Positions 1-64,000 of a DNA stretch of 64,000 bases are shown piece after piece. Location: positions 2,124-66,123 of IMG/VR virus record IMGVR_UViG_3300010218_000003. The stretch is one strand, 5' to 3'. Under the pieces are notes generated by a model. It saw only the letters and a list, made by a program, of their open reading frames with translations, searched no databases and had not been told where the DNA came from. The translations under genes were made by a program, and so were the position numbers. Source of the stretch: a virus. Its lineage: Duplodnaviria > Heunggongvirae > Uroviricota > Caudoviricetes. Within the stretch, counting starts at the first letter, position 1. Each line of letters opens with the position of its first letter.

Positions 1-783
1 GATGGGGAGGACGACAGCCTTGGCATCGTCGCGGAGCGCTATAAGGTCGTTCAGAACGAAGATCTTTTCGGCTTCGGTGACGGCATCCTCGCTGGTGGTG
101 GCACGTGGGAGACTGCCGGTTCTATCAAGGATGGTACGCAGGTCTTCGGATCTCTGCGTATCGGCCGTGAGGTGCTGGTGGGTGACGAGGATGTCACGAA
201 CATGTATCTCCTCGTGAACACCTCTCACGACGGTTCCCTTGCGGTACAGGCGAGCGTCACTCCGGTCCGTGTCGTGTGTCAGAACACCCTGAACTTCGCA
301 CTCCGTAACGGTGTGAAGCAGACGTTCAAGATGCGCCACACTCAGACCATCGAGGGTCGCATGGCTGCCGCGCGTGAGGCGCTGAACATCACCTTCGCGT
401 ACGCGGATGAGTTCGAGCGTGAGATGAACGAACTGTTCCGCACTCAGTGCACGAAGGATCAGTTCGATGAGCTGATCAGCACGGTCTACGGTGAGCGTCC
501 GGCCGAGAACGTCAAGGGTTCTCAGGTCAAGTGGGAGAACAAGCGTGACCTGCTGATGGGCATCTTCACCGACACGGGCGACGGTCCCAAGACCACTCAG
601 TCTCTGGCCGGTACCATGGCCGGTGCGCTGAATGCTCTGACGGAGCGTCTGGACTGGTACCGCATGCCCCGTAAGGGCGAGGTTGACAACCTGTTCGCGG
701 CTGCGAGTGGCTTCGACCCGGTTATCAACTCCGAGAAGAACAAGATCCGTAAGGCTGTCCTGAGCATGTCTCTGGCTGCCTGA
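1..783 (+). CDS. DUF932/TIGR03299-like phage-plasmid protein (5' partial; frame open from nt 1)
   Basis: frame 1 open from window start to TGA 781-783; NSHDGS-containing region; plus-strand codon usage. Confidence 0.6.
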   Translation, partial: DGEDDSLGIVAERYKVVQNEDLFGFGDGILAGGGTWETAGSIKDGTQVFGSLRIGREVLVGDEDVTNMYLLVNTSHDGSLAVQASVTPVRVVCQNTLNFALRNGVKQTFKMRHTQTIEGRMAAAREALNITFAYADEFEREMNELFRTQCTKDQFDELISTVYGERPAENVKGSQVKWENKRDLLMGIFTDTGDGPKTTQSLAGTMAGALNALTERLDWYRMPRKGEVDNLFAAASGFDPVINSEKNKIRKAVLSMSLAA

Positions 784-785
784 GT

Positions 786-816
786 CAACGGCCCCCGCTT
801 CGGCGGGGGCTTTTGG
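786..816 (+). terminator. rho-independent terminator
   Basis: GCCCCCGC-TTCG-GCGGGGGC hairpin followed by TTTT directly after stop codon. Confidence 0.7.
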
Positions 817-893
817 CCGCCCCGGTTATTTTGGCCCGGTGGTAGACATGTCCCTTGTACTCTGTTAGACTAGTATCAACGAAGGGACAGAAC

Positions 894-1097
894 ATGACTC
901 GCACTGTGACTGTGATCGTTCTCGAAGAGGGTATCCGAAGGGAGCTGGAGTTCACAGGCATCATGGACAATGGCATCGAGTTCGATGTCAAGACTGGCAC
1001 TCTCACTCTGTGGGAGGAGAAGGGAAAGCTTCTGAACTCCCGTTGGGTCGTGCCGTTCGTCTCGCACTACAACGTCACTGACGAATTGCAGTGGTGA
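894..1097 (+). CDS. hypothetical protein (68 aa)
   Basis: ATG at 894 with GAAGGGA RBS 7 nt upstream; inside longer listed ORF 855..1097. Confidence 0.45.
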   Translation: MTRTVTVIVLEEGIRRELEFTGIMDNGIEFDVKTGTLTLWEEKGKLLNSRWVVPFVSHYNVTDELQW

Positions 1098-1431
1098 TTG
1101 ACACAGAGCAATGACCTTGTTACACTATTGTAGTGAGGTCATAAGGTGTGTTCCTGGGTCCCCTGTCAGTCCATTCGGGCAAGGGGTTAAATAGCAGAAG
1201 GTCGGCTGCAACCCAGGGACCTTTCAATTTCTAACCGCCCCGGTTCATTGCTTACCCTAACTAACATGATGACTGTACATCTAGATTTTGATTTGTCCGT
1301 CATGTCCGATTTTTCGCCCTTTACGATAGGGGCCAAAATCCCCGGAAGATCTTGAAGCGCATTTACGAATGGGCCGAAATTCCCCGGATGATTTTCAATT
1401 TCAAATTCAAGACAGTTAGTTCGGTCTGTCT

Positions 1432-1605
1432 TATATAAGACATGAAACAAAGCCTCCCGTCTTTATTGGGAGGCTTCTTCTGTTTTACGATATAAGACAT
1501 AGGATACACAAGGATGATTGGCCGGTGGCATTAGGTGTCCTTGTACTATATAAGACATAGAGAACCAACCAATACTCCACCGGGTCAATTCTACATATAA
1601 GACAT
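1432..1605. repeat. four direct repeats (T)ATATAAGACAT(A)G spaced ~57 bp (iteron-like)
   Basis: copies at 1432, 1489, 1547, 1595; noncoding region. Confidence 0.7.
1449..1490 (+). terminator. hairpin plus T-rich tail (possible terminator)
   Basis: GCCTCCC-N9-GGGAGGC followed by TTCTTCTGTTTT. Confidence 0.45.
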
Positions 1606-2261
1606 AGCACAATCAATCTGTCTTGGCTGACTAAGCAGGCTGTATAGCCATGGCTGCATAATCTGGCTGTCTATCATGGCTGACTTACGAATTGAAGGCA
1701 AAATAGGCATGCATGGCTATGATTCTAAGGTTTATCTGGCATGCCCTTTACGAATGCATCAAAAAATGTGCAGAAATGCTGTGTTTTCGCAGGTTTTGGG
1801 CCGATTATTGCCAGTTTTCATAGGTTTTGGGGCTATTTTTGATTGTTTTAAGAGGCCGTCTGAGCCCTTGAATCGACATTTTATTAGGCTGGCTGCATAT
1901 GTTGGCTGTGAATCGAAGGCTGGAACCCCATTCTGACCTTAGAAATGAAGATATGGCTTACGATCTGCCTTCGATTTCCTGCACCATTACACACTAACTT
2001 TTCGTTAGTATCTCTATATCAAGATAATTACTAATCTCAGAAAGTTATCCACAGGTAAGCACACAGGTTGTGGATAACTATGTCTCGATGTCAAGATACT
2101 TTGATGATTCAAGCCTGCTACAGCACTGTTCATACGTCTTCTATCAAGGCTTCTGACGTGTCTACGTTCGCTTCTCGTAATGCTTTAATTGATTGGTGTC
2201 TCTGAGCACCATGTCTTTATTACAAAGGCATACAGAGGTTTCTGTCTGCTCTGTCTTATCT

Positions 2262-2300
2262 ATCTAGTCTTATATGGTTATGTCTTATGAGTCTTATATG
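2262..2300. repeat. three inverted copies (GTCTTATAT/GTCTTATGA) of the 1432-1605 repeat motif
   Basis: reverse complement of ATATAAGAC present 3x within 40 bp. Confidence 0.6.
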
Positions 2301-2330
2301 TATGAGGGAACTCTGACCACCGGGCTTTTT

Positions 2331-2389
2331 CTGACTAAAAATCCATCGAACTGATTCGTGACTAAAAAATCGGACTCTGACTAAAAATT
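2331..2389. repeat. three direct repeats (C/G)TGACTAAAAAT
   Basis: copies at 2331, 2358, 2377. Confidence 0.65.
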
Positions 2390-2402
2390 CAGCAAAACGG
2401 AA

Positions 2403-2428
2403 AAGGACTACCAAATCGGTAGTCCTCG
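2403..2428 (-). terminator. rho-independent terminator for minus-strand block
   Basis: GGACTACC-N5-GGTAGTCC hairpin followed by TTTT on minus strand, just past stop of ORF 2444..2722. Confidence 0.55.
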
Positions 2429-2443
2429 TCCTCATCCCAGTCG

Positions 2444-2722
2444 TCAGTCAAGACCACTTCTCCGAACCACATCTCTAAACCGGGAGGCATTACTAGTAGC
2501 ACTTCCATATAGCTCCTCGTCCTTACTCTCATTGAAAGAAGGATCAAATCGTGATGCCCACGCTAGCCAGTCTGTATTTTCCATTATGCAGCAGAGTACA
2601 CATTGCTTCTGTGGTCTAGTTGCAAGGGCTGCTCTTATATGGTCTGCTTCATGGTGTCTACCTGCTTTACGATGGACTTCCATACGCCGGGCCAAATATC
2701 GCCAGGCCATTTTCTCCAGCAT
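2444..2722 (-). CDS. hypothetical protein
   Basis: ORF track; adjacent to 2723..2959 in minus block. Confidence 0.45.
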   Translation of the reverse strand: MLEKMAWRYLARRMEVHRKAGRHHEADHIRAALATRPQKQCVLCCIMENTDWLAWASRFDPSFNESKDEELYGSATSNASRFRDVVRRSGLD

Positions 2723-2959
2723 TCATTCCCCTTGAAATGCTGAATCATCTAGATCTTCAATGCTCTCGTTGCCTGGCAATTCGTATTCGAACCGGCTACT
2801 CACATTCGCTTCATTGAAGGAGTCCTTGATGAACTCAGCTTTGAATTCGGATGAATGGCGGAAGACTACTTTGTCAACCTTAGTATCAAGGATGCACCAG
2901 TTGTAGCCTTCCACCACCCGGCCTCTTTTAAGAGGCTCCTTTACGATTGTATATCTCAT
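2723..2959 (-). CDS. hypothetical protein
   Basis: ORF track; tiles minus-strand block. Confidence 0.45.
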   Translation of the reverse strand: MRYTIVKEPLKRGRVVEGYNWCILDTKVDKVVFRHSSEFKAEFIKDSFNEANVSSRFEYELPGNESIEDLDDSAFQGE

Positions 2960-2994
2960 AATGTTCTTATGCTAGATCAGAACACATGGATTTG

Positions 2995-3429
2995 TCAATC
3001 AGTCTCTTCTGGTCCGCCGTTCAGACGCTCTAGATCCTTGCGAATTGCCTCGTTGCATTCTTCTGAATCACAGAAGTAACCGTGAAAGTCAATGTCAATT
3101 CTGTTTGTCAGCTTCCTGCACATGAAACATTCGCCAGGCTCATCGGAATGCATACCGCTTGGATCGTACCAGTAGGTTCCGTAACCATCGCGCATTGGGT
3201 ATTCATTGTGTCGAATGTCCACTGCCATGTCCTGTGCCTCTCTGAATGCATTGAAGGAATTAGCAGCGCTCTCCGCCACCGGGCCTAATTGTTGCATTCG
3301 CTGTCGTAGCTGTGAGAACTCACCAGCCACCCGTTCCCATTGTGCCTGAGCTAGCCGGAAGTCGTCCTCAGACAGATATCCAGCTAGCTCCCAATCACTC
3401 TCCCGCCAGCTTTGCACGGTTACCAGCAT
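2995..3429 (-). CDS. hypothetical Cys-rich protein
   Basis: ORF track 144 aa; CxxC...C..EEC motifs. Confidence 0.55.
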   Translation of the reverse strand: MLVTVQSWRESDWELAGYLSEDDFRLAQAQWERVAGEFSQLRQRMQQLGPVAESAANSFNAFREAQDMAVDIRHNEYPMRDGYGTYWYDPSGMHSDEPGECFMCRKLTNRIDIDFHGYFCDSEECNEAIRKDLERLNGGPEETD

Positions 3430-3892
3430 CCTCCAGGATCTTTAGAATCTCTGCAAGGGTACGGCGAGGATCGTTGTTCCAGTAAATGAAATTGTACTTC
3501 TGCGCATCGCCATTCTTCCGACGAACTTCATCGTGAAGCCACTGAGCGGCAATGTCGCCGTCTTCCTGATGGAAATAGCCCTTACGATAGAGCCACACCA
3601 TTGCGCCACGAAGACACAGCCTTCCTTCATCGTCCCGAAGAACTCCCTGTGCCCATCCCATCTTCCAGATGGCTGCACGCATTGCAAGAAGGATCTGTGA
3701 AGGAACGAGCTGTCCCTTCTTTCTCTTAATCTTACCGACCCGCACAGAGGCGATAGAAGCTGTGCCAGGATCACCCTTGCTCTTGTTACTCTTAGCAAGA
3801 TCCTTTGCATAGCCTTCGACAAGACCCTTGAATCTGTTTGAGATCTCACCATCAGTCATGCGAGCGAGATCAGTCATCAGTGCCATTAGCAC
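3395..3892 (-). CDS. hypothetical protein
   Basis: ORF track 165 aa. Confidence 0.55.
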   Translation of the reverse strand: MLMALMTDLARMTDGEISNRFKGLVEGYAKDLAKSNKSKGDPGTASIASVRVGKIKRKKGQLVPSQILLAMRAAIWKMGWAQGVLRDDEGRLCLRGAMVWLYRKGYFHQEDGDIAAQWLHDEVRRKNGDAQKYNFIYWNNDPRRTLAEILKILEDAGNRAKLAGE

Positions 3893-3895
3893 CTC

Positions 3896-4393
3896 TCAGA
3901 ATTTGATTGAATCCATCTCTGACCAGTAGTAGAAGCCTCTTAGTTCCATTAGTATAGAACCAAGGACATTACCACCCTTACCGTTACACCGGCCCCAGAA
4001 TGTATCTCCCCAGTCATTACCTTCGACTAGCAAAGCTGCACCTGTTGCCATGAGCTTAATCTTTAGATCCTCGTTCTGATCGAACTTAGCTCTTACGGTG
4101 TCTCTCATACAACGTACCTTGATTTGCTCCCACTTGTCAAGGTCAATGTCTACCTGCTTGCCAAGCTTCTTAGTCTCACCGGGCGTTTCACAATCAAGAA
4201 TAGCAGCGATGTATGCGTACTGCTCTTGCTGAGTGCCAGTCATCGCACGATACTTTGACGCCTGAAAGGCAGCTTCATTAGTCTTGAATGTCAGATTGCC
4301 CAGCTTTACGGGGGCTGAATAGAAATTGGAGAGGTAGTAATCCTCACCAACGAACTTCACGATTGGACTTGTTCTCACGTTCACGCCTCTCAC
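3896..4393 (-). CDS. NADAR/YbiA-like (DUF1768) protein
   Basis: 165 aa; GTG start; YbiA/NADAR-like motifs (EAAFQASKY..., GND/W..FWG). Confidence 0.55.
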   Translation of the reverse strand: MRGVNVRTSPIVKFVGEDYYLSNFYSAPVKLGNLTFKTNEAAFQASKYRAMTGTQQEQYAYIAAILDCETPGETKKLGKQVDIDLDKWEQIKVRCMRDTVRAKFDQNEDLKIKLMATGAALLVEGNDWGDTFWGRCNGKGGNVLGSILMELRGFYYWSEMDSIKF

Positions 4394-4770
4394 TGACTAC
4401 GTAGAACCACCTGCAAATAAAAAGAATTAGAAGGAGCCATACTATGACCCCTCCTATTAAAACAATTCTCATGCCATCATTCCGAAGAACCATGCAGCCC
4501 TGTGGGCTACACTACAGAAGAACAGTCGTCGCATCTTGTCACCGAATGTTTCGAAACAGATACTTTCGTCGCATTCCCCACCACACGCAGCACACGTCAT
4601 ATGATCATCCCCTTCGATCAGTAATGTGGCTTGTCAACTCATATGAGTAGTGACCGATGGCCACTCCGACAACGCCTAGAATCAAACCAATTACCTGTGC
4701 TATGTAAACGTTCATGGTTAAACGATACTCTCGTGCTGGTTATCTGTCAAGGTACGGCAAAGGCCGCTGA

Positions 4771-5073
4771 TTACTCAGCGGCCAGTTCCGTCCTTAGAGC
4801 TAGGATGGTACGGCCCTTTAGTTCTCGCGTAGGTTCGCCGTTGACGAATTCATAAATGCGCGGTACTGACATGACATCGTACGTAATCCTAATTGCCTCG
4901 GCCTCGTCAATGTCCACATAAACGACAGGATAGTCAAGCTCCTCGCTTAGTGCTATGACATGCGGCGCAAGTGCACGACAAGGCGCACACCACGCCGGGG
5001 CAGAGAAAACAACTAGTGCTCTTTCCTTTACCTGCTCCTCCAGATTTGGAAGAGAGGCAACATTAACTAGAAT
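4771..5073 (-). CDS. thioredoxin-like protein (no canonical start codon found)
   Basis: manual translation ...VVFSAPWCAPCRAL...; stop-to-stop frame 5076-4771; no in-frame ATG/GTG/TTG near 5' end. Confidence 0.5.
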   Translation of the reverse strand: MLVNVASLPNLEEQVKERALVVFSAPAWCAPCRALAPHVIALSEELDYPVVYVDIDEAEAIRITYDVMSVPRIYEFVNGEPTRELKGRTILALRTELAAE

Positions 5074-5076
5074 TGC

Positions 5077-5496
5077 TTACCTCCTCATTGCTCGGAATGA
5101 CGGAGCAAGGCGCTCAACAGCCTTAGCAATGTCTTCCGGATTTCCATTGACGTAAATGTTAACAGTCACATTCACATCGCCGGACTTCTCTTCGACAGAG
5201 TTGAACTCAGGATGCATCTCAAGAGGCTTCTTGTCCTGTAGTTTGTAGAACTTAACTCTGTCACCCCAGCCCTGTGAATTGTACTGCCCCTTGATGTATC
5301 GGTTGTAGTAAACTCCAACACTCAGGGCAGAATGCAGACGATTGAACTCGTCCTCACTCACACCGCTGTAAACCTGTACATCTCCACGATTGAAAAGAAC
5401 AGCAAGCTTCTGCTCGTCCTTATTGAAGTAGACACCCTCAATGACGCTGCTGTTTGCAGTGAAGTGACTGGTGTATGGGAACTCGTACTGATTCAT
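5077..5496 (-). CDS. hypothetical protein
   Basis: ORF track 139 aa. Confidence 0.55.
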   Translation of the reverse strand: MNQYEFPYTSHFTANSSVIEGVYFNKDEQKLAVLFNRGDVQVYSGVSEDEFNRLHSALSVGVYYNRYIKGQYNSQGWGDRVKFYKLQDKKPLEMHPEFNSVEEKSGDVNVTVNIYVNGNPEDIAKAVERLAPSFRAMRR

Positions 5497-5517
5497 TTAA
5501 TTCCTTCGTAGATGGCT

Positions 5518-5790
5518 TTACGGAGTCTGTTGATCAGCGTCCGCATTTTCTTCTTCAATTGTTCCATGATGAGCATAAACGTCTAGCTTGCCCTCCGCAT
5601 CCTTTACGACAATCAGACGACCAACGTAAACCCATGTACCCACCGGCTCATCCTTGAGTTTACCTTTGATCTTATCCAGAGTGTCTTCTAGATCGCGGAC
5701 TGTTGGCTTCTTAAGCCTTCCGTTTACTCTCCAGCGATACTGCTTTTCATCAAACAGCTTTCGCAATTCCTGAGCAAGTTCGATCACCAT
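5518..5790 (-). CDS. hypothetical protein
   Basis: ORF track 90 aa. Confidence 0.5.
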   Translation of the reverse strand: MVIELAQELRKLFDEKQYRWRVNGRLKKPTVRDLEDTLDKIKGKLKDEPVGTWVYVGRLIVVKDAEGKLDVYAHHGTIEEENADADQQTP

Positions 5791-5993
5791 TCACCATGTC
5801 TCTCAAGGTACATAGCGACAGCATCATGAAGTTGTGCTGATACGATGAACGCCTGCTTTGTGTAGTGATCTGGATCTTCGATCTGCTCTGTCAAAATGGA
5901 GAGGAGCAGTCCGAAACCCTTATTAAGACTGGCAATTGCCGCCTTGTCTGAGTCTAGAACTGCCCCTTCCACAGTAAGTCTGTATTCGTCCAT
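5784..5993 (-). CDS. hypothetical protein
   Basis: ORF track 69 aa. Confidence 0.45.
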   Translation of the reverse strand: MDEYRLTVEGAVLDSDKAAIASLNKGFGLLLSILTEQIEDPDHYTKQAFIVSAQLHDAVAMYLERHGEW

Positions 5994-6230
5994 GTCTTCC
6001 TTTCAACTACCTCTATAGTAGTTGATTAACTGACCACCGTCAAGCTGTTTAGTGGCCAGACAAACTTGTTCATGCCGTTTCCATCGGGCCTAGGGCTTAA
6101 TGGAGAAAGCCATACGAGGTCTTGTCCCCTCTTATTTAGAACCTTTGCCCTAAAGCCGTTCCATGGCCCCTCGTGGTACAACTCTACGGTGCTGTTGCCA
6201 TAGATGGTGTTGCCCGCCATGTCCTTCAAA

Positions 6231-6476
6231 TTACGCCCTCTTCTCGTGAAGGTGGAGATACTGAGTCGGAATGTAAACAATTCGCTGGTCATAGTCTGCT
6301 GGCCTGCTCTGCTCAATTGAAAGAAGAACTGTGCCATCAGGAAGAGGAACACTCATCACCATACAGATGACATTGTTCCACTTCTTAAGGTTGCGAGGTG
6401 CACCCTTAATCTTGACGTAATCGACCTTGTTTACAGGCTTGCCCTTGGGATCATTGAAGCTGAACTGTACAGCCAT
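6231..6476 (-). CDS. hypothetical protein
   Basis: ORF track 81 aa. Confidence 0.45.
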   Translation of the reverse strand: MAVQFSFNDPKGKPVNKVDYVKIKGAPRNLKKWNNVICMVMSVPLPDGTVLLSIEQSRPADYDQRIVYIPTQYLHLHEKRA

Positions 6477-6661
6477 TACTTCCTCTTCGCTCGCTTGGCG
6501 TCCTCACGGGACTTGGTCAGGTCTCTGATGAAATTGTCACAGTCAATGTCATCAACTGTGAATGAACTTAGCAATCTTCCCTTGAAGTAAAGTTCAATGG
6601 TGACGTGGCCTTCATTTCCCCACGCGAATCTATATTTGTCAAACCTCATTTGACCTCCCAT
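6476..6661 (-). CDS. hypothetical protein
   Basis: ORF track 61 aa; ATGA overlap with upstream gene. Confidence 0.45.
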   Translation of the reverse strand: MGGQMRFDKYRFAWGNEGHVTIELYFKGRLLSSFTVDDIDCDNFIRDLTKSREDAKRAKRK

Positions 6662-6667
6662 AGAAAG

Positions 6668-6747
6668 CTCCCCAGGTAGGATTCGAACCTACGTCGCTAA
6701 TCCTGATTCAAAGTCAGGCGGCCCCTGCCAAACAGAGCAACTGGGGA
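6668..6747 (-). tRNA. tRNA-Gln (anticodon TTG)
   Basis: acceptor TCCCCAG/CTGGGGA, anticodon loop CTTTGAA, T-arm GTAGG-TTCGAAT-CCTAC; fills intergenic gap. Confidence 0.75.
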
Positions 6748-6768
6748 ATAGCCCCGAAGGGCACTGGA

Positions 6769-7212
6769 TCAATCAGTCATCAGACTTTCAAGAGTCCAGA
6801 AGAACTCGTTGGAATCAATGTCAATTCCATCAGGCCGAGGTCCGTCGAGCTTAATCCGAACCTTGTCGTTGACGGGCTTACGAGTCGTACGACCAGTGAG
6901 ACCCTGCCACTTCTCAAGATAGGGGTTCTTGTGCAACTCTTCGTAAGTATTGACAATCATCACCCGCGTACCAACGGGCATTGATTCATTAACCTTTTCT
7001 GGTGTAGTGGCACCATCGATAACCATCTGAGTACGCTTCCAGAAGAACGGTGAACGCTTGAATCCATCAGGACGATCACTCTCAGGCTTCACCCAGACAT
7101 ACCCATTTCTGAATTCGTCAGGCTCAACGACTTCACATCGAATACCTGCCCATCCCGCTCCAGCGTCAGGATCGTTCTTGAGAATGACGATGCTACCAAC
7201 TTCGAGATTCAT
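6769..7212 (-). CDS. hypothetical protein
   Basis: ORF track 147 aa. Confidence 0.55.
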   Translation of the reverse strand: MNLEVGSIVILKNDPDAGAGWAGIRCEVVEPDEFRNGYVWVKPESDRPDGFKRSPFFWKRTQMVIDGATTPEKVNESMPVGTRVMIVNTYEELHKNPYLEKWQGLTGRTTRKPVNDKVRIKLDGPRPDGIDIDSNEFFWTLESLMTD

Positions 7213-7222
7213 TTTGCCTCCA

Positions 7223-7438
7223 TCAAGTGGCTTCGTTACAAGGATACTCTCTGCATCGCTCGATTGTCAACGTGCCCTGCGGATGCAGCAGCTCGTGAAA
7301 TTTCTGAGCAATGGAGAAGTCGAGACCGATCGCCTCTGCCCTCTGCCTTACATGTTCATCATACTCGCCGTCGCGTAGTGCGTCAAGGAAGCCTTCCTCG
7401 AATTCCTCTTCATCTACCCATACTTCGATGTAACCCAT
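7223..7438 (-). CDS. hypothetical protein
   Basis: ORF track 71 aa. Confidence 0.45.
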   Translation of the reverse strand: MGYIEVWVDEEEFEEGFLDALRDGEYDEHVRQRAEAIGLDFSIAQKFHELLHPQGTLTIERCREYPCNEAT

Positions 7439-7441
7439 TGA

Positions 7442-7633
7442 TCATCCGATCTCGTCTGTGAAGTCTAGTAGACTCCATCCCTTTACTTCAAGTGATTGCT
7501 TGTATTGCTTGCCATGATGCCCGCAGAACAGAAGAACAAGATCTTCCTTCTCTGCAATTACGAATGCTTGAGCGCCGCACTTATCGCAACGATCTTCTGT
7601 CTTATTCAGCGGACGTTCCGCAACTGTTTGCAT
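7442..7633 (-). CDS. hypothetical zinc-ribbon protein
   Basis: 63 aa; CDKC...CGHH. Confidence 0.45.
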   Translation of the reverse strand: MQTVAERPLNKTEDRCDKCGAQAFVIAEKEDLVLLFCGHHGKQYKQSLEVKGWSLLDFTDEIG

Positions 7634-7664
7634 AGTGCTCCTTACTTAGCACAACACCCCTAGC

Positions 7665-7967
7665 TTATGGGCCAGGGGGTTGATTGTTTTGTAGCTGCCT
7701 CATGGCTGCTTCTAGTTCACTCTTTACCTTGATGAAGTTGTCCATCAATTCGTAATACTTTCCACGCCACTTGTCTAGGTCGGCTTCAACATTGTTCAGC
7801 TCTTGCTTTAGACCCTGAATCTCGGTCCTTAGTTCACTTCTGAGCTGAGCGGCAGTATCGTCCCGAACCTTGCTACGACTGAGCCAGTGTTCGACAAACT
7901 TAAGTCCAACCCCACCCAGCACTGTACCAATCAAGGCAATCCAAGCCGTAGTAATCTCGGGCATCAT
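7665..7967 (-). CDS. membrane/coiled-coil protein
   Basis: 100 aa; N-terminal TM then coiled coil. Confidence 0.5.
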   Translation of the reverse strand: MMPEITTAWIALIGTVLGGVGLKFVEHWLSRSKVRDDTAAQLRSELRTEIQGLKQELNNVEADLDKWRGKYYELMDNFIKVKSELEAAMRQLQNNQPPGP

Positions 7968-8371
7968 CTCAGCAACCTTATCCTAAAGTATAGGAATGCC
8001 ACGATGAGCATAAGAGTAAGGCTGAATACCCATGTTAGAGGTACAAACCCAATTGTTAGCCATCTGAGCAATGTCATGAATCCATAGCTCAATGATGCCA
8101 TAAATAGACCAGTTGCCTCTAGTGTTCGCTTCGCTCTCTTAGCACCGGCCATAATAGCCAGCGCCGTTGAAGCATAGAAGGCACCAATAATCATTCTCAC
8201 GTAGGTTGAATCAATTGCCTGTCCCAAAGGTGTCGTGGCACTAGGCTGATACAACCAACTCATCGTATACAATCCGGAGACCAAAAGACCAACAGCTATT
8301 ATCACCTCGATAATCACGAGGGGATGGGCGTAAGCCTTGACTAGAACTGCTGATATCTTGGACATATGCAA
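7964..8371 (-). CDS. integral membrane protein
   Basis: 135 aa; several hydrophobic helices. Confidence 0.55.
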   Translation of the reverse strand: MHMSKISAVLVKAYAHPLVIIEVIIAVGLLVSGLYTMSWLYQPSATTPLGQAIDSTYVRMIIGAFYASTALAIMAGAKRAKRTLEATGLFMASLSYGFMTLLRWLTIGFVPLTWVFSLTLMLIVAFLYFRIRLLR

Positions 8372-8396
8372 ATTGTAATCATTGATGAGTTAAAAG

Positions 8397-8645
8397 TCAA
8401 TCAATCAAGTCTTCAACAGCTTCCGCAACTTCCTGTGCGAGCCAAATCTCAGTCTCAGTGAGTGTTGTCATTCTTTTAACTTGATACCTATTAATGTATA
8501 GGCGCAAAAATTGGGCCTTTTCAGCGGCACCAGAGATCTCTTCTGGAGTTGCTTCTGATCTTAGCACAAGCTTAATGGTGATCCAGATGCTCTTCGTAAG
8601 ATCCTTTATGCATTCTGCTGTTGAATACTCGTCATCAAAGTACAT
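8397..8645 (-). CDS. hypothetical protein
   Basis: ORF track 82 aa. Confidence 0.45.
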   Translation of the reverse strand: MYFDDEYSTAECIKDLTKSIWITIKLVLRSEATPEEISGAAEKAQFLRLYINRYQVKRMTTLTETEIWLAQEVAEAVEDLID

Positions 8646-8672
8646 TATCCTCCCGTCAAGGGGATTTTATTG

Positions 8673-8728
8673 CGGCCGGTAGGGATTCGAACCCCATAGT
8701 TCCCTAGTCTTGGCTAGTATACCCGGCC
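8673..8728 (-). ncRNA. minimal tRNA-like element (acceptor GGCCGG/CCGGCC + CTAG hairpin + T-arm, no anticodon arm)
   Basis: minus strand TGGGG-TTCGAAT-CCCTA T-arm; exactly fills 8646-8735 intergenic gap. Confidence 0.35.
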
Positions 8729-8735
8729 TGATGGC

Positions 8736-8966
8736 TTAATTCAAATGGTCCTCTGTGATGGCTCCACCGACGTAAAGCTCATTATCTAGCCATCTGCTTA
8801 CGTCGGTGCCTGAACGAGCCATCAGAATTATAAGCCACCTAGGCTCTCGTTCGTTTGCCGCACATTCGGAGCAAACCACGAAATCCATATCTGGATTCAG
8901 CCGTGACTTGTAATTCACCAGTGAATTTCTCTGCTTGTCACAGATCTGACAAACCAGTTCGCTCAC
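8736..8966 (-). CDS. zinc-ribbon protein
   Basis: 76 aa; CQIC...CSEC. Confidence 0.45.
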   Translation of the reverse strand: MSELVCQICDKQRNSLVNYKSRLNPDMDFVVCSECAANEREPRWLIILMARSGTDVSRWLDNELYVGGAITEDHLN

Positions 8967-9101
8967 TCCTCTTCATATCCAATCTCTCCAATGACCTCAA
9001 GGTCATCGTTTTCGAAATACTCGTTGAACTCAATTCCGCCTACAGAATACTGAACCTTACACATATAGCTGTGTACCTCAGTGATTATTCCGTAGACACC
9101 T

Positions 9102-9440
9102 TCACTGACTACCAGAACCACTTGGCTTTCCCGGTGCATCATGGACCTCCAAAATACAGTTTACACCAAGAGAACGGATCTTTTTAATCAGGTCGCTGAT
9201 CTGCTCGGTGATCAACATCCTGTTATGTTCAGAAAGGTGATCGAAGGTACTGCTGTAGGCTCTCAGAGCGAAGTTAGGAACGTCATGCTGCGTTGCAGGG
9301 TATTGAACAAGGTCACATGTGAATCCTGTGCCAGGCTCAAACCTGAATTCCCTGAACGCCTTTCTGGCGTTGTCTATGGCCATGAGTGCAAAGGCGTTCT
9401 CTACACTCATTCGCTCAGCCTCTCCTTGATTCTTTCCCAT
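9102..9440 (-). CDS. hypothetical protein
   Basis: ORF track 112 aa. Confidence 0.45.
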   Translation of the reverse strand: MGKNQGEAERMSVENAFALMAIDNARKAFREFRFEPGTGFTCDLVQYPATQHDVPNFALRAYSSTFDHLSEHNRMLITEQISDLIKKIRSLGVNCILEVHDAPGKPSGSGSQ

Positions 9441-9718
9441 GTTTCCGGAGTCTTGTGAGCATTGCGATACTTATCTACTCTAGCAGCGTTCCAATAAACG
9501 CCGCCCCAAACTCCGAAGCCTGAGTTCTCCTTGGCTGCCATTGCGCATTGCTTCATGACTGGACAGCGAAGGCACATTTCATCTACGTATCGGGCAGAGA
9601 TTTTATCCTCTTCGTAAGTCTCGAAGAAGAAGGAAGTGGGAAGACCACGACATAGAGCCAAGTCTTCCCACTGTACTTCATCCGGACTTATGCCCCTCTG
9701 TTCAAGAATTCCGGACAT
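9407..9718 (-). CDS. whiB: WhiB-like transcription factor (start uncertain, 9718-9805)
   Basis: 4 Cys (C...CLRC...C) and G(F)GVWGG motif typical of WhiB family. Confidence 0.6.
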   Translation of the reverse strand: MSGILEQRGISPDEVQWEDLALCRGLPTSFFFETYEEDKISARYVDEMCLRCPVMKQCAMAAKENSGFGVWGGVYWNAARVDKYRNAHKTPETWERIKERLSE

Positions 9719-9941
9719 TGCGAGAAGGTACCCTCCACTTCCCATCATTGTCCACCGCGATGCGAGTCTCAAAACCCCAGTTGCCATTACGGTAAGCGCC
9801 TTCACGCTTGTTCCAACCGAGATTCTTACGACTCTTGCGGAAGAATACTAGTGTCCAGCCTTCCCATCGAACGTCGTTGCTTAGCTTGCGCTGCTCGGTG
9901 ACGAACGTATCGGCTGAATTGTAATCCAGAACAACAGACAT
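9702..9941 (-). CDS. hypothetical protein
   Basis: ORF track 79 aa. Confidence 0.4.
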   Translation of the reverse strand: MSVVLDYNSADTFVTEQRKLSNDVRWEGWTLVFFRKSRKNLGWNKREGAYRNGNWGFETRIAVDNDGKWRVPSRNVRNS

Positions 9942-10032
9942 GTTTTTCCTTAGATAGTGCTTATTTGTTTGTAAGATACAAAAGAACAGGAAGGAAATAT
10001 TCCCTCCTGTTCAATTGTACTACAAAGTCTGA

Positions 10033-10383
10033 TTACTTGCTTGATCTACGAGTAGAGGTAGAATCTGACTTCTGCTCTGCCTTCTTATCAGTTGCCTGAT
10101 CAGTGGTAACAACTCCACCACCGGTTAGTTCGTCGTCCTTTACAGAGCGACGGAATGCAGCGTCTTCAAACTTCCAACCTGCCTCACGAGCACGACGAGC
10201 CGCTAGGGTCTCAACGTCTGGGCGAGATTCGTAGTTCTTTAGAGCCTCTTCGTAGTCAACGTATGCGGAGTCCTTAACTCCAGCTTCCTCAGCACGCTTT
10301 GCATCCTCGTCCGCTAGTGGGTCAAGGTGTGGTGCAACAACGTCCTGTGAAGACTTGTACTGGTAATCCTTGTTATCTGCCAT
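10033..10383 (-). CDS. hypothetical acidic protein
   Basis: ORF track 116 aa. Confidence 0.5.
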   Translation of the reverse strand: MADNKDYQYKSSQDVVAPHLDPLADEDAKRAEEAGVKDSAYVDYEEALKNYESRPDVETLAARRAREAGWKFEDAAFRRSVKDDELTGGGVVTTDQATDKKAEQKSDSTSTRRSSK

Positions 10384-10469
10384 TATTTACTTTCACCTCC
10401 TTGTCTTCAAGTCTGCGCATTCTTGAAGAATTCTCTAAAAGAATAGCACAGACTTGTTTATAAGGCGGA

Positions 10470-11240
10470 TCAAGATGGCAACTCGTTGACCTTACCGGTA
10501 GCAGTCTGAACAGACAGGTTGTCAGTGTCAAGAACACAGTAGTTGTAGAACATGCCATTCATCTCAAGGCCGTAAACGCTAGCGTCTCCGAGCTGATGGG
10601 CGAATGGGTAATTCTCCATCCACGTGTGATAGTGACCATGAAACCAAAGTGTAGGCCGAACAACTCGACCAACCCTGTCCATAAGCTGACGATGAGCCGT
10701 TGAATCCGGATCATCCTTCAACCGGAAACCGAATGGAGCGTAAGTCGGACAGTCATGAGTCAGAAGAATATCAGACTGATTACCTTGAATCTCAAGACTC
10801 TTAACCACTCGCTCCGGAACAGCCTCCTGCTTCCACCAAGTCTTACCGAGTGTACGCCGATTCTTGTCAATTGAAACGGCACCACCAACAGCCTGGAACC
10901 ACCTGTCATCAAATCGCCACCGGTTAACTCGACCAGTATAACGAATGTGACTACGGATGATTGTCAAACCATTGTAAGTCTTAGGGTTGTTCTTCTCCAA
11001 CCAATCGAGCCGGTCCCAATTCTCGTGGTTACCAGCAACGAAATAAACCTTGATTCCGTACTTCCGGCACTCCTCATTCAGAGCGTCAAGGTAGTTGAAG
11101 CCGTCCGCCTCATGCTCCCAGTAACCGAAGTCACCAACCTGCATGATCTTACGAGCGCCCATGGCATCCGCACGTCGGACAGTTTTACGAGCATGCATTG
11201 TATCCCCATGCCAGTCACCAGCGATCATGATCTTAGCCAT
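10470..11240 (-). CDS. calcineurin-like metallophosphoesterase
   Basis: GDWHG, GDFG, GNHE motifs. Confidence 0.8.
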   Translation of the reverse strand: MAKIMIAGDWHGDTMHARKTVRRADAMGARKIMQVGDFGYWEHEADGFNYLDALNEECRKYGIKVYFVAGNHENWDRLDWLEKNNPKTYNGLTIIRSHIRYTGRVNRWRFDDRWFQAVGGAVSIDKNRRTLGKTWWKQEAVPERVVKSLEIQGNQSDILLTHDCPTYAPFGFRLKDDPDSTAHRQLMDRVGRVVRPTLWFHGHYHTWMENYPFAHQLGDASVYGLEMNGMFYNYCVLDTDNLSVQTATGKVNELPS

Positions 11241-11293
11241 GTCGTTCCCTTCGTCGTTGTTAGTACAACATTAACACAGTGCTGATCACTTCG

Positions 11294-11662
11294 TCAACAT
11301 GTGTAGATGACACGCTTGATGCCAGCAAGCTGGATTGCCCTGTCACAGGCTTCACAGGGCTTTGAGAAAACGGCTTGGCCGTCCTTGTTGCGTGCGATAT
11401 AAATAATTGCTCCAGCGGCCTTCTTGCACCGGGCAATGGCCATTGCTTCGGCATGCACAGAGCAGAAACGCTCAATGTGCTCATCACTGACGTTGTTAGG
11501 ATCGTTCTTCAACGTGTTCCAGCCTCGGGACAGAACCCTACCAGACCTAACAATCACAGCTCCATGCTTCTGCTTCATGTTAGAATTGGCAGACAACTCC
11601 ATCGCCAGAGACAGGAATGACCGGTCCTTCTTAGAAAGACCGGTCGATTCTCCGTTAGCCAT
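11294..11662 (-). CDS. dCMP/cytidine deaminase (start moved to MANGES to relieve overlap)
   Basis: HAEAMAI and PCEAC zinc-binding motifs; ATGGCTAA coupling with upstream small ORF. Confidence 0.8.
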   Translation of the reverse strand: MANGESTGLSKKDRSFLSLAMELSANSNMKQKHGAVIVRSGRVLSRGWNTLKNDPNNVSDEHIERFCSVHAEAMAIARCKKAAGAIIYIARNKDGQAVFSKPCEACDRAIQLAGIKRVIYTC

Positions 11663-11822
11663 TGCGCTCCCACTCACCAGCGTAATACCTGTCAAGTGTT
11701 TCAGGGTGTCCATTGCTGTCTACGATGACGAACTTGCCACCCTCAACCTTTGCAACAATTGCCGTACGACCAGTTTCCCGGTGCTTAATCGGCATGTCTC
11801 GCTTTAGCTCACTGTATCTCAT
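11655..11822 (-). CDS. hypothetical small protein (55 aa)
   Basis: manual ORF MRYSELKRDMPIKH...; translationally coupled to deaminase. Confidence 0.4.
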   Translation of the reverse strand: MRYSELKRDMPIKHRETGRTAIVAKVEGGKFVIVDSNGHPETLDRYYAGEWERNG

Positions 11823-11851
11823 CAATTTCCTTTACGAATCTTTGCTCTGCC

Positions 11852-12064
11852 TCATTCAGCGCAATCATCAGTGCCACATTGCTCAGCACTCCGATTGCTA
11901 TCAAGATGGTCAGCAGCAGAACGACCCGTGATCTCATAGATGATTCTTTCTGCATTGCATTGTGGGCAGAGATTCTTGTCATAACCATTATAGGTGCGAA
12001 GGTGGCCGGTTAGCTTATTCCGACCACACTTACACTTACCTAAGTTCCGCTGCCTCGTCCTCAC
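11852..12064 (-). CDS. zinc-finger protein
   Basis: 70 aa; CKC...CPQC. Confidence 0.45.
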   Translation of the reverse strand: MRTRQRNLGKCKCGRNKLTGHLRTYNGYDKNLCPQCNAERIIYEITGRSAADHLDSNRSAEQCGTDDCAE

Positions 12065-12299
12065 TCAATTCCTCAAGGTAGTCAGGATCGTTCTTCAACT
12101 CACCGTACCCGTCAATATCGTACTTGACAAGCAGGTTGAAGTAAGCAGACTCATCTACTGTATCCCAGTCGCCATCTCTGATGGTTCGATACAGCTTCTC
12201 GATGACTTCCTTGCGCTTGTCTTCTGGGACATACTCTAGCATGAGGTCTAGAGGACCGTCAAAGAACTCTGTTCCACCGGCCCATCCCATTACCAGCAC
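12036..12299 (-). CDS. hypothetical protein
   Basis: ORF track 87 aa. Confidence 0.45.
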   Translation of the reverse strand: MLVMGWAGGTEFFDGPLDLMLEYVPEDKRKEVIEKLYRTIRDGDWDTVDESAYFNLLVKYDIDGYGELKNDPDYLEELSEDEAAELR

Positions 12300-12580
12300 A
12301 CCTCAATCAGATACTTGCCAGAAGGAAGAACCTCTCGCTTGACAAGTTCACCAACGATGTTACGTGCGGAAGCGTATCGCATCCCTTCGGCATCTTCGGT
12401 GCCATCTTCACCAAGACCATCAAGATCAGGATGAATCACGTGAGCAGTGTCATTGCTGCATTCCTCCGCAGCAACAAAATCCCATGGGGTGCCGAATTCC
12501 TTTTCGACAAGCTCATTGAGATCGAATGCGTCCATCGTGTAATAGACTTCGCGCTTCGGGTTAAACATTGTCACCACCAA
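12290..12580 (-). CDS. hypothetical acidic protein (paralog of 12571..12954)
   Basis: 96 aa; shared C-terminal GKY.I.V.W motif. Confidence 0.5.
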   Translation of the reverse strand: MVVTMFNPKREVYYTMDAFDLNELVEKEFGTPWDFVAAEECSNDTAHVIHPDLDGLGEDGTEDAEGMRYASARNIVGELVKREVLPSGKYLIEVCW

Positions 12581-12954
12581 ACGATAATGCGGTACTTGCC
12601 CGCAGGAATGTGACCTTCATGACAAAGCCAGTTCAGCATCAGTTCAGCGCCAGGATCAGCATACTCTTCCCGAGGCATTCCCTCAGCCTTGAACTTCTCG
12701 ATCAAAGCCTTGGCCTGATCGTAGGTATGCCCTTCGTCCATCCAAAGAGCGTTTACCTCTTCACCTTCATCATTGAGACCATCGTACACCTCTCCGCCAT
12801 TGACGTCAAAGTCATGGTAGGTGTCCTGAGCAGGGAAGCCCATAGCGGCTCCACCTTCCCACTTCTGGCCGTAAAGATTCCGAATGAACTCTTCCATGTC
12901 GATGTAATGCCACTCAAGACGAGTAACCTCTTCGGGGAGAACGCTATGAATCAC
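12571..12954 (-). CDS. hypothetical acidic protein
   Basis: 127 aa. Confidence 0.5.
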   Translation of the reverse strand: MIHSVLPEEVTRLEWHYIDMEEFIRNLYGQKWEGGAAMGFPAQDTYHDFDVNGGEVYDGLNDEGEEVNALWMDEGHTYDQAKALIEKFKAEGMPREEYADPGAELMLNWLCHEGHIPAGKYRIIVWW

Positions 12955-13157
12955 TTCTTATCCTTTGGTAGATTCGGGTCCTTCATAATCTTGCTTACTT
13001 CTAGAAGTTCCTTCTCGCCGCGCTTTGTTCTTCCCTTGGCATGCAGGAGTAGCGCTAGCAATAGGGCTTCACCAGTGTGGACATTGCCACTCTTGTCATA
13101 CATGTAAGCCCGGTCCATCACACGATTGCCAGGCTTAATCCACTTCTTTTGACTCAT
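12951..13157 (-). CDS. hypothetical protein
   Basis: 68 aa. Confidence 0.45.
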   Translation of the reverse strand: MSQKKWIKPGNRVMDRAYMYDKSGNVHTGEALLLALLLHAKGRTKRGEKELLEVSKIMKDPNLPKDKK

Positions 13158-13272
13158 ATAGTCCCAACTCCTCAGTAATTTCTACAAGGAGACAGGGAGC
13201 ACAGACGCCATCTTCCATGTAGTCGTCTTCACTGTAGTGCGGTCCACAACGAGTGCATACGGTATAGAACAT
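13136..13272 (-). CDS. small zinc-ribbon protein (45 aa)
   Basis: manual ORF MFYTVCTRCGPH...CAPC; TGATG overlap with upstream gene. Confidence 0.35.
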
Positions 13273-13616
13273 CAGCCCTCCGTGTCTTGCTCTGTCTTGT
13301 AAGAATCATACAGGGCTTGAGCGTCCTGTGTCAACCCCTCCTTGTCCATCAAATGACCAATGCCCTTCGCTAGAGCGTTCAGCTTCTCGTTCGTTGCATC
13401 TTCAAAGCGCTGCTGTGTGTTTTGCAGCAATGCAACAAGCAGGAAGGTGATGATAGTTGTCAGGGTATTGATTATTAGCTGCCAGGTGTCAATGTTTCCT
13501 ACTATGAAGAAACTTGGTACCCACAGCAAAACGATAAGAACGCAGGCAGCAAAGAAGGCCGCATGAGAAACCACACGGCCTATCTTGTCTGCGAACTTAT
13601 TGAACCATGCATTCAT
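13272..13616 (-). CDS. membrane protein (start trimmed to MNAWFNK to avoid tRNA)
   Basis: hydrophobic segments; listed ORF 13272..13718 would overlap tRNA-Ser. Confidence 0.5.
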   Translation of the reverse strand: MNAWFNKFADKIGRVVSHAAFFAACVLIVLLWVPSFFIVGNIDTWQLIINTLTTIITFLLVALLQNTQQRFEDATNEKLNALAKGIGHLMDKEGLTQDAQALYDSYKTEQDTEG

Positions 13617-13633
13617 GATTCCAGTATAACACG

Positions 13634-13724
13634 CGGAAGTGACAGGATTCGAACCTGCGGAGCTACTTAATTCGCTCACATCATTAGCAGTGATGCGCCT
13701 TAAACCGGACTCAGCCACACTTCC
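13634..13724 (-). tRNA. tRNA-Ser (anticodon GCT), long variable arm
   Basis: acceptor GGAAGTG/CACTTCC, loop CTGCTAA, T-arm GCAGG-TTCGAAT-CCTGT. Confidence 0.85.
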
Positions 13725-13730
13725 AATGTC

Positions 13731-13958
13731 TCACTTAAGAGACTGACGCAGGCTTTCTTCCATTGATGTAATGAAGGACTGCGTATCCTTTTCCTTATTC
13801 GTGGGCACGAACACCCCACGACGCTCAACAAACTTGCCATTCTTGGTTACGATGATGCCCCAAGTTTTGCCGTCACGACCCATGAAAAGCGGATCTCCGT
13901 CAGCAGACTCAAGTGACCATTCGTAACCACTCGGTGCCTTACCTATTGTATATGCCAT
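13731..13958 (-). CDS. hypothetical protein (start at MAYTIG)
   Basis: ORF track trimmed to avoid tRNA overlap. Confidence 0.45.
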   Translation of the reverse strand: MAYTIGKAPSGYEWSLESADGDPLFMGRDGKTWGIIVTKNGKFVERRGVFVPTNKEKDTQSFITSMEESLRQSLK

Positions 13959-13959
13959 G

Positions 13960-14033
13960 TAGCCCTGATGGGAGTCGAACCCACATTGACGCGGTGTTTG
14001 AGACCGCCGCATATACCATTCTGCTACAGGGCC
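13960..14033 (-). tRNA. tRNA with anticodon CAA (Leu codon UUG) but short variable arm (class I)
   Basis: acceptor GGCCCTG/CAGGGCT, anticodon stem GCGGT/ACCGC, loop CTCAAAC, T-arm GTGGG-TTCGACT-CCCAT, A73. Confidence 0.65.
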
Positions 14034-14054
14034 AGGGCCTTTCGGCCTTACTTC

Positions 14055-14273
14055 TTAGTCATCAATATACTTGAGATCGCTTACGTTGTCAACACAGGCG
14101 TCCTCACCCCAGATCTTGCCAGAAGCAATACACTTCTGAGCAGTCTGACTCTTGAGATAATCACTGTAGTTGACGCTGAATCCGACTGCCGCAAACAATG
14201 CAATGAACACTGATGCGACAATGAGAGCGACCTTTACGTCATTCTTATCCATCACCACTCTCCAGTGGTGCAC
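14055..14273 (-). CDS. membrane protein
   Basis: 72 aa; TM helix. Confidence 0.45.
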   Translation of the reverse strand: MHHWRVVMDKNDVKVALIVASVFIALFAAVGFSVNYSDYLKSQTAQKCIASGKIWGEDACVDNVSDLKYIDD

Positions 14274-14446
14274 ATCTTGTTGATGCGCTCATTCAGTGCA
14301 TCCATTTGCTCAATGGTTGCATTTGGATTCTGTGAAGAAAACCAAATCATTTCCTTTGCTGACTTCTCGATCCACTCATATGGAGCATCAGGGTGAACAA
14401 GGGCGATGCTTGCCGCAGCAATATCAATGAGACTAGGCATTTGCAA
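14252..14446 (-). CDS. hypothetical protein
   Basis: 64 aa. Confidence 0.4.
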   Translation of the reverse strand: MQMPSLIDIAAASIALVHPDAPYEWIEKSAKEMIWFSSQNPNATIEQMDALNERINKMCTTGEW

Positions 14447-14918
14447 TCCAATCTACTCGCTTTTGGTGAACGGCACAAACAAGGACTCTACCTCGCGCCG
14501 GTCGTCGGTAACGTGTTCCAGCCGTATGACCAGTAGGACAAACAGCCTTCCACTTAGGCGTAGCAGGCTTATAGTTTTCACAGGTATTACCCGTGCAACC
14601 AATCTCAATTGCCTTAGCTCGCCAAACTGCATTGTGACCATGCCCCGGCCCAACCAGAGCGTGTGCAATTTCATGTCTGATTACGTTGTCTACCTGAGAC
14701 TCAGTGAGATTCGGAGTGCAGGTCTTTGACAGCTTAATCATCTTCTGAACGTGGTAAGTGGTTCCGTATGTCTTCACCATACGATTCCACCCAAATTCCC
14801 ACCCTCGTGCGAGCAGGCCATAATCCCACATTAGATCGCGCGCAAGGCGCTCGGCTCGAATGAGATTCACTTGAAACCCTTCGGTCGATGGAGTACCCAC
14901 TAAGAGAATTGAACTCAT
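14433..14918 (-). CDS. SprT-like zinc metalloprotease domain protein
   Basis: HEIAH (HExxH) motif; 161 aa. Confidence 0.65.
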   Translation of the reverse strand: MSSILLVGTPSTEGFQVNLIRAERLARDLMWDYGLLARGWEFGWNRMVKTYGTTYHVQKMIKLSKTCTPNLTESQVDNVIRHEIAHALVGPGHGHNAVWRAKAIEIGCTGNTCENYKPATPKWKAVCPTGHTAGTRYRRPARGRVLVCAVHQKRVDWIANA

Positions 14919-14964
14919 GTCTCCTGCGTGTCGAGCAGGCGCTCTACCATTGAGCTAAGCGGGC
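14894..14964 (-). tRNA. degenerate tRNA-like sequence (possible pseudo-tRNA, anticodon region GAC?)
   Basis: D-arm GCTC/GAGC and T-loop TTCAATT but C33 and mismatched T-stem; overlaps SprT start. Confidence 0.25.
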
Positions 14965-14990
14965 TGGAGGAGTGTTGCCACTCCCATTGT

Positions 14991-15212
14991 TTAAACCGTC
15001 AGACGCTTCTTTACGCCGTTGTAGAGAACCTTCCAGTCCTCTTCTGTCTTGACCTGACCTCGTTGCTCTTCAAACAAGGAGATATAGGCTTCGGCAGCCT
15101 TTCGCTGAGCCATATCAGCCTTACGAGCAACAAGCAAAAGCTCGATGACATCAAGAGTCATACTGCCAAGCTTCTTGCCAGTGTCAATGAGCTTCTTAAA
15201 TTCCTGATCCAT
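14991..15212 (-). CDS. hypothetical protein
   Basis: 73 aa. Confidence 0.45.
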   Translation of the reverse strand: MDQEFKKLIDTGKKLGSMTLDVIELLLVARKADMAQRKAAEAYISLFEEQRGQVKTEEDWKVLYNGVKKRLTV

Positions 15213-15334
15213 GTGAACCTTTCAGAGAGTCCATCGTCCGGGTGCCTTTGCCACTCGCATCATTGCCCATACAAAGACACCGAAACCTGCGAGTCCGATT
15301 GAACCGAGAACAATCAGAACTATTACCCACCAGC

Positions 15335-15538
15335 TCATTTAACCTCCCGATTAGGCGGATCGTAGGCCACGATCTTCTTTGTTGGAATCTTTACCCAGTC
15401 ATACTTACCATCAAAATCTAGTGTGACAGATTTTCTGGTAAGCAACACCACTCTACCATACTTGTTTTTGTAGTTTATTGGCCCGATCCAATGATCTTCT
15501 ACAACCATTGCCCAGCCGCCTACTCTTAGATATGCCAC
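15335..15538 (-). CDS. hypothetical protein
   Basis: 67 aa. Confidence 0.45.
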   Translation of the reverse strand: MAYLRVGGWAMVVEDHWIGPINYKNKYGRVVLLTRKSVTLDFDGKYDWVKIPTKKIVAYDPPNREVK

Positions 15539-15539
15539 G

Positions 15540-15621
15540 TACGCCCACCGGGAGTCGAACCCGGACGCTCATTCGAGCCTAGAGTCTCAGTCTAGTGTGT
15601 CTGCCATTCCACCATGGGCGC
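15540..15621 (-). tRNA. tRNA-Leu (anticodon GAG), long variable arm
   Basis: acceptor GCGCCCA/TGGGCGT, loop CTGAGAC, T-arm CCGGG-TTCGACT-CCCGG. Confidence 0.85.
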
Positions 15622-15647
15622 AATGCTCACCGAAGTGAGCCAGGATT

Positions 15648-15782
15648 TTACTCCTGAATTTCTTTCTGTGAAGCATTCACTCGCTTACCGTTGAGCTGTT
15701 CGATAGTGTAGTTAACCTTTCCGAACACCTCACTCTTAGCGATTACCTTGCCAAGCATCTTGGTCTTCTTCACGGTAACCAT
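15648..15782 (-). CDS. small KOW-like protein (44 aa)
   Basis: manual ORF MVTVKKTKMLGKVIAK... Confidence 0.35.
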   Translation of the reverse strand: MVTVKKTKMLGKVIAKSEVFGKVNYTIEQLNGKRVNASQKEIQE

Positions 15783-15792
15783 GTCACCGAGT

Positions 15793-15978
15793 TTAGCCAA
15801 CCTTTTTCACATCCTCTGGGTTACAGTATACATCTCCACCCTCGTTCAAGTCAACAAGCAACTTGCCGTGAGCAGTGACGAATGAAACCTTACCTCTTTT
15901 ACCGTCGAGCTTACCGCGAGTAAACTCGACCCTATCACCCTTTTTATACATCAGTCGAAGGTAAATCCTGTAGAGCAT
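15793..15978 (-). CDS. small KOW-like protein
   Basis: 61 aa; KKGDRVEF..GK.GKV motif. Confidence 0.5.
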   Translation of the reverse strand: MLYRIYLRLMYKKGDRVEFTRGKLDGKRGKVSFVTAHGKLLVDLNEGGDVYCNPEDVKKVG

Positions 15979-16349
15979 TCCTTGATGATGCGGTCTTCCA
16001 GCTCTTGGAGCTGCTTACCAGTCAGATAACTCTTCGGACGCTTGTCCGTGATCTGGCCATTGTAGTAGTAATAGATTTGATTGGCGCGAGTTCCGTGCTT
16101 GGTGTACGGAATCTTGTTGATTCGCGTCTTCTTGACAAACACGTACTCCATATACACGTATCCATCTGGATTGGTGCCGATATAATGTGACTTATACCTG
16201 TCAGCAATCTCCATGCGTACGTAATATGGAGTGTTTAGCTTGCACCGATTGCATGCCCACCGAAGTGCTTCAACTTCAAGCTTGCGACCGGCGCGTGAAG
16301 TGGCGCTAAGCGGATTACCAACGCCACTAAGGAAGTTCATGATTCCCAT
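15951..16349 (-). CDS. hypothetical protein
   Basis: 132 aa. Confidence 0.5.
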   Translation of the reverse strand: MGIMNFLSGVGNPLSATSRAGRKLEVEALRWACNRCKLNTPYYVRMEIADRYKSHYIGTNPDGYVYMEYVFVKKTRINKIPYTKHGTRANQIYYYYNGQITDKRPKSYLTGKQLQELEDRIIKECSTGFTFD

Positions 16350-16353
16350 TTAA

Positions 16354-16728
16354 TCAGTCCTCGTCAAAGAGTTCCTGGCCGTCCTTGACACAAACCCACT
16401 CGTTGTCGTGGCTCTTGTGACTCTTGGAATGGCCCTTCTTGTTCTTCTTAGACTTCTTGTCCTTGTTCTTGCCACCGCCGAAAAGGCTTCCGAGACCAGA
16501 AGACTTCTTACCAGACTTCTTAGACTTTGAAGGCTTTGACTTTCCAGCAACAAAAGCCATCGGAGCCATGCTCAGATCTTCGAAGTCATCCTCTCGCATG
16601 ACCTTGCCGTGAGCCTTGTCACACCGGCTCTGGAAGTCAGAAGGAGCAGTGTCCTTACAACCAACCAGACCGAAGGCAAGACCCCCGACGACAACGGATG
16701 AGACAGCGATGTTAGTCAGCTTGTTCAT
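16354..16728 (-). CDS. lipoprotein with Lys-rich tail
   Basis: signal peptide + lipobox LVGC. Confidence 0.55.
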   Translation of the reverse strand: MNKLTNIAVSSVVVGGLAFGLVGCKDTAPSDFQSRCDKAHGKVMREDDFEDLSMAPMAFVAGKSKPSKSKKSGKKSSGLGSLFGGGKNKDKKSKKNKKGHSKSHKSHDNEWVCVKDGQELFDED

Positions 16729-16769
16729 TTCGACCCTTCGTCGTTGTTGTTGGTACTACTCTATCGTGC

Positions 16770-17003
16770 TCAGTCTGTGCTGTCAAGGTACTCGAACTCG
16801 GGACCATCAAGGTACCGAGGGAACATGTGCTCCCTGACGTACTTCTCAAGATACACGTTCAGCCAAGCTTGCGCAAGAGCTTCGCTCTTAAAGCCAGACT
16901 TAATAGTCTCTTGACCGTTGTACATAACGCCGATGACTCGCCACTCTGTCATGCTTGCGCGCCATGCGACGATGTTTGCAAACTTTTCTGGATTGGGCAA
17001 CAT
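16770..17003 (-). CDS. hypothetical protein
   Basis: 77 aa. Confidence 0.45.
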   Translation of the reverse strand: MLPNPEKFANIVAWRASMTEWRVIGVMYNGQETIKSGFKSEALAQAWLNVYLEKYVREHMFPRYLDGPEFEYLDSTD

Positions 17004-17191
17004 CAGTTCACCGTCACTTGAATGTCAGATCCTACTACGATCCACCAGAGCCATATCCATCCAGCAGACCATGCCAATGCAATTATTCTTTGCACCGGGG
17101 TCATCTCTGCCGGGATAAAATTTATTGCAATTCCCATGAGCGCCAGCCAGCCAAACAACAGCGTGACTGTGATCATTCCTATGATTTCCAT
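17003..17191 (-). CDS. small membrane protein
   Basis: 62 aa, two TM. Confidence 0.45.
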   Translation of the reverse strand: MEIIGMITVTLLFGWLALMGIAINFIPAEMTPVQRIIALAWSAGWIWLWWIVVGSDIQVTVN

Positions 17192-17202
17192 ACTTCTCCA
17201 AA

Positions 17203-17231
17203 CAGAAGAAGGGGGCCGAAGCCCCCTTCTA
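17203..17231 (-). terminator. hairpin terminator after PNKP gene
   Basis: GAAGGGGGC-CGAA-GCCCCCTTC followed by T-rich run on minus strand. Confidence 0.5.
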
Positions 17232-18122
17232 TCAGAAGTTTCCGGGTGCTACCTGGAAACAGTCTATGCCCATCGCACGCCACATGTCAACAACCTGCTG
17301 ACGATCATCGTACACAGCCACAACATCGTAGATGCCACGAATGTGCTCATCGAACAGCTCTTGCTTGACGATGGAATCCTTGCGCATGTCCCCCTCAGAA
17401 CGCATGTGCAATTCTGAGAAAGGAATGTCGTACAGCTCCAGCCAAGCGATTGTTTCATTACGACATGAGCCGTCTCGTCCGCTCATAACGATGATCTTGT
17501 ATCCTGCCTTCGCGTGAGCCTGGGCAGTCAGAACAACCTGTCGTCGCGGATCATCGTCGCCAACACCCTTCCAGTAGAAAGGATCACGCTCATTCATCTC
17601 AGCAAGGGTTCCGTCGATGTCAAAGAGGTAAACCTTCTCTGCACCTTCGGGACGCTCGTAAGGATGAACAGCCGTGACACTCGTGTGGAAATCAGTGAAG
17701 ATTCCACTAGACTTCATGGACTGATGCATCTTACGAATGACAGACTCAGGGACGTCTCGACCACCGAGCGCAGCACGCACAGTGTTTCGCTGAATTGCCG
17801 TCTCTAGAGAAACGTCAAACTGCTTAACTGAAACACTAGCTCCGTGACGCTGGCCGATCTTAACGAATTCCTTGATGTACTTGTGTCGGATGTTCGTGTC
17901 ATCTACGACCACGGAGTAGCCCTTTGACAGAGCGCCATCGACCATTCCGTGCTCAATTCGAGTAACAAGCTCCTCGTCTACTCCGGTCTCCCGGCCAAAG
18001 AGCTGCATACGAATGTCGTCACGATTGACTCGAACACCATTCGGGTTTTCCTTGAGCCAAACATCATGCGCCCAAGTGCTCTTACCACAACCGGGAATTC
18101 CCCGGAGAATCAGAAGCTGCAT
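17232..18122 (-). CDS. pnkp: polynucleotide 5'-kinase/3'-phosphatase (T4 Pnk-like)
   Basis: N-terminal P-loop GIPGCGKST; C-terminal HAD phosphatase DIDGTLAE. Confidence 0.85.
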   Translation of the reverse strand: MQLLILRGIPGCGKSTWAHDVWLKENPNGVRVNRDDIRMQLFGRETGVDEELVTRIEHGMVDGALSKGYSVVVDDTNIRHKYIKEFVKIGQRHGASVSVKQFDVSLETAIQRNTVRAALGGRDVPESVIRKMHQSMKSSGIFTDFHTSVTAVHPYERPEGAEKVYLFDIDGTLAEMNERDPFYWKGVGDDDPRRQVVLTAQAHAKAGYKIIVMSGRDGSCRNETIAWLELYDIPFSELHMRSEGDMRKDSIVKQELFDEHIRGIYDVVAVYDDRQQVVDMWRAMGIDCFQVAPGNF

Positions 18123-18307
18123 TACTTGCCTTTCTGTTCCTTCTTGTAAGCTCGTCGGTTCTTCCAGTCTTCGATAAGACCCATCTTAGGCGGTCCGTCG
18201 ATGTCTGTCAACCCCTCGACCAAGCCCCATAGTAGAGCGAAGCAGCCGATCAAGAAACCTAGCACCAGACCGGCCACTACACCTATTCCAATTCCTATCC
18301 AGATCAT
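18122..18307 (-). CDS. small membrane protein
   Basis: 61 aa. Confidence 0.45.
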   Translation of the reverse strand: MIWIGIGIGVVAGLVLGFLIGCFALLWGLVEGLTDIDGPPKMGLIEDWKNRRAYKKEQKGK

Positions 18308-18388
18308 TACTTACCTTGGTTGTTTGGATGCCATGGACATGTAGGCTGATGATTGGGGAACGGAGTTCCACAATCCATGCAGAGGAAA

Positions 18389-18670
18389 TCACTCACCTAG
18401 CATCGCCTCAAATCTGTCTTGGCAAGACTGGCATAGACCTGAAATCTTATACTCTCGCTTTGACAGCTCGTCTCGGAAATCATTCTCTGAAACTGACTGT
18501 CCGCATCCTATTGGAAGTCCAGCAAGACTTACACACTTACCCTTGGCAACTGCTGCTTGCGCCTTCTTTCGCGCCTCGTTCATCCGATCCAGAATCCTAG
18601 AACAAAGAACACTACGGCATAAATAACTGGATGCTTTGCAACAAACTCTGTCACTCTGCTCCTTCACCAA
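18389..18670 (-). CDS. hypothetical Cys-rich protein
   Basis: 93 aa. Confidence 0.4.
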   Translation of the reverse strand: MVKEQSDRVCCKASSYLCRSVLCSRILDRMNEARKKAQAAVAKGKCVSLAGLPIGCGQSVSENDFRDELSKREYKISGLCQSCQDRFEAMLGE

Positions 18671-18944
18671 ATGCGGCCATATTGCCGATTAGGGTTTCTG
18701 TAGGATTGTTGTAGTGATTATACTTACGCCGGGCCGTTTCGATATCAGCAGCAAAACTCATGGCTCGATATCCATTGGCAGCGTTTGGAATTTCTTCCTT
18801 AGTCTCCTGAATCATTCGGAGACTTCTCTGTGCACGTTCAAGATCTTCTGTCATCATCAGGTACAGCCGGGCACGCTTCTTACAAAGGTGCCCGGCCAAT
18901 GACCTACGACGAGGATCTTTACGCCACTCCTCGTTAGCCTGCAT
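18651..18944 (-). CDS. hypothetical protein
   Basis: 97 aa. Confidence 0.45.
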   Translation of the reverse strand: MQANEEWRKDPRRRSLAGHLCKKRARLYLMMTEDLERAQRSLRMIQETKEEIPNAANGYRAMSFAADIETARRKYNHYNNPTETLIGNMAAFGEGAE

Positions 18945-20028
18945 TGGTAGGGTGTACGTCCTCTCGCTTGGCCTCCGGCTTGATCTGCTTCCAGATTAGC
19001 TCACTGATGCTGTCCCCGTCAAGCAGGTTGAACATGTGGCTTCTGTACAGATCGATTCGGTTTGCAGCCATAGCGAAGTCACGACGACCCTCACGAGTAG
19101 CAGGATCGAAGCCCTCGGGCATTGAAGAAAGAAGGTTGTGGAAGATCCCACGCACCTCAATCTCAATTCGCTCGTACTCCTCCAGAAGCTTCCCACCAAC
19201 ATCCTTCACAAAACTATGGAACTCGTCAGGCAGAGCCTCACAAATCTCCAAGATTGTGTAACCTTCGGTGAGCTGCTTCCATACAGAGCGCTCAGACAGC
19301 ATAGAGATCATGCGGTGCAGCTCGACGTAATCTGCCTGCTTGATCTTAACCATCTTGTTGCCAGATCGAACTACGAAACCCTCTGCGTTCTTACGGTACT
19401 GCGCGTGTGCAGCCTCACGCAATGACTTGTAATTGAAAACCTCCGTCACCGGCCCGTCCCAATTAACAATTGCCTGAGACTCCAGAGGGCCACAGACGTA
19501 CCCATGCTCCTTGTGAACTGCACCCAAGAGAATAAGGTCATCCATTGAACCGTAGTCCAGAACGATCCTGTTCTCAGGGTAAACAATCTCAAAGATGAAT
19601 GTGTAGTCTGAGACGAACTGAATGTGGCTGTAACGCTCGTTAAGAACACGAGTTGCGTGAATCGCCTGATCTGACATGAATGAACCGCGAGTCGCAATCG
19701 CCAACTGACCACCGTAGGAGTACAGGACTCCCATTGATCCATCCTTCTTGTCCGTAACCTCAACCGGAGCATCCCAGTCAAGCTGTGCAGACTGAGAGTC
19801 ACCCAAATTGAAGAACTTCATGAAAGGACGAGCAATCAGGTTGCCATCAAAGTCAACGATTGTACCGCGACAGTTAAGAGTGCACTCGTTCCACTTTCCA
19901 GCGAACTGAGTCTTCTCTGAGTAGTTAAGAATCTTTAGGGGCAGGACCGGATGAGTTTGCGCCCGGACATAGCCCTCTGAGATCATCTCGTCAAGAAGCT
20001 CCTGTGAGAAGATCTTGGTGAACTGCAT
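18934..20028 (-). CDS. RNA ligase, T4 Rnl1-like (tRNA repair)
   Basis: CRGTIVDFDG...ARPFMKFFNL and KKDGS motif I match T4 gp63/Rnl1 N-terminal region. Confidence 0.85.
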   Translation of the reverse strand: MQFTKIFSQELLDEMISEGYVRAQTHPVLPLKILNYSEKTQFAGKWNECTLNCRGTIVDFDGNLIARPFMKFFNLGDSQSAQLDWDAPVEVTDKKDGSMGVLYSYGGQLAIATRGSFMSDQAIHATRVLNERYSHIQFVSDYTFIFEIVYPENRIVLDYGSMDDLILLGAVHKEHGYVCGPLESQAIVNWDGPVTEVFNYKSLREAAHAQYRKNAEGFVVRSGNKMVKIKQADYVELHRMISMLSERSVWKQLTEGYTILEICEALPDEFHSFVKDVGGKLLEEYERIEIEVRGIFHNLLSSMPEGFDPATREGRRDFAMAANRIDLYRSHMFNLLDGDSISELIWKQIKPEAKREDVHPTNAG

Positions 20029-20040
20029 CGGTCCTCCAAA

Positions 20041-20256
20041 TTACATGTTGTTAATTGCGTTGGTCGCTTCCTTAATTGAAAGGAAGTCATGAGAGCTGAT
20101 CTGAATCTTACCATCAGTCTCTCTGATCAGTCGAGAATACCCATATGCATCTCGCCAGATCTCAATGTCATTGATGGTGTTTACCCGAACTGCTTTCTTC
20201 TTCTTGAAGTATTCCACAGCTTCGGGAGCTGCGTCAAGCCAGTACCACATCATCAC
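20041..20256 (-). CDS. hypothetical protein
   Basis: 71 aa. Confidence 0.45.
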   Translation of the reverse strand: MMMWYWLDAAPEAVEYFKKKKAVRVNTINDIEIWRDAYGYSRLIRETDGKIQISSHDFLSIKEATNAINNM

Positions 20257-20513
20257 AATCCCAATCGATTAGCAAGGCGCTGACTCTTCATCCCGCCTCG
20301 CGGACCATTGATCCATACAGAAGCAAAATCGGCCGGAACAAGAGTTCTGCCGATGCGCTTCTCAACGTGCTCAATACAGAGCATACCCTTGTGCCCAAGT
20401 CCTGTCAAGGACCAGACCTCGTTGATCAGAAAGAAGTGTTCGCCAATCTTGCCAGTGTCAATACCACAGTCAAGACAGAGCCACTTGCTTCGGCTGTTCT
20501 TGTTACCGGCCAA
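20253..20513 (-). CDS. zinc-binding protein
   Basis: 86 aa; CLDC...C.EH. Confidence 0.45.
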   Translation of the reverse strand: MAGNKNSRSKWLCLDCGIDTGKIGEHFFLINEVWSLTGLGHKGMLCIEHVEKRIGRTLVPADFASVWINGPRGGMKSQRLANRLGL

Positions 20514-20515
20514 TT

Positions 20516-20701
20516 TTATCCACTCACCTTGATGACAAAGATCTTCAATGGAAGATCAGGATTGTCGGCCTTTGCTCGTTCCAGATATGGAACCAGAGTC
20601 TTATGATCAGGCCAGAATGGTTGGTTAGTGTACTTGCCTGTGTAGCAGTTTTTGATAGCTTCTGCTTGGTCACAGGCAATCGCGTACATCTTGAGTTGCA
20701 T
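20516..20701 (-). CDS. hypothetical protein
   Basis: 61 aa. Confidence 0.4.
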   Translation of the reverse strand: MQLKMYAIACDQAEAIKNCYTGKYTNQPFWPDHKTLVPYLERAKADNPDLPLKIFVIKVSG

Positions 20702-20997
20702 CAGTTACCCCAGTTGTAGTCGTCCTCCCACTTTCGCTCAACGAAGTCGAAGTCGTCTCGAACAATGGGGAAGTAGAATTCCTTGCTGCACTTGAGACAC
20801 TTGTAACCGTGACGCCAGGTGTACTTGTTGTACAGAGCGAGAGTGTGCTTACGACCCTCCTTGCCCTTGCACCACTTACGAGTGTTCTTCTTCTTAGCCT
20901 TGCCAACCTTGTCACGCTCGACAAAGTTACGAGCGCTGCGACGAGTCGCCTTGCTCATGTTCCACTTGTCGGTGCCGCGTTCCTTGATGGTAGCCAT
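20701..20997 (-). CDS. hypothetical basic protein
   Basis: 98 aa. Confidence 0.45.
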   Translation of the reverse strand: MATIKERGTDKWNMSKATRRSARNFVERDKVGKAKKKNTRKWCKGKEGRKHTLALYNKYTWRHGYKCLKCSKEFYFPIVRDDFDFVERKWEDDYNWGN

Positions 20998-21048
20998 ACA
21001 TCACATCCTAGTTGTAGTGTAGCAGCTTGTCAAGCTACTTAACCAGGG

Positions 21049-21258
21049 TCATACTTCTGACAACTCAATGTCGATTTCAACTCCGTAGATGATATATGCA
21101 CCCTTGAACATGATGTTGTACTCTTCTGCACTTTCAAGGGTTTCCCACAGCTTAGCCTCAAACGGGTCACCAGTCAAGTACGGGTAGCCACCGGAAGCCT
21201 TGTCAAGAGCAACGAACTTGCCCTGATCCCTGTCCTGGAGAATAAATCCGTGCTTCAT
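21049..21258 (-). CDS. hypothetical protein
   Basis: 69 aa. Confidence 0.45.
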   Translation of the reverse strand: MKHGFILQDRDQGKFVALDKASGGYPYLTGDPFEAKLWETLESAEEYNIMFKGAYIIYGVEIDIELSEV

Positions 21259-21268
21259 TTTGTGCCTC

Positions 21269-21613
21269 TCATTTGAAGTTCTTGCCGGACCAAGGAAGCT
21301 TCAACCCATCTCCTCGACGCCGGGGCACTACGTGCATGTGCAGATGAAAGACGCTTTGAGTAGCAATCTTCCCAGCGGAGGTAATGAGGTTTGATTCCTC
21401 GTTGATGGTACTAGCATAGTATGAAGCGGCTGCTGCTGTCAAGCCAGTTACAGTTGGATCTTCACGGTAGTCCATCACATGCACCTTTGGGACAATTAGA
21501 GTATGTCCAGGCGTCACCGGCTCCAGAGGCTTAAAAGCAATTACGTGTTCCCACTCCTGAACCATTTGGACAGGTGCTTCGCCTCGTACGATCTTGCAGA
21601 AAATGCAATCCAT
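21269..21613 (-). CDS. HIT (histidine triad) family protein
   Basis: HLHMHVVP histidine-triad motif. Confidence 0.8.
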   Translation of the reverse strand: MDCIFCKIVRGEAPVQMVQEWEHVIAFKPLEPVTPGHTLIVPKVHVMDYREDPTVTGLTAAAASYYASTINEESNLITSAGKIATQSVFHLHMHVVPRRRGDGLKLPWSGKNFK

Positions 21614-21630
21614 TGTGATCCTTAATTGGG

Positions 21631-21680
21631 TGCCAGGGGCAGGAATCGAACCTGCAACCTTTCTTCTCTGTCATCCTAGC
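21631..21680 (-). ncRNA. minimal tRNA-like element / tRNA fragment (T-arm + acceptor only)
   Basis: GCAGG-TTCGATT-CCTGC T-arm, CCCTGGC-A 3' end; no D/anticodon arms. Confidence 0.3.
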
Positions 21681-21810
21681 AGCGCTACTAAGAGGTGTCA
21701 AGACATCGTGCACAATGAGATGACACTATAGAGGAGACTGTTATTACCAAATAACTTCCCCGGCATGCGACAGCCAGCTTAACATTACATCAAGCTGGCT
21801 GTCAAGGTGT

Positions 21811-22251
21811 TTAGCCTTCTACTACTGGACCAGATGGCTCATCTGGTGTTGGCTCGCTTGGCTGCTCTGGCTGCGCGATAGAGTTTAGACGTGCAGTTTC
21901 TGCACTGATCTCATCGGCTGCACTTGATGCATTAGCTAGAGCGGCATCTGTGGCCGCCTGAGCGTCCGCTAGAGCCTGGTTCTGAGCAACGTCCTCAGCA
22001 TCTTCTGCTGCTGCAAGGTCTGCTGCTGCCTGACGCTCTGTTGCTAGGGCATCCTGTGCCTCTCTAACGGCATCCGTAAGTGGTCCAACAAGTGCGTCGA
22101 CACGTGCACTGACACCGCTTACTGCCTCACGGAGGTTTGCAACCTCTGCTGTTAGGTCTGCCATTTGTTCCTCCAATCCCTGCTGGCCTACTCGGATTTC
22201 CGTCAGAAGGTCAGAGAGATATTGGTAGCCCAAATGTTCTACAAAATCCAT
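21811..22251 (-). CDS. Ala-rich coiled-coil protein
   Basis: 146 aa. Confidence 0.5.
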   Translation of the reverse strand: MDFVEHLGYQYLSDLLTEIRVGQQGLEEQMADLTAEVANLREAVSGVSARVDALVGPLTDAVREAQDALATERQAAADLAAAEDAEDVAQNQALADAQAATDAALANASSAADEISAETARLNSIAQPEQPSEPTPDEPSGPVVEG

Positions 22252-22328
22252 ATTTCAATCCTCCTGCCTCTGATGAATTAGGCAGTATCAGTATATCAGG
22301 AGGATTGTTATGAAGTCTAATTGACTTG

Positions 22329-22398
22329 CTGTCACAGTTGGATTCGAACCAACAACATCCTTGGCCTAGGATTGCTTTGCCAATTAAGCTACGTGACA
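22329..22398 (-). tRNA. tRNA-like with non-standard 6-nt anticodon loop (AGGCCA)
   Basis: acceptor TGTCACG/TGTGACA, D-arm GCTT/AAGC, perfect ATCCT/AGGAT stem, T-arm GTTGG-TTCGAAT-CCAAC. Confidence 0.5.
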
Positions 22399-22407
22399 TA
22401 GGGCCTT

Positions 22408-22653
22408 TCAGCCCGTTACGATTTCAAGGTAGAGTCTATTGAACATCTGCTTGAATTGGTTATCACTACATGTACCGTCTAGACCGTCAATTGCTTCCAT
22501 CACCGCCGCGCGTTTTGTGTCCTCTAGAACGAGCCTAGCAACACCGTGACGAAGGCGGAAATAGAATGGCTCCCCGTTGTACAGGAAGCCATCTACAATT
22601 ACCGGACAGGCGTAGCAGGAGTAATCCCAACTCTTGACAACCCTGTCAAACAT
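22408..22653 (-). CDS. hypothetical protein
   Basis: 81 aa. Confidence 0.45.
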   Translation of the reverse strand: MFDRVVKSWDYSCYACPVIVDGFLYNGEPFYFRLRHGVARLVLEDTKRAAVMEAIDGLDGTCSDNQFKQMFNRLYLEIVTG

Positions 22654-22659
22654 CTTACC

Positions 22660-22878
22660 TCACTTAGAGAAGCGCTCCTTAGCGAACGTCTCGAAGTCCT
22701 TCTTGGTGCCAGTGAAGTCCTCGAAGTTACGCTTTGAGCCGTGGACTCGGTAGTTGGTCTTACGACCGACCTTGCTGGTCTCAACGAGACCCTTCCAAAC
22801 ACCAGCGACGTAAAGGTTGAAGAAGTTGTCACGGTCGGTGGAACGAAGCTCAAGAGCCTTGACACGCTTAGCCATTTT
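22660..22878 (-). CDS. hypothetical basic protein (start at MAKRVK)
   Basis: trimmed to avoid overlap. Confidence 0.4.
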   Translation of the reverse strand, partial: KMAKRVKALELRSTDRDNFFNLYVAGVWKGLVETSKVGRKTNYRVHGSKRNFEDFTGTKKDFETFAKERFSK

Positions 22879-22885
22879 GGGCCTT

Positions 22886-23290
22886 TCAGTAAAGTGAATG
22901 AGAAGCACGGACAGTAATCTTGTCTTCGTGCTTGCGGAAGAATGCACGACTCTTTGGGTCATGCGGCATAACTACAGGGCTTGGAGCAAACTTCCTGACG
23001 TGGAAGATCAGACGGCTTCCATAGCCCATGTTCCTGAACTTCACCCTAGTGTAATACTGAGTGATGAAGTTGTCACCAGAGTTGTTTGGATATGCGAGAC
23101 ACCAAGCAATAAGCATCTCTGTCTCAGCGTCTTTGATCATTACCACTCGGGCCTGCTTTGGAAAAGCCTTCTTTGCCCAGGGAAGATCATACATCATACA
23201 GCCATCGTAGCGGAAGTTCAGAGACTTACACTGACTGTACTCTTTTTGTGTGAGATTACGCACCAGCTTGGTAACTGTTTTGGTACGCAT
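22886..23290 (-). CDS. possible GNAT acetyltransferase
   Basis: 134 aa; GYGSRL-like motif. Confidence 0.4.
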   Translation of the reverse strand: MRTKTVTKLVRNLTQKEYSQCKSLNFRYDGCMMYDLPWAKKAFPKQARVVMIKDAETEMLIAWCLAYPNNSGDNFITQYYTRVKFRNMGYGSRLIFHVRKFAPSPVVMPHDPKSRAFFRKHEDKITVRASHSLY

Positions 23291-23341
23291 GTTAGTCCTT
23301 ACGTTGCTCGATCTTGCGGATGGTGTCCATCCACTTCTTCA

Positions 23342-23566
23342 TCAGGCTATCATAGTCCAGAGCCATGTGGCAAGCTCCCAGAGTCCATAAGCTGCACCGC
23401 CAAAAGCGGCAATTACAATCAGAAGCGGAAGAAATACACATCCGCCAACTACAATTCCCTTGGCAAGCGGACCTTCGTCACCGTAGCCGTTCTCAAAAGC
23501 TGAACCAACTCGGTATCCTAGGGACACGTCCTTGCGCGTTGCGGGAAGTCTCATCCAGTTCGGCAT
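23342..23566 (-). CDS. small membrane protein
   Basis: 74 aa. Confidence 0.45.
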   Translation of the reverse strand: MPNWMRLPATRKDVSLGYRVGSAFENGYGDEGPLAKGIVVGGCVFLPLLIVIAAFGGAAYGLWELATWLWTMIA

Positions 23567-23575
23567 GTTTACATC

Positions 23576-23890
23576 CTAGTACCAGTTGGGAGCGTTGTCA
23601 ACAACCATTTGCTCAAGCCAGTCGGGTAGATCAGGGCGAAGATAACTGTGAATAGAAACAGACTCTCGCTGCTTCATTCCAGCCTTCATTCTGTAACCTG
23701 ACACACTTACAGTGTAGTGAGGTCCAGGGTTCTTGTCAAGACCAACTGCAACGATTCCATAGGTGTAGCTGATCTGGACCCTAGTAACCTTGAGAGTCAC
23801 AGGACCAGTCTTCATACGCTTCTGGATCGTTCGAGCGTCTTGCTCTGTCAGTTGGAAGTCTACCATAGTAGACCGCGCTGTCAACCTCAT
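23576..23890 (-). CDS. hypothetical protein (start trimmed)
   Basis: ORF 23576..23965 trimmed to MRLTARS. Confidence 0.4.
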   Translation of the reverse strand: MRLTARSTMVDFQLTEQDARTIQKRMKTGPVTLKVTRVQISYTYGIVAVGLDKNPGPHYTVSVSGYRMKAGMKQRESVSIHSYLRPDLPDWLEQMVVDNAPNWY

Positions 23891-23903
23891 GTTGATCCTT
23901 AAG

Positions 23904-23945
23904 TGGAGATGGCGGGAGTCGAACCCGCGTCCTGATGCTTCAAAC
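23904..23945 (-). ncRNA. tRNA 3'-fragment-like element (T-arm + acceptor 3' strand)
   Basis: GCGGG-TTCGACT-CCCGC then CATCTCC-A; no 5' partner found. Confidence 0.25.
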
Positions 23946-24201
23946 AGTAGTCTATACACAGCCATGTGTCAAGCAGGTAAAGCATGTGTTTATCCCCACC
24001 GGGCCAAACATTCGCAACTTTCTGTTCCTAGGCAGTTGCCGCCCGGCCATCACGCCGCTAGGGCGTAGGCAGATGCAACGTTAGAGTTGGCATTTATAGG
24101 TTTGAGGCTTTTTAAAGACATCTCCTCAATGTCTGGCTGCAAACTAAAGTCATCCACCCCAGTCGAAACCAAGGCATCCCCTAGGCCCCGAAGGGCTGTT
24201 C

Positions 24202-24402
24202 TTACTTTCCGTGCTCTGTCTTGACGTGAGTATTCATTAGACCATGAACACGGACGTGCTCTTTGTCCCACTGCTTCTCTGTGTAGCACCTCTTGCTGAC
24301 AATCATATGTCCGCAAACTCGGCAGTGCACTGAGAAGTCACCAGGCCACTTCTCAATAGCCTTCTCAAAAGCCCTGTCTATGAGACCCATATCACTTCCC
24401 AT
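24202..24402 (-). CDS. zinc-finger protein
   Basis: 66 aa; C..C...H..H. Confidence 0.45.
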   Translation of the reverse strand: MGSDMGLIDRAFEKAIEKWPGDFSVHCRVCGHMIVSKRCYTEKQWDKEHVRVHGLMNTHVKTEHGK

Positions 24403-24787
24403 ACTTCGTTAGGAAGTTCTGAAATGATGTTACTACAAGAGGCTCCGGTGTGTCAAGACTTCCATCGTACTCAGGATACAGACTCATAGTCTGATCATGG
24501 AGGTCTGCTACCCAAAGCTTATGCTCATTGTCACCAATGAAGTTGAAGGTTAGTCCTCCACCTAGCTCTGATTCAGCCTCCATACCACCGGCTTCCATGA
24601 GACTCTGGACAAAGATTCTCTGTCCATATGCATTATCATCCCATCGCCCCTTGGCGTTGTCAAGAGACTTTGCGATTGATGCAGTGATACCAGGGAAACC
24701 CCAATGTGAGTAAACCCACAGAATCCCAAGCTTCTCATTGTCATGATAGTCACGCATCATCACGCCAACATTGGTACGATCGCCCAT
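24392..24787 (-). CDS. hypothetical protein
   Basis: 131 aa. Confidence 0.5.
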   Translation of the reverse strand: MGDRTNVGVMMRDYHDNEKLGILWVYSHWGFPGITASIAKSLDNAKGRWDDNAYGQRIFVQSLMEAGGMEAESELGGGLTFNFIGDNEHKLWVADLHDQTMSLYPEYDGSLDTPEPLVVTSFQNFLTKYGK

Positions 24788-24790
24788 TGT

Positions 24791-25348
24791 TTACCTTTCG
24801 CCGTAAGCGTCTAGATAGTTATATGCTACTTGATTCCACAGTGCATCCGCAAGGGCATTGTGCTCACTGCCTTCTTGCTCAGGCAGTGGAGGTCTTCCCT
24901 CGTTATGCCAACGCTGCTTGATGTCCATCGTATACATTGGCATGCCATCTGGCAAGTCAATCATGCGGCCAAAGAGTTGGCTCACAACTACGTGGTCATA
25001 GGCTCCATAGTATGCCCACAGCTCTGGCTTGTCAAACTCATGTGCCTCGTCGTAGTCCAGCACAAAATCTCTCCACAATCCAGCAATCGCTTCGTTGGGC
25101 AGAACCCTAGCGTAGTCAGGATGCTGAGTGTCCCAGGAGAGGCTTCCAGTGCCGTTCTGCTTAACTGGCAAATGACTGATGACGTTCTCCCTCAGCCACT
25201 TATTTTCATTTGCTCTATTGAGCACGTATAGGTTGTTGGTGATCAAGTACAGCCGTTCACCATCTTCTCTCACTGCGCCTAGACTGATGAACCTAACAGG
25301 CTCCTCCGGTCCAGTCTCATAGAACTCAGTGTCGTAAAAGATCTTCAA
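24791..25348 (-). CDS. DEDDh 3'-5' exonuclease (DnaQ/RNase T-like)
   Basis: Exo I YDTEF and Exo III HNALADA motifs. Confidence 0.7.
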   Translation of the reverse strand: MKIFYDTEFYETGPEEPVRFISLGAVREDGERLYLITNNLYVLNRANENKWLRENVISHLPVKQNGTGSLSWDTQHPDYARVLPNEAIAGLWRDFVLDYDEAHEFDKPELWAYYGAYDHVVVSQLFGRMIDLPDGMPMYTMDIKQRWHNEGRPPLPEQEGSEHNALADALWNQVAYNYLDAYGER

Positions 25349-25495
25349 TCTTGTTCCTCATCTTTCCAGACTCCACACCTACGGCATTGATCACCATAGT
25401 AGAAGTCATGTTGTTTATATTCTCTTCCGTGGAAGATGCAAGGAGTCTTTGTTGTCTTTCCTCCCTCTGTCTCCCACCGCTCTATTTCACACATG

Positions 25496-25885
25496 TTAAA
25501 TCACCTTCGCCACGCTGCGATTGTGAGTCCTAAATGCATGACAGTTAGCACAGACAACCTCACACTTGGCGATCTCCTTTTCTAGATCTGCCCACGCGCC
25601 ACCCTTGGCGCGATGTGCGATATTGAATTCCTTGTCTCCAAGGTGGTCAAAGTGCATCACGTAATACGGATACTGAATGCCACAATCAGCACAAGGCTTT
25701 TCCTTCGCCGCCCGAACTCTGTCTCTGATTTGCTCGCTATGCTTGCGAGCCTTGTCCTTGTAATACTGCTTGTTCTTCTGGTAATGCTCTCTCGTATATG
25801 CATTGTGGCACGGCTTGCATCGAGAACTTCTCTTTGGAAATGATTCAATCGCAAGCTCATTCTTGCATTCGCTACATGTCTTCAT
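25496..25885 (-). CDS. HNH endonuclease
   Basis: HFDH...N...CANCH motif. Confidence 0.8.
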   Translation of the reverse strand: MKTCSECKNELAIESFPKRSSRCKPCHNAYTREHYQKNKQYYKDKARKHSEQIRDRVRAAKEKPCADCGIQYPYYVMHFDHLGDKEFNIAHRAKGGAWADLEKEIAKCEVVCANCHAFRTHNRSVAKVI

Positions 25886-25938
25886 AACATAATAATATCC
25901 CCTACGAAGTTATTTTACAACTTCGTAGGGGATTACTG

Positions 25939-26011
25939 TCTCTCTACCCAGACTCGAACTGAGAATTCTACTTTCGTAGAGTAGCGGTTTATCCAATTAG
26001 CCTATAGAGAG
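25939..26011 (-). tRNA. tRNA-Arg (anticodon ACG)
   Basis: acceptor CTCTCTA/TAGAGAG, stem CTACT/AGTAG, loop CTACGAA. Confidence 0.8.
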
Positions 26012-26140
26012 ATAGAAGGCTTACACCTTCTTCTTGCGTGAGTTCCACCAAGCCAAAGCAAGTGGTAGGTATGGCTTAGCCTTTAGATATAGGGCCTTTA
26101 GCCGAAGCTTGAGCGTCTTCATCTAAACACATCCTTTCAG

Positions 26141-26212
26141 ATCCCCCAGTCAGAATCGAACTGACGATAGTATCTTACCAAGATACCGTGTTACCACTAG
26201 CACTATGGGGGC
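26141..26212 (-). tRNA. tRNA-Thr (anticodon GGT)
   Basis: loop TTGGTAA, D-arm GTGC/CAC, T-arm GTCAG-TTCGATT-CTGAC. Confidence 0.8.
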
Positions 26213-26304
26213 ATAAAGGCCGTTCACCTGCAACTGGCTACTAGACCGTCCTGATTCACCAGCGGTTGGTTCGGTTGCATTCTCCCCAACATGATTCCTC
26301 ATTG

Positions 26305-26379
26305 AGCCGGATATCGGTTTCGAACCGATCACCTGCTGTTTACAAGACAGCCGCTCTACACCAAATGAGCTAATCCGGC
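26305..26379 (-). tRNA. tRNA-Thr (anticodon TGT)
   Basis: acceptor GCCGGAT/ATCCGGC, D GCTC/GAGC, loop CTTGTAA. Confidence 0.85.
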
Positions 26380-26476
26380 AGAGGCACTGGAGGGAATTGA
26401 ACCCTCTAAATCGAGTAGTTTTGCAGACTACCGGCAGGAGCCATCTGCAACAGCGCCATTAACTACATTACAGTAG

Positions 26477-26731
26477 TCAGTCTTCGTTGTCAAGTTGATT
26501 GACAAGGTTGAAGATAAGCTGACCAGTTTCTCCAGCATTGAGAACGCCAATGCCTCTGTTGTATTCACCAGTGGCACGAACTACAAAGTCATCAGTGATG
26601 ACAATAAGTTCTGCGAATCCATCGTGATAGTGAAGTTCAAAGGGCTGCTTCAAGGGATTGAAGCTGTCTCCGATATAACCAACTACTGTGAATGGACCGT
26701 TGCCCTCAATGTATTCAAAACCGATCTGCAT
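26477..26731 (-). CDS. hypothetical protein
   Basis: 84 aa. Confidence 0.45.
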   Translation of the reverse strand: MQIGFEYIEGNGPFTVVGYIGDSFNPLKQPFELHYHDGFAELIVITDDFVVRATGEYNRGIGVLNAGETGQLIFNLVNQLDNED

Positions 26732-26732
26732 C

Positions 26733-27065
26733 TTATGCTCCAGGAATGATATCTTTATTTTCAGGGCAGTAGGCTGCTATTGATGCGCCTACGTAGTAAG
26801 ATGTATCGCTAGCTGTGAACTTTAGCGCCGGGCGAGTTCTGCTTACTACAACAAGGAAATTGCGCTCCTCGTCGGCAGTATTGCAGACTTGCTTGGCATT
26901 ATCAACAAGCTTCTGATCAGACATATCTCTGGTGGCTGTGATCTCTTGCCTCACAGTCTGTACAAATGCTTTGTCTCTTGTAGAGAGTTCTGTCTTCTCG
27001 TGACTACATCCTACTACAGTCAGTAGCATTAGTGCAAGACTACTTGTTACCCTTCTTCTTCGCAT
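26733..27065 (-). CDS. lipoprotein
   Basis: signal peptide + lipobox VVGCS. Confidence 0.55.
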   Translation of the reverse strand: MRRRRVTSSLALMLLTVVGCSHEKTELSTRDKAFVQTVRQEITATRDMSDQKLVDNAKQVCNTADEERNFLVVVSRTRPALKFTASDTSYYVGASIAAYCPENKDIIPGA

Positions 27066-27417
27066 TCTTCTTGGCTTCCTTCTTGATGCTCTTTAGGGCA
27101 TCCTCGTATTTGTCATAAATAGCGAGGGTTCCTTCTGCCCATTCTGCTACAGCATCACGAAGTTCCTTGACCTTCTTGCGCCGGGCGTTTAGATCCTTCT
27201 GGCGCTCATTGATCTCGTCTAGAGCCGTGGTTCCGAAGTAAAGGTATCGAAGATCGAACTCTAGATAAGCCTTGTTTGAACAGTCTGAAATTGTGAACTG
27301 AGTGTTCACAACGATTTTGCGATCATCCTGAGTGAACTCAGTAGCAAACTTGTACCAACCGTCATCACGGCTGTCTACGGGATTGAGGAAACCCTGCTTG
27401 CCCCACTTGTCTTCCAT
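27040..27417 (-). CDS. hypothetical Lys-rich protein
   Basis: 125 aa. Confidence 0.5.
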   Translation of the reverse strand: MEDKWGKQGFLNPVDSRDDGWYKFATEFTQDDRKIVVNTQFTISDCSNKAYLEFDLRYLYFGTTALDEINERQKDLNARRKKVKELRDAVAEWAEGTLAIYDKYEDALKSIKKEAKKNAKKKGNK

Positions 27418-27447
27418 GATTTTCCAATGTTAGAGGGACGTGTAGAG

Positions 27448-27520
27448 GGTGACGTACGGGAGTCGAACCCGCCAAACCTTGGGTCACAACCAAGTGCCTT
27501 AACCGCTCGGCTTACGTCAC
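27448..27520 (-). tRNA. tRNA-His (anticodon GTG)
   Basis: acceptor GTGACGT/ACGTCAC, loop TTGTGAC. Confidence 0.85.
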
Positions 27521-27522
27521 AG

Positions 27523-27594
27523 TGCATGTAGGAGGATTCGAACCTCCGAGGTAGGGCTTTACAGGCCCGCCTAGCTTGTCCCTGGCTTACATGC
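27523..27594 (-). tRNA. tRNA-Tyr (anticodon GTA), short variable arm
   Basis: acceptor GCATGTA/TACATGC, loop CTGTAAA, T-arm GGAGG-TTCGAAT-CCTCC. Confidence 0.75.
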
Positions 27595-27614
27595 ATAGGC
27601 CCGAAGGCCGTTTA

Positions 27615-27806
27615 TCAAACATTCTCGAAAAGGCAAGCGTGCCACTTGCCCCTAATCTTGTGAGCCTTAAAGACGTAGTTCTTTCTCTTGAAAGCTGTAA
27701 GCTCTCTACCCTTCATATTGCTACGAAGTTTGACACAGATTGCCCAAGCGTGTTCTTCGTCTCTAGCCTCGCCAAGATCCTTGACGAAGCGCTGTGGCAT
27801 TGTCAC
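27615..27806 (-). CDS. hypothetical protein
   Basis: 63 aa. Confidence 0.45.
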   Translation of the reverse strand: MTMPQRFVKDLGEARDEEHAWAICVKLRSNMKGRELTAFKRKNYVFKAHKIRGKWHACLFENV

Positions 27807-28009
27807 CTCACTTCTTTGCAGTCTTGCCTGTCTTAACAGGCTTACCGGTCATGATCTTGCGCGCGCGCTCTTTGCGCTGTTCGGCATTCTCTCGAATGCC
27901 ATCGGGGCGACTCATTGGTCCTGGCATTTGCACCTCCTTCTACTTTTTACGGTAGAAGGAGTTTAGTCGTATCGCATCGGTATGATGCTTCCTTTCACTA
28001 TCACGTGGG

Positions 28010-28076
28010 GGCGGACCCTGATTCGAACAGGAATACGAGATTATGAGCCTCGCGTGATACCGTTTCACTAATCCGC
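28010..28076 (-). tRNA. compact tRNA with CAT anticodon (Met/Ile2-type), paralog of next
   Basis: D-arm GTGA-AACGGTA-TCAC, stem CGAGG/TCTCG, loop CTCATAA; short T-stem. Confidence 0.55.
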
Positions 28077-28081
28077 TTTGT

Positions 28082-28151
28082 AGCTCAGCCGGGACTCGAA
28101 CCCGAAATACTTCGTTATGAGCGAAGCGTGATAGCCGTTTCACTACCGAGC
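28082..28151 (-). tRNA. compact tRNA with CAT anticodon (Met/Ile2-type)
   Basis: D-arm GTGA-AACGGCTA-TCAC, perfect stem CTTCG/CGAAG, loop CTCATAA. Confidence 0.6.
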
Positions 28152-28210
28152 CATTGCCCTTTCGGGCTTCTGTAGTAATTACTCTACAGGATCAAGCAGC
28201 GCTTGTCAAA

Positions 28211-29005
28211 TCAGACGACCAGACCAGCCTGACGCATTGCATCAATCGCTGACGGAACTTCCTCCGTCATGGCCTTGTTGAAATCGTCATCGCTGACACG
28301 AGAAGCGTTACGGATGTGCTGAGCGTCGGTGTTGTCGAAGAGACGACGACCAGGCTCGTGCTTCTCAAGATCGTCAAGGTACTCAACGAACCTCTTGCCC
28401 TGCGGGTCATCACCAACAAGGACAATCTTGATGAAGATCGGATACTCGCTCATTTCAGCAATCAGGTTGATTACTGCCTGCTGATCGTTCGGTGCACCAT
28501 CGGTGACAATGAACAGATAAACAGGGTTGTCGGCACCCTTAGCAACCTCGAAAGCCTCTCGGAGACCAGCCGCAAGGTCAGTGCCTCCCCAGCAGCCCCA
28601 AGTAGATGCACAGCCCATGACATTGGTAAGGTCGATCTCACCATGCCACTGGAAGCCATTAGCGAAACCACCGACAGGAGCCATACCGTCAGCATCTACA
28701 CCGGCCGTCCATGCAAGGACTCGCTCGGTGATGGTCTGAACAGTTCCATTGGCGAACAGGTAATCCATTGAGTAGGACTCGTCCACCAGGCCGATTACGT
28801 CGAATCGATTTGCTACGCCAGCTTCCTTCTGGAGCTTAACAGCGCTGTCAACCTTCTTCTCGAAGCTCACACCATTCTGCTTGATCAGACTGACATTCGC
28901 AGCAGGCTGACCAGAAACGATCGGCGTAAGCGTTACAGTCTTCTTGGCTGAAAGGTTCTGAGCCGGAACGAAGGTCGGCTTAATCTTACGGGAAAGGAAT
29001 CCCAT
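28211..29005 (-). CDS. von Willebrand factor A (vWA) domain protein
   Basis: MIDAS DESYSM plus downstream T and D residues. Confidence 0.8.
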   Translation of the reverse strand: MGFLSRKIKPTFVPAQNLSAKKTVTLTPIVSGQPAANVSLIKQNGVSFEKKVDSAVKLQKEAGVANRFDVIGLVDESYSMDYLFANGTVQTITERVLAWTAGVDADGMAPVGGFANGFQWHGEIDLTNVMGCASTWGCWGGTDLAAGLREAFEVAKGADNPVYLFIVTDGAPNDQQAVINLIAEMSEYPIFIKIVLVGDDPQGKRFVEYLDDLEKHEPGRRLFDNTDAQHIRNASRVSDDDFNKAMTEEVPSAIDAMRQAGLVV

Positions 29006-29227
29006 GGTGCTCCTTGAATAGGAATTTGATATTAGAAAGCGGGGAACTTGTTAGTCGTCGTTCCTCTATGAGGTTAGCATACTCAACGTTCCCCGCTTGT
29101 GTCAACAGGACTGGTCAGCCACTCGCATCCCACCGGCTTGTTTCATCCGCCTAAGCCTTGTCCGCTGTGTCCTGTTAACAGTATGACATGCCAGTCTGGC
29201 TATGTCAATAACCTCTTGGAGAGGTTG

Positions 29228-29300
29228 CCCCTCTGGAGGGATTCGAACCCCCAACCAACGACTTCGAAGACCGCTGCGCTATCCGTTGCGCCACAGAGGG
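29228..29300 (-). tRNA. tRNA, probable Arg (anticodon TCG), weak anticodon stem
   Basis: acceptor CCCTCTG/CAGAGGG, D GCGC/GCGC, loop CTTCGAA. Confidence 0.55.
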
Positions 29301-29308
29301 ATAAGGCA

Positions 29309-29467
29309 TTACGCCTTTTTCAAATGATTTTCGTGAACGTAGAATGTTCCAGAGTTTGTTCTTACAATGTAGGTCTTGCCTCCAGGAGACTTCCCTTCAA
29401 CTATGCCCGACTTACCTTTGTTCGGACCTTCGGTTATCTTCACTATATCATTCGTTTTATATGCCAC
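29309..29467 (-). CDS. small KOW-like protein (52 aa, GTG start)
   Basis: manual ORF (M)AYKTNDIVKITEGPNKGKSGIVEG...; ends 2 nt from tRNA-Lys. Confidence 0.4.
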   Translation of the reverse strand: MAYKTNDIVKITEGPNKGKSGIVEGKSPGGKTYIVRTNSGTFYVHENHLKKA

Positions 29468-29468
29468 G

Positions 29469-29543
29469 TGATTCCTCTCGGACTCGAACCGAGGACCACA
29501 ACAGATTAAAAGTCTGGTGCTCTACCAACTGAGCTAAGGAATC
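29469..29543 (-). tRNA. tRNA-Lys (anticodon TTT)
   Basis: acceptor GATTCCT/AGGAATC, D GCTC/GAGC, loop CTTTTAA. Confidence 0.85.
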
Positions 29544-29551
29544 ATGGGGCC

Positions 29552-29722
29552 TCAGCCACCGAACTGGCGCTTGAGTTCCCTGTTACGAAATTGCATCTTG
29601 CCGTATCCGTCAACATCAACATTTACATGCGTATCGTTGACGATCTCGACAACCTTTCCACTGTACTTGTTATCGTTGGACTTTACCTTGTCCCCGATTT
29701 TCCATACCTTGTTGTTAGCCAT
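29552..29722 (-). CDS. small KOW-like protein (start at MANNKVW)
   Basis: GGGGAG RBS; KIGDKVKS..GKVVEI motif. Confidence 0.5.
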   Translation of the reverse strand: MANNKVWKIGDKVKSNDNKYSGKVVEIVNDTHVNVDVDGYGKMQFRNRELKRQFGG

Positions 29723-29906
29723 AGCTCCCCAGAGTATTGAATAAATGTTGGCTGGTGGTCTCATCCCTTGTGCCTACTACAATCGCCACACTGTAGCGGT
29801 ACTCCCACCTGGCGGCCCTTCCCTTGTCTGCGCCGCTTCTATGCCGGACTAGCTTACACAGGCTTCTGGGCTAGTCGTGGGGCGTGTGCTTGCCTGCTTC
29901 CAAACG

Positions 29907-29980
29907 TGATCCAGGTGAGACTCGAACTCACATTCACAAGGGTTAAGAGCCCATTGCACAGCCAATTGTGCGACTGGATC
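29907..29980 (-). tRNA. tRNA-Lys (anticodon CTT)
   Basis: acceptor GATCCAG/CTGGATC, D GCAC/GTGC, loop CTCTTAA. Confidence 0.8.
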
Positions 29981-30052
29981 ATAAGAGAGGGCTAGACAGC
30001 AGGGTTTTATTATGTACCCTCGCCTTTTCCACTCAATTACACCATGTTGTTT

Positions 30053-30106
30053 CACCAGAGGGAATCGAACCCCAACATGATTGAGCAAGTTTGCAACCTT
30101 GCTTTG
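30053..30106 (-). ncRNA. truncated tRNA-Cys-like element (GCAAG/CTTGC stem, 8-nt loop GTTGCAAA, T-arm; no D-arm/acceptor pairing)
   Basis: TGGGG-TTCGATT-CCCTC T-arm; abuts tRNA-Lys. Confidence 0.3.
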
Positions 30107-30179
30107 TACTCCGACACGGACTCGAACCGTGGACCTGATGATTAAGAGTCAACTGCTCTACCAACTGAGCTACCGGAGC
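30107..30179 (-). tRNA. tRNA-Lys (anticodon CTT), second copy
   Basis: acceptor GCTCCGG/TCGGAGT (2 GU), D GCTC/GAGC, loop CTCTTAA. Confidence 0.75.
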
Positions 30180-30441
30180 TTGTGTAACCTCACCAATGAG
30201 TGCCAACTTCATCAGCGGTTACTCCTATTAGGCTAGGCTTGAGGCTTAGCGCATAGCGCGTCAGTTCCTCCATAAAAGCTAGGTCGGGGTGACTAACCCT
30301 TCGCCGCATAAGAACCATGCTAGCACATGTAGTCTGTTCTTTGCAAGGGGTATACACGGGCTATTACCTTGCACCCAATATCAGCCTGCTAGAGCTGACC
30401 CGCATGGTTACTATCACCTCTGTGAAGAACCATTAAAAGAG

Positions 30442-30514
30442 TGGAGAAGATGGGACTCGAACCCACAACCTTCTGCATGCCATGCAGATGCTCTTCCAAT
30501 TGAGCTACAACCCC
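30442..30514 (-). tRNA. tRNA-Ala (anticodon GGC), G3-U70 present, two U-U mismatches in acceptor
   Basis: D GCTC-AATTGGAA-GAGC, stem TCTGC/GCAGA, loop ATGGCAT. Confidence 0.65.
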
Positions 30515-30757
30515 AGGGCCTTTCGGCCTTACTTCGCTTCCCATTCTGTGATCTCAGCGTACTTGAACTTCTCTCCGCTGTCAACAAACTTCTTGGCTTT
30601 CTCTTCGGTTGAAAAGACTTCCAAGATTTCTTCGCCACAGCAGCAGATGTCCGTCGTTACGATCCAGACCTTCATTTGACCTCCAGTGTAGTGTACTCCA
30701 AGACGCTCACTGTCGATCTGTTAACTACTCTACCCTCACCGGGCCGATCTGTCAACG

Positions 30758-30829
30758 TGTCCCCACCCGGATTCGAACCGGGATTAGTTGCTTAGGAGGC
30801 AACCGTTCTGTCCATTAAACTATGGAGAC
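30758..30829 (-). tRNA. tRNA-Arg (anticodon CCT)
   Basis: acceptor GTCTCCA/TGGGGAC, loop CTCCTAA, T-arm CCCGG-TTCGAAT-CCGGG. Confidence 0.85.
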
Positions 30830-30848
30830 TAGGCCCGAAGGCCGATGA

Positions 30849-31238
30849 TCAGCCTCGCACCTGACGGCGCTCGACCACACCAAACTTACGATTCCCTGAA
30901 ACCTTCTCGATCTTGATTCCAGTTGAAGAGATGAATGAGATCTGATACACATTCTTCTCAATCGGGTCCTTCTTGCACTCAGACACCTGACCAAGAACAG
31001 TCATGTCACCAGGACGAAGGGCAGATGCCTTCTTGTCGCCAGGCTTCATAGGCTTATTCTTCATGTCCTTGCCCTGAGCGTAAAGATACTTTACACCGGC
31101 TCGGAATGCAGGGTAGCCCTTTTCCTTGGAAAACTTCCAGGCAGCCTCAGCGGCTACGCGCTTCCAAGACTTGCCAGCAGCGACCTCAGCCTCAGCTTCG
31201 CCCGCAATTTCCTTGGCAATGTCGTCTTCGATGCTCAA
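30849..31238 (-). CDS. hypothetical protein with KOW-like C-terminus
   Basis: 129 aa. Confidence 0.5.
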   Translation of the reverse strand: MSIEDDIAKEIAGEAEAEVAAGKSWKRVAAEAAWKFSKEKGYPAFRAGVKYLYAQGKDMKNKPMKPGDKKASALRPGDMTVLGQVSECKKDPIEKNVYQISFISSTGIKIEKVSGNRKFGVVERRQVRG

Positions 31239-31241
31239 TTT

Positions 31242-31445
31242 TTATCCTTTGTTAGTCCGAACGATCTTATACTTTTTAATGTAAACGTTCTCGCTCTGTT
31301 CTGCAATCGTTAGCTGAACAGTGTTGTTAGTCCATAGTAGCTGATTGGCGACGATCCGTCCATATGATGTTACGTCACCAGGCTTTAGATTCTTAGCAAA
31401 CTTAAGCATGCACGGCTCCTTTAATTGTGTACTAAAGGATACCAT
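31242..31445 (-). CDS. small KOW-like protein
   Basis: 67 aa; LKPGDVTSYGRIV. Confidence 0.45.
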   Translation of the reverse strand: MVSFSTQLKEPCMLKFAKNLKPGDVTSYGRIVANQLLWTNNTVQLTIAEQSENVYIKKYKIVRTNKG

Positions 31446-31518
31446 ACTTTCTGCTTGCTCGCTTAGTTACTACTGTACTAGAGGCAAGGAGTGGTGTCAA
31501 CATCTCTCACACCGGGCC

Positions 31519-31553
31519 TCTAACTGCCAAAAGCCGCCCCGAGGGGCGGCATG
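31519..31553 (-). terminator. rho-independent terminator after SPFH gene
   Basis: GCCGCCCC-GA-GGGGCGGC hairpin followed by TTTT on minus strand. Confidence 0.65.
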
Positions 31554-31556
31554 ACA

Positions 31557-32429
31557 TTACTTGTTGGTGACGGTGAACGGAACGCCCAGGTTGCCACAGC
31601 CGAAGCCAGCGGCAGGAGCCGGACCGTTCTTCTTGACATCCCACTTATCCATGACAGTCAGGCACTTATCTGCCAGACCACCTTCGGAAAGGTTACCAGC
31701 CTTCTGCTTGATCTTAAGCGTCTCAGCATCGATCTTTGCACGCTCTTGCTCAGCCTTTGCGCGCTCAATATCGTTGTTAGCCTGGACGATCTTGTCTAGA
31801 GAAGACTGAGTACGGTCGTCAAGCTTGATATCCTTAATGCTGATGGAGTCGATCTTAATTCCATCGTCAGTAAGGGTCGCAGCCAGATCTGCTTCTACCT
31901 CACGAGTGATCTCACGAACATTCTCACGAGCCTCATTCGGAGTGTAACCAGTAAGCACAGCTCGGAAGGAATCCTTCACTGAGGAACGTACAAGCTGCTC
32001 CTGAACATTGTCAAAAGTCTTGTACTTGTTCCAGAGCTTACCAGCAGAATCCTCGTCAATCTTCCAACGAGGAGTCGCAAAGACAACACCACGACCGCCG
32101 CCCTTAAAGGTAACAGGTGCTCCATCGGACCACTTCTCGCCATCAAGGTCAAGGTACTGAATACGGGTGGTAAAGTCTTCGTGCTCTGTCCACGGAGCCG
32201 TTAGCTGGAAGCCACTGTGAAGTGTTCCCTGGTATCGGTTAAATGAAGTCTGGATACCAACGCTACGACTATCAACGCTAGTGATGGACCAAATCAATGA
32301 TACAGCACCTAGCACCGCTACGCCACCAACAGCTACTAGTACACCTAGCTTATCCCTAGTGAAGAGGAATGTTCCTACACCGCCGAGGATAACAACCATC
32401 ATGATGATGGCGAATACCAGATATGCCAT
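31557..32429 (-). CDS. SPFH/band-7 (prohibitin/HflK-like) membrane protein
   Basis: N-terminal TM segment + SPFH-like core + coiled-coil tail; 290 aa. Confidence 0.7.
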   Translation of the reverse strand: MAYLVFAIIMMVVILGGVGTFLFTRDKLGVLVAVGGVAVLGAVSLIWSITSVDSRSVGIQTSFNRYQGTLHSGFQLTAPWTEHEDFTTRIQYLDLDGEKWSDGAPVTFKGGGRGVVFATPRWKIDEDSAGKLWNKYKTFDNVQEQLVRSSVKDSFRAVLTGYTPNEARENVREITREVEADLAATLTDDGIKIDSISIKDIKLDDRTQSSLDKIVQANNDIERAKAEQERAKIDAETLKIKQKAGNLSEGGLADKCLTVMDKWDVKKNGPAPAAGFGCGNLGVPFTVTNK

Positions 32430-32457
32430 TTGTTTCCTTTGTTAGCCATTGTTGGAG

Positions 32458-32530
32458 CTGACCTAACAGGACTCGAACCTGTACCAGATTGGGTAACAAC
32501 CAACCGCTCTGCCAATTAAGCTATAGGCCA
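32458..32530 (-). tRNA. tRNA-Asn (anticodon GTT)
   Basis: acceptor TGGCCTA/TAGGTCA, D GCTT/GAGC, loop TTGTTAC. Confidence 0.75.
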
Positions 32531-32730
32531 TAGTCGGATGCAGCACTCCCTCTTTGAGCGAGGTCTCTTGCTCTAAGCTGTCCGTCAGCTTTTTAACTCT
32601 TGCACGACCACCTTCAACGGCTTCCTCTTAGGTGGGTATGGCCGCTAAGCCATTCTTCATCTCCGCTCCCAAGATTTAAAAAGCCGTAAAACCAAGGGTA
32701 CACGAGAGAATCTACGTGCTGTGAGTTAAG

Positions 32731-32898
32731 TCAGTCAGGAATAACGATATACTGTGGCTTCTGGAGAGCCCACTGGCCTCCGTCAATCTTAAACCAAACC
32801 CAGATTTCGTTATTCGCCACTACAGCCTCTTCACGATAGAGGCCCTTCCAGGTGGGAACACCTTCGATGTTGAGAAGCCAAGCTTCGATCTCGTTCAT
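32731..32898 (-). CDS. hypothetical small protein (55 aa)
   Basis: manual ORF MNEIEAWLLNIEGVPTW... Confidence 0.35.
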   Translation of the reverse strand: MNEIEAWLLNIEGVPTWKGLYREEAVVANNEIWVWFKIDGGQWALQKPQYIVIPD

Positions 32899-33065
32899 GT
32901 TTCCATCCTAGTGTCTGATAGCTAGTGTGTCAAGTGGTTGGCCGGTGCAGGGCTTGTCTCCCTGTTTCGCATCTACTCTCACGTAAGCCTGTTCTAGAAT
33001 ACTTACGCTACCATCCATGCATATCCTTGCCCAGAGTAGCTATCTCTCCAAGCTTTGGCGGCCAG

Positions 33066-33141
33066 CTCCGGTGGCAGGAATCGAACCTGCTGGGTGACGA
33101 GTTAACAGCTCGTTGCAACTGCCAAAAGTTGCCCCACCGGA
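33066..33141 (-). tRNA. tRNA-Asn (anticodon GTT), second copy
   Basis: acceptor TCCGGTG/CACCGGA, perfect stem ACGAG/CTCGT, loop CTGTTAA. Confidence 0.85.
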
Positions 33142-33163
33142 ATAGCCCTTACGGGCGTTGTAC

Positions 33164-33382
33164 TTATGGTAGCAGAAGATCAGTCACGAAGTCAATCACT
33201 CCGTCGATGATGCCACCAACAGAATCTCCGCTTGACTTGCCCCTGCTTGTAGTACCTACTCTAGCAGATCGGCAGCTCTTACACAAGGCCCTCGCGTTGC
33301 CGGTCGTTCCGAAATCACTGTTAGGCTTGTCCTTCTTACAGCCCAGGCAGTTCTTCTTCATATCGTTGGTCCATTCCAACAT
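33164..33382 (-). CDS. small Cys-rich protein
   Basis: 72 aa. Confidence 0.4.
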   Translation of the reverse strand: MLEWTNDMKKNCLGCKKDKPNSDFGTTGNARALCKSCRSARVGTTSRGKSSGDSVGGIIDGVIDFVTDLLLP

Positions 33383-33926
33383 AGGTTAGATCACCAGGAG
33401 TGACCTTCTGAGGTAGTCTACCATCTTCAAACAGATGCACGCCAGCTCTCTTGTAAACTTCATCTGCTAGCTGGGAACAGATCATGTGCTTAGTAGAAGC
33501 AACATAGTCTTCCAGACGCTTCCACTTGACACCGAATCTCTCCAGAGAAAGAGCAACGTAGTCAAGGAAGCTGTAAGGCGTTCCTACGAGCTGTCTAGCT
33601 TCCTCTACGATACGTGCTCGCTGCTCTGCTGTCAACTTGATGTCGAGGTAGGCAGCTAGAGGGCTACCATACTTGGTAGTTCCTTCATACTTAGACAGAG
33701 GACTGATGATCGCTCCGCCTGGCATGGCTTCGATGACTTCGTTGTTGTCCAATACGACAAACACGTGGGTGTATCGGCTTGCGTCTCTAATGATAAATTG
33801 ACCTAGACCTACTAGGACTCCTGTGAGACCACCAATACGAGTGAGCCCAATGTCACCGGGCCTTGGTGTGTACTTCTTTGGTGTAGTCATACAAACTATT
33901 GTAACATAAAAAGAAACCCTATCCAC
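33336..33926 (-). CDS. possible permuted papain-fold peptidase (YiiX/C92-like)
   Basis: 196 aa; conserved GDIG...H.F and C-S-QL segment; weak. Confidence 0.45.
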   Translation of the reverse strand: MDRVSFYVTIVCMTTPKKYTPRPGDIGLTRIGGLTGVLVGLGQFIIRDASRYTHVFVVLDNNEVIEAMPGGAIISPLSKYEGTTKYGSPLAAYLDIKLTAEQRARIVEEARQLVGTPYSFLDYVALSLERFGVKWKRLEDYVASTKHMICSQLADEVYKRAGVHLFEDGRLPQKVTPGDLTYVGMDQRYEEELPGL

Positions 33927-33946
33927 AAGGGATAGGGTGGTTTATG

Positions 33947-34021
33947 TACTCCAGGTCGGATTTGAACCGACATCCACACGGATTAAGAGTCCGTTGCACG
34001 ACCAGATTGTGCGACTGGAGC
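33947..34021 (-). tRNA. tRNA-Lys (anticodon CTT), third copy
   Basis: acceptor GCTCCAG/CTGGAGT, D GCAC/GTGC, perfect stem ACGGA/TCCGT, loop CTCTTAA. Confidence 0.8.
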
Positions 34022-34178
34022 AAGTGCTGGTCCCTAACCCTCGGGCAAAGGATACGATGGGGTTCGTATCGGCCAGCCAATTCTATTACAGAATCCAAAT
34101 AATGAGTAGTACGATGAGTACCACAGCTAGAACAGTTCCTAGTGGATACATTTTACCACCTCCTGCGCAGGAAGTTGT

Positions 34179-34250
34179 GGACAATAGGGGACTCGAACCC
34201 CTCCTATCTGCTTGCAAAACAGACGTGCTTCCACTAACACTAATCGCCCA
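34179..34250 (-). tRNA. tRNA-Ala (anticodon TGC), G3-U70
   Basis: acceptor GGGCGAT/ATTGTCC, loop TTTGCAA, T-arm AGGGG-TTCGAGT-CCCCT. Confidence 0.85.
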
Positions 34251-34570
34251 TTGGCCTTTCAGCCATCAGCCTCTGTGATCCTGCATGTTTCACAGCTTGG
34301 CATTGGTACTACTGTACCAGGTCCAACCTCTACTGTCAACTCTGTAGTTGCTGGTTCTGGACAGAATGTACACTTGAGTAAGAACTCTACATCTTGAACC
34401 ATGTTAGAGATCGTATTGAAATCAAGACTCAAGGATCTCAACTTCTACATCTTTAACATCTAGTCCGCAGAACTCTCCAACATCAAATGCATCGCGGACT
34501 GCTTCTCTTGCATCTGACTCATCGGGTGCTTCCACTGTAACCAATAGGCTTACAGCTACTTCGTATGTAT

Positions 34571-34756
34571 TCATGGCTCCATTGTATCACCATCTAGGTC
34601 GGCGTCAATCTCCGCCGCCTTCATGTGTACATAGAGATCATAGTTGTATTCACGAAGAACATCCCAATTGATCTTTATCAGAGCTTCGCCATTTGACTCT
34701 ACGCCATGATGCTCAATGACACCGGCTAGAAACAGCTCAGTCATCGTTACAGGCAT
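34571..34756 (-). CDS. hypothetical protein
   Basis: 61 aa. Confidence 0.4.
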   Translation of the reverse strand: MPVTMTELFLAGVIEHHGVESNGEALIKINWDVLREYNYDLYVHMKAAEIDADLDGDTMEP

Positions 34757-34776
34757 GCTGCCTCCAATGTAGAAAG

Positions 34777-34849
34777 TACCCCGGACAGGAATCGAACCTG
34801 CCTATAACTGTTTAGAAGACAGCCGCGTTATCCACTACGCTACCGGGGC
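34777..34849 (-). tRNA. tRNA-Arg (anticodon TCT)
   Basis: acceptor GCCCCGG/CCGGGGT, D GCGT/ACGC, loop CTTCTAA. Confidence 0.85.
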
Positions 34850-34854
34850 AAGAG

Positions 34855-34925
34855 TCCCGCAGACGAGAATCGAACTCGCGCCACAACCTTGGCAAGGTCG
34901 CATGATACCATTTCACCACTGCGGA
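34855..34925 (-). tRNA. tRNA-Gly (anticodon GCC)
   Basis: acceptor TCCGCAG/CTGCGGG, loop TTGCCAA, T-arm GCGAG-TTCGATT-CTCGT. Confidence 0.8.
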
Positions 34926-34956
34926 TTGCTGAATAAGCCTATGCGCCATACACTAA

Positions 34957-35060
34957 CCCGGGAAACACGGAATCGAACCGTTCCTGACTTATTCATTGTG
35001 GTCCCTGACGGTATCGCACCGACCTCTAAAGCTTTTCAGGCTATCGCTAATCTATCTCAG
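34957..35060 (-). ncRNA. unassigned structured element with tRNA T-arm (AACGG-TTCGATT-CCGTG) and long hairpins
   Basis: no foldable acceptor/D arms; lies in 1-kb noncoding tRNA region. Confidence 0.25.
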
Positions 35061-35209
35061 CTAAAGGACCAAGCACGGTTTAATTATGAGGAAAACCGTG
35101 AAAGACTCTCACCTTATTGGTAGACGGACCTAGCTAGGCACCTTTCCCGAATGCCCTTCGGGCCTGCGCAAGCCCTAGGGGACCTACATCGGATCGTCAT
35201 CTCAGGCTA

Positions 35210-35290
35210 GCGGAGCGACGGGATTCGAACCCGCAACTGCTACTCTGTTACCTACTAACAGCGTAAGTGCTGCTTTCGGCATTGCATTTC
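35210..35290 (-). ncRNA. tRNA-like element with aberrant body (6-bp CTGTTA/TAACAG hairpin, 5-nt loop)
   Basis: GCGGG-TTCGAAT-CCCGT T-arm and CGCTCCG 3' end, no 5' acceptor partner. Confidence 0.25.
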
Positions 35291-35371
35291 GCCGTTTGAC
35301 CTATTAAACTACACCCCTCATATCAGGAGCGACCTGATATGCATTTGACGGCATCGCGTTTACCATCAAAG

Positions 35372-35452
35372 TAGGCCCGGTGAGACTCGAACTCACAATC
35401 CTTTCGGCACCAGTTCCTAAGACTGGCGTGTATACCATTCCACCACGAGCCC
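35372..35452 (-). tRNA. tRNA-Leu (anticodon TAG), long variable arm
   Basis: acceptor GGGCTCG/CGGGCCT, perfect stem CCAGT/ACTGG, loop CTTAGGA. Confidence 0.85.
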
Positions 35453-35464
35453 ATCAATTATACG

Positions 35465-35538
35465 TACGCCCGGTCGGATTCGAACCGACACTACCAAGGG
35501 TCTAAGCCTTGTGCCTCCTGCCGTTGGGCTACGAGCGC
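35465..35538 (-). tRNA. tRNA with anticodon TAG (Leu codon CUA) but short variable arm (class I)
   Basis: acceptor GCGCTCG/CGGGCGT, perfect stem CAAGG/CCTTG, loop CTTAGAC, A73. Confidence 0.7.
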
Positions 35539-35559
35539 ATACGATGAATATATCATCTG

Positions 35560-35640
35560 TGGATCTGGTGGGAGTCGAACCCACTATCCGTTACCGTTCC
35601 ATTGTCGGCTTTCAGTAACGTCACACCTGTCAGACCCAAA
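35560..35640 (-). ncRNA. tRNA-like element with aberrant body (CGTTAC/GTAACG long hairpin)
   Basis: GTGGG-TTCGACT-CCCAC T-arm; no acceptor pairing. Confidence 0.25.
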
Positions 35641-35745
35641 TTTGACGGAGAGTCCGGCTTCGACCCCGGCATAAGGTTGGTGAGACCTTGATGTAAAACG
35701 TTCCTACTGAGTGACCAACTTTTCGGAACTCTTAACTCTCCTGCG

Positions 35746-35818
35746 TACGGGTGAGAGGACTCGAACCTCCGATTACCTGCTTGTAAGGCAGGAGCCTTTG
35801 CCGCTAGACGACACCCGC
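35746..35818 (-). tRNA. tRNA-Val (anticodon TAC)
   Basis: acceptor GCGGGTG/CACCCGT, stem CCTGC/GCAGG, loop CTTACAA. Confidence 0.85.
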
Positions 35819-35894
35819 ATAATGGCACTTTCAGACGCACTAGTAACGCCTTGATAGTATTTAACTTGCGCATCAGACAGGACCACTTTATACG

Positions 35895-35969
35895 TACCCC
35901 GTGTCGGATTCGAACCGACGTTCACACGGATTGAAAGTCCGGTATCCTAAACCACTAGACCAACGGGGC
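35895..35969 (-). tRNA. tRNA-Glu (anticodon TTC)
   Basis: acceptor GCCCCGT/ACGGGGT, D GTCT-AGTGGTTTAGG, loop CTTTCAA. Confidence 0.85.
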
Positions 35970-35986
35970 ATTGCCCTTACGGGCTG

Positions 35987-36226
35987 TCAGATTGACTGAC
36001 CAGAATCCCAGCGTTCACCATCACACATGAAGTAATCAGAGTGATCGCCGTGAATTTCTTCTGCGAACGGATCAGGACCCCAAGTCTGTATGCCATCGCA
36101 TACCATGCTGTAGTCTTCCCGTTCGTATCCCCAAGCCTTGCTCTTGTAAGGCGGAATATCGTACTTTCCGCAGAACTGGCACTGCTCGTCTTCTGTGTAC
36201 AGTTTGCTGTACTTATCGTAATTCAT
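35987..36226 (-). CDS. hypothetical Cys-rich protein (start at MNYDKYS)
   Basis: ORF track trimmed. Confidence 0.45.
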   Translation of the reverse strand: MNYDKYSKLYTEDEQCQFCGKYDIPPYKSKAWGYEREDYSMVCDGIQTWGPDPFAEEIHGDHSDYFMCDGERWDSGQSI

Positions 36227-36268
36227 CGTACCTCCTCGTGTCAACATCTCTTGTGACTTCGTGAGGAT

Positions 36269-36520
36269 TTACTCTGGCTTACTTGTACTACTGTAGCTTG
36301 GTTGAACTATTCTGTCAAGTGGCTTCCTGCACTCAGGGCCACCGGGCGCGTTTACCCATTCCATGTTCTTACCAACACAAGCTTTCATCTTGCTTGTTTC
36401 ATTGCCCTCAGCGATACATCCCATTAACAGTACGCTTGCTAGTAGTGCGCCTATAATTCCACTAAGAATGGCCACTACTAATCTTGCTTCTATCTGGGTT
36501 GGTATCTTTGGTGCTGGCAC
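36269..36520 (-). CDS. small membrane protein
   Basis: 83 aa. Confidence 0.45.
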   Translation of the reverse strand: MPAPKIPTQIEARLVVAILSGIIGALLASVLLMGCIAEGNETSKMKACVGKNMEWVNAPGGPECRKPLDRIVQPSYSSTSKPE

Positions 36521-36521
36521 G

Positions 36522-36597
36522 TACCCCGAACGGGATTTGAACCCGTGATTTCCAGATTGAGAGTCTGGCGGATTGGACCGGACTATCCTACCGGGGC
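36522..36597 (-). tRNA. tRNA-Glu (anticodon CTC)
   Basis: acceptor GCCCCGG/TCGGGGT, D GGAT/ATCC, perfect stem CCAGA/TCTGG, loop CTCTCAA, T-loop TTCAAAT. Confidence 0.8.
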
Positions 36598-36660
36598 ATG
36601 AACGGATTTAGCGCTCCGTTCTGCGCTGTATAGCTAGTCTATCTGAACTGACCTAACCTG

Positions 36661-36966
36661 TCAAGCTGGAGGCCAAGGATTCTCAGGAACAACTGATGGA
36701 TCTTGCCCAAGAGTTCTTCCCAGGATACTTGGTGCAACATTTCCATCGACTGATCCTGGATGGTATTCACCAATCTTGTTTGTACCAGCGTCAAGGAATA
36801 TTTCAGCCTCAAACGTTTCTGTTGGAATATCTCCAGGAAGAGTTTCGTATTCAGGAGTTTCGTCTAGGGGCAAAGCAAACTGGATACGAATATTCTTTGT
36901 GTCAGAATCGTAATAGAACTCTGAGATTTTATAGAAAGTCATTTTCACCTCTCTTTCATTAGCCAT
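36661..36966 (-). CDS. hypothetical protein
   Basis: 101 aa. Confidence 0.5.
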   Translation of the reverse strand: MANEREVKMTFYKISEFYYDSDTKNIRIQFALPLDETPEYETLPGDIPTETFEAEIFLDAGTNKIGEYHPGSVDGNVAPSILGRTLGQDPSVVPENPWPPA

Positions 36967-36995
36967 TATATATGACTAATGATTATGAAAGAGGC

Positions 36996-37181
36996 TTAGT
37001 CACTTTCGACAGTTAGATAGAAGATCTTTCTCTTCTCGTCGTCGTCAGTCACGGTAACCTTCAAGGTTTCGCCGTCATGACTTGCTGATACATAACACTC
37101 TAGACCATCGTTCCAGTCCCCGTCAACATGGCTGGTCAGAACATCTAGGATGCGTTCAGCGTCGATCTTGTCAATTGACAT
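36996..37181 (-). CDS. hypothetical protein
   Basis: 61 aa. Confidence 0.4.
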   Translation of the reverse strand: MSIDKIDAERILDVLTSHVDGDWNDGLECYVSASHDGETLKVTVTDDDEKRKIFYLTVESD

Positions 37182-37189
37182 GTAACTCC

Positions 37190-37729
37190 TCAGTAGCCGC
37201 AGTCGTAGAAGCTTACCTCAAAACCTTCCGGTGTGGCAACAACTTCTGCCGGGTCACCAAATGTCCTATTCATCCAGACATCATGGCGACCACCTTCAAC
37301 ACAACCTGCGAAGTTTGATAGTAGCTCATTGATCTCAGTCGTGTCAACCCCGCCAACCTTGTAGATCTTAGGCTGGTCCCAGTCGATCTGACCGTTTTCC
37401 TTGCGAGGATACTCATACATATCATACTCGCTTAGCCAGACTTCGTCACCATCTTCATAGTGATCACGCTCTGTCTCAAGACCTTCATCACCTAGCTCAA
37501 GGTCAGTTAGACAGACTTCTGGTGAATGACCATCAAAAGTACATGGCTCACCGTCGTTAAAGCCTGGTGTGTACTGAGTCCATCGTACAGCCTTCACACG
37601 AGGATGTGCAAGTAGTGCATCCATTGCGTCAATAAAGAGCTGTGTATTTGCCTGTTCCACCATAGAGGTATTCTCAGGACGATCTCCTGTCACCGGGCGT
37701 CCGGTGAACTTATCTGTTCTATCGCTCAC
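37190..37729 (-). CDS. hypothetical acidic protein
   Basis: 179 aa. Confidence 0.55.
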   Translation of the reverse strand: MSDRTDKFTGRPVTGDRPENTSMVEQANTQLFIDAMDALLAHPRVKAVRWTQYTPGFNDGEPCTFDGHSPEVCLTDLELGDEGLETERDHYEDGDEVWLSEYDMYEYPRKENGQIDWDQPKIYKVGGVDTTEINELLSNFAGCVEGGRHDVWMNRTFGDPAEVVATPEGFEVSFYDCGY

Positions 37730-38118
37730 TTAGCATCCTTAACTACGTTGTTTAGAACGTCCTCGCGTCCTAGAAACTTCTTGATCTTTCCGCCCATCCA
37801 GGTCTTCAAAGTCATGCACTCCAGCCAGTCAGCAAGGCTAGGGATACGCCCTAGATCCTCGAAAACGTGCTGCTCTGCAATTTCCCTAACAGGAACCTGA
37901 TGGGAGCCCATGCCGTTTTTCTTCATTACTGTGAGGGTCGGTCCAAAGACTCGTTCAGCTTCCCAACATCCTTCTGTGTGATGACGCAAAGCGCGGTGAC
38001 GAGCGTCACCAAAATGAGCCTTTGATCCATCAATCCACTCATGGATGTGAAGATAATCTTCTGGCTTTCCACCCCACTTTCGTGAGCTGCTTACAGCATG
38101 AAACCAGCTATTAGACAT
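37726..38118 (-). CDS. hypothetical protein
   Basis: 130 aa. Confidence 0.55.
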   Translation of the reverse strand: MSNSWFHAVSSSRKWGGKPEDYLHIHEWIDGSKAHFGDARHRALRHHTEGCWEAERVFGPTLTVMKKNGMGSHQVPVREIAEQHVFEDLGRIPSLADWLECMTLKTWMGGKIKKFLGREDVLNNVVKDAK

Positions 38119-38357
38119 CAGTCCTCCAGCTTATAGAACTTTCGGTATTGCCACGGAGTGGCTACCGTTCTTCTACCGTACTTTGATTTGGGTCCGTTGT
38201 CAACACGAACTGAAATGACTCCGGAGTCCTGGCTGATCTTAACTATTGTTCCTGAGTCTAGCATGCCTCCCTTGGAGTTTCCTCCTTGAGGCCGCGCGAA
38301 AATGACACGATCGCCCACATTAAGTGGACGACCAGTCATGTCAGTAAACGTTTGCAT
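38118..38357 (-). CDS. small KOW-like protein
   Basis: 79 aa; NVGDRVIF...GTIVKI. Confidence 0.5.
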   Translation of the reverse strand: MQTFTDMTGRPLNVGDRVIFARPQGGNSKGGMLDSGTIVKISQDSGVISVRVDNGPKSKYGRRTVATPWQYRKFYKLED

Positions 38358-38658
38358 ATCCTCTGTTTACGACCTTTGAAATTGTAGTTGCTGATACACC
38401 ATATTGACTTGCTATCTCGGTGTAAGGAGTATTCCATTCTGCAAGAAGCCTGACCTCAGTTACCTGAGCATCTGTTAGCTTCCTTAGCTGAACTGTCTTT
38501 GAGCGAAGCTCTCGACCCTCGTTAAAGTCGTTCTTTTTCCGTCTGGCCATCGAGAGCCTGCAATCACGACACCACTTGTAGAACTTGGCAGGATTAGTGA
38601 TCTGTCTGCCAAACTCATCAAGTTCCTTGTCCTTACCGCAGATTGGGCATTCCTTCAT
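38341..38658 (-). CDS. zinc-ribbon + helix-turn-helix DNA-binding protein
   Basis: CPICGK...CRDC; C-terminal HTH YGVSATTISKVV. Confidence 0.55.
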   Translation of the reverse strand: MKECPICGKDKELDEFGRQITNPAKFYKWCRDCRLSMARRKKNDFNEGRELRSKTVQLRKLTDAQVTEVRLLAEWNTPYTEIASQYGVSATTISKVVNRGYANVY

Positions 38659-39004
38659 TTGGCACCTTTACTACGATTGCTGACCATTCATCTCCGTCCC
38701 ACTCTACATCAAGACCAAGGCTTCTGGCAACCTCTGCGAACTTCTCGCCGCCGCCGTTTCCATGGTAAATGTAGATGTGAGGCACAGGAGATCGGCTGTC
38801 TGCATAGACAACTGAATCTCCATCAAACCGAAGCCGAGAACCCTGACCAGCGTATGTGTAAACATACGGATCGTTATTGGATTGCATTCCCAGCTTTTCC
38901 TTGTTGATGCAGCCTCTGCAACACTCAACAACCTGCATCTTGGCAGTTACGCCAACCTTGCGAGTATTGCTGAAAGCCTTCTTGAAACTCTGTTCAAATG
39001 TCAC
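38633..39004 (-). CDS. hypothetical protein
   Basis: 123 aa. Confidence 0.5.
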   Translation of the reverse strand: MTFEQSFKKAFSNTRKVGVTAKMQVVECCRGCINKEKLGMQSNNDPYVYTYAGQGSRLRFDGDSVVYADSRSPVPHIYIYHGNGGGEKFAEVARSLGLDVEWDGDEWSAIVVKVPNEGMPNLR

Positions 39005-39213
39005 TTAAGCCTCCGCTTAGTGCTTTCTACCGCTGACTCGAATCGCTCCATAGAAGGAGTGTCACCAAAAACCTCAAAGAAGTGAGACTTCTTGATAATT
39101 CCTGTCGTTGTGCGCTTGCTCACTCGAAGCTGATACTTGATCGCAAGCATGGCGACTTCATCAGCAAGCTTCATGGAACCAGAGAATCGATACGTACGAG
39201 TCTCGTAATTCAT
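39001..39213 (-). CDS. hypothetical protein
   Basis: 70 aa. Confidence 0.45.
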   Translation of the reverse strand: MNYETRTYRFSGSMKLADEVAMLAIKYQLRVSKRTTTGIIKKSHFFEVFGDTPSMERFESAVESTKRRLK

Positions 39214-39395
39214 TGCTCCCCCAGTTTAGAGTAGAGTTCTTTGATGTAGGGACACATATGCCCTACGTTGACATTGTACTTAGTCTTACAATGACCACAA
39301 GTAGACTCTTTGATCGCCGGGCGCTCCTTGACAGATCTATTGAAGATCATGCGGAACAGGCTGGAGAGCGTTACTCCTGGCTCGTCCTCGTTCAT
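39210..39395 (-). CDS. small zinc-binding protein
   Basis: 61 aa; CGHC...H.C. Confidence 0.4.
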   Translation of the reverse strand: MNEDEPGVTLSSLFRMIFNRSVKERPAIKESTCGHCKTKYNVNVGHMCPYIKELYSKLGEQ

Positions 39396-39579
39396 GTCTC
39401 TAAGCTATCGCATCCTGCCGAGTCTGTCAACGTATGAAGTTGACGTACACCAGAATGATGAGAGTGGCAGAAGCAATAACCATCTGGAACAGGCTCGTCA
39501 CAGTCCTTACAAGTTCTGCCTTGGATCTTGCAAGCTTTAGTTCTTTTCTTTCTTCTTTACTTATCATCTATCTAGTATA

Positions 39580-39606
39580 GCAAAAAACCCCTCCGAAGAG
39601 GGGTTC
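39580..39606 (-). terminator. rho-independent terminator after rsr
   Basis: AACCCCTC-TTCG-GAGGGGTT hairpin followed by TTTTTT on minus strand. Confidence 0.7.
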
Positions 39607-39610
39607 TTGC

Positions 39611-41239
39611 TCAGATTCGACCTGCGGAGAAGTTGGCTAGGACACGTGGAGCGTTGCTATCAAAGCCAACGAAGTCCATCATTCCACTATCGCTTGGGTC
39701 AGCAATAGTGAATGGCGTTGAAGCGACTCCTAGAACAGCAAGTCGTGCATCAATACCCATGTCCTTACGGTACTTCTTTAGAGCCTGGAATGGGTGAATC
39801 TTGCCAGCCCACGTCTCGTTATCAGTGATAACGACGAAGGTGTCAACCTCAATTCCATTCTCAAGAGCCCACGTCATTGGCAGTGAGCAGTCTGTACCGC
39901 CCCAGTTTACTGAACGCATTGCACTCATTGCCTGAGCAAGAGAGCTGCGACCAGTAATCTTTAGTTCGGTCATACCGCTGTCACGCCAGTTGTACCCCAC
40001 GCTGGAGAAGCCGCGAAGAATGTGAGCTGGCTCTGTACGCGCAATGGTCATCGCCATAGCACCAGCAACTTGTGCACAGCTTAGGTCGAGACCCATAGCC
40101 ATAGCACTCATTGATCCGGAACAGTCGATGGCTAGCATCGTCCTCTTACCGGCTGGCTCAATGGTCTTGAATGACTTGTGGAACGCCTCATCGATTGCAT
40201 CGACAATAACGGCCTCAGTCTCCCAGTTCTTTACACGTCCGCCGTAGTAGTTCTTTCGATCCACCTGGCCTTCTGCGTAAACAACAGCAGCGTTGAGGAA
40301 GTTAATTGGGTGCAGTCGAGACTGACGAATCAACTGTTCATTCGTTAGCTGACCAGCGAAGCTTGCAGCAAACTGCATGTCCTTGAAAGCACCAATACGC
40401 GCGAGGCGAGTGATGTTTCGAACAGCAGCCTGACCACGAAGCTGACCATTAGCGAAGAGCCGCTTCCAGACACTAGCATCCGTGAGGAACTGTGTTGGAA
40501 TTGTCTCCCAAGAAAGCATCTCGTAATCCCGCAGAACTGCGTGAACAGCCTCTACGGACTCCGCCTTCTGCATAAGCTTGAAGCCCTCGATAACCCGAAG
40601 GTCATCTACAGCGTCATGCTCCTTGCCTAGGACGAAATCAGCAACAGACGTGTTAACGTTCTGTGGGTGAGCCTTTCGCATTACGTCTCGCAGCGTCCAG
40701 GTGTTTCCACCGAACTTACGTGAACGATACTTGACTGCCTGGTAAGCGAGCTTATCAGCGTCCTTATCGAACCAGCTAGCTACGATCTCACGCTTTGCGC
40801 GACCCCATCCGCCAAGCTCGTTAAGATAGTTAACTACCTCGTAGAGGTGAGTAGCAGTCCTAACGACCTTGTTGAATACAGCCTTGACCGCCTGCTTATC
40901 CTTGCCGTTGACAATGACAGAGGCTAGAGCGAACAGGGCTGGACTCTGCTTATACGCACGACCATTGACAGATACATCAACGATTGTGTTCAGTACAGAG
41001 GCTTCGTCACGAGCAATGAACTCATTGAGGAAGCTTACGTTGCTCTGGGTGTGGTTAACCTCAGATACGTAATACGTTCCTCCGTCAGTTCCCAGAATCA
41101 GGAAGCGCTCAAGGCGAGACTGATCAGAAACCTGGAAGACGAATCCACCAGCGTTGTTCTTGACCTGCCCGTCCTTAGCCTTCATGGACTGAGAAGTCTT
41201 GTTGGTTGCCTTTGCGGCATTAGTTAGTGCGTTGGACAT
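39611..41239 (-). CDS. rsr: Ro60/Rsr ortholog (TROVE domain + C-terminal vWA/MIDAS)
   Basis: 542 aa; N-terminal TROVE-like region; C-terminal DCSGSMS MIDAS, same TROVE+vWA architecture as Ro60. Confidence 0.75.
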   Translation of the reverse strand: MSNALTNAAKATNKTSQSMKAKDGQVKNNAGGFVFQVSDQSRLERFLILGTDGGTYYVSEVNHTQSNVSFLNEFIARDEASVLNTIVDVSVNGRAYKQSPALFALASVIVNGKDKQAVKAVFNKVVRTATHLYEVVNYLNELGGWGRAKREIVASWFDKDADKLAYQAVKYRSRKFGGNTWTLRDVMRKAHPQNVNTSVADFVLGKEHDAVDDLRVIEGFKLMQKAESVEAVHAVLRDYEMLSWETIPTQFLTDASVWKRLFANGQLRGQAAVRNITRLARIGAFKDMQFAASFAGQLTNEQLIRQSRLHPINFLNAAVVYAEGQVDRKNYYGGRVKNWETEAVIVDAIDEAFHKSFKTIEPAGKRTMLAIDCSGSMSAMAMGLDLSCAQVAGAMAMTIARTEPAHILRGFSSVGYNWRDSGMTELKITGRSSLAQAMSAMRSVNWGGTDCSLPMTWALENGIEVDTFVVITDNETWAGKIHPFQALKKYRKDMGIDARLAVLGVASTPFTIADPSDSGMMDFVGFDSNAPRVLANFSAGRI

Positions 41240-41275
41240 TTCTTTCCTTTCCGGCCCTTTTAGGGCATTTAATTC

Positions 41276-41611
41276 TTAGAGAGTCTTTACGTCATTCCAC
41301 TCAACAGTGGTAACGACCTTCTCTACTCGTTCTAGCAGATAGACATCATCGTCTTCGTACATATTCTCTTGCATCTCTGTCTTACCGCTATCCCAGCGTA
41401 CTCCGACAAAGACACCTTCGTCAACCTCAACGATGTCTAGCATGTGATCCATCCAGCGAGAAGTAGCCTCTTCGACTGTCTCTACATGCTTTAGCTTGAA
41501 CTCATCTTCACCGAGTTCTTCGTTGATTTCATCAACGATATCTTCTGCCCAATAGCTCTGACCAGATGACCACAGCTCCTTGAAACGTGCAATGCGCGCT
41601 TCGGTGTCCAA
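41276..41611 (-). CDS. hypothetical acidic protein
   Basis: 111 aa. Confidence 0.5.
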   Translation of the reverse strand: MDTEARIARFKELWSSGQSYWAEDIVDEINEELGEDEFKLKHVETVEEATSRWMDHMLDIVEVDEGVFVGVRWDSGKTEMQENMYEDDDVYLLERVEKVVTTVEWNDVKTL

Positions 41612-41639
41612 CCTTTGATCCTTTCGTAGACATGAAAAG

Positions 41640-41712
41640 ATCGGGCAAGTTGGTAGGAATCGACCTTATATTTGCAGTGTAAGATAACCGATTCCATTCG
41701 GCCCGATATAAA
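41640..41712 (-). ncRNA. structured element A: nested stems ATCGGGC/GCCCGAT and GGAATCG/CGATTCC, 26-nt apical loop; carries GGGCCGAATGG...CGGTTATC core
   Basis: perfect 7-bp outer and inner stems on minus strand; member of 4-copy family. Confidence 0.35.
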
Positions 41713-41759
41713 GTTGTATGGGTAAGTTGTTGACATCGACCGTAAACCTAGCGCCAAAG

Positions 41760-41830
41760 CAATCCACGGATTCGAACCGTGTTTCGGTCTGTTTCATAGA
41801 CAGATAACCGATAGTCATTCGACCCAAAAG
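41760..41830 (-). ncRNA. tRNA-like element B: GGGTCGAATG core, D-loop-like CGGTTATC, GTCT-ATGAAAC-AGAC hairpin, perfect T-arm CACGG-TTCGAAT-CCGTG, no acceptor pairing
   Basis: immediately 3' of tRNA-Asp on minus strand. Confidence 0.35.
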
Positions 41831-41901
41831 TCCCGACGAAGGGAATCGAACCCTCGATAATACGCTGACAACGTATCGTGTTTCCATTACACTACGCCGG
41901 G
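41831..41901 (-). tRNA. tRNA-Asp (anticodon GTC)
   Basis: acceptor CCCGGCG/CGTCGGG, D GTGT/ACAC, perfect stem ATACG/CGTAT, loop TTGTCAG. Confidence 0.85.
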
Positions 41902-41920
41902 CTAGCCCCGAAGGGCAATA

Positions 41921-42145
41921 TTAGTTCTTGAGCTTCCTCTGAATTTCAGCCTCAGAAATAGGCTTTGAACTGCTCACTGAGAGCTTAGTGCCTCGCGGCA
42001 CGCCGTAATACTGAGACTTTGATTCGAATTCCTTCTTTGCAAACTTCTCTGCTGCTGAGGCGGAAGATGCAACATAAAGATTGGCGAACTCGTGTGTCTT
42101 GTTGCCGACCTTATATGATCCAAGAACCTCAAATGTCTTTGCCAT
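41921..42145 (-). CDS. hypothetical protein
   Basis: 74 aa. Confidence 0.45.
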   Translation of the reverse strand: MAKTFEVLGSYKVGNKTHEFANLYVASSASAAEKFAKKEFESKSQYYGVPRGTKLSVSSSKPISEAEIQRKLKN

Positions 42146-42375
42146 CAGGCTCCTTCTGTCGCCTTTAGATTACGAAGATTCTTATAACCGTCCTGCGGAC
42201 GCTCTCTGATCATTTCCTTGAAGAACTTGTAAGCCTGCCTCAAAGCATCAGCCTTATCCTTTGCAAGGAAGCTCATGTTGAAGTTCAGAACGACATACTT
42301 CTTGTTATTGCGAGCATCACGAGCATCGTACTTTCCCGTGACATTCCAATTGGGCTTCTTGCCAGCTAGAGACAT
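42145..42375 (-). CDS. hypothetical basic protein
   Basis: 76 aa. Confidence 0.45.
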   Translation of the reverse strand: MSLAGKKPNWNVTGKYDARDARNNKKYVVLNFNMSFLAKDKADALRQAYKFFKEMIRERPQDGYKNLRNLKATEGA

Positions 42376-42566
42376 TACTCTACCACGATCTCCATAAAGT
42401 CGGGACGAGCTAGTTCCTTTAGCTCAGCGGCAAATTCCTCAGACGCCAGTTCATGTGTCCAAACTGGACGACCAGCAAGCTCCTCAATATACTCATGCAT
42501 ATCTGAGAAGTCACCGACAAGGATTCCAGTAAACACTGCTACGATAGCAGCTTCGCGCTTGGTCAT
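42375..42566 (-). CDS. hypothetical protein
   Basis: 63 aa. Confidence 0.4.
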   Translation of the reverse strand: MTKREAAIVAVFTGILVGDFSDMHEYIEELAGRPVWTHELASEEFAAELKELARPDFMEIVVE

Positions 42567-42597
42567 TAAACCTCGCTATTATCTTGTTGTTTTGAAG

Positions 42598-42674
42598 CGA
42601 CCCCTACGGGAATCGAACCCGCCTGATGTCTGCCTTGACAGGGCAGTGACCACAACCTAGCAGTCCCAGAGGCC
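42598..42674 (-). tRNA. tRNA-Asp (anticodon GTC), second copy
   Basis: acceptor GGCCTCT/AGGGGTC (GU pairs), perfect stem CTGCC/GGCAG, loop CTGTCAA. Confidence 0.7.
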
Positions 42675-42739
42675 AAACGGTGGCGGGCCGATTCGGATTT
42701 TGTAACCCTTACGACTGACCACCTATAACTACAGTAGCA

Positions 42740-42904
42740 TCAAGGTGAGGGCTTGTCAAACGGCCCGTACTCTCGTACTTCACCGTCCTCGAACTCAACC
42801 GTTACACCTTCTGCAAATGCTTCACGGATCTTTTCTTGTTCTTCTTCCCACTGTGCCATACCCTTGTCAACCATGTCAAGGAAGGCACCAAAGCCAGTGA
42901 ACAT
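42740..42904 (-). CDS. hypothetical acidic protein (54 aa)
   Basis: manual ORF MFTGFGAFLDMVDKGMAQWEEEQEK... Confidence 0.35.
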   Translation of the reverse strand: MFTGFGAFLDMVDKGMAQWEEEQEKIREAFAEGVTVEFEDGEVREYGPFDKPSP

Positions 42905-42912
42905 CTTAATCC

Positions 42913-43164
42913 TTAAGATCCAACTGGTGCTGACTGATAGCCTGCCCAGTAATCGTCATCTTCTAGCCATACTACACGAGTGTTGCCGTTGTGTCCATGA
43001 ATCGCTTCCAGAGTCTCAATGTCTGGATACAAGGCGACTGATGTCCACTGAGACAACCATGACATGGCACACTGCCCGTTGTCAAATTCTACGCCCTGAG
43101 CGACGATGCCTGTACCGCTGACTCCTGATGAGTCGATGTCTCTATGTAGTTCGAACAGTCTCAT
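42913..43164 (-). CDS. hypothetical protein
   Basis: 83 aa. Confidence 0.5.
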   Translation of the reverse strand: MRLFELHRDIDSSGVSGTGIVAQGVEFDNGQCAMSWLSQWTSVALYPDIETLEAIHGHNGNTRVVWLEDDDYWAGYQSAPVGS

Positions 43165-43350
43165 ATATACTATCCTATATTATTATCTAGTATCGATTTC
43201 CAAACCGATTTCACTTACTCTTTTTCTTTTCTCTTCCCAGTATAATTTACCTTAACAGGTCTCTGTCGTTCTGTCAACTCCCTCCTTGTATCCTTTAGAT
43301 ATATGGAGAACCGCAAAGACGTAACCCCTCCGCACCGGGCCGCCGCGCCC

Positions 43351-43490
43351 GTGACAAATGAAAAAAGTGTCACGTGACAGAGTGACACCGTGACATTCTT
43401 CAATGCGTGACAACGTGACAGAGGCCGTGACAGAAGTGTCACTGTCACCATGACATGTCACCTCGATGTCATGACAGTCGTGACATGACA
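43351..43490. repeat. dense array of GTGACA/TGTCAC hexamers (at least 8 direct + 3 inverted in 140 bp), several at 8-bp spacing
   Basis: copies at 43351,43374,43382,43390,43407,43415,43427,43480 and inverted at 43437,43443,43456. Confidence 0.75.
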
Positions 43491-43500
43491 AAAGCCACCC

Positions 43501-43893
43501 TCAGATGTAGAGGATGGCTAGTGTATTGATAGCAATATGAATAGTGTTGTCAGCGATGATCATCAGCCACGTGGTAAGCCACACTGGTGCGTCATCTCTG
43601 TACCCCGTCTTGCTACCTTCGGCCCAGGAGTACCTAAACTCGCGCGGAGCCAATTGGTTTTTTGCCCAGACTACATGACGAGCCAGGCGATAATGGTCAA
43701 TTACGATATGCGTTCCGATGATGACTAGCAAGGCTAGCCATGACTGCGTGACAAAAAGAAATGGAGCACCATATGTCACTCCGTGAAGAATGGCCGGTGC
43801 CCATCTCTTTGTCTTCAATTGAGCCATCCAATCCGTCTGGATTAGATAGTCACCAACAAAGTGCAGTAGAACGCCGATGAGTACGGCATTCAC
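43501..43893 (-). CDS. integral membrane protein
   Basis: 130 aa, multiple TM. Confidence 0.55.
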   Translation of the reverse strand: MNAVLIGVLLHFVGDYLIQTDWMAQLKTKRWAPAILHGVTYGAPFLFVTQSWLALLVIIGTHIVIDHYRLARHVVWAKNQLAPREFRYSWAEGSKTGYRDDAPVWLTTWLMIIADNTIHIAINTLAILYI

Positions 43894-44078
43894 TTCTTCT
43901 TACGTCGTTCCTTTCCCTGCCATAGTTCAACCTGCTCCCAACGCTGAATGTCAGTCCAGCACTGGCACTTTCGAGGATTCTCGGTCTGACAGATTGAACA
44001 CCAGAACTCGATCTTGTTCTTTTCAAGGAACTCGATGAAGTCCTTCTTGTTATTTCCCTTTGGGAATTCCTTAGCCAT
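43890..44078 (-). CDS. zinc-binding protein
   Basis: 62 aa; CSIC...C.C. Confidence 0.45.
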   Translation of the reverse strand: MAKEFPKGNNKKDFIEFLEKNKIEFWCSICQTENPRKCQCWTDIQRWEQVELWQGKERRKKK

Positions 44079-44226
44079 TCCTGTCCTTTGGTGGAAGTGA
44101 TGGTAGAAACCTCTTGCAGTCGTAGCAATAGGCTCTGTTGAATCCGGCTGCTATAATCTCGTCTCCGTAGATCTTTCTTACATTGACGTGATAGCAGTCC
44201 TTCTGCTTCTTTCCTTTTCCTAGCAT
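44071..44226 (-). CDS. small Cys-rich protein (51 aa)
   Basis: manual ORF MLGKGKKQKDCYH...; ATGGCTAA coupling to downstream gene. Confidence 0.4.
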   Translation of the reverse strand: MLGKGKKQKDCYHVNVRKIYGDEIIAAGFNRAYCYDCKRFLPSLPPKDRNG

Positions 44227-44378
44227 ACTGCTCCTATGAAAAAGTCCGGCACATTACGCGCCGGACAATTGGTATGCAGGTGGCCCTACCTAAAAGGTTT
44301 TCTCAGCCATCGCCTAGGTTCAGTCTATATGGCCACTCAGACTCATCCATCATAAGCTATCGTTTCAAGACCTGCAAG

Positions 44379-44466
44379 CGGAGGCGGAGAGATTCGAACT
44401 CTCGCGGCGTATCCCTACACCGTAGGCCGTTCAAAGACCTTCCACACTGCCAACGTTAACGCCTCC
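44379..44466 (-). tRNA. tRNA-Ser (anticodon TGA), long variable arm
   Basis: acceptor GGAGGCG/CGCCTCC, loop TTTGAAC, T-arm GAGAG-TTCGAAT-CTCTC. Confidence 0.85.
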
Positions 44467-44475
44467 ATAAAGCTG

Positions 44476-44700
44476 TCAGCTATCACTGACAACTTCAAGA
44501 TCAGTTTCATTGAAGCCACCCATGACACCAAAGATCTTGTCATTGAGTGATCTGTCGAAGAACTTGATCTCATATTCTCCAGCACCAGCTATCTTGAGCA
44601 TTCTGCTGCGAAGATGAACGGTGCCTTCCTTCCCATAATACTCAGGAAGGATCTTTGGGTTTCCGTGCTTTACCTTTACCCTAGTTCCACACAGTATCAT
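44476..44700 (-). CDS. small KOW-like protein
   Basis: 74 aa; GTRVKVKHG...GKEGTV. Confidence 0.5.
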   Translation of the reverse strand: MILCGTRVKVKHGNPKILPEYYGKEGTVHLRSRMLKIAGAGEYEIKFFDRSLNDKIFGVMGGFNETDLEVVSDS

Positions 44701-44711
44701 TTTACCTCCAG

Positions 44712-44796
44712 CGGAGAGCCCCAGGATCGAACTGGGCCGGGCTGCAACACCCTTAGCGCCTTTCCAAGACGCCCGCTAACCAATCGCTTACTCTCC
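44712..44796 (-). tRNA. tRNA-Ser (anticodon GGA), long variable arm
   Basis: acceptor GGAGAGT/GCTCTCC, stem GCGTC/GGCGC, loop TTGGAAA, T-arm CCCAG-TTCGATC-CTGGG. Confidence 0.8.
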
Positions 44797-44824
44797 AATA
44801 GCCTGAGTGTATCAGGCCCCGTGC

Positions 44825-45004
44825 TTACTTGTCAAGCTTGATCTGCTTAAGAACGACAAGCATAACCTGTCCCTCCCAAGCGCCTTCCTTCATCAGAACC
44901 TTGACAAGAGTAGGATTAGTTCCGAGTTCCCAGATCTCACCCTTCTTCTTGTCAGAGCCAACAATGACCTTGGTGCCGACTTCCAGCTTATCCTTGTTGT
45001 CCAT
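44825..45004 (-). CDS. small KOW-like protein (59 aa)
   Basis: manual ORF MDNKDKLEVGTKVIVGSDKKKGEI... Confidence 0.45.
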   Translation of the reverse strand: MDNKDKLEVGTKVIVGSDKKKGEIWELGTNPTLVKVLMKEGAWEGQVMLVVLKQIKLDK

Positions 45005-45023
45005 TTTGCCTCCAAATAGGGAG

Positions 45024-45097
45024 TGCTCCCAGTCGGACTCGAACCGACACTTTAAACGGGTTTAAGCCGTTCGCCTCTGCCTTTGGGCCACAGGAGC
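45024..45097 (-). tRNA. tRNA with anticodon TAA (Leu codon UUA) but short variable arm (class I)
   Basis: acceptor GCTCCTG/TGGGAGC, perfect stem AACGG/CCGTT, loop CTTAAAC, T-arm GTCGG-TTCGAGT-CCGAC, A73. Confidence 0.7.
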
Positions 45098-45105
45098 TTA
45101 GGCCA

Positions 45106-45279
45106 TCAGGCCCTTTGAACCATTTCATCACTCACACCATACAGCGGTGTTCCTTCTCTTTCAAGGATGACAATCTTGTGATCGCCGCCCACAAGAGTAA
45201 CCTTGCCATACTTGTTCTTGTAGGAACCACGAGTAACCTTTACCCGAGTCCCCACGGGAAATAGCTTTGAAAGAGCCAT
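45106..45279 (-). CDS. small KOW-like protein (57 aa)
   Basis: manual ORF MALSKLFPVGTRVKVTRGSYKNKYGKVTLV... Confidence 0.45.
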   Translation of the reverse strand: MALSKLFPVGTRVKVTRGSYKNKYGKVTLVGGDHKIVILEREGTPLYGVSDEMVQRA

Positions 45280-45305
45280 TTCGATCCCTTCGGTTGATTA
45301 CAAAG

Positions 45306-45379
45306 TACGCCTGGCAGGATTTGAACCCGCTTTCTCCAGTTTATAAGACTGGCGCATCAACCACATATGCTACAGGCGC
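45306..45379 (-). tRNA. tRNA-Ile (anticodon TAT, AUA-reading)
   Basis: acceptor GCGCCTG/CAGGCGT, D GCAT/ATGC, perfect stem CCAGT/ACTGG, loop CTTATAA, T-loop TTCAAAT. Confidence 0.8.
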
Positions 45380-45427
45380 TCGGTCCGAAGACCTTTAGCT
45401 ACAGCTTACAACGTGTCAGTCTGTCTG

Positions 45428-45643
45428 TCAACCGCTGACGCTGTTGAAGATACTGACGATGGCGTCCCATGCACCGTTGAACAGGTTAAAAACGCTGTCT
45501 ACGGTTTGCGGGAATAGCTTGGCGACAATGAGTCCACCGAGAATTCCCCAAATTAGATCTGGCCACTGCCTACCCTTCTTCTTCACTAGATAGAGAGTGA
45601 CCAGAACCCAAAGGAACACCGGGCCAACCATCAACATTTCCAT
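45428..45643 (-). CDS. small membrane protein
   Basis: 71 aa. Confidence 0.45.
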   Translation of the reverse strand: MEMLMVGPVFLWVLVTLYLVKKKGRQWPDLIWGILGGLIVAKLFPQTVDSVFNLFNGAWDAIVSIFNSVSG

Positions 45644-47454
45644 TACTGCTCCAGTTGCTTCTCGATGTTCTTCCTAAAGTAACCGGCAACCTTGTACTTA
45701 GAGCCTTCCCATACTCGGCTCTCCCGACCGGTGTTACCTAGAATCTCATGTAGCTGACGAGCTGTCAAGATGTGTCCGTAGCCTCGGAGTTCCTTGGTCA
45801 AGATGCTAGCTGGCAGCCAGTCATGTTCATCAAAGTTCTCAAAGATGTCCAGAACGTCTTCGAGCAGTCTTCTGTCTGTTACATCTGTGACTGTTATATC
45901 TAGATAGGTATCCTTATCTAGTTCAACAATCCCTTCACCGGCTCGTTCATCACCGATTTCAATTGCCTCTTCTGGATCAATTGGGAATGCCTTGTATAGA
46001 TATGGCTCTCTTGAGCCACCACCCATAATGTAGCACTTACCTGCGTCCTCTGGATCTTCTCCAGATGCAGGGTGAAGCTTATCTGGCCTCCAGCCTTGGC
46101 TGAGCGCTCCCTCTCCAAATACCAAAGGAACGTCGGCGTGACGTGAGGCGAACATTACCTTAATTGATACGGCGTCTGCAATAGCTGCTCCAAGCTGATC
46201 CTTGGTTGCCTGCTGTGCAGCTAGAATGACTGTGATTGCTGACTTTCTACCATTACGGATGATGTCAACAGCCAACTCCTTGCACTTCTTGTTTAGCTGA
46301 ATGAACTCGTCAATGAAGATTACTAGCGCTGGATGCTCTCTGGTTGGCTGCCAGTTATCACCCATACGTAGCTTGGTTAGCTTCTTTGCACGAATCTTAG
46401 TGTACTCCAGAGCCTCGGTTAGCATTTCTTCAATTTCAGCTTCTGTTCTACCTCTACGTGCAACGGCATCACCAAATACTTCAAGACCATTTCCACCGGG
46501 ATCAATGTCCCAAGTTACACAGTCACGACAGCTAGTAGTGATGTCTGCTAGTGTTCTCATGAACATAGACTTACCACCACCAGGCGCGGCGATAATGACT
46601 GCGTGATTTCTCAATAGAGACATCTCAAGGAACTGTCCGTCCATTCGCTGAGCAACCCTGTACTTGTTCTTAATTGAACGAGAAAGAGGCTCTACTCTTC
46701 CCTGTCCAGTCATATCAGCAAATGGGTCAGACTGCATAAGACGAATGATTACTTCGGCTCTGAAACGAGTGGCTGCTACAAGCATTCCATCAGCAGGAAG
46801 TCTCATCAAAGTTTCCATATCCTTGGTCTTAGCCATTACATCATCAGGCGTTCCCTTACGAAGAATGACTGGGAATTCCCAACCCCAATTGTATCGAGTT
46901 GGTTCAAGGATAGTCCTCGGTGTGATTCCTTCTGCTAGCAATGCTCTGCGAAGACACTCTGTTGCTTCTTCTCTATTACGAGCATCAGCAATTGGGAATG
47001 GAGCCATAGCGTCCTCTTCCTGATCTTCTGCTTCCTCACCAAAGATGTAAGTCTTGTTAGTTACTCCTACTATGGCAAAGAGGATCAAGAGGCTTACTGC
47101 CACCGCGCCAAACGTCACGGCTCCGAATGAACTAGTGAGCCATGCTGTGACGGCTAGAGAGGCCGCTACGCAAATGAAGAATCTCTTCCTGCGTGGTTGT
47201 GCGTGCGTCTGTTGTTCCATTCGCAGCTTGCGAGCCTTCTCATGATTGCCTTCGTGTCGAGCCTTAGCAATCTCAATCTTATAGTCTGCAACAGTCAACC
47301 AGTCAACGAGATTCTTCATACTTAGGCGTGCCCCTCCTGAGACATGCTTAAGCGCTCCCTGACTGGAAAGCCTAAAAGACCTAGAGCTAAGCTCTAGGTC
47401 TGAGTCAGGGATTTTCACAAGTTCTTTTGAATGCTTCTTGTCGAAATCCACCAT
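45643..47454 (-). CDS. P-loop DNA-translocase-like ATPase (FtsK/HerA/TraG superfamily) with N-terminal TM segment
   Basis: Walker A AAPGGGKSMFMRT, Walker B VIFIDEF; 603 aa. Confidence 0.65.
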   Translation of the reverse strand: MVDFDKKHSKELVKIPDSDLELSSRSFRLSSQGALKHVSGGARLSMKNLVDWLTVADYKIEIAKARHEGNHEKARKLRMEQQTHAQPRRKRFFICVAASLAVTAWLTSSFGAVTFGAVAVSLLILFAIVGVTNKTYIFGEEAEDQEEDAMAPFPIADARNREEATECLRRALLAEGITPRTILEPTRYNWGWEFPVILRKGTPDDVMAKTKDMETLMRLPADGMLVAATRFRAEVIIRLMQSDPFADMTGQGRVEPLSRSIKNKYRVAQRMDGQFLEMSLLRNHAVIIAAPGGGKSMFMRTLADITTSCRDCVTWDIDPGGNGLEVFGDAVARRGRTEAEIEEMLTEALEYTKIRAKKLTKLRMGDNWQPTREHPALVIFIDEFIQLNKKCKELAVDIIRNGRKSAITVILAAQQATKDQLGAAIADAVSIKVMFASRHADVPLVFGEGALSQGWRPDKLHPASGEDPEDAGKCYIMGGGSREPYLYKAFPIDPEEAIEIGDERAGEGIVELDKDTYLDITVTDVTDRRLLEDVLDIFENFDEHDWLPASILTKELRGYGHILTARQLHEILGNTGRESRVWEGSKYKVAGYFRKNIEKQLEQ

Positions 47455-47493
47455 GATTTAGTTTTTCTGCTATTGTCTCTCCAAGGAGACCAG

Positions 47494-47570
47494 TTGGGAC
47501 GGTGGGAGTTGAACCCACATGTGACCACTTAACCTTTCAACTGTTTATCAGACAGAGGGTATACGCCCCA
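47494..47570 (-). ncRNA. D-arm-less tRNA-like element (anticodon-like loop CTGATAA = GAT, 20-nt extra region)
   Basis: acceptor TGGGGCG/CGTCCCA, T-arm GTGGG-TTCAACT-CCCAC; no D-arm. Confidence 0.3.
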
Positions 47571-47579
47571 GTGGTGGGA

Positions 47580-48101
47580 TCATATCCACCGGCCGACCTC
47601 ATCAATTAGAGCGTCGAACACGGCATCATACTTTCCCGCGTCTCCGACAGATGCATTGATAATGATCTTATCCATTGCATCCAATCGAGGATTGAACTTT
47701 CCAAACTCCAAAGTGTGACCAAGGTTCAGCAGCAATCGCACTGCGTGCTTCTTCTGCTTTACTCCATCACCCTTAGCGAAGTTAAGGGCAGTTCTTACGT
47801 ACACATCCTTCATCTTGGCGCGGTTCACTCGATATTGAGTCCGGAATTCGTGGATCTTATCGATCTCAGCGACCGGCGTCCATAGCGCTTCAAGTGCTTG
47901 AGGTACGCAATCATCAACCATCTTCATAAATGTTGACATATCAACCGTCGTCTTGTCAACACCATTCGCAATGGTTTGCTTAATGTTTCGCTTACGCTTC
48001 GTGCGATTGGTTGCAATTACTTCGTAAATGTCCTTATCGCTGCCTGCGTGAGCGAGGCCATACAGATGGCTTCCGTGGATAGTCCTAAGAAGTACCGTCA
48101 T
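47580..48101 (-). CDS. nucleotidyltransferase-fold (Pol beta-like NTase) protein
   Basis: hGSxxYGxxxxxSDxDh motif: IHGSHLYGLAHAGSDKDIY. Confidence 0.55.
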   Translation of the reverse strand: MTVLLRTIHGSHLYGLAHAGSDKDIYEVIATNRTKRKRNIKQTIANGVDKTTVDMSTFMKMVDDCVPQALEALWTPVAEIDKIHEFRTQYRVNRAKMKDVYVRTALNFAKGDGVKQKKHAVRLLLNLGHTLEFGKFNPRLDAMDKIIINASVGDAGKYDAVFDALIDEVGRWI

Positions 48102-48194
48102 AATAAGTCCTTTAGGTATAAGGCGGGAACGGAGAGTGTGTAGTCCTTAATGTCATCCTACCACACACAATCTAAGATGACTTGTATCTACCGA

Positions 48195-48262
48195 GCGAAC
48201 CCAGCGATAGGAATCGAACCTATTATCCATTGAGTGATAACCGTTACCCATTCGACCCAAAT
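48195..48262 (-). ncRNA. tRNA-like element C: GGGTCGAATG core, GGGT-AACGGTTA-TCAC D-arm-like, T-arm ATAGG-TTCGATT-CCTAT, no anticodon arm
   Basis: immediately 3' of tRNA-Pro on minus strand. Confidence 0.35.
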
Positions 48263-48264
48263 TG

Positions 48265-48339
48265 TCGGGATGACAGGATTCGAACCTGCGACTTCACCGC
48301 CCCAAACGGCGCGCTCTGACCAAGCTGAGCTACATCCCG
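48265..48339 (-). tRNA. tRNA-Pro (anticodon TGG)
   Basis: acceptor CGGGATG/CATCCCG, D GCTC/GAGC, loop TTTGGGG. Confidence 0.85.
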
Positions 48340-48362
48340 ATAGACTGCTTTTGCAGTCCGAG

Positions 48363-48434
48363 TCTGGCACCCCGGAATCGAACCGGGTTTCTTACGCTTC
48401 CAAAGCGAATGGATTACCATCTTCCCCGTGCCAG
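48363..48434 (-). tRNA. tRNA-Pro-like (anticodon TGG), second copy, weaker D/anticodon stems
   Basis: acceptor CTGGCAC/GTGCCAG, loop TTTGGAA, T-arm CCCGG-TTCGATT-CCGGG. Confidence 0.65.
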
Positions 48435-48657
48435 ATAGCAGCGTTGTCGCTGCGTTGTACTTAATACTAACAGACCCCGTAGCGTCTGTCAAGCTGAACC
48501 TTTTGGCCTTCTGCGACTAGGTGCACATCCCAATCCATCAAGATTCTTGTGCTTGTTGCAGACCATTACAGTCTTGTTGTAGTACCTAATTCGATGAATT
48601 GGCTTGTTGCTGCATCGCTGAAACCAGCAGGTATCTCCTGGTCCAGACAGCGCCATC

Positions 48658-49104
48658 TCAATCCTTAGATAGTCCCTTAAGCTCCGCTAGCCTGTTCTCA
48701 AGATCCTTGATAGTGGCTTGAAGCTCTGCCTTCTTCTGTGCTCTGTACTTCTCTTCTACAGTATCGTTGACTGGAAGCACTTTGTCAAGGTCTGGGATGT
48801 CGTAGACGATCTTACCTTGTACCTTGACAACCTTACCGTTTCTTACCCAAGCCTTCCACAGATCACCGGGCTCCTCGCCTTCTCCACTTAGCGCAAAGAG
48901 GACGTTCGGCCAATCCTTTGACAGACTTGCCATGTCGCTTTCCCAGTCGTACCACTTCATCGTATCATAGTTGCCGTTGAGCAGTCTAGACAGATTCAGA
49001 TCGTAGCTTCCAGGGATGGTGACAGTATCAGCAGCGTTGATGAGATCCTTAGCTCTTTCACTGTCTCTTATGATCTCTAATTCAAATCGAGTGTAGTATC
49101 CCAT
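48658..49104 (-). CDS. hypothetical protein (start trimmed to MGYYTRF)
   Basis: ORF 48658..49170 trimmed to avoid HNH gene. Confidence 0.45.
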   Translation of the reverse strand: MGYYTRFELEIIRDSERAKDLINAADTVTIPGSYDLNLSRLLNGNYDTMKWYDWESDMASLSKDWPNVLFALSGEGEEPGDLWKAWVRNGKVVKVQGKIVYDIPDLDKVLPVNDTVEEKYRAQKKAELQATIKDLENRLAELKGLSKD

Positions 49105-49111
49105 ATTGCTC

Positions 49112-49498
49112 CTAAACTTCCTCAGCAAACTCACTCGGGAAGAGGAAGTATGCTTCCTTATAGTACCCAAATTGAGCAGACGTTCTCTTTGCGTGACAAT
49201 TGGCGCATAGAACTCTACACTTCTCTATCTCTTCTTTGATTCTTTCAATGGAGAGTCCGTCAGCAACCAGTCTGTTGATGTTTGCAGACTTGTCACTGGG
49301 ATCGAGATGATCAAATTCTAGGCATCTAATGTCTCCCTCGCCACATGGGCAAGAGTTATTTCTTAGATATCTAACTATAAAAAGTTGATTCCTGGCTACT
49401 CGCTGCATCTTTGAAGCAGCATACTTAGCTTTGTTGGCTTCGTAATACTTCTTCTTTGCAGCCTTAGCTCTTTCGTCATTTGGATCTGTATATGCCAT
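49112..49498 (-). CDS. HNH endonuclease
   Basis: CPCGE...EFDH...N...CANCH. Confidence 0.8.
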   Translation of the reverse strand: MAYTDPNDERAKAAKKKYYEANKAKYAASKMQRVARNQLFIVRYLRNNSCPCGEGDIRCLEFDHLDPSDKSANINRLVADGLSIERIKEEIEKCRVLCANCHAKRTSAQFGYYKEAYFLFPSEFAEEV

Positions 49499-49553
49499 AT
49501 GGCAATTGTAAAGGGATACAAACCTTATGTCAAGTTTTGTATCCCTTTATGAG

Positions 49554-49624
49554 CATGTCCTGTAGGAGTTGAACCCACGCTTGAAGGGTTGGAGCCTTCC
49601 GTGCTACCGTAACACTTAGGACAT
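49554..49624 (-). tRNA. tRNA-Trp (anticodon CCA)
   Basis: acceptor ATGTCCT/AGGACAT, D GTGT/GCAC, loop CTCCAAC, T-loop TTCAACT. Confidence 0.8.
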
Positions 49625-49855
49625 ATAGTTGCTTGGGCGTGACCCCTTTGAATTCAAACAATGGACGGCGTAAGCGCCTAACCCAGGGAGATCCATTGTT
49701 CTATTCTGGCCTGCAACTAGGCCACAAATTGTCGGTCCGAGGAGGTTTTACCCATCGCTTCCCGCATATTTCCCTTCGCCATTCCTCACTTTTACCATGG
49801 TTATTATGTGAGTTCCGGTTCCGTTATATCCGCCGATATCGTAAAGTCGGACCAG

Positions 49856-49927
49856 CTCCCCAACCTAGATTCGAACTAGGAATTACAGATTCAGAGTCTG
49901 TTGTGTTGCCAGTTACACCAAAGGGGA
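49856..49927 (-). tRNA. tRNA-Gln (anticodon CTG), acceptor with two U-U mismatches
   Basis: D GTGT/ACAC perfect, stem ACAGA/TCTGT perfect, loop CTCTGAA, T-arm CCTAG-TTCGAAT-CTAGG. Confidence 0.6.
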
Positions 49928-50059
49928 ATGTGTTACCCTGCCAGTTAAAGAGCCTGGCGCTCTCATAACATATCCGGGTCAGATACCGAGATGCATTCTA
50001 GACTACATCTCGCCGGTAGCATATCACAAAAGATGACAGAGGCGAATCCGGGTCTTTGG

Positions 50060-50130
50060 AGCGGATGAGGAGAATCGAACTCCCGTCGTCTGCTTGGAAG
50101 GCAGGGGTTTTACCATTAAACTACATCCGC
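50060..50130 (-). tRNA. tRNA-Gly (anticodon TCC)
   Basis: acceptor GCGGATG/CATCCGC, D GTTT/AAAC, loop CTTCCAA. Confidence 0.85.
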
Positions 50131-50140
50131 ATATGTGGAT

Positions 50141-50225
50141 AAGTGTTGGGAGTCGGGTGGCCAATTTAATGACCTTTCTATTTCCAATGTAAGATAACCG
50201 ACCGAGCCCTTCGACCCACATTTAC
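50141..50225 (-). ncRNA. element D of GGGTCGAA(G/T)G...CGGTTATC family (degenerate T-arm)
   Basis: immediately 5' of tRNA-Gly on minus strand; shares core with A, B, C. Confidence 0.3.
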
Positions 50226-50237
50226 TACTTTAGCAGC

Positions 50238-50858
50238 TTAGTCTTCGTCTGTCAAGCCAGAGGCTGTTGCCCTGTCCTGATCAGTAAATTCTGCTGCCTT
50301 ACCCTCACGGTAGTTGGTGACGTACATGTCCATGGTAGCACCCATGCCACGCACACCAGCAGGACTAGCCGCAAAGGTCAAACTTGAAGCTGTTGGAATA
50401 CCCATCTGAGCACCAGTTGCAATTGCATCCTGGTTAGCGGCAAGGAAGATGAACTCGTAGCCCAACTCCCTTGACTCGCTAATCAGCTTGTTAACTGTAT
50501 CTAGCTTCCACTCCTGAGAGACATTCTCAAGACCATCGGTGAGAATAACGACGAGTCGCTTATCCACCGGCATATGATCCATCGTCTGCCTGAATTCTGT
50601 CACAGACTTGCCGATTGCGTCAAGCAGTGCAGTCATTCCGCGAGGAACAATCTTAATCTCAGGAGCGTTTTCTAGAGCAACTGGACCAAATAGGTCTTCT
50701 ACTTCACCATCGAACTGAACGACCTTGATTCCACATCGTCCCTCAACAGCCTTCTGCTTGTCAAGGAAGTCATTCAGCGCTTGCTCCGCTTCCATCTGGA
50801 TACTAGACATGCTACCAGATCGATCAACGATGAGCAACATTGCTGTAGTAGTAGACAT
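50238..50858 (-). CDS. von Willebrand factor A (vWA) domain protein
   Basis: MIDAS DRSGSM; 206 aa. Confidence 0.75.
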   Translation of the reverse strand: MSTTTAMLLIVDRSGSMSSIQMEAEQALNDFLDKQKAVEGRCGIKVVQFDGEVEDLFGPVALENAPEIKIVPRGMTALLDAIGKSVTEFRQTMDHMPVDKRLVVILTDGLENVSQEWKLDTVNKLISESRELGYEFIFLAANQDAIATGAQMGIPTASSLTFAASPAGVRGMGATMDMYVTNYREGKAAEFTDQDRATASGLTDED

Positions 50859-50867
50859 TTAATCCTT

Positions 50868-51395
50868 TCACGCCGGGTCTATCCCCGGCTCACCGCCATT
50901 AAAGACGTACTTACTTGCTGGTTGTCTTTGAATGATACCAGACATGCAGCACCAGCACCACCAGATGCCTTCGTGCGTACACTCGTTTGGCTTCATCTTA
51001 GACCACTGAGGGTATGTTGGTGGCATAGGACCACTTCCACACTGCTCACACTCTTCATCTGGACCGAGCAGTCTACCAGACTGACAACGTTCACAAACTA
51101 CTGGGCGAGCTGCACGCTTAACAGCGCGATCAACCCTCTGCTTCTTTTGTACCACAGGAAGCGTACCGTCGTCAAGCGGGATCTTGTCTCCCTTGGCAGC
51201 GTTACACTTTTGGTGCATGAGAACTAGGTTAGTTAGCTCCCACGTTCCACCAGCACTCAATGGTAACCAGTGGTCAATAGTAGCAGGCTTCTCCTTAGTG
51301 AATGGTAACCCACAATCGGGGTGACGACATAGGTTACCATCACGCACTAGGAGAGTCTTGACAATTTCCTTACGGTTCTGCTTTAAAGCAGGCAT
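50868..51395 (-). CDS. HNH endonuclease
   Basis: CRHPDCG...DHWLP...N...HQKCN. Confidence 0.75.
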   Translation of the reverse strand: MPALKQNRKEIVKTLLVRDGNLCRHPDCGLPFTKEKPATIDHWLPLSAGGTWELTNLVLMHQKCNAAKGDKIPLDDGTLPVVQKKQRVDRAVKRAARPVVCERCQSGRLLGPDEECEQCGSGPMPPTYPQWSKMKPNECTHEGIWWCWCCMSGIIQRQPASKYVFNGGEPGIDPA

Positions 51396-51409
51396 GGCAT
51401 GACCTTCCT

Positions 51410-53233
51410 CTAGATAATTTCTAGCTTCGTGAGATATTCCTGAATGTCATCAGGCATCTCACGCCTCTCACGAGGAGCTATAATCACATTATCACGTTCT
51501 CGCTGACTGTCAACCTCTTCCTGACGAGCCTGAATCTCTGCACGTCGAAGAGTCTGATACGTCTGAACCTCAATAACAGCATTTTCTTCACGAGGCGTAT
51601 ATGTGATCGCATTATGCACCGCACCACAAGTTGCGTCAGCCAAGTCCTTTGATCCGGTTCTTGGGTGATCAACCTTGTCGTTCGGCATGATTCTCAACTG
51701 TAGCAGCTCTCTGCGAAGAACACCAGCATCAGGACCAATGAGTCTTTGATCATATACTACCCAGCTCAAGTCCTCGTAATGCTTCTTTGCTACAGACAAA
51801 ACCTCTGAATTGATTCCGACTCCTCGCAGATACTTCATCTGGTCATTAGAGTTCCATCGGTCAAAGGTTACAAGCCTTAGATCAAATCCTCTTCGCTTCA
51901 ATCCTACAATATACTCTCGGACATCAGCAAAGTCAATGTCTTGTCCTGGCTTTGGTGTCCACCATCTTACAGCATCAACTACGACGAAGGGAAGAACTTC
52001 GTTCAATTGTCCACCGATTTTCTTCTGGACAAACTTCTCCACATGTGCTAGCGCTACTGCACAACGGTCATGCTTCTGCGCAAGGTCAACATGGACATAG
52101 TATCGAACGCCTTCCTTCGCCACGAAATCAGGGCTGTATGTTCCATCTTCATCAATTGGATTTGGACGACAGAATGCCGCTTCAACCTTCTCCTTATCCT
52201 TGAAGAAGGCGTCAATTGCGTCAGGTGGCATACATGCAAATCGAGACAATGCATCAACAGGGTCAGTAAAGAAGGCTGTGGTAAAGTCCTCAATCTTACG
52301 TGTTGGATTTACTTCCCATGTAGGACGCTTCAATGCGTACACACGTGGGATATTGTAAGAAATGATGTGGTCTTCTTCCCACCTGATGCTGAACTTATTC
52401 TCTTCGATTTCATCTGGGAGATCAGGGTCAAGCTTGAAAGTATGACTTCTCTCAATCACCTGCTTTTCTGCAACGACTGCTTCGTATCTCTGTGAGATAA
52501 AGTCGTTCTTGAAACGAGGGAATGATAGAAGAACTACCTTACCTTCTGCTGGGAATCGAGAGTCCACTGATGCTCGATACATCTTATAGACAGCATCGGC
52601 AGTCTTGGCCTGTTCGTTACCTGATGTTGAGTCTAGTGCAAAACCAGAGATCTCGTCAAGGACGCAATAGATCAGGTTATAACCCTCCCAGGCTTCACGC
52701 TCTGAGTGGCCTGAGTACACGTTCACGTTTTTATCAAATGCGATGTGGCCAGCCTTAGTCGTGAACTTTCCTACAAACCAGGGAGAGCCATCGATACGGC
52801 TCTTGAAGCCCTTGAAGAAGACGTTGTTGGCCTGTGCTGCGTTGATAGCAATATTTAGAATGTCAATGGAGTCTCCAGCAGGCTTGCCGAAATACTTAGC
52901 TGGATTACGTAGACATAGCAAAAGGTACACGATATATGCACAGGCGATAGTTGACGTGAAGTCCTTACCGCTACCCTTACCAAGACAGGCAATGACTTCG
53001 TTACAAGTCTCCTGCCATCTCTGCCGGGCCTTATGCACCTCGTAAATGTTGTAAAGAGTGCTCTCCTTATAGATCTGACTGGAGGCACGAATTAGCTGAT
53101 ACTGATATTCGGACAGATGAGGCATTCCCAAGTAGTCGGGACTCTGAACGAAAGTCTCAATATCAACGGGAATCTCTTCAAAGTCCTCGTCAGAGAGAGC
53201 GTTGAAAAACTCAGTAAAGTCTGTTGACATCAA
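51410..53233 (-). CDS. terL: terminase large subunit
   Basis: 607 aa; ATPase N-domain and nuclease C-domain organisation; adjacent to small-subunit-like HTH protein. Confidence 0.65.
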   Translation of the reverse strand: MMSTDFTEFFNALSDEDFEEIPVDIETFVQSPDYLGMPHLSEYQYQLIRASSQIYKESTLYNIYEVHKARQRWQETCNEVIACLGKGSGKDFTSTIACAYIVYLLLCLRNPAKYFGKPAGDSIDILNIAINAAQANNVFFKGFKSRIDGSPWFVGKFTTKAGHIAFDKNVNVYSGHSEREAWEGYNLIYCVLDEISGFALDSTSGNEQAKTADAVYKMYRASVDSRFPAEGKVVLLSFPRFKNDFISQRYEAVVAEKQVIERSHTFKLDPDLPDEIEENKFSIRWEEDHIISYNIPRVYALKRPTWEVNPTRKIEDFTTAFFTDPVDALSRFACMPPDAIDAFFKDKEKVEAAFCRPNPIDEDGTYSPDFVAKEGVRYYVHVDLAQKHDRCAVALAHVEKFVQKKIGGQLNEVLPFVVVDAVRWWTPKPGQDIDFADVREYIVGLKRRGFDLRLVTFDRWNSNDQMKYLRGVGINSEVLSVAKKHYEDLSWVVYDQRLIGPDAGVLRRELLQLRIMPNDKVDHPRTGSKDLADATCGAVHNAITYTPREENAVIEVQTYQTLRRAEIQARQEEVDSQRERDNVIIAPRERREMPDDIQEYLTKLEII

Positions 53234-53291
53234 AAAATCCTATATCCTTTCATATGGAATAGTATATCATGAAAGGATATAGGATTATTGA

Positions 53292-53816
53292 TCAGGGGAC
53301 GACAATAGTTTCTGTCTTGCCCGTTACGCTGGAAAGCCTTCGAGCAACCTCTACCTTGCAGTGCGGGCAGTCGGAGGTTACTTCACGTAGAATTCCGATA
53401 AGGATCTCGTGCTTCTTCTCCATCTCGATTACTTCATCACCAATTTGCTGGTTATCGAGAAGTCCTGCCTTCTGCAAGAGGTCAACCCTCTTACCTTCAA
53501 CATCTGCGAGAGCCTTTAGAACAGTGGCCTTTAGCTTGAAGTCGTTATTCAAGTCAGCCTGTTCCATTGTTTCCCACAACTCACGAATGATCATATTGTA
53601 ATGCTCATCCATTGAGGTCAATGCCTCAGTCGCCCGTGCTTGAATAGTCTTATTGTTTTGGGCGACTACGCGCCACTCTTCAATATATTCAAGCACCTCG
53701 GCGCGCTTAAGCCCAGTGATCTTGGCAATCTGAGTAGGATTGTCGCCCTTAAGATATGCAGTAACGACATCATTCATTCGCTCAATTCTGTCGATCTGCT
53801 CTAATTCTTTAGGCAA
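53292..53816 (-). CDS. terS: terminase small subunit-like HTH protein
   Basis: N-terminal HTH NPTQIAKITGLKRAEVLEYI; 174 aa; directly upstream of large terminase. Confidence 0.5.
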   Translation of the reverse strand: MPKELEQIDRIERMNDVVTAYLKGDNPTQIAKITGLKRAEVLEYIEEWRVVAQNNKTIQARATEALTSMDEHYNMIIRELWETMEQADLNNDFKLKATVLKALADVEGKRVDLLQKAGLLDNQQIGDEVIEMEKKHEILIGILREVTSDCPHCKVEVARRLSSVTGKTETIVVP

Positions 53817-54129
53817 CCTTTCTCCTTCTGCGTGAACGCTTAGGCTTTACCAGTCCCTTTAGCCGCTCCACATAGAAAGACTTCCATTCTCCTGTGTCCG
53901 CATTGATGCAGTCAATCCAGGTCTTTCCAGTCTTTACGTTTGTGGCAATGCATCGAAACTTATAAGTGCCTCGCGTGTTCTTAAACTTGATGAGTGCCTT
54001 TGGCAGAATCACTTCCCCATCAAGCTCGAATTCAAACGCGGGAACGATATGATCAATTCCAAGGTAGGCTTGCTGCCACCATGCGTCAGGGTTCTTTACC
54101 TTGGAACGTCTTCTAGTAGGTGTTCCCAT
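53809..54129 (-). CDS. hypothetical basic protein
   Basis: 106 aa. Confidence 0.5.
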   Translation of the reverse strand: MGTPTRRRSKVKNPDAWWQQAYLGIDHIVPAFEFELDGEVILPKALIKFKNTRGTYKFRCIATNVKTGKTWIDCINADTGEWKSFYVERLKGLVKPKRSRRRRKVA

Positions 54130-54150
54130 ATCTCCTCGCTTTCAAGATTA

Positions 54151-54774
54151 TTATAGCAGACCATTGCCGAAACGGCGCATGTACTGCTTCTCTGCTTCTG
54201 CGTATAGTTCCTGAATCTCTTCGATGAGCCATTCTACTCGCTCATCTGGTGATACATCTGGAACTGTCAGATAGGGAACATTCAGCATTTCTAGAGCCTG
54301 AATTACATAGTCGTCAATACGTACACGATATGCTTCATCTGGATCTCTTACACCATCCTCTTCCACCGCCCAATATACTGGGAAGTAAAGAACGAAGTGA
54401 TATGACTGCATGTGCATTTCTGTAAGCCTTCGAGTGACGTTCTCGATCAATGCACCATCTTCCCAGACGTGCTCATTCTGGTAATAGGTGTATGCGAGTG
54501 AGTCAATCAGAGTTCTGTCAGAGATGAGTCCCTGCTTATACAGAGTGTTTTGTGGGCTGGTCATGGTTTCCCACTCATCAACCATTCTGAGAACTGGAAC
54601 AAGGATCTGACTTAGCTCTGTGGCTTCCCTGTTGATGGGATAGCCGTATTCCTTGATCTGCCTAGCTGTTGATGGAACAAGGACGAAATCCTTGAACGCC
54701 GGGCTGTTTACCATGGCCTGAGCCATTGATGTTTTTCCAGTGCCATGAGCACCAGTCATTCCGATCTTAATCAC
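54151..54774 (-). CDS. P-loop NTPase (AAA_28/NadR-kinase-like)
   Basis: Walker A GMTGAHGTGKTS. Confidence 0.6.
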   Translation of the reverse strand: MIKIGMTGAHGTGKTSMAQAMVNSPAFKDFVLVPSTARQIKEYGYPINREATELSQILVPVLRMVDEWETMTSPQNTLYKQGLISDRTLIDSLAYTYYQNEHVWEDGALIENVTRRLTEMHMQSYHFVLYFPVYWAVEEDGVRDPDEAYRVRIDDYVIQALEMLNVPYLTVPDVSPDERVEWLIEEIQELYAEAEKQYMRRFGNGLL

Positions 54775-55562
54775 TTGTTGTTTTCCACCACAATCATTCG
54801 TAGTTCCTTCAAGCCTAGCAGGCCGTCTAGATCCAGCTCCCTGGCTGTACCATCGTACTCTATCAGGCTTACCTTACCACTGTCAACAAGCTTCTCACCG
54901 AATGACTTATCGTATCGACTGATATCCCATTCCATGAATAGAACCATTGACCTCTGTCGCCAGCACCACTTCATTCCTTCGAAGATCTCTGGCTCCGCGC
55001 CCTCTGCATCAATCTTTACATAAATTGTGCCATCATAATCACGAGGAATAGGAACTGCACTGTCGAAGCTCTGAACGTACATATGCTGCATTGTGTAATT
55101 TCCACTAGCGCCATACATGTTGGCTCCGCCAGAATGACCTTCTGGAATATAAAGGACTCGTTCTACTGGCTCCCAGCTATTGCCAAGAGCCACGTGACCC
55201 TGATACACCTTTACATCATTCAGTCTCTTGGCATGGAAAAGATTCATCCATAGATCTTGGTTTGGTTCATATGCCATTACATTGCATCCGTGCTTGGCAG
55301 CCCACAAGGAGTAGTAGCCTAGATTAGCACCAACATCTACGAATACTGATCCTGGTTCCACTCTTTGAGAAATATAAGCTGTAACCCATGATTCCCAATA
55401 GCACCGGCCCGCTGCGAAATGCGGAGTCATCGCATAGTCATCATCTTCGGCATACATCCAGAAGCTATCTAGCATCCAGTATCTAGTGCCAAAGTCATCT
55501 GTTTCACTCTTTGCGCCGCGCTCTCCAGCACGTTCGACTTCTTGACGAGAGTTATATCTCAT
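54771..55562 (-). CDS. FkbM-family SAM-dependent methyltransferase (start at MRYNSRQ after AGGAGG RBS)
   Basis: VFVDVGANLGYYS SAM-binding motif; AGGAGG 5 nt upstream of ATG 55562. Confidence 0.7.
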   Translation of the reverse strand: MRYNSRQEVERAGERGAKSETDDFGTRYWMLDSFWMYAEDDDYAMTPHFAAGRCYWESWVTAYISQRVEPGSVFVDVGANLGYYSLWAAKHGCNVMAYEPNQDLWMNLFHAKRLNDVKVYQGHVALGNSWEPVERVLYIPEGHSGGANMYGASGNYTMQHMYVQSFDSAVPIPRDYDGTIYVKIDAEGAEPEIFEGMKWCWRQRSMVLFMEWDISRYDKSFGEKLVDSGKVSLIEYDGTARELDLDGLLGLKELRMIVVENNK

Positions 55563-55684
55563 CGGCTCCTCCTGATTGGAATATTGTGATATTTGAGCCA
55601 CCGAGCGATTGTCTTTTCAGTAACTCCGCAAATCTCTGCAATTTGAAGCGCAGTCTTTGTTCGATATCTTTCCTGCAACCACAC
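55559..55684 (-). CDS. small helix-turn-helix protein (about 41 aa, GTG/TTG start)
   Basis: manual frame ...TALQIAEICGVTEKTIARWLKYHNIPI...; ATGA overlap with methyltransferase start. Confidence 0.35.
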   Translation of the reverse strand: MWLQERYRTKTALQIAEICGVTEKTIARWLKYHNIPIRRSR

Positions 55685-55700
55685 CTTGCTTTCATATAGC

Positions 55701-56207
55701 TTAGCCAAGCTTCGTCACCTCCCTCATTAGAGGGTCAATGATAATTCCTGGCTTTCCCTTGCGGGATGCATACTTAACGCAATTGTACGTTCCGCCAGTT
55801 CTTCCAGCTTCCAATACTGCCAGATAGGCATCAGCGTTGTCAACCATGAATCGGTTTCGCTCATCATACACCCACGCTCCAGGGTAGCTGTCATAGTTGG
55901 TAACATTGACAACCTCATCTGCGTAGTGAAGCGCTCGACCGTAGTCATATTCATCTGCTCTACGAGGCTTGTGGCCCCTCCACGGCTTTGCAGCAATGAA
56001 AGGGATACCTAGACCCCAAGAGATTTTAGCCAATAGGAGATCAGCTCCAGAGGCCATGCCGACATAAACAAGAGAGGCCCCCATATCAATGAGGGCCTTC
56101 TCCATTTGGCCAGCAATCCAGTCACGGTCCCTCAGATCTCGATGTCCAGTTCCCGCTACTATCATGTCAGCTCCTTCTAGTTTTATTCTGCACTGCCCAC
56201 CAGCCAA
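55701..56207 (-). CDS. SLOG/DprA-like Rossmann-fold protein
   Basis: 168 aa; GTGHRD...SGADLLLA...GGT motifs; weak assignment. Confidence 0.4.
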   Translation of the reverse strand: MAGGQCRIKLEGADMIVAGTGHRDLRDRDWIAGQMEKALIDMGASLVYVGMASGADLLLAKISWGLGIPFIAAKPWRGHKPRRADEYDYGRALHYADEVVNVTNYDSYPGAWVYDERNRFMVDNADAYLAVLEAGRTGGTYNCVKYASRKGKPGIIIDPLMREVTKLG

Positions 56208-56742
56208 TTCCTAGTGAGTCAGCTACGTTATCGCTTTCTAGCTCGATGCCAAATTTATCCTTGGCAAAGGTGATGGTTCGCTGCTTCCTGATCAGTCTGC
56301 CCTTATTCTGATACCAGCTTGCAGACTTCCCAGGGAACTCAGCCTTGATTGCATCCTTCTCAGCTTTAGTCAGAATCTTGTTTCCAATAAATGACTGCCA
56401 GCTCATAGGAGGAACTTCAATAACCTTCGCTCCATTCTTGAGCAGAGCTGCGATTACTGCACCAAACACATAGGCCATCTTAATAGCCACTGATGTGCTT
56501 CGAACCATAATCGCCGCTTCGATTGCTACAAAGTCGGGAGTGAATTCTTCGAATAGTGCTAAAGTCTTTACGTGAGCGTCATAAGTTCTCTCAAAAACTG
56601 TTGAACCGGTGAAGTTAACCTCTCCACATCTGTAGAAGTTTTCTCCGTCGAAGATTGTAAATGCAATAGACTTAGTTGAGCAGTCGATACCCATTACCTT
56701 CTGAGCCTTCGTCTTGTGAAGGTCAGAAAGAGGCACTACCAA
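56167..56742 (-). CDS. RuvC-like Holliday junction resolvase
   Basis: MGIDCSTKSIAF N-terminal catalytic Asp motif. Confidence 0.6.
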   Translation of the reverse strand: MVVPLSDLHKTKAQKVMGIDCSTKSIAFTIFDGENFYRCGEVNFTGSTVFERTYDAHVKTLALFEEFTPDFVAIEAAIMVRSTSVAIKMAYVFGAVIAALLKNGAKVIEVPPMSWQSFIGNKILTKAEKDAIKAEFPGKSASWYQNKGRLIRKQRTITFAKDKFGIELESDNVADSLGIGWWAVQNKTRRS

Positions 56743-57004
56743 TCAACTCCAAAAGTTCGGCTCTCTCATCCCGCCGATTCTTTCCCTGGCAACTCTCGCA
56801 CTTCTCTGAACTGTTATATCGGGAAAGAACTGTCGGGCACGCTGAACATGTTCGCACTTTTCCTCGCTTGCGATCACGTCTTGCGTAGTATTTTTCCATA
56901 ATTCGTGCGTTGGTCGCCTTACGGCAACATGCTGAACTACAAAACTTCTGATTATGAGTCTTGGGTTCAAACATGTTGCCGCACTCTCCATAGGCGCAAA
57001 TCAA
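56723..57004 (-). CDS. zinc-finger protein
   Basis: 93 aa; multiple CxxC. Confidence 0.45.
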   Translation of the reverse strand: MICAYGECGNMFEPKTHNQKFCSSACCRKATNARIMEKYYARRDRKRGKVRTCSACPTVLSRYNSSEKCESCQGKNRRDERAELLELIGSASF

Positions 57005-57787
57005 TTACTTCTTCACCTCCAATGGTGCCTTAGTAATGTCGCCCTCTGGAGATTCGTTCCAACACAGATTGAATAGCGCGCATGACTTGCATGCCTTATT
57101 CTTCTGACTGAATGGACGCTTAGGAAGCGTTTCCTCTTCCCACAGCTTTCGAACTTCGTTCATCCAGTTGAAGATGTAGTCCGTATATTCGGCATTCGCT
57201 TCGTCCATGATAACAGGGACAAGGAATAGCTCCTGCGTGTTCTTGTTCTCGTAGAGAAGGAATCCCTCATCAAGACCGAGTACGCGCATATAAATAAGGA
57301 CCTGAACCTTGTGGTAATCGATAGGCGTTCCAGTTGTCTCACGATGAATGTAAGACTCCTGTCGAGTTGTCTTAAACTCTCCGACTACACGCTTTCCCTC
57401 AAAGTTCACGATAACATCAACAAATCCCCTGATTGGGGGATTATGATGTGTGATTTCACGCTCTGCTTCTTCCAGCACTCCAGCGTCAGCAAATAGCTTT
57501 TCAATTCTATCGTGAGCTGCTGTGCCATTAGCCATATTGGCGACACTGAGTCCGTCGAAGGTATTCTCAAATTCTCCACCTGTAAAGGCTAGGTACCAAT
57601 ACCTTGGACAAGTACCGGCACCATAGCCTACAGAAGATGGAGAAAAGGAAACCTTCTTGGAATACTTACTCTTCGGCCGTGAGTTGACATAAGCCTGCTC
57701 AACAACAGAAAGAAACTTCTTAGTGTCGAAAGACAGCTTCTTTCCTAGCCGTACTGTTTTAATTAGTCCTGTAGACATAGTATCCAT
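57005..57787 (-). CDS. PD-(D/E)XK nuclease with C-terminal Cys cluster (Cas4/RecB-like exonuclease)
   Basis: GFVDVIV...EFK nuclease motifs; CKSCALFNLC. Confidence 0.55.
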   Translation of the reverse strand: MDTMSTGLIKTVRLGKKLSFDTKKFLSVVEQAYVNSRPKSKYSKKVSFSPSSVGYGAGTCPRYWYLAFTGGEFENTFDGLSVANMANGTAAHDRIEKLFADAGVLEEAEREITHHNPPIRGFVDVIVNFEGKRVVGEFKTTRQESYIHRETTGTPIDYHKVQVLIYMRVLGLDEGFLLYENKNTQELFLVPVIMDEANAEYTDYIFNWMNEVRKLWEEETLPKRPFSQKNKACKSCALFNLCWNESPEGDITKAPLEVKK

Positions 57788-57810
57788 TTCTCTTAACGAA
57801 TATCATTGTA

Positions 57811-58155
57811 TCATACTTGAGTCTTGAATGAATACTTCAAGGACTGAACAACCTTATCCAGTTCGGCTGCGGCTGTGTAGTAAATGTTCTTCTTCATTCC
57901 ATTGGTTGTTCCACCACGATCCTTCTTGATTGTTGAATAAATCGTAGCCATCATGGCGAACTTAGCTGCATATGCTTGTAGCTGAATAATGAGTTGCTGT
58001 GCTGCCACCGGGTTTTTTACGTCCGGCTTCATCATTAGCTTGATCACATAATGAAGCGCTCTGTCGAGATCTTCGTCGTCCATGAATTCGTGAACTTCTT
58101 GGAATTCTGAAATCCTTGAAATGAGGACGAGAGGATTTTCCTCAGTCGTCATCAA
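57811..58155 (-). CDS. hypothetical protein
   Basis: 114 aa. Confidence 0.5.
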   Translation of the reverse strand: MMTTEENPLVLISRISEFQEVHEFMDDEDLDRALHYVIKLMMKPDVKNPVAAQQLIIQLQAYAAKFAMMATIYSTIKKDRGGTTNGMKKNIYYTAAAELDKVVQSLKYSFKTQV

Positions 58156-58324
58156 CTACCTCCAAATATGTCTCTGGCCATGTATCAGATGACCATGTAT
58201 CCCAGAAGTCTTCCTCCTCCCATTCCTCATGTGGTTCAGCCATCATTTCACGATAGCGCTCCGCAACATAATCAGGAATGTCATATTCGAAGACTTGTTC
58301 AGGAACTCTGATTATCAGCTTCAT
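58142..58324 (-). CDS. hypothetical acidic protein
   Basis: 60 aa. Confidence 0.4.
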   Translation of the reverse strand: MKLIIRVPEQVFEYDIPDYVAERYREMMAEPHEEWEEEDFWDTWSSDTWPETYLEVVDDD

Positions 58325-58511
58325 CTGATTCCTTTACTAGATCCATACTGAATGGTTCGGTATTGGTTTCACCGAAAGCATTTGCAAGGAGTTGACGGGC
58401 CTCTGCATATCCCACCGGGCCTCCCTGTTCTGCTCCATCTTCAAACTTCTCGTAGACCATCCATCCGCCGTTATCACGACGAATGAACTCAAGCCTCATT
58501 AGTTTCGCCAT
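58299..58511 (-). CDS. hypothetical protein
   Basis: 70 aa. Confidence 0.4.
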   Translation of the reverse strand: MAKLMRLEFIRRDNGGWMVYEKFEDGAEQGGPVGYAEARQLLANAFGETNTEPFSMDLVKESDEADNQSS

Positions 58512-58809
58512 ACTTTTCCTCCCAGGCTTCTAGCATCTCGTGGAACATATTGTCTCCAATAACCCACACTCGGGTCTTCGCATCGCCAGCTCCTAGAACC
58601 AGCTTTAGTGCCGGTACCATCCTACCAGATCGGAAGGCGTCCGTGCAAACCTTCCCCCAGACATCCTTAGAGACACTAAAGGAATTAGCATACTCCTTGA
58701 TGTCATAGCAGAATGGACCTAGCTTCGCGTCACCCTTTTGAATCTTTCCACGGCCGGAATTCTTTTGAGCCTTTCCGCCGTCTCTCTTAATTTCATTTAG
58801 TTCAGTCAT
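58489..58809 (-). CDS. hypothetical protein
   Basis: 106 aa. Confidence 0.5.
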   Translation of the reverse strand: MTELNEIKRDGGKAQKNSGRGKIQKGDAKLGPFCYDIKEYANSFSVSKDVWGKVCTDAFRSGRMVPALKLVLGAGDAKTRVWVIGDNMFHEMLEAWEEKYGETNEA

Positions 58810-59021
58810 TACGCTCCTAGATTAAAGTTCTCAATCAAGGACTTATGCCCTTCGGAGCAGAGCCAGCCGAGAATCTTATCGACTGGCAAATACTCCGCTT
58901 CGTCAACTACTTCACCACAGGTCATACAGGAGAAGCTTCCATCAATTAGGATTCCTGGTTGAACTGGCTTCTCCTGCGCCGGGGTTTCTTCGAAAGGGTT
59001 ATACACTTTCCACCTCCCCAA
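58809..59021 (-). CDS. zinc-ribbon protein
   Basis: 70 aa; CMTC...C.EGH. Confidence 0.45.
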   Translation of the reverse strand: MGRWKVYNPFEETPAQEKPVQPGILIDGSFSCMTCGEVVDEAEYLPVDKILGWLCSEGHKSLIENFNLGA

Positions 59022-60003
59022 TCAGCTTGGTGGATAGCTCCTCGCTTGCACGTAGAACAGCCGTGAATCCAGCCTTACCGTTTTCCTTAATGTCCTGGTA
59101 GTACAACCAGTTGCCCTTCTTTTCTACAATTCCCAGAGCGATAGCCAAATCGATTGCCTCGCCAAGATTGTCGATCCCGATGAATGAACCATCGTAGAAT
59201 AGGTTGTAACTGCCAGTCTTGTTGGGAGGGCCAAGCTTATTCTTGTCAATACTCCAAGTGACTTCTCGTCCGATAGGCTCCTTTAGGATCATGTCTCCAT
59301 TGAAGACCTCTCCCTGAATCTGATCGGCTTCACGAGCGGATGACCACAGCTTAATGACTGTAGAACTAAAGAAGTCAACAGCGTGACCACCAGTAGCCTG
59401 ATGCATTGCGCCATAAGTTGTAATCTTGTTACGAACCTGTGAAATTAGTAGTAGAGCCGTGTTCTTGTTGGCGTAGTTAAGCATCTTTACACCATTTGCA
59501 AGTTCACGAGCCTCTGAACCAATCTGCTTAGTTCCGCTTAGATCCTTTAGTTCGTCACCCTTCTTGTCCTTCTCAAAGTATGCAGATGACAGAAGTGCTG
59601 AGATTGAGTCTACGGTTACTACGTCAATGCCAGCCTTCATAAACTCGACACCGGCTCCAACCATATCTTCAATCGTCTTAACGTCTGTGTAGATAAGCTT
59701 TCTTGTATCGACTCCCAGTCTTTCAGCCCATGATGGATCAAAGGACTGCTCTGAGTCAATGAACGCTACCTTCTTACCGGCTGCCTGCGCAAGACCTAGT
59801 GTTCCTAGACAGAACGTTGACTTACCGGCTGATTTGCTTCCCCAGATTAGGGTTTGACGGCCATAGCCGATGCCTCCACGCAATGCAGCATTAAGTCCGG
59901 TGCTTGGGGTCGGCTGCTTTTGAAGAATTACTTCTGAGCCCATCTTCGCCCTTGCTAGCACCTTCGGGCTTAGCTTTGCCAGGATCTCCTCTTCGATTTC
60001 CAT
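58999..60003 (-). CDS. RecA-superfamily ATPase/recombinase
   Basis: Walker A GSKSAGKST; RecA-like core; 334 aa. Confidence 0.65.
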   Translation of the reverse strand: MEIEEEILAKLSPKVLARAKMGSEVILQKQPTPSTGLNAALRGGIGYGRQTLIWGSKSAGKSTFCLGTLGLAQAAGKKVAFIDSEQSFDPSWAERLGVDTRKLIYTDVKTIEDMVGAGVEFMKAGIDVVTVDSISALLSSAYFEKDKKGDELKDLSGTKQIGSEARELANGVKMLNYANKNTALLLISQVRNKITTYGAMHQATGGHAVDFFSSTVIKLWSSAREADQIQGEVFNGDMILKEPIGREVTWSIDKNKLGPPNKTGSYNLFYDGSFIGIDNLGEAIDLAIALGIVEKKGNWLYYQDIKENGKAGFTAVLRASEELSTKLIGEVESV

Positions 60004-60191
60004 ATTCTCTTAGGTTCCATTCCTCTTCAAGTTTTTGTGCCATTGCCTTTATTTTCTTATCGCGGCAGGCGGCCAACCGCTTAATGATAAACAAAATTTC
60101 CTCCGGGTCATCGCCTCGGAATACCAATAGGTGTTCTTCTTCGACTCCCCGGAGGAAATATGCTTCTGTGCTCATGGAGCAAGTATATCAG

Positions 60192-60551
60192 TTATCGGTT
60201 GTCTCCGCTACCTGAGATAACCCCACGAGCCTGCCGAGACTTTAGCTTCTGTAGATTCTGCTTTGCGATCAGCTCCAGTGGATAACCCAGCTCATTGGCC
60301 AGATTAGCAACATACCAGAGAACGTCTCCAAGCTCAGCGGCTAAAGCCTGAGCCTTTTCAGCAGTTACTACGCCATTCTCATCTCGGATGGACTTCTTAA
60401 ATCCATTGGCGATTTCACCAGCTTCACCCACAAGGCCAAGTACGGTGTAACCAATAGCCTCTGTAGTGGCTTCGCCATGCCCAGGATAGATGCCAGTTTC
60501 AGCAGCAGCCATCTGGTAATCAGTCATTGACAGGTCGTTCATCGTTTCCAA
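60192..60551 (-). CDS. mazG: MazG-like nucleotide pyrophosphohydrolase
   Basis: GLVGEAGEI and ELGDVLWYV motifs. Confidence 0.8.
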   Translation of the reverse strand: METMNDLSMTDYQMAAAETGIYPGHGEATTEAIGYTVLGLVGEAGEIANGFKKSIRDENGVVTAEKAQALAAELGDVLWYVANLANELGYPLELIAKQNLQKLKSRQARGVISGSGDNR

Positions 60552-60717
60552 TCAGGTGAAATGTGAATTCCTTCTTAAGTGGGTCGTGACTCAGACCCAC
60601 TGAATAACGTGTGCGATCATTGACCGCTCTTTCAAGCTCCTCTGCGGTGATTACGATATCACCCTTTGAGAGGAGCAGAAGGCGGAGAAGATCCTCCGCC
60701 TTTACTGCCTCTTCCAT
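60520..60717 (-). CDS. hypothetical protein
   Basis: 65 aa. Confidence 0.4.
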   Translation of the reverse strand: MEEAVKAEDLLRLLLLSKGDIVITAEELERAVNDRTRYSVGLSHDPLKKEFTFHLIGNDERPVND

Positions 60718-60724
60718 TTTACTC

Positions 60725-63700
60725 CTAGAGAATGTTGTCGTAGAAGAATGAGCCTTCTTGGGTTTGCTTCAATACAGGGTCGATCACTGCACCAGGCTTA
60801 CACTTGCCATAAGCCTTGTGGAATGTAGTCGGAAAGGCCATCACAGGAAGCAGAGCCTTATCAGAGTCTGCAAGGATAGTGTAAGCCATCATCTTCCCTG
60901 CCTTTGTCTTGTATGGCATGAAGCTCAGAACCTTGTACATTCCCGGAGGAATATCGCTATAGTCCTTAGCATACAGATACTCGACAAATGGTGTGTCGAT
61001 CTTGCCGATCAACTCATCCATCGTAGCATACCTGTGGACTCGGTTGTCAGATACCAGGATAGCATACATCTGGCCTGCTTCGATAGGAGTTTCCTTATCG
61101 GTGAACACACCAGCCGTACCTGTTTCGTCAACCATTTCCACCCGCGCCCATCCCTCACCTCTTCGAACATCCTTGACCATTGCCAGGACTGCAAAGGCTC
61201 CAGTGCCAGAATACTCGTCCAAGGTTCTGAACTGATTCATGACCCTAGGAATGACCTTCTGAGTTCCGAACGCCGGAATCATTAGATATTCATAGAAGTT
61301 GTCACGCTCATGTCCGGTACGTGGATTGTCATCAAATGCTGCACCACCAATAGCGTTCAATGCGGTGAGCACTCGAACTGTTAGTCCACTGCCCTTCTCG
61401 TTAACCTTGTCGTAAAGCTCCTTGTAGTTGGCGTACGGAGCGTGCTCCAGAAGCCTCTTACCCGTGTTTCCACGAATGTACTTTACGTTGGTGATACCGA
61501 ACCTGATTGCGTTTTCTTCAATGCTGAACTCCTCCTTAGAAGCGTTCACGTGAGGAAGAAGGATCTTGATCCCCAGACGCTTAGCCTCGATGAGATAGTC
61601 AGTCAGCTTTGAAGTCTTCTTACTTGTGTCCTTTTCGTTCCTGAGCAGAGCGCACATGAACTCCAGAGGATAATGCTTCTTCAACCAAGCAGTCCAGTAC
61701 GTGATCATAGAGTATACAACCGCGTGGGACTTGTTGAATGAGTAACCTGCGTGCTGCTCGAAGTCGTGCCATAGCTTTTCAGCTACAGCTCGGTGAACCT
61801 TCGTGCTGGCTCCCTCAATAAACCTGTCCTTGTACTGCTCGAATTCCTTTGCGTCTCGCTTCTTACCGATGATCTTACGAACCTTGTTTGCCTCTGTCAT
61901 TGACATTCCGGCAAGCTCAGTCATCGCAAGCATGACCTGCTCCTGATAAATGATGAGACCAAGAGTTTCCTCTGTGTGTCTCTTCATAATGAAGTGGTCA
62001 TACTCAACCTTCTCCTTGCCCTTCTTCCTAGCCTTATAGCTAACACCAACAGTGTTAAGAGGACCAGGACGGGCGATAGAGGTACCAATGACTAGATCGT
62101 TGAATTCACTAGCACCGGCCTCAAGAATCCACTTGGTGAAGGTATTTCCCTCCGCCTGGAATACACCAAGAGTGTAACCATCTGCAAGCATCTGGTATAC
62201 GCTACGGTCTTCCAGATTGATCTGATGAAGATCAATATCCTTACCAGTACGATCCTTGATCATCGCAAGGGCGTCATCGATAACAGTCAGAGTCTTTAGA
62301 CCAAGGGCGTCAAGCTTGATAAGCCCAATGTCCGCCGCCTCATTCATGTCATAAGCGACAATAGGAAGTCGTGGTGCATTTGCGTCGTTGGGGTCCTTAG
62401 CCGTCTCGATTGGAGCGTAGCGAGCAATTTCTTCCTTCGCTACTACGATACCGGCAGGGTGCTTACCCATTGACTGAATACGACCACTGAGGTGATGAGC
62501 AAGCTCAAGAACCTCTGGATACTTCTCGGTGAACTTCTTTCCCTTATCAGACTTGCCAAAGAGATCGAAGAACAGGTCAGGCTTATCAGCAGGTGCATCT
62601 ACATCCTTAGTAGCAGAGTTGACCTCTCCCACCGGGACTCGGAATACACGAGCAGCAGCCTTTACGGCAGCCTTACCCTGGAACTTGTTAATCGTAGCAA
62701 TCTCAGCCACGTGCTTATACTGACGACGAAGATACTGCTTGACCTTATCACGATCACGGTCAGCAAAGTCAACGTCGATGTCAGGCCAGTCATCACGGCC
62801 GATGTCGATAAATCGGAAAAACAGCAGGCCCCACTTGATCGGATCTACTTCTGTAATTCCCAGTGAGTAGCACACAAGGCTTCCAGCAGCAGAACCACGG
62901 CCAGGACCGACACGAATACCCTGATCCTTGGCCCACTTGATCATGTTGCCTACAATGATGAAGTAGACAGAGAAGTCCTTCTGCTTGATGATGCTTAGTT
63001 CTTCTTCTAGACGAGCAACGTATTCAGCGTTCCCATCAAGACCAAGATTCTTTAGACCAGCACGAGCCTTCTTTTCGAGAAGTGCCTGTGGGTCTTCGTT
63101 CTTAGGCTTAGGAAGAAGGTCAAGACCAGCGTGATATGGATAGTCACCGATCATATCTGCAACGAGATTCGTATTGGTGATGATATCAGTTCGGTCAATA
63201 CCCTGCTCAAGGAACGCGTTGCGCTGTTCCTCGGCAGACCGGAGATAAATTTCAATCTCCTGGAACGTCATAGTCCTGTTTGGATAGAGGTAATTAAACC
63301 TCTCCATGATTTCCATCTTCTGAGACTTAGCCATGTTGAACTCGCCATCCTTGATGCTCTTAGGATTGGTGGAGAGGATCAACATTGCTTCTTCAATCCA
63401 CAGGTCTTCTTTACGAGCATAGTGACAGTCACTCGTTACCACCGGGCGAATACTGAGAGAATCTGCAATGTGCAGAAGTCCCTGATTCATTTCCAGCGGA
63501 TTGTGAGCCTGCACCTCGATGAAGAATCGCTCACCGAAAATGTCCTTGAATCGCTGAGCAATCTTAATAGCCTTTTCGGCATTGCCAGCTTCAAGAGCCT
63601 TGCAGATGAGTCCATTCAGGCATCCGGAAAGAACGATCAGCCCGTCATTGTGCTCCTCAAGAACCTCCATGTCAATACGTGGCTTGTAGTAATATCCTTC

Positions 63701-64000
63701 GCGCCACGCAATTTCATTAATGGTCTGTAGGGTCTTGAGTCCAGTCTCATTCTGAGAAAGGATGATGAGGTGATTGTAGACGCTGGTACCGTCTGTCCTC
63801 TTGTTCTTGGCAGTCTTATCGAAGCGACCAGTCTCAGAGATATAAGCCTCTACACCAAGAATGGGCACAATGCCTGCATCCTTAGCTGCCCGCTGAAAGT
63901 CTCGATGCCCTGCCAGTGTTCCGTGGTTAGTCTGAGAAAGATGTGTCATTCCCAGCTCCTTGGCCCGAGCCATGTACTCATCGGGGGAATTCAATCCATC
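60725..64000 (-). CDS. dnaE: DNA polymerase III alpha subunit (DnaE-type), N-terminus runs past window end
   Basis: PHP domain LGMTHLSQTNHG...GVEAYI near the window edge; >1089 aa; frame open to window end. Confidence 0.85.
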   Translation of the reverse strand, partial: DGLNSPDEYMARAKELGMTHLSQTNHGTLAGHRDFQRAAKDAGIVPILGVEAYISETGRFDKTAKNKRTDGTSVYNHLIILSQNETGLKTLQTINEIAWREGYYYKPRIDMEVLEEHNDGLIVLSGCLNGLICKALEAGNAEKAIKIAQRFKDIFGERFFIEVQAHNPLEMNQGLLHIADSLSIRPVVTSDCHYARKEDLWIEEAMLILSTNPKSIKDGEFNMAKSQKMEIMERFNYLYPNRTMTFQEIEIYLRSAEEQRNAFLEQGIDRTDIITNTNLVADMIGDYPYHAGLDLLPKPKNEDPQALLEKKARAGLKNLGLDGNAEYVARLEEELSIIKQKDFSVYFIIVGNMIKWAKDQGIRVGPGRGSAAGSLVCYSLGITEVDPIKWGLLFFRFIDIGRDDWPDIDVDFADRDRDKVKQYLRRQYKHVAEIATINKFQGKAAVKAAARVFRVPVGEVNSATKDVDAPADKPDLFFDLFGKSDKGKKFTEKYPEVLELAHHLSGRIQSMGKHPAGIVVAKEEIARYAPIETAKDPNDANAPRLPIVAYDMNEAADIGLIKLDALGLKTLTVIDDALAMIKDRTGKDIDLHQINLEDRSVYQMLADGYTLGVFQAEGNTFTKWILEAGASEFNDLVIGTSIARPGPLNTVGVSYKARKKGKEKVEYDHFIMKRHTEETLGLIIYQEQVMLAMTELAGMSMTEANKVRKIIGKKRDAKEFEQYKDRFIEGASTKVHRAVAEKLWHDFEQHAGYSFNKSHAVVYSMITYWTAWLKKHYPLEFMCALLRNEKDTSKKTSKLTDYLIEAKRLGIKILLPHVNASKEEFSIEENAIRFGITNVKYIRGNTGKRLLEHAPYANYKELYDKVNEKGSGLTVRVLTALNAIGGAAFDDNPRTGHERDNFYEYLMIPAFGTQKVIPRVMNQFRTLDEYSGTGAFAVLAMVKDVRRGEGWARVEMVDETGTAGVFTDKETPIEAGQMYAILVSDNRVHRYATMDELIGKIDTPFVEYLYAKDYSDIPPGMYKVLSFMPYKTKAGKMMAYTILADSDKALLPVMAFPTTFHKAYGKCKPGAVIDPVLKQTQEGSFFYDNIL

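What the first reader, a model, noticed from the sequence alone, without database searches (positions are those of the whole stretch)
1425..2390. Iteron-rich convergent intergenic region with three repeat families
Three repeat families lie between converging plus- and minus-strand terminators in a 1.3-kb noncoding stretch (1100-2440). First, four direct copies of (T)ATATAAGACAT(A)G at a regular ~57-bp spacing (1432-1605). Second, three inverted copies of GTCTTATAT/GTCTTATGA (2262-2300). Third, three direct repeats of TGACTAAAAAT (2331-2389). The regular spacing and inverted partners suggest an origin of replication, a partition site or a regulated promoter set, not simple termination.
Basis: seen in the sequence. 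Interest (0 to 1): 0.55.

Follow-up and report, generated by a model that had tools for sequence, protein, structure and literature searches.

The report
Repeat-rich terminal-repeat junction of Streptomyces phage
The repeats are real and strongly conserved, and they sit on either side of the point where this large Streptomyces phage's 12-kb terminal repeat begins (the physical end of its DNA), so they most likely help form or handle the genome end and are not a classical replication origin or partition site.

Summary
They are islands of 83-100% invariance among nine related phages, while the spacers between them are 12-52% invariant. The window comes from a cluster-BE Streptomyces phage (Boydwoodruffvirinae; best match Karimac, 90%). 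In eight deposited relatives, the experimentally defined left genome end, which is the start of the ~12.6-kb direct terminal repeat (DTR), maps to one homologous column, window 1984|1985. The ATATAAGAC copies lie 387-556 bp inside the DTR. Their inverted copies lie 269-307 bp outside it. In two other genera the repeat sequence differs, but the inner and outer clusters change together, so one factor probably reads both. The 1.3 kb also holds polar GGCTG arrays with a 13-bp period, an invariant 12-mer at the cut, an inverted DnaA-box pair, and a promoter-driven structured small RNA supported by covariation. No ORF is conserved. My best reading (about 0.45) is a cis-acting region for end processing or packaging. 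It resembles the untranslated repeat region at the T5 terminal-repeat boundary. A replication origin is weakened: the GC-skew minimum lies elsewhere and the spacing is not iteron-like. Partition and promoter-set readings are unsupported. The function is untested.

The parts
1098..1126 (+). Host-type promoter, TTGACA-17-TACACT with an upstream TG, directly after the stop codon of the last DTR gene
   Evidence: 24 of 29 positions are invariant in 9 phages. Conserved as TTGACA-17-TAACAT in BE1 phages.
1143..1224 (+). Structured small RNA candidate: a three-way junction followed by a U-rich tract. No Rfam family matches.
   Evidence: 27 pairs are 100% paired in 10 sequences from 3 genera. Seven pairs show compensatory changes. 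Slid controls give 35-64% pairing. Rfam found nothing there up to E=5. This is the only part of the stretch conserved in all 86 BE records.
1320..1398 (+). Two 37-nt direct repeats (TTTACGA...CCCCGGA.GAT.TT.AA) that resemble the CCGCCCCGG/AAAAGATCTTG modules of the DTR intergenic regions
1427..1442 (.). Inner repeat copy 1: the perfect 16-bp palindrome TGTCTTATATAAGACA
   Evidence: 17 of 17 positions (1427-1443) invariant.
1450..1486 (+). Intrinsic terminator (T-rich on both sides) that ends DTR transcription
   Evidence: Compensatory change CCTCCC/GGGAGG to CCTGCC/GGCAGG in 3 relatives.
1489..1502 (+). Inner repeat copy 2, GATATAAGACATAG
   Evidence: 14 of 14 invariant
1547..1560 (+). Inner repeat copy 3, TATATAAGACATAG. 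It is flanked by the inverted pair GGCCGGTGG (1520-1528) and CCACCGGGT (1577-1585). Its upstream flank is paralogous to the promoter of the last DTR gene.
   Evidence: Sequence comparison with window 835-880.
1594..1607 (+). Inner repeat copy 4, CATATAAGACATAG
1625..1682 (+). GGCTG array A: five copies at 13-14 bp period, all on one strand
   Evidence: This is the densest GGCTG cluster in the 64 kb: 9 copies in 350 bp against at most 4 elsewhere, and no CAGCC.
1783..1844 (+). 31-nt tandem direct repeat, GTTTTCGCAGGTTTTGGG.C.ATT
1887..1922 (+). GGCTG array B: four copies with the same polarity, ending 62 bp from the genome end
   Evidence: 8-10 copies and no CAGCC in six BE2 relatives, 9 in Tomas.
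1984..1985 (.). Inferred left boundary of the direct terminal repeat, i.e. the physical left end of virion DNA. Positions up to 1984 are inside the DTR; 1985 onward is unique DNA.
   Evidence: Position 1 of eight independently deposited records maps to this column. The ends of such records were set from read pile-ups (PMC5764925, which describes that method for eight BE1 genomes). The inner segment has 2 places per record and the outer segment 1.
1985..1996 (+). Invariant 12-mer CATTACACACTA immediately outside the cut; unique in the window
   Evidence: 12 of 12 invariant, against 7 of 39 for the last 39 bp inside. ATTACACA sits at +2 in BE1, BE2 and Tomasvirus. No other exact copy in the window.
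2011..2101 (.). AT-rich segment with direct repeats TCTCTATATCAAGATA (2011) and TCTCGATGTCAAGATA (2083). These flank an inverted pair of perfect DnaA boxes, TTATCCACA at 2045-2053 (+) and 2069-2077 (-).
   Evidence: The first box is at +61 in all nine BE2-type sequences and an inverted partner is kept at about +85 in most of them, with variable spacer sequence. The pair is also present in two BE1 phages and absent in Naboo.
2253..2300 (-). Outer repeat cluster, inverted relative to the inner one: GTCTTAT at 2253 (weak), 2267, 2282 and 2291
   Evidence: 26 of 35 positions in 2266-2300 are invariant. It co-varies with the inner cluster across genera.
2317..2330 (+). Conserved CCACCGGGC + TTTTT block
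   Evidence: related blocks occur in BE1 and Tomasvirus
2332..2388 (+). Three TGACTAAAAA(A)T repeats at 2332, 2359 and 2378
   Evidence: each 100% invariant; spacers 12-29%. Kept in all three genera at +298 to +402. A second triple array lies upstream of the Karimac gene 22 promoter. An HNH gene splits the array in TomSawyer, and the HNH-carrying relatives show the same two-piece match there.
2403..2427 (-). Intrinsic terminator of the long minus-strand gene block, whose last gene is 2444-2722

Best explanation
The 1.3-kb non-coding stretch is the junction between unique DNA and the ~12.6-kb direct terminal repeat (DTR) of a cluster-BE Streptomyces phage. The point that becomes the physical left end of virion DNA lies at 1984|1985, roughly midway between two converging terminators (ending at about 1486 and about 2403). 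The repeats are binding sites in a cis-acting end-formation or packaging region.

One sequence-specific, phage-specified protein would read both clusters of the ATATAAGAC repeat. I infer a terminase recognition subunit or an accessory factor. The inner cluster has four direct copies plus one palindrome and lies 387-556 bp inside the DTR. The outer cluster is inverted and lies 269-307 bp outside. Because the two clusters face each other, the bound protein could bracket or loop the intervening ~650 bp and so position a nuclease on the invariant AC|CATTACACACTA site.

The polar GGCTG arrays next to the end, the AT-rich segment with its DnaA-box palindrome, and the TGACTAAAAAT triplet would be further modules of the same nucleoprotein region.

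Shown here: the DTR junction (by homology), the conservation, the co-variation of the two clusters, the lack of coding capacity, and the terminators. Inferred: protein binding, the identity of the binder, looping, and a role in cutting or packaging.
For: 1. Position 1 of eight deposited relatives maps to the same column, 1984|1985. Their ends come from read pile-ups and 2x coverage (PMC5764925 describes this for BE1 genomes).
2. The inner segment occurs twice per record (68 places in 34 records) and the outer segment once per record (34 places in 34 records).
3. Repeat copies are 83-100% invariant and spacers 12-52%.
4. Positions relative to the boundary are conserved in nine phages.
5. Three genera carry mutually exclusive repeat sequences: ATAAGAC, CC(A/T)ATATAC and CCCTATA(A/T). 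In each genus the motif is forward inside the DTR and reverse outside, at similar distances. That fits a co-evolving binder which reads both sides of the cut.
6. The 12-mer just outside the cut is invariant although the last 39 bp inside are only 18% invariant.
7. No ORF is conserved.
8. The stretch is bounded by terminators, and no promoter-like site was listed between 1616 and 2400.
9. Precedent: T5 has a 1.2-kb untranslated repeat region that straddles its DTR boundary (10.1101/866236).
Against: 1. The other DTR boundary must also be processed, yet in Karimac (12590|12591) it has no ATAAGAC cluster, only one copy 287 bp outside.
2. The clusters lie 270-550 bp from the cut. That is farther than the repeated elements of the characterised cos and pac sites I know of.
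3. The spacing of 55-58(68)/55-58/47-49 bp is not helically phased.
4. No binder was found. Flanking proteins have no Pfam or PHROG function, and a model of the adjacent 92-aa protein was low-confidence.
5. The boundary in this window is inferred only by homology.
6. The DnaA boxes and AT-rich DNA would fit replication equally well.
Confidence: 0.45

Rival explanations
1. Replication origin or priming site. The repeats would bind an initiator and the inverted DnaA boxes would recruit host DnaA. The AT-rich 1985-2044 segment would melt, either to start genome replication or to prime the strand-displacement synthesis that duplicates the DTR from a nick at the boundary.
For: Direct repeats plus a palindromic copy. 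A perfect inverted TTATCCACA pair, with the first box at +61 in all nine BE2-type sequences and a pair in two BE1 phages, with variable spacer. AT-rich DNA lies between the cut and the boxes. A DTR phage has to duplicate its repeat; the T7 model for this is from my own knowledge.
Against: The spacing is 47-58 bp and not phase-conserved, unlike ~22-bp iterons. The repeats are 330-600 bp from the DnaA boxes. The DnaA boxes are absent in Tomasvirus, although the rest of the architecture is kept there. No initiator gene is adjacent. The region is a GC-skew maximum and a point of transcriptional convergence, and the Karimac skew minimum is at about 16-20 kb. Skew in phages largely tracks transcription, so this last point is weak.
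Confidence: 0.2
2. DNA-entry control or end protection of the T5 type. If the right end enters first, this junction follows the early-gene-bearing DTR exactly as the T5 'injection stop signal' region follows its repeat. The repeats and DnaA boxes would pause transfer or tether the DNA. The polar GGCTG arrays could act as Chi-like signals against end-degrading nucleases.
For: T5 Repeat Region 3 is 1.2 kb, untranslated, mostly inside the repeat and overrunning 270 bp into unique DNA. [quoted passage not shown] Here the stretch is 885 bp inside plus 455 bp outside, with a DnaA-box pair, and HNH insertions in relatives. DTR genes carry host-type promoters. The GGCTG arrays sit on the 3'-ending strand at the left end.
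Against: No evidence exists for two-step injection in BE phages. The role of the T5 region is itself a hypothesis. DnaA boxes are missing in Tomasvirus. No GGCTG array is seen in the last 400 bp at the right end of the Karimac DTR (sequence printed).
Confidence: 0.13
3. Polar barrier. Each cluster has the same orientation relative to the incoming transcription or replication, as Tus/Ter fork traps and mycobacteriophage 'stoperators' do. The clusters would insulate the junction from forks or from read-through.
For: Opposed clusters flank a convergence zone that is also a skew maximum.
Against: Intrinsic terminators already flank the zone. No Tus- or RTP-like protein was identified. Orientation is not strict: the BE1 phages have one inverted copy inside the DTR.
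Confidence: 0.08
4. Operators or a regulated promoter set. The repeats would bind a transcription regulator that controls the small RNA or the early genes.
For: A TGACTAAAAAT triple array also sits just upstream of the Karimac gene 22 promoter. The flank of inner copy 3 is paralogous to the promoter of the last DTR gene. Copy 1 is a palindrome next to the small-RNA terminator.
Against: No promoter-like site was listed between 1616 and 2400, and the four sites in the scanned stretch match the 3.8 expected. The ATAAGAC repeat occurs at no other intergenic site in the 64 kb or in 50 kb of Karimac. The promoter-like flank is not conserved as a promoter in BE1.
Confidence: 0.1
5. Partition (centromere-like) site.
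For: Arrays of repeats. A gene for a ParB-like nuclease-domain protein lies in the Karimac DTR.
Against: BE phages are reported to be virulent and lack lysogeny genes (PMC10690885). No ParA was seen in the DTR. The repeat is tied to the DTR cut site.
Confidence: 0.02

Closest known systems
Bacteriophage T5 'Repeat Region 3', the proposed injection-stop-signal region at the terminal-repeat boundary (Davison, bioRxiv 10.1101/866236)
   Same: Both phages have a long DTR (10 kb against ~12.6 kb) carrying early genes. Both have an untranslated region of more than 1 kb that straddles the boundary between DTR and unique DNA (270 bp against 455 bp of overrun). Both regions hold many direct repeats, inverted repeats and palindromes, kept in the same order among relatives and conserved better than the neighbouring ORFs. 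Both have paired DnaA boxes. HNH endonuclease genes interrupt repeat regions in both systems: in T5 the insertion separates Repeat Regions 1 and 2, and here it splits the TGACTAAAAAT array in some relatives.
   Different: No sequence relationship is apparent, and I did not test for one. The host and the phage family are different. The co-varying, oppositely oriented clusters bracketing the cut and the polar GGCTG arrays are not described in the sections of the T5 paper that I read. DnaA boxes are dispensable in one BE genus. Two-step injection is unknown for BE phages. The function of the T5 region is itself unproven.
Terminase recognition sites built from repeated elements around a cleavage site: lambda cosB R1-R3, SPP1 pacL/pacC/pacR, and P1 pac with 4+3 hexamers (from my own knowledge; not checked in papers here)
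   Same: Short repeated binding elements lie on both sides of, or next to, a site-specific cut that creates the virion DNA end.
   Different: Those sites span about 100-250 bp; here the clusters are 270-550 bp from the cut. Those phages have cohesive or headful ends, not a 12.6-kb exact DTR. Terminase binding is not shown here.
T7 concatemer junction: short repeat arrays beside the DTR, the phiOL and phiOR promoter/origins, and replicative duplication of the DTR (from my own knowledge)
   Same: It is a DTR phage with arrays of short repeats next to the repeat boundaries and replication- or transcription-linked elements at the junction. The repeat has to be duplicated during maturation.
   Different: The T7 DTR is 160 bp. 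The elements are different, and no phage RNA polymerase promoters are evident here.
Iteron-type origins (P1 oriR, F, R6K, lambda ori; from my own knowledge)
   Same: Direct repeats plus an inverted copy, DnaA boxes, and AT-rich DNA.
   Different: The spacing and phasing are wrong, there is no adjacent initiator gene, the elements are spread over about 900 bp, and the site is a skew maximum.
12-bp inverted repeats that bracket the long terminal repeats of staphylococcal Twort-like phages (Lobocka et al. 2012; recalled from memory, not retrieved)
   Same: A conserved short sequence marks the DTR boundaries. Here both boundaries read ...A(C/T)|CAT(T)ACA from inside to outside.
   Different: The resemblance between the two BE boundaries is only about 7 of 10 bases and may be chance.

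Membership tests
Cluster-BE (Boydwoodruffvirinae) DTR junction | The sequence is homologous to the junction between unique DNA and the DTR in deposited BE genomes | tested here: met
   34 BE2-type records cover the stretch at 75-90% identity. The flanking genes are collinear with those of Karimac.
Cluster-BE (Boydwoodruffvirinae) DTR junction | The physical end or DTR start lies at this position in this phage's own virion DNA | not testable with these tools
   Only one copy of the repeat is in the window and no reads are available. The position is inferred from eight relatives whose position 1 maps to 1984|1985.
Terminase recognition (pac/cos-type) site | It lies at or next to the site cut to form the virion ends | tested here: met
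   The boundary lies between the clusters. This rests on homology.
Terminase recognition (pac/cos-type) site | It has repeated protein-binding elements under selection | tested here: met
   Invariant islands and co-variation of the inner and outer clusters in three genera.
Terminase recognition (pac/cos-type) site | It is bound by the small terminase and required for cutting or packaging | not testable with these tools
   This needs EMSA or ChIP and packaging assays.
T5-type untranslated repeat region at a long-DTR boundary | An untranslated region of at least 1 kb that straddles the DTR boundary, with ordered direct repeats, inverted repeats and palindromes conserved among relatives | tested here: met
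   compared with 10.1101/866236.
T5-type untranslated repeat region at a long-DTR boundary | Paired DnaA boxes | tested here: inconclusive
   An inverted pair is present in BE2 and BE1 and absent in Tomasvirus.
T5-type untranslated repeat region at a long-DTR boundary | Two-step DNA injection that stops at this region | not testable with these tools
   No data exist for BE phages.
Iteron-type replication origin | At least three direct repeats of about 17-22 bp in helical phase (spacing of about 22 bp) | tested here: not met
   The conserved core is about 14 nt. Spacing is 57/58/47 bp here and 55-68/55-58/47-49 bp in relatives.
Iteron-type replication origin | An adjacent initiator gene | tested here: not met
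   Six neighbouring proteins have no Pfam or PHROG function other than one NADAR domain.
Iteron-type replication origin | DnaA boxes and an AT-rich unwinding element next to the iterons | tested here: inconclusive
   Both are present, but 330-600 bp from the repeats and not universal.
Iteron-type replication origin | Located at the cumulative GC-skew minimum or at a point of strand divergence | tested here: not met
   This is a skew maximum and a convergence point. The Karimac minimum is at about 16-20 kb.
Partition site (parS or centromere) | A cognate ParA/ParB operon and a plasmid-like or lysogenic lifestyle | tested here: not met
   Only a 117-aa ParB-like nuclease-domain gene lies in the DTR, with no ParA. 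BE phages are reported to be virulent (PMC10690885).
Known RNA family (for the 1143-1224 element) | A match to an Rfam covariance model | tested here: not met
   Nothing at gathering score, and nothing over 1143-1224 up to E=5.

The most novel reading that the evidence does not exclude
The junction would be a dedicated machine for duplicating a 12.6-kb terminal repeat. A genus-specific protein reads the two opposed, co-evolving repeat clusters and directs a strand-specific nick at AC|CATTACACAC. Host DnaA bound at the adjacent inverted boxes and the AT-rich segment load a replisome. That replisome copies the whole repeat by strand displacement, so each packaged genome receives its own copy. 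This would be the first defined cis-element set for formation of a long DTR.
Probability: 0.12. Interest if true: 0.8.

Novelty: new variant of a known kind. Interest (0 to 1): 0.5.

Why it matters
How phages with 10-kb or longer exact terminal repeats (T5, SPO1, Twort-like and cluster-BE phages) recognise and duplicate their ends is poorly understood. This junction offers a compact set of testable cis elements:
- two opposed clusters whose sequence changes in step across three genera, which is a natural swap experiment;
- an invariant cut-site 12-mer;
- polar GGCTG arrays;
- DnaA boxes.

It also contains a previously unannotated small RNA, supported by covariation, that is conserved in all 86 BE genomes found. 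None of these features is annotated in the deposited records I inspected or mentioned in the BE papers I read. The ends themselves were already known, and none of the functions has been tested.

Tried and rejected
1. Rfam at gathering score and up to E=5 found no family for the small RNA. The weak hits over 1355-1634 came only from the terminator hairpin.
2. Small-ORF mRNA: all seven ORFs of 40 aa or more in 1100-2440, including the 86-aa ATG ORF at 1676-1936 and the ORFs annotated in Genie2 and Yaboi, are disrupted in relatives.
3. Binder among the neighbours: Pfam and PHROGs gave no DNA-binding assignment.
4. The adjacent 92-aa protein has invariant H23, H24, D27, H28, C41, C44 and C45, which suggested a mini-HNH packaging nuclease. 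A PDB profile search found nothing. The AlphaFold model was all-helical with pLDDT 57. I dropped the idea and ran no fold search. The protein is also highly conserved between genera with different repeats, so it is an unlikely repeat-specific binder.
5. The same repeat at the other DTR boundary: absent.
6. The repeat region in the phage satellites of BE helpers or in other phages: only the 34 BE2-type records matched.
7. Single-sequence folding of the small RNA is not exceptional (z = -0.83). The support for it comes from covariation.
8. Literature searches for T7 pacB and for the Twort-like LTR brackets returned nothing usable. Those comparisons rest on my memory.
Full report
**Source of the window.** The 64-kb window carries 42 tRNA genes and a tmRNA, all on the minus strand. 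The stretch 1100-2440 matches 34 Streptomyces phages of the Karimacvirus group (cluster BE2, Boydwoodruffvirinae) over most of its length at 75-90% identity, and 86 BE records over part of it. The best match is Karimac at 90%. The window is the reverse complement of the deposited orientation. A protein identical to the 92-aa product of 2444-2722 is on record from a 121-kb JGI contig. The window is therefore probably from a metagenomic assembly in which the terminal repeat is collapsed to one copy.

**Checking the observation.**
- All three repeat families are present at the stated coordinates.
- TATAAGACAT occurs exactly four times (1434, 1491, 1549, 1596) and nowhere else in the window.
- The 7-mer core ATAAGAC occurs 16 times against 7.0 expected, and no shuffle of 100 reached 16. 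Nine copies lie in two clusters. One cluster is forward at 1435-1603, with a reverse partner that makes copy 1 a perfect 16-bp palindrome. The other is reverse at 2253-2297.
- The three TGACTAAAAA(A)T copies lie at 2332-2388.
- Spacing of the inner copies is 57, 58 and 47 bp.
- In a nine-phage alignment the repeat copies are 83-100% invariant, the spacers 12-52%, and the stretch as a whole 54%.
- No ORF in the stretch survives in relatives.
- The minus-strand terminator is at 2427-2403. The plus-strand terminator is at 1450-1476, between copies 1 and 2, and has a compensatory stem change in three relatives.

**The missing context: the terminal-repeat boundary.**
- Karimac gene 1 (909-1112) is repeated as gene 259 (120228-120431). 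This gives a 12,590-bp direct terminal repeat whose right-hand copy starts at 119320.
- The first 60 bases of eight independent records (Karimac, TomSawyer, IchabodCrane, LukeCage, StarPlatinum, Genie2, Wofford, Elmer) all map to the same homologous column, window 1984|1985.
- BE genome ends were defined from pile-ups of read starts and two-fold coverage (PMC5764925, which describes this for eight BE1 genomes).
- As expected, the inner part (1420-1700) occurs twice per record and the outer part (2230-2440) once per record.
- So 1100-1984 is the outermost 885 bp of the repeat, and 1985-2440 is unique DNA that abuts the right-hand repeat copy.
- The 12 bases just outside the boundary (CATTACACACTA) are invariant, although the last 39 bases inside are only 18% invariant. 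The 12-mer is unique in the window.

**Anatomy, left to right.**
- Promoter TTGACA-17-TACACT, 1098-1126.
- Structured RNA, 1143-1224.
- Two 37-nt repeats, 1320-1398.
- Palindromic repeat copy 1, 1427-1442.
- Terminator, 1450-1486.
- Repeat copies 2-4, at 1489, 1547 and 1594.
- Five GGCTG at 13-14 bp period, 1625-1682.
- A 31-nt tandem repeat, 1783-1844.
- Four more GGCTG, 1887-1922.
- The DTR boundary, 1984|1985.
- An AT-rich segment in which direct repeats flank an inverted pair of perfect DnaA boxes (2045-2053 and 2069-2077).
- The inverted repeat cluster, 2253-2300.
- CCACCGGGCTTTTT, 2317-2330.
- The TGACTAAAAAT triplet, 2332-2388.
- The terminator at 2403-2427.

The GGCTG arrays are the densest in the window, with 9 copies in 350 bp against at most 4 elsewhere. 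They are strictly polar, with no CAGCC, and they are conserved in BE2 and Tomas.

**Comparison across genera.**
- In nine BE2-type phages the elements keep their distances from the boundary: inner copies at about -550 to -386, the first DnaA box at +61 in all nine with an inverted partner near +85 in most, outer copies at about +258 to +319, and the T repeats at about +323 to +407.
- BE1 phages (NootNoot, Samisti12) and Tomasvirus (Naboo/Tomas) have diverged too far to align outside the RNA element, yet they show the same layout with a different repeat sequence.
- BE1 has CC(A/T)ATATAC forward inside the DTR and GTATAT(A/T)GG outside.
- Tomasvirus has CCCTATA(A/T) inside and (A/T)TATAGGG with GTCTTATAG outside.
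- Apart from one GTCTTAT in Naboo and the overlap between the Samisti12 and Tomasvirus patterns, each motif is missing from the other genera.
- All three genera keep ATTACACA at +2 and three GACTAAAAA copies at +298 to +402. The DnaA-box pair is present in BE1 and BE2 but absent in Naboo.
- Co-variation of the inner and outer clusters is the strongest evidence that one factor reads both sides of the cut and that the factor has co-evolved with its sites.

**Mechanism.** I commit, at about 0.45, to a cis-acting region for end formation or packaging. A phage-specified protein would bind the opposed clusters and organise the ~650 bp between them, so that a nuclease acts at AC|CATTACACAC. Protein binding, looping and the link to terminase are all inferences. 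The evidence against this reading is as follows.
- The other DTR boundary of Karimac is conserved as ...GCATGTAT|CATACA in four phages but lacks the repeat.
- The clusters are unusually far from the cut.
- The spacing is not phased.
- No binder could be nominated.

**Rival readings.**
- Replication origin or priming site for DTR duplication (0.2). The DnaA boxes, AT-rich DNA and repeats favour it. Against it are the spacing, the lack of an initiator gene, the loss of the DnaA boxes in Tomasvirus, and the skew. The region is a cumulative GC-skew maximum at a point of transcriptional convergence, while the Karimac minimum is at about 16-20 kb at the gene 42/43 divergence.
- DNA-entry or end-protection role of the T5 type (0.13). 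T5 Repeat Region 3 is a 1.2-kb untranslated, repeat-dense stretch containing DnaA boxes that straddles the DTR boundary and overruns 270 bp into unique DNA. T5's other repeat regions are split by an HNH insertion (10.1101/866236). The parallel with this junction is close: 885 bp plus 455 bp, a DnaA-box pair, and an HNH/endonuclease VII gene that splits the T array in TomSawyer, with the other HNH-carrying relatives showing the same split match.
- Polar barrier (0.08).
- Operator or promoter set (0.1). The T array recurs upstream of the Karimac gene 22 promoter, but no promoter-like sites are enriched here.
- Partition site (0.02).

**The small RNA.**
- A host-type promoter follows directly after the last DTR gene, and then a three-way-junction element at 1143-1224.
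- Across ten sequences from three genera, all 27 pairs are standard in every sequence. Seven pairs carry compensatory changes. No shuffle of 500 reached the observed covariation score. Slid controls pair at only 35-64%.
- It matches no Rfam family.
- It is the only part of the stretch conserved in all 86 BE records.
- Its function is unknown.

**Verdict.** The feature is a new variant of a known kind: a repeat-rich untranslated junction at a long terminal-repeat boundary, whose closest described analogue is in T5. It has distinctive, testable features. The records I inspected do not annotate it and the BE papers I read do not describe it. All functional claims remain untested.

Noticed in passing
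window 1098-1232: An unannotated structured small RNA (core 1143-1224) with its own TTGACA-17-TACACT promoter and a U-rich tail. It is conserved in all 86 BE-cluster records found. Seven of 27 pairs show compensatory changes and none is broken. It matches no Rfam family.
   Followed up: yes
window 1625-1682 and 1887-1922: Nine GGCTG pentamers at 13-14 bp period, all on the strand that ends 3' at the genome's left end, with no CAGCC. This is the densest cluster in the 64 kb. It could be a protein-binding array or a Chi-like signal. No such array is visible in the last 400 bp at the right end of the Karimac DTR.
   Followed up: partly
window 2045-2077: An inverted pair of perfect DnaA boxes (TTATCCACA), flanked by direct repeats TCTC(T/G)AT(A/G)TCAAGATA. 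The first box is at +61 from the DTR boundary in all nine BE2-type sequences, and a pair is present in two BE1 phages, with variable spacer. The pair is absent in Tomasvirus.
   Followed up: partly
L019 (Karimac) 1-12590; window 784-893: Nearly every one of the 26 DTR genes has its own intergenic module: a GC-rich terminator hairpin, then GCCGCCCCGG, then AAAAGATCTTG, then a host-type TTGACA...TAGACT promoter. This resembles the early 'host-takeover' gene arrays of SPO1 and T5. The DTR is also more GC-rich (about 56-58%) than the rest of the genome (46-49%).
   Followed up: partly
L019 (Karimac) about 10560-10640: A second triple array of (T)GACTAAAAA(A)T lies immediately upstream of the promoter of Karimac gene 22 inside the DTR. 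This suggests the motif binds a transcription factor.
   Followed up: partly
L019 (Karimac) 11582-12885; L020-L022: The other DTR boundary (12590|12591) is also embedded in about 1.3 kb of mostly non-coding DNA that carries an HNH endonuclease gene. It has its own repeat family, CC(C/T)ATATGCCC(C/T)AT.TGT at 39-bp spacing (11691-11825). The boundary sequence ...GCGAAGCATGTAT|CATACA is conserved in four phages and is near-palindromic around the cut.
   Followed up: partly
L003 (TomSawyer) 2534-3076, and about 12 other relatives: In TomSawyer an HNH/endonuclease VII gene is inserted inside the TGACTAAAAAT array, with one extra repeat copy. This looks like a homing insertion that the junction tolerates. 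The other HNH-carrying relatives show the same two-piece match across this point.
   Followed up: partly
alignment A1, columns about 135-270 (StarPlatinum L006): StarPlatinum carries an extra roughly 130-bp insertion right after the small RNA. It has a GGAGG ribosome-binding site and a short cysteine-rich ORF (about 42 codons with a CxxC motif; my own reading).
   Followed up: no
window 2444-2722 (-): The 92-aa protein adjacent to the junction is restricted to BE phages. It has invariant H23, H24, D27, H28, C41, C44 and C45, a possible metal site. The AlphaFold model is all-helical but low-confidence (pLDDT 57), and there is no PDB or Pfam match.
   Followed up: partly
window 22328-22398 and 35210-35318: ARAGORN calls one tRNA with an undetermined anticodon (22328-22398). 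Rfam finds an unusually long 109-nt tRNA-like match at 35210-35318 that ARAGORN does not list; it may contain an intron or be degenerate.
   Followed up: no
window, whole: A protein identical to the window's 92-aa ORF is on record from a 121,054-bp JGI contig, about one DTR shorter than the deposited BE genomes. The source assembly has probably collapsed the terminal repeat.
   Followed up: no

Follow-up and report, generated by a model that had tools for sequence, protein, structure and literature searches.

The analysed window, a stretch of 64,000 nucleotides, shares approximately 90% identity with the Karimac/Samisti group of Streptomyces phages and comes from a ~131-kb Streptomyces phage with 48% GC, the GC content of the host being ~72%. 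Three of its tRNA genes combine leucine anticodons with a short variable arm, and two others are leucine genes with a long arm (Table 1). The three short-arm cloverleaves, with anticodons CAA, TAG and TAA, had been proposed by a sequence-only reading of this DNA, and both ARAGORN and Rfam returned the same anticodons. Rfam coordinates coincide exactly with those proposed earlier (74 nt for each gene) and all three scores exceed the RF00005 gathering score of 29 bits, while ARAGORN set the minus-strand borders at 13959–14033 (caa), 35464–35538 (tag) and 45023–45097 (taa). Canonical class-II Leu(GAG) and Leu(TAG), which the same reading had placed alongside, were found as well.

Table 1. Leucine tRNA genes with short and long variable arms in the window
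Gene	Codons read	Position	Strand	Support
Short-arm (type I) tRNA-Leu(CAA)	UUG	13960–14033	-	ARAGORN; Rfam RF00005, 56.4 bits
Short-arm (type I) tRNA-Leu(TAG)	CUA	35465–35538	-	ARAGORN; Rfam RF00005, 54.7 bits
Short-arm (type I) tRNA-Leu(TAA)	UUA	45024–45097	-	ARAGORN; Rfam RF00005, 48.9 bits
Long-arm (class II) tRNA-Leu(GAG)	CUC/CUU	15540–15621	-	ARAGORN; Rfam, 53.6 bits; 14-nt arm
Long-arm (class II) tRNA-Leu(TAG)		35372–35452	-	ARAGORN; Rfam, 55.6 bits; 12–13-nt arm

All three short-arm genes have a 7-bp acceptor stem, T33, A37 and A73, and their 5-bp anticodon stems are perfect (GCGGT/ACCGC, CAAGG/CCTTG and AACGG/CCGTT), in agreement with the earlier manual folding, which gave good cloverleaves with perfect or near-perfect anticodon stems, U33, purine 37 and A73. 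Automated folding was also used to look for a long arm that might have been overlooked, and none was present in the three genes: their variable loops are unpaired and consist of 5–6 nt (GTCAAT in the CAA gene, GTAGT in the TAG gene and TAAAGT in the TAA gene), which separates them from class-II tRNALeu with its stem-containing arm of more than 10 nt. The D-arm of short Leu(CAA) is GCA-GAATGGTATA-TGC, and the long-arm Leu(TAG) has exactly the same D-loop; the D-arms of short Leu(TAG) and short Leu(TAA) are GCC-CAACGGCAGGA-GGC and GCC-CAAAGGCAGA-GGC, respectively. The T-arm of short Leu(TAG), GTCGG-TTCGAAT-CCGAC, is the same as in many chromosomal Streptomyces type-I tRNALeu(CAA) genes. Anticodon TAG is thus represented in two architectures, with the long-arm gene only 12 nt downstream of the short-arm one, and the latter probably reads CUG/CUN besides CUA. 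In all five leucine genes of the window A73 is followed by C and CCA is not encoded, so that it has to be attached after transcription; the neighboring nucleotidyltransferase ORF matched only RlaP (23.4 bits) and gave no match to a CCA-adding enzyme. An RNA-repair set is encoded in the window, composed of an Rnl1-type ligase, PNKP, this RlaP-like nucleotidyltransferase and Ro60. The tRNA array contains also some aberrant members: a Phe gene with defective T-loop, a gene with a 6-nt anticodon loop and a 109-nt tRNA-like gene.

Homologues of short Leu(CAA) were registered in 77 Streptomyces phage records, every one annotated as tRNA-Leu, and relatives of short Leu(TAG) and short Leu(TAA) in 183 and 49 phage records, respectively; in GenBank relatives the homologues are labeled tRNA-Leu(caa/tag/taa). 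For 29 distinct short-arm leucine tRNAs 99.7% of the cells in stem positions are paired, compared with 66.4 ± 1.4% in shuffled sequences, and 18 of the 20 stem pairs have undergone compensatory double changes. The variable loop is confined to 5–7 nt in the whole set, T8 is present in 29/29 and A14 in 28/29 sequences, while T8, G18G19, the T-loop and A73 are invariant. Since homologues are present in many phage records and their stems covary, the short-arm leucine genes are real and conserved, rather than chance cloverleaves, and the pairing and compensatory changes indicate that they evolve under purifying selection. Gene content of the tRNA array differs from one related phage to another. In phages Tomas and Roots515 every leucine tRNA has a short arm, which speaks for a need for such genes.

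Likeness to other leucine tRNAs was estimated with a covariance model, R1, for which 24 type-I tRNALeu(CAA) genes from chromosomes were the sole source. Among all tRNAs of the window this model placed exactly the three short-arm genes at the top (TAG, 66.4 bits; TAA, 66.0 bits; CAA, 57.1 bits); scores from isotype-specific models had been proposed as a check by the sequence-only reading. The best non-leucine tRNA of the window reached 51.5 bits, leaving a gap of 14.5 bits for the TAG and TAA genes and of 5.6 bits for the CAA gene, the latter margin being possibly in part or largely due to the match with the invariant CAA anticodon of the model. When R1 was applied to 12 other phage loci, the best 19 matches were all short-arm leucine tRNAs (19/19), and with masked anticodon short Leu(TAG) ranked first of 394 phage tRNAs by its closeness to host type-I tRNALeu. 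Whole-sequence identity alone did not separate the short-arm leucine genes from other isotypes. Identity elements, whose comparison had also been suggested, point in the same direction: the three genes share with class-II tRNALeu the Leu-type D-arm, U8-A14, A15:U48 and A73, having T8, A14 and a variable loop that ends with T48 in each case. A signature composed of non-Watson-Crick 13:22 (3-bp D-stem), A14, A15, T48 and A73 was found in 27 of 33 short-arm and in 12 of 12 long-arm leucine tRNAs but in only 3 of 349 others, although the Fisher p-value is inflated, because related phages contribute homologues that do not count as independent.

According to published descriptions, tRNALeu of bacteria is almost always type II, and this was the premise on which the charging of the three tRNAs had seemed unclear. 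It fails for Streptomyces: in S. coelicolor a type-I tRNALeu(CAA) whose variable loop has 5 nt is encoded on the chromosome and is essential (Fan, Huang, Ji & Wang 2019, Nucleic Acids Res 47:6369; PMC6614811). Its sole LeuRS charges this tRNA with kcat/Km of 6.25 s-1 uM-1, compared with 14.2 s-1 uM-1 for type II, and LeuRS of a Streptomyces strain devoid of the type-I gene charges it too; these two Streptomyces enzymes are the ones assayed (PMC6614811), while the phages were isolated on S. griseus and other hosts. The S. coelicolor enzyme needs U8-A14, C74 and a variable loop of no fewer than 5 nt in which nucleotide 48 is present, whereas A73 is dispensable; human mt-tRNALeu(UUR) is not charged by it (PMC6614811). 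Thus, the structural part of the sequence-only reading, short-arm leucine tRNAs beside long-arm ones, held, while its class-II premise did not hold for this host genus. The phage genes resemble the S. coelicolor tRNA in the leucine anticodon, the length of 73–74 nt, the unpaired variable loop of the 5-nt class, the 3-bp D-stem with unpaired C13/A22, the D-loop CA(R)NGGYAGA, as well as in U8-A14, G18G19 and A73. They differ from it by the Levitt pair (A15:U48 instead of G15:C48), by mostly G1:U72 and by the sequences of their variable loops (ACAGC in the host). Furthermore, the host gene has only the CAA anticodon, is chromosomal and its charging was measured, while the phage family, known from sequence, covers CAA, UAG, UAA and, in relatives, GAG/CAG. 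The CAA gene of the window makes a separate sub-lineage, having the D-loop of the long-arm Leu(TAG).

With class-II tRNALeu, such as those of E. coli and the Streptomyces bldA tRNALeu(UAA), the short-arm genes have in common A73, A14, A15:U48, G18G19, the 3-bp D-stem with unpaired 13/22, the purine-rich extended D-loop (GAATGGYAKA) and codon assignments, but they lack the defining variable stem-loop of 10–17 nt. Animal mitochondrial tRNALeu(UUR) and tRNALeu(CUN), charged by a LeuRS of bacterial type, are similar in their class-I architecture and A73; however, they belong to an unrelated lineage with reduced elbow interactions. Another related case comes from Mycobacterium mucogenicum/phocaicum, whose acquired tRNA clusters contain a short-loop tRNALeu(TAG) (Behra et al. 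2019, BMC Evol Biol 19:124; PMC6582537). There, too, the gene lies in a dense, horizontally acquired tRNA array and coexists with normal long-arm chromosomal isoacceptors, but it was noted merely as a structural oddity and linked neither to phages, nor to Streptomyces type-I tRNALeu, nor to LeuRS specificity (PMC6582537). Related short-arm genes were found in mycobacteriophages of the ~155-kb Bixzunavirus group.

Based on these data one can assume, with a probability of about 85%, that the three genes encode functional type-I leucine isoacceptors, charged by LeuRS of the host and decoding codons that are rare there. The anticodon is not among the features recognized by bacterial LeuRS, and Streptomyces LeuRS is known to accept a type-I tRNALeu with U8-A14 and a loop of at least 5 nt, which is why charging by the host enzyme is proposed. 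The three tRNAs would be transcribed, processed at their ends, supplied with CCA and then leucylated by the host's own LeuRS; together with the two long-arm tRNAs they would enable the phage to decode UUG, CUA and UUA with tRNAs of its own. Codon usage in the window (13,852 codons) is 16.4 CTA, 9.7 TTG and 1.7 TTA per 1000, and CUA makes up 21% of phage leucine codons. The whole S. coelicolor genome contains 6,706 UUG and 145 UUA codons (PMC6614811). All three codons are far commoner in phage genes, and in the host they are rare to nearly absent. Short Leu(TAA) is a phage-borne functional analogue of the tRNA that the developmental gene bldA encodes. Decoding of UUA in the host rests on the single bldA tRNA, which is dispensable for growth.

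Short-arm tRNALeu is not confined to phages of Streptomyces. In viral tRNA arrays that were not selected on leucine it accounts for 14 of 36 leucine genes (~40%), short arms being registered in 0 of 23 serine and 0 of 18 tyrosine genes, and it occurs in cultured phages of four phyla: Proteobacteria, Firmicutes, Cyanobacteria and Actinobacteria. We found no prior report in the literature of such a wide distribution in viruses or across the four phyla. It is conceivable, though rather doubtful, that short-arm tRNALeu forms a virus-associated lineage spread across at least four phyla, with type-I tRNALeu(CAA) of Streptomyces/Kitasatospora as its domesticated member or its source; such a lineage could have diversified freely over all leucine anticodons because LeuRS ignores the anticodon. 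If so, LeuRS of Acinetobacter, Pseudomonas, Enterococcus, Synechococcus and Mycobacterium must accept type-I tRNALeu, in contradiction to the published view that only the Streptomyces enzyme does, the origin of the type-I gene having been left unexplained by its discoverers (PMC6614811).

The short arm may also be adaptive in itself, which would complement the reading of the genes as ordinary isoacceptors. Charged with leucine, short-arm tRNAs would escape host factors acting on class-II tRNAs, for instance toxins or nucleases that grip the long variable arm, or the means by which the host controls how bldA-type tRNAs mature, and would serve as attack-resistant spares. The coexistence of both architectures for one anticodon at a distance of 12 nt, the viral enrichment in leucine but not in serine or tyrosine genes and the RNA-repair set, suggestive of a tRNA-directed conflict, are in line with this idea, as is the nearly exceptionless type-II rule for bacterial tRNALeu (PMC6614811). 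The actinobacterial toxin MenT3 provides a precedent, as its substrate determinant is the long variable loop of tRNASer; however, it acts weakly on tRNALeu and tRNATyr, with activity on leucine tRNA below about 5% of that on serine tRNA and no effect in vivo (PMC11162799). Moreover, viral tRNASer, the main target of MenT3, has retained the long arm that SerRS needs, no Streptomyces toxin is known to target tRNALeu via its long arm, and the host itself uses type-I tRNALeu, so that within this genus no particular reason for a short arm has to be sought. Selection for evading toxins that depend on the long arm may thus have contributed, but on balance this is unlikely.

A much poorer fit is charging by another synthetase or with another amino acid, resulting in recoding or mistranslation at UUG, CUA and UUA, as the sequence-only reading had suggested. 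It could appeal to the textbook expectation of a long arm and to the reported failure of E. coli LeuRS to charge Streptomyces type-I tRNALeu, but LeuRS of the host genus does charge it (PMC6614811). The three genes are the best matches of the window to the type-I model and bear the leucine D-arm signature. For most other synthetases the anticodon is part of tRNA recognition, and these enzymes would not accept CAA, UAG and UAA; SerRS requires the long variable arm, absent here, and 3:70 pairs of the three genes are C:G, G:C and T:A, so that G3:U70, recognized by AlaRS, is missing. No synthetase gene was found among window ORFs of at least 250 aa, 9 of 12 of which were scanned against Pfam. Anticodons of suppressor tRNAs (CTA, TTA or TCA) are not present either, as CAA, TAG and TAA pair with sense codons, and systematic miscoding of CUA, given its share of phage leucine codons, would harm every phage protein. 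Equally improbable is that these are decaying long-arm genes with deletions, kept by chance in a fast-evolving array, since, even though this array has aberrant members and variable content, stem pairing was maintained by compensatory changes across divergent phages, T8, G18G19, the T-loop and A73 stayed invariant, some phages have no leucine tRNAs except short-arm ones and a chromosomal tRNA with this architecture is essential in the host genus (PMC6614811). Most likely, therefore, we deal with ordinary leucine-accepting isoacceptors and not with a recoding device.

Odd as they look, these tRNAs fit a known and biochemically validated exception of the host genus, and in genome annotation a disagreement between isotype models over short-arm leucine genes should not be taken as a mark of pseudogenes or recoding. 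The data raise the questions of a wider LeuRS tolerance to type-I tRNALeu, of the origin of the Streptomyces type-I gene and of the long arm as a possible liability during infection. For the phage itself the result would explain how a genome with 48% GC can have its CUA-, UUG- and UUA-containing genes translated in a host with 72% GC.

ARAGORN placed 41 tRNA genes and a tmRNA in the window, without exception on the minus strand and within 6.6-50.1 kb; Rfam gave 39 tRNA matches plus the tmRNA. GC content of the window is 48%, and a 12-kb stretch of it is about 90% identical to the ~131-kb Streptomyces phages of the Karimac/Samisti group (family Stanwilliamsviridae); Streptomyces is the host of all 103 records matching this stretch. 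The three leucine-anticodon cloverleaves with short variable loops (short-arm, or type I) noticed in the sequence-only reading were located at the same places by both programs, as ARAGORN also located the canonical long-arm (type II) Leu(GAG) and Leu(TAG) reported alongside. Automated folding returned the same anticodons with no alternative register seen, and a long arm possibly overlooked by eye was searched for in the same way and not found. In all three genes the acceptor stem is regular (7 bp) and the anticodon stem perfect (5 bp); T33, A37 and A73 are present, and the variable loop contains no stem (sequence and ARAGORN parse). These genes are real and conserved; in GenBank records of the relatives their homologues are labelled plainly tRNA-Leu(caa), tRNA-Leu(tag) and tRNA-Leu(taa), the length being passed over without comment.

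Features of the tRNA array and adjoining DNA in the window
Feature	Position	Strand	Details
short-arm tRNA-Leu(CAA)	13960-14033	-	Rfam 56.4 bits; variable loop GTCAAT; anticodon stem GCGGT/ACCGC
long-arm tRNA-Leu(GAG)	15540-15621	-	ARAGORN
PNKP	17232-18122	-	RNA-repair gene within tRNA array
T4 Rnl1-type RNA ligase	18934-20028	-	RNA-repair gene within tRNA array
tRNA-like gene	22329-22398	-	6-nt anticodon loop; two-base anticodon 'gc' by ARAGORN
tmRNA	23901-24181		tag ANSNVASAYALAA
tRNA-Tyr(GTA)-like gene	27523-27594	-	72 nt; short arm; A73; weak D-arm
tRNA-Phe(GAA)	34999-35070	-	missed by default ARAGORN; Rfam 44 bits
tRNA-like element	35210-35318	-	109 nt; ~35-nt insertion; Rfam tRNA 31.5 bits
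long-arm tRNA-Leu(TAG)	35372-35452	-	ARAGORN; 12 nt downstream of short-arm Leu(TAG)
short-arm tRNA-Leu(TAG)	35465-35538	-	Rfam 54.7 bits; variable loop GTAGT; anticodon stem CAAGG/CCTTG
Ro60 orthologue	39611-41239	-	TROVE and vWA domains
short-arm tRNA-Leu(TAA)	45024-45097	-	Rfam 48.9 bits; variable loop TAAAGT; anticodon stem AACGG/CCGTT
tRNA-Ile(TAT)	45306-45379	-	direct AUA decoder; kept in relatives
RlaP-like nucleotidyltransferase	47580-48101	-	adjoins array; RlaP family match

The charging identity of such molecules had seemed unclear on the premise that bacterial tRNA-Leu is class II, which fails for Streptomyces. The chromosome of S. coelicolor carries a type-I tRNALeu(CAA) with a 5-nt variable loop ACAGC (Fan et al. 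2019, PMC6614811), deletion of this gene was not achievable, and the single LeuRS of the bacterium (ScoLeuRS) charges its product with kcat/Km of 6.25 s-1 uM-1; the bldA tRNA, which is type II, reaches 14.2. Since ScoLeuRS accepts this substrate, the question of how a short-arm tRNALeu is charged has already been answered experimentally in Streptomyces. According to the same paper, U8-A14 and C74 serve as identity elements and A73 is not needed, the variable loop must supply five or more nucleotides, nt 48 among them, and it is the leucine-specific domain that enables ScoLeuRS to charge type I. A Streptomyces strain without the type-I gene has a LeuRS that charges type-I tRNALeu all the same, while E. 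coli LeuRS takes type II only; A15:U48, G18G19, A14 and A73 are listed in the introduction of PMC6614811 as identity elements of the E. coli type. Phages are not mentioned there.

Chromosomal type-I tRNALeu(CAA) genes were obtained by a pattern scan with one genome per species. At its matches 89 CAA tRNAs were called, 87 being 73-74-nt genes of Streptomyces or Kitasatospora and two lying at other loci. Non-actinobacterial matches (Bdellovibrio, Micavibrio and others) were not CAA tRNAs, except for L069 (a Planctomycetota MAG) and L118, which have chromosomal 73-nt tRNALeu(CAA) genes with the ACAGC loop and a D-arm of like type, so among cellular genomes type-I tRNALeu is not limited to Streptomyces and Kitasatospora. 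The D-arm of the chromosomal genes (GCC-CAGCGGTAGA-GGC) is close to those of the window TAG and TAA genes, and their T-arm (GTCGG-TTCGAAT-CCGAC) is identical in the former and close in the latter. For one host type-I gene used as a query with masked anticodon, the window TAG gene came closest among 394 phage tRNAs; once the anticodon arm was taken out, short-arm Leu filled all six top places.

Whole-sequence comparison within the window (anticodon loop and variable region removed) did not set short-arm Leu apart from other isotypes: the TAG and TAA genes were mutually closest (76%), and the remaining neighbours were Lys, Glu and Arg. Because of this mixture of isotypes, global identity was dropped in favor of a structural signature and a covariance model (R1), which had 24 distinct chromosomal type-I genes as its sole input and was used as an isotype-specific model. 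Its top three in the window are precisely the genes under study (TAG 66.4, TAA 66.0 and CAA 57.1 bits), followed among non-Leu tRNAs by Ile(TAT) with 51.5 bits; the chance that three named genes occupy the top of about 44 is near 1 in 13,000. The TAG and TAA genes lead this ranking despite the mismatch to the invariant CAA anticodon of the model, while the smaller margin of the CAA gene may come partly from its anticodon match. The D-loop of the latter, GAATGGTATA, is the entire D-loop of long-arm Leu(TAG), as follows from the structural parse. On twelve other phage loci the best 19 matches of R1 were all short-arm Leu.

A common signature was looked for in 45 Leu tRNAs from 13 phage loci (33 short-arm and 12 long-arm). 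A73 and a 3-bp D-stem with unpaired positions 13 and 22 are present in 45/45, A14, A15 and T48 in nearly all. Short-arm Leu showed the full combination in 27/33 cases and long-arm Leu in 12/12, whereas among the other tRNAs it was limited to 3/349 (p = 2e-32, a value inflated by relatedness of the genes). In the TAG gene of Streptomyces phage Tomas G15:C48 replaces A15:T48, a double change that keeps the Levitt pair. The MAFFT alignment of phage members was rejected for pair counting, because loops of 5 or 6 nt opened a gap inside the anticodon stem, and pairs were counted from the ARAGORN structural parse. Among 29 distinct short-arm Leu, standard pairs occupy 99.7% of stem positions versus 66.4 +/- 1.4% with shuffled partners, and compensatory double changes were detected at 18/20 pairs; the variable loop is 5-7 nt throughout, T8 is invariant and A14 occurs in 28/29. 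Two phages, Tomas and mycobacteriophage Roots515, have solely short-arm Leu tRNAs; Leu(GAG) of Tomas (35597-35672) is also short-armed, so that its complete set of four Leu tRNAs is type I. The anticodons of the phage short-arm family, CAA, TAG, TAA, GAG and CAG, comprise every Leu anticodon, and genes sharing one D-arm bear different ones (Tomas GAG and Daubenski TAG). Such anticodon exchange is expected if LeuRS ignores the anticodon.

These data leave little doubt that the three tRNAs are normal leucine isoacceptors and belong to the type-I kind validated in the host genus, and we infer their leucylation from this likeness; unlike the Streptomyces type-I tRNALeu, their family is phage-borne and multi-anticodon. 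In 13,852 codons of minus-strand window ORFs, CTA, TTG and TTA account for 16.4, 9.7 and 1.7 per 1000 codons (21, 12.6 and 2.2% of Leu), while the whole S. coelicolor genome contains 6,706 UUG and only 145 UUA codons (PMC6614811), the bldA tRNA being the sole reader of UUA in Streptomyces. Judging by these counts, the short-arm genes cover exactly the A/U-rich Leu codons with the poorest host supply. A paper on UUA and Streptomyces phages (RNA Biology 2023, PMC10732093) contains nothing on phage tRNA architecture.

As a supplement to the isoacceptor reading, loss of the arm may shield phage tRNALeu from host factors that grip it. MenT3 offers a precedent, using the long loop of tRNASer as a handle, although its action on Leu and Tyr is weak (PMC11162799), and the RNA-repair set of the window (Rnl1-type ligase, PNKP, RlaP-like nucleotidyltransferase and Ro60) is in line with this idea. 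Recoding or mistranslation, as well as charging by a different aaRS, both proposed from the sequence alone, are not supported: the anticodons are sense ones, G3:U70 and a long arm are both absent, and miscoding of CUA would strike a fifth of Leu positions. Neither LeuRS nor another synthetase was found among window ORFs of at least 250 aa (9/12 scanned against Pfam); the 1089-aa ORF is DNA polymerase III alpha. The assumption that the genes are pseudogenes is ruled out by covariation.

Several other members of the array are unusual. The Tyr-like gene was called by Rfam (35.5 bits) and relaxed ARAGORN only, is 93% identical to an unannotated Karimac copy (26915-26986), and 72-nt tRNA-Tyr genes are annotated in relatives. 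Since the canonical 84-nt long-arm tRNA-Tyr of Karimac has no match in the window, the short-arm gene may be the sole Tyr tRNA there; a short-arm bacterial tRNATyr charged by TyrS would be unusual. The homologous position of tRNA-Phe is annotated as tRNA-Phe in Karimac, and its T-loop is TGCGATA in place of TTCGAAT, with loss of the T54-T55-C56 motif. The 109-nt element is Cys(gca) with an intron according to relaxed ARAGORN, and a 107-nt 'tRNA-Tyr' occupies the equivalent place in Mildred21; as the Ro60 gene lies about 4-6 kb off, the element may act not in decoding but as a partner RNA of Y-RNA-like or tRNA-like type. The gene with the 6-nt anticodon loop is kept in Karimac, annotated as tRNA-OTHER Ala|Gly(gc). 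Direct AUA decoders are rare in bacteria, which normally use a lysidine-modified CAU tRNA. In Mildred21 an annotated 72-nt 'tRNA-Ser(tga)' (11901-11972) was not reproduced as a Ser tRNA by ARAGORN. A striking peculiarity shared by many phage tRNAs of several isotypes is the G1:U72 wobble closing the acceptor stem (array 6667-50130 and loci L002-L013): Leu 38/45, Glu 16/18, Ile 13/18, Val 11/19, Lys 10/30, Arg 9/28 and Met 8/18. PNKP, the Rnl1-type ligase, Ro60 and the RlaP-like protein are RNA-repair or RNA-quality-control genes embedded in the array. The nucleotidyltransferase is annotated as 'tRNA nucleotidyltransferase' in one relative; it is not counted here as a CCA-adding enzyme, the RlaP RNA-repair family being the sole match at threshold.

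Relatives of the TAG-type gene were found by blastn in 183 phage records, 87 of Streptomyces and 86 of Mycobacterium, and also in phages of Gordonia, Rhodococcus, Acinetobacter and Synechococcus; Enterococcus and Pseudomonas phages supplied additional short-arm members. Genes confirmed by ARAGORN and R1 belong to Rhodococcus phage Trina (67.5 bits), mycobacteriophages Roots515 (62.2 and 61.2) and DyoEdafos (58.5), Streptomyces phage WRightOn (60.1), Acinetobacter phage YMC13/03/R2096 (61.8), Enterococcus phage EFGrNG (57.9), Pseudomonas phage Y1-MI (53.0) and Synechococcus phage S-CREM1 (81.2). No Escherichia phage was among the blastn matches, which is weakly consistent with the rejection of type I by E. 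coli LeuRS. In uncultivated viral contigs the D-arm motif of the short-arm family marked 124 tRNAs, all with a variable region of 4-6 nt and A73, and 122 had a Leu anticodon. In viral contigs picked by an unrelated tRNA-Met motif, short arms were registered in 14/36 tRNA-Leu, 0/23 tRNA-Ser and 0/18 tRNA-Tyr. No description of short-arm tRNALeu as a phage feature was found in the literature searched, which does not prove its absence; closest comes PMC6582537, where a single gene of this sort is remarked upon in a tRNA cluster of mycobacteria. Viral short-arm tRNALeu is frequent across several phyla and kin to an unexplained chromosomal gene of Streptomyces, and as such it deserves follow-up.
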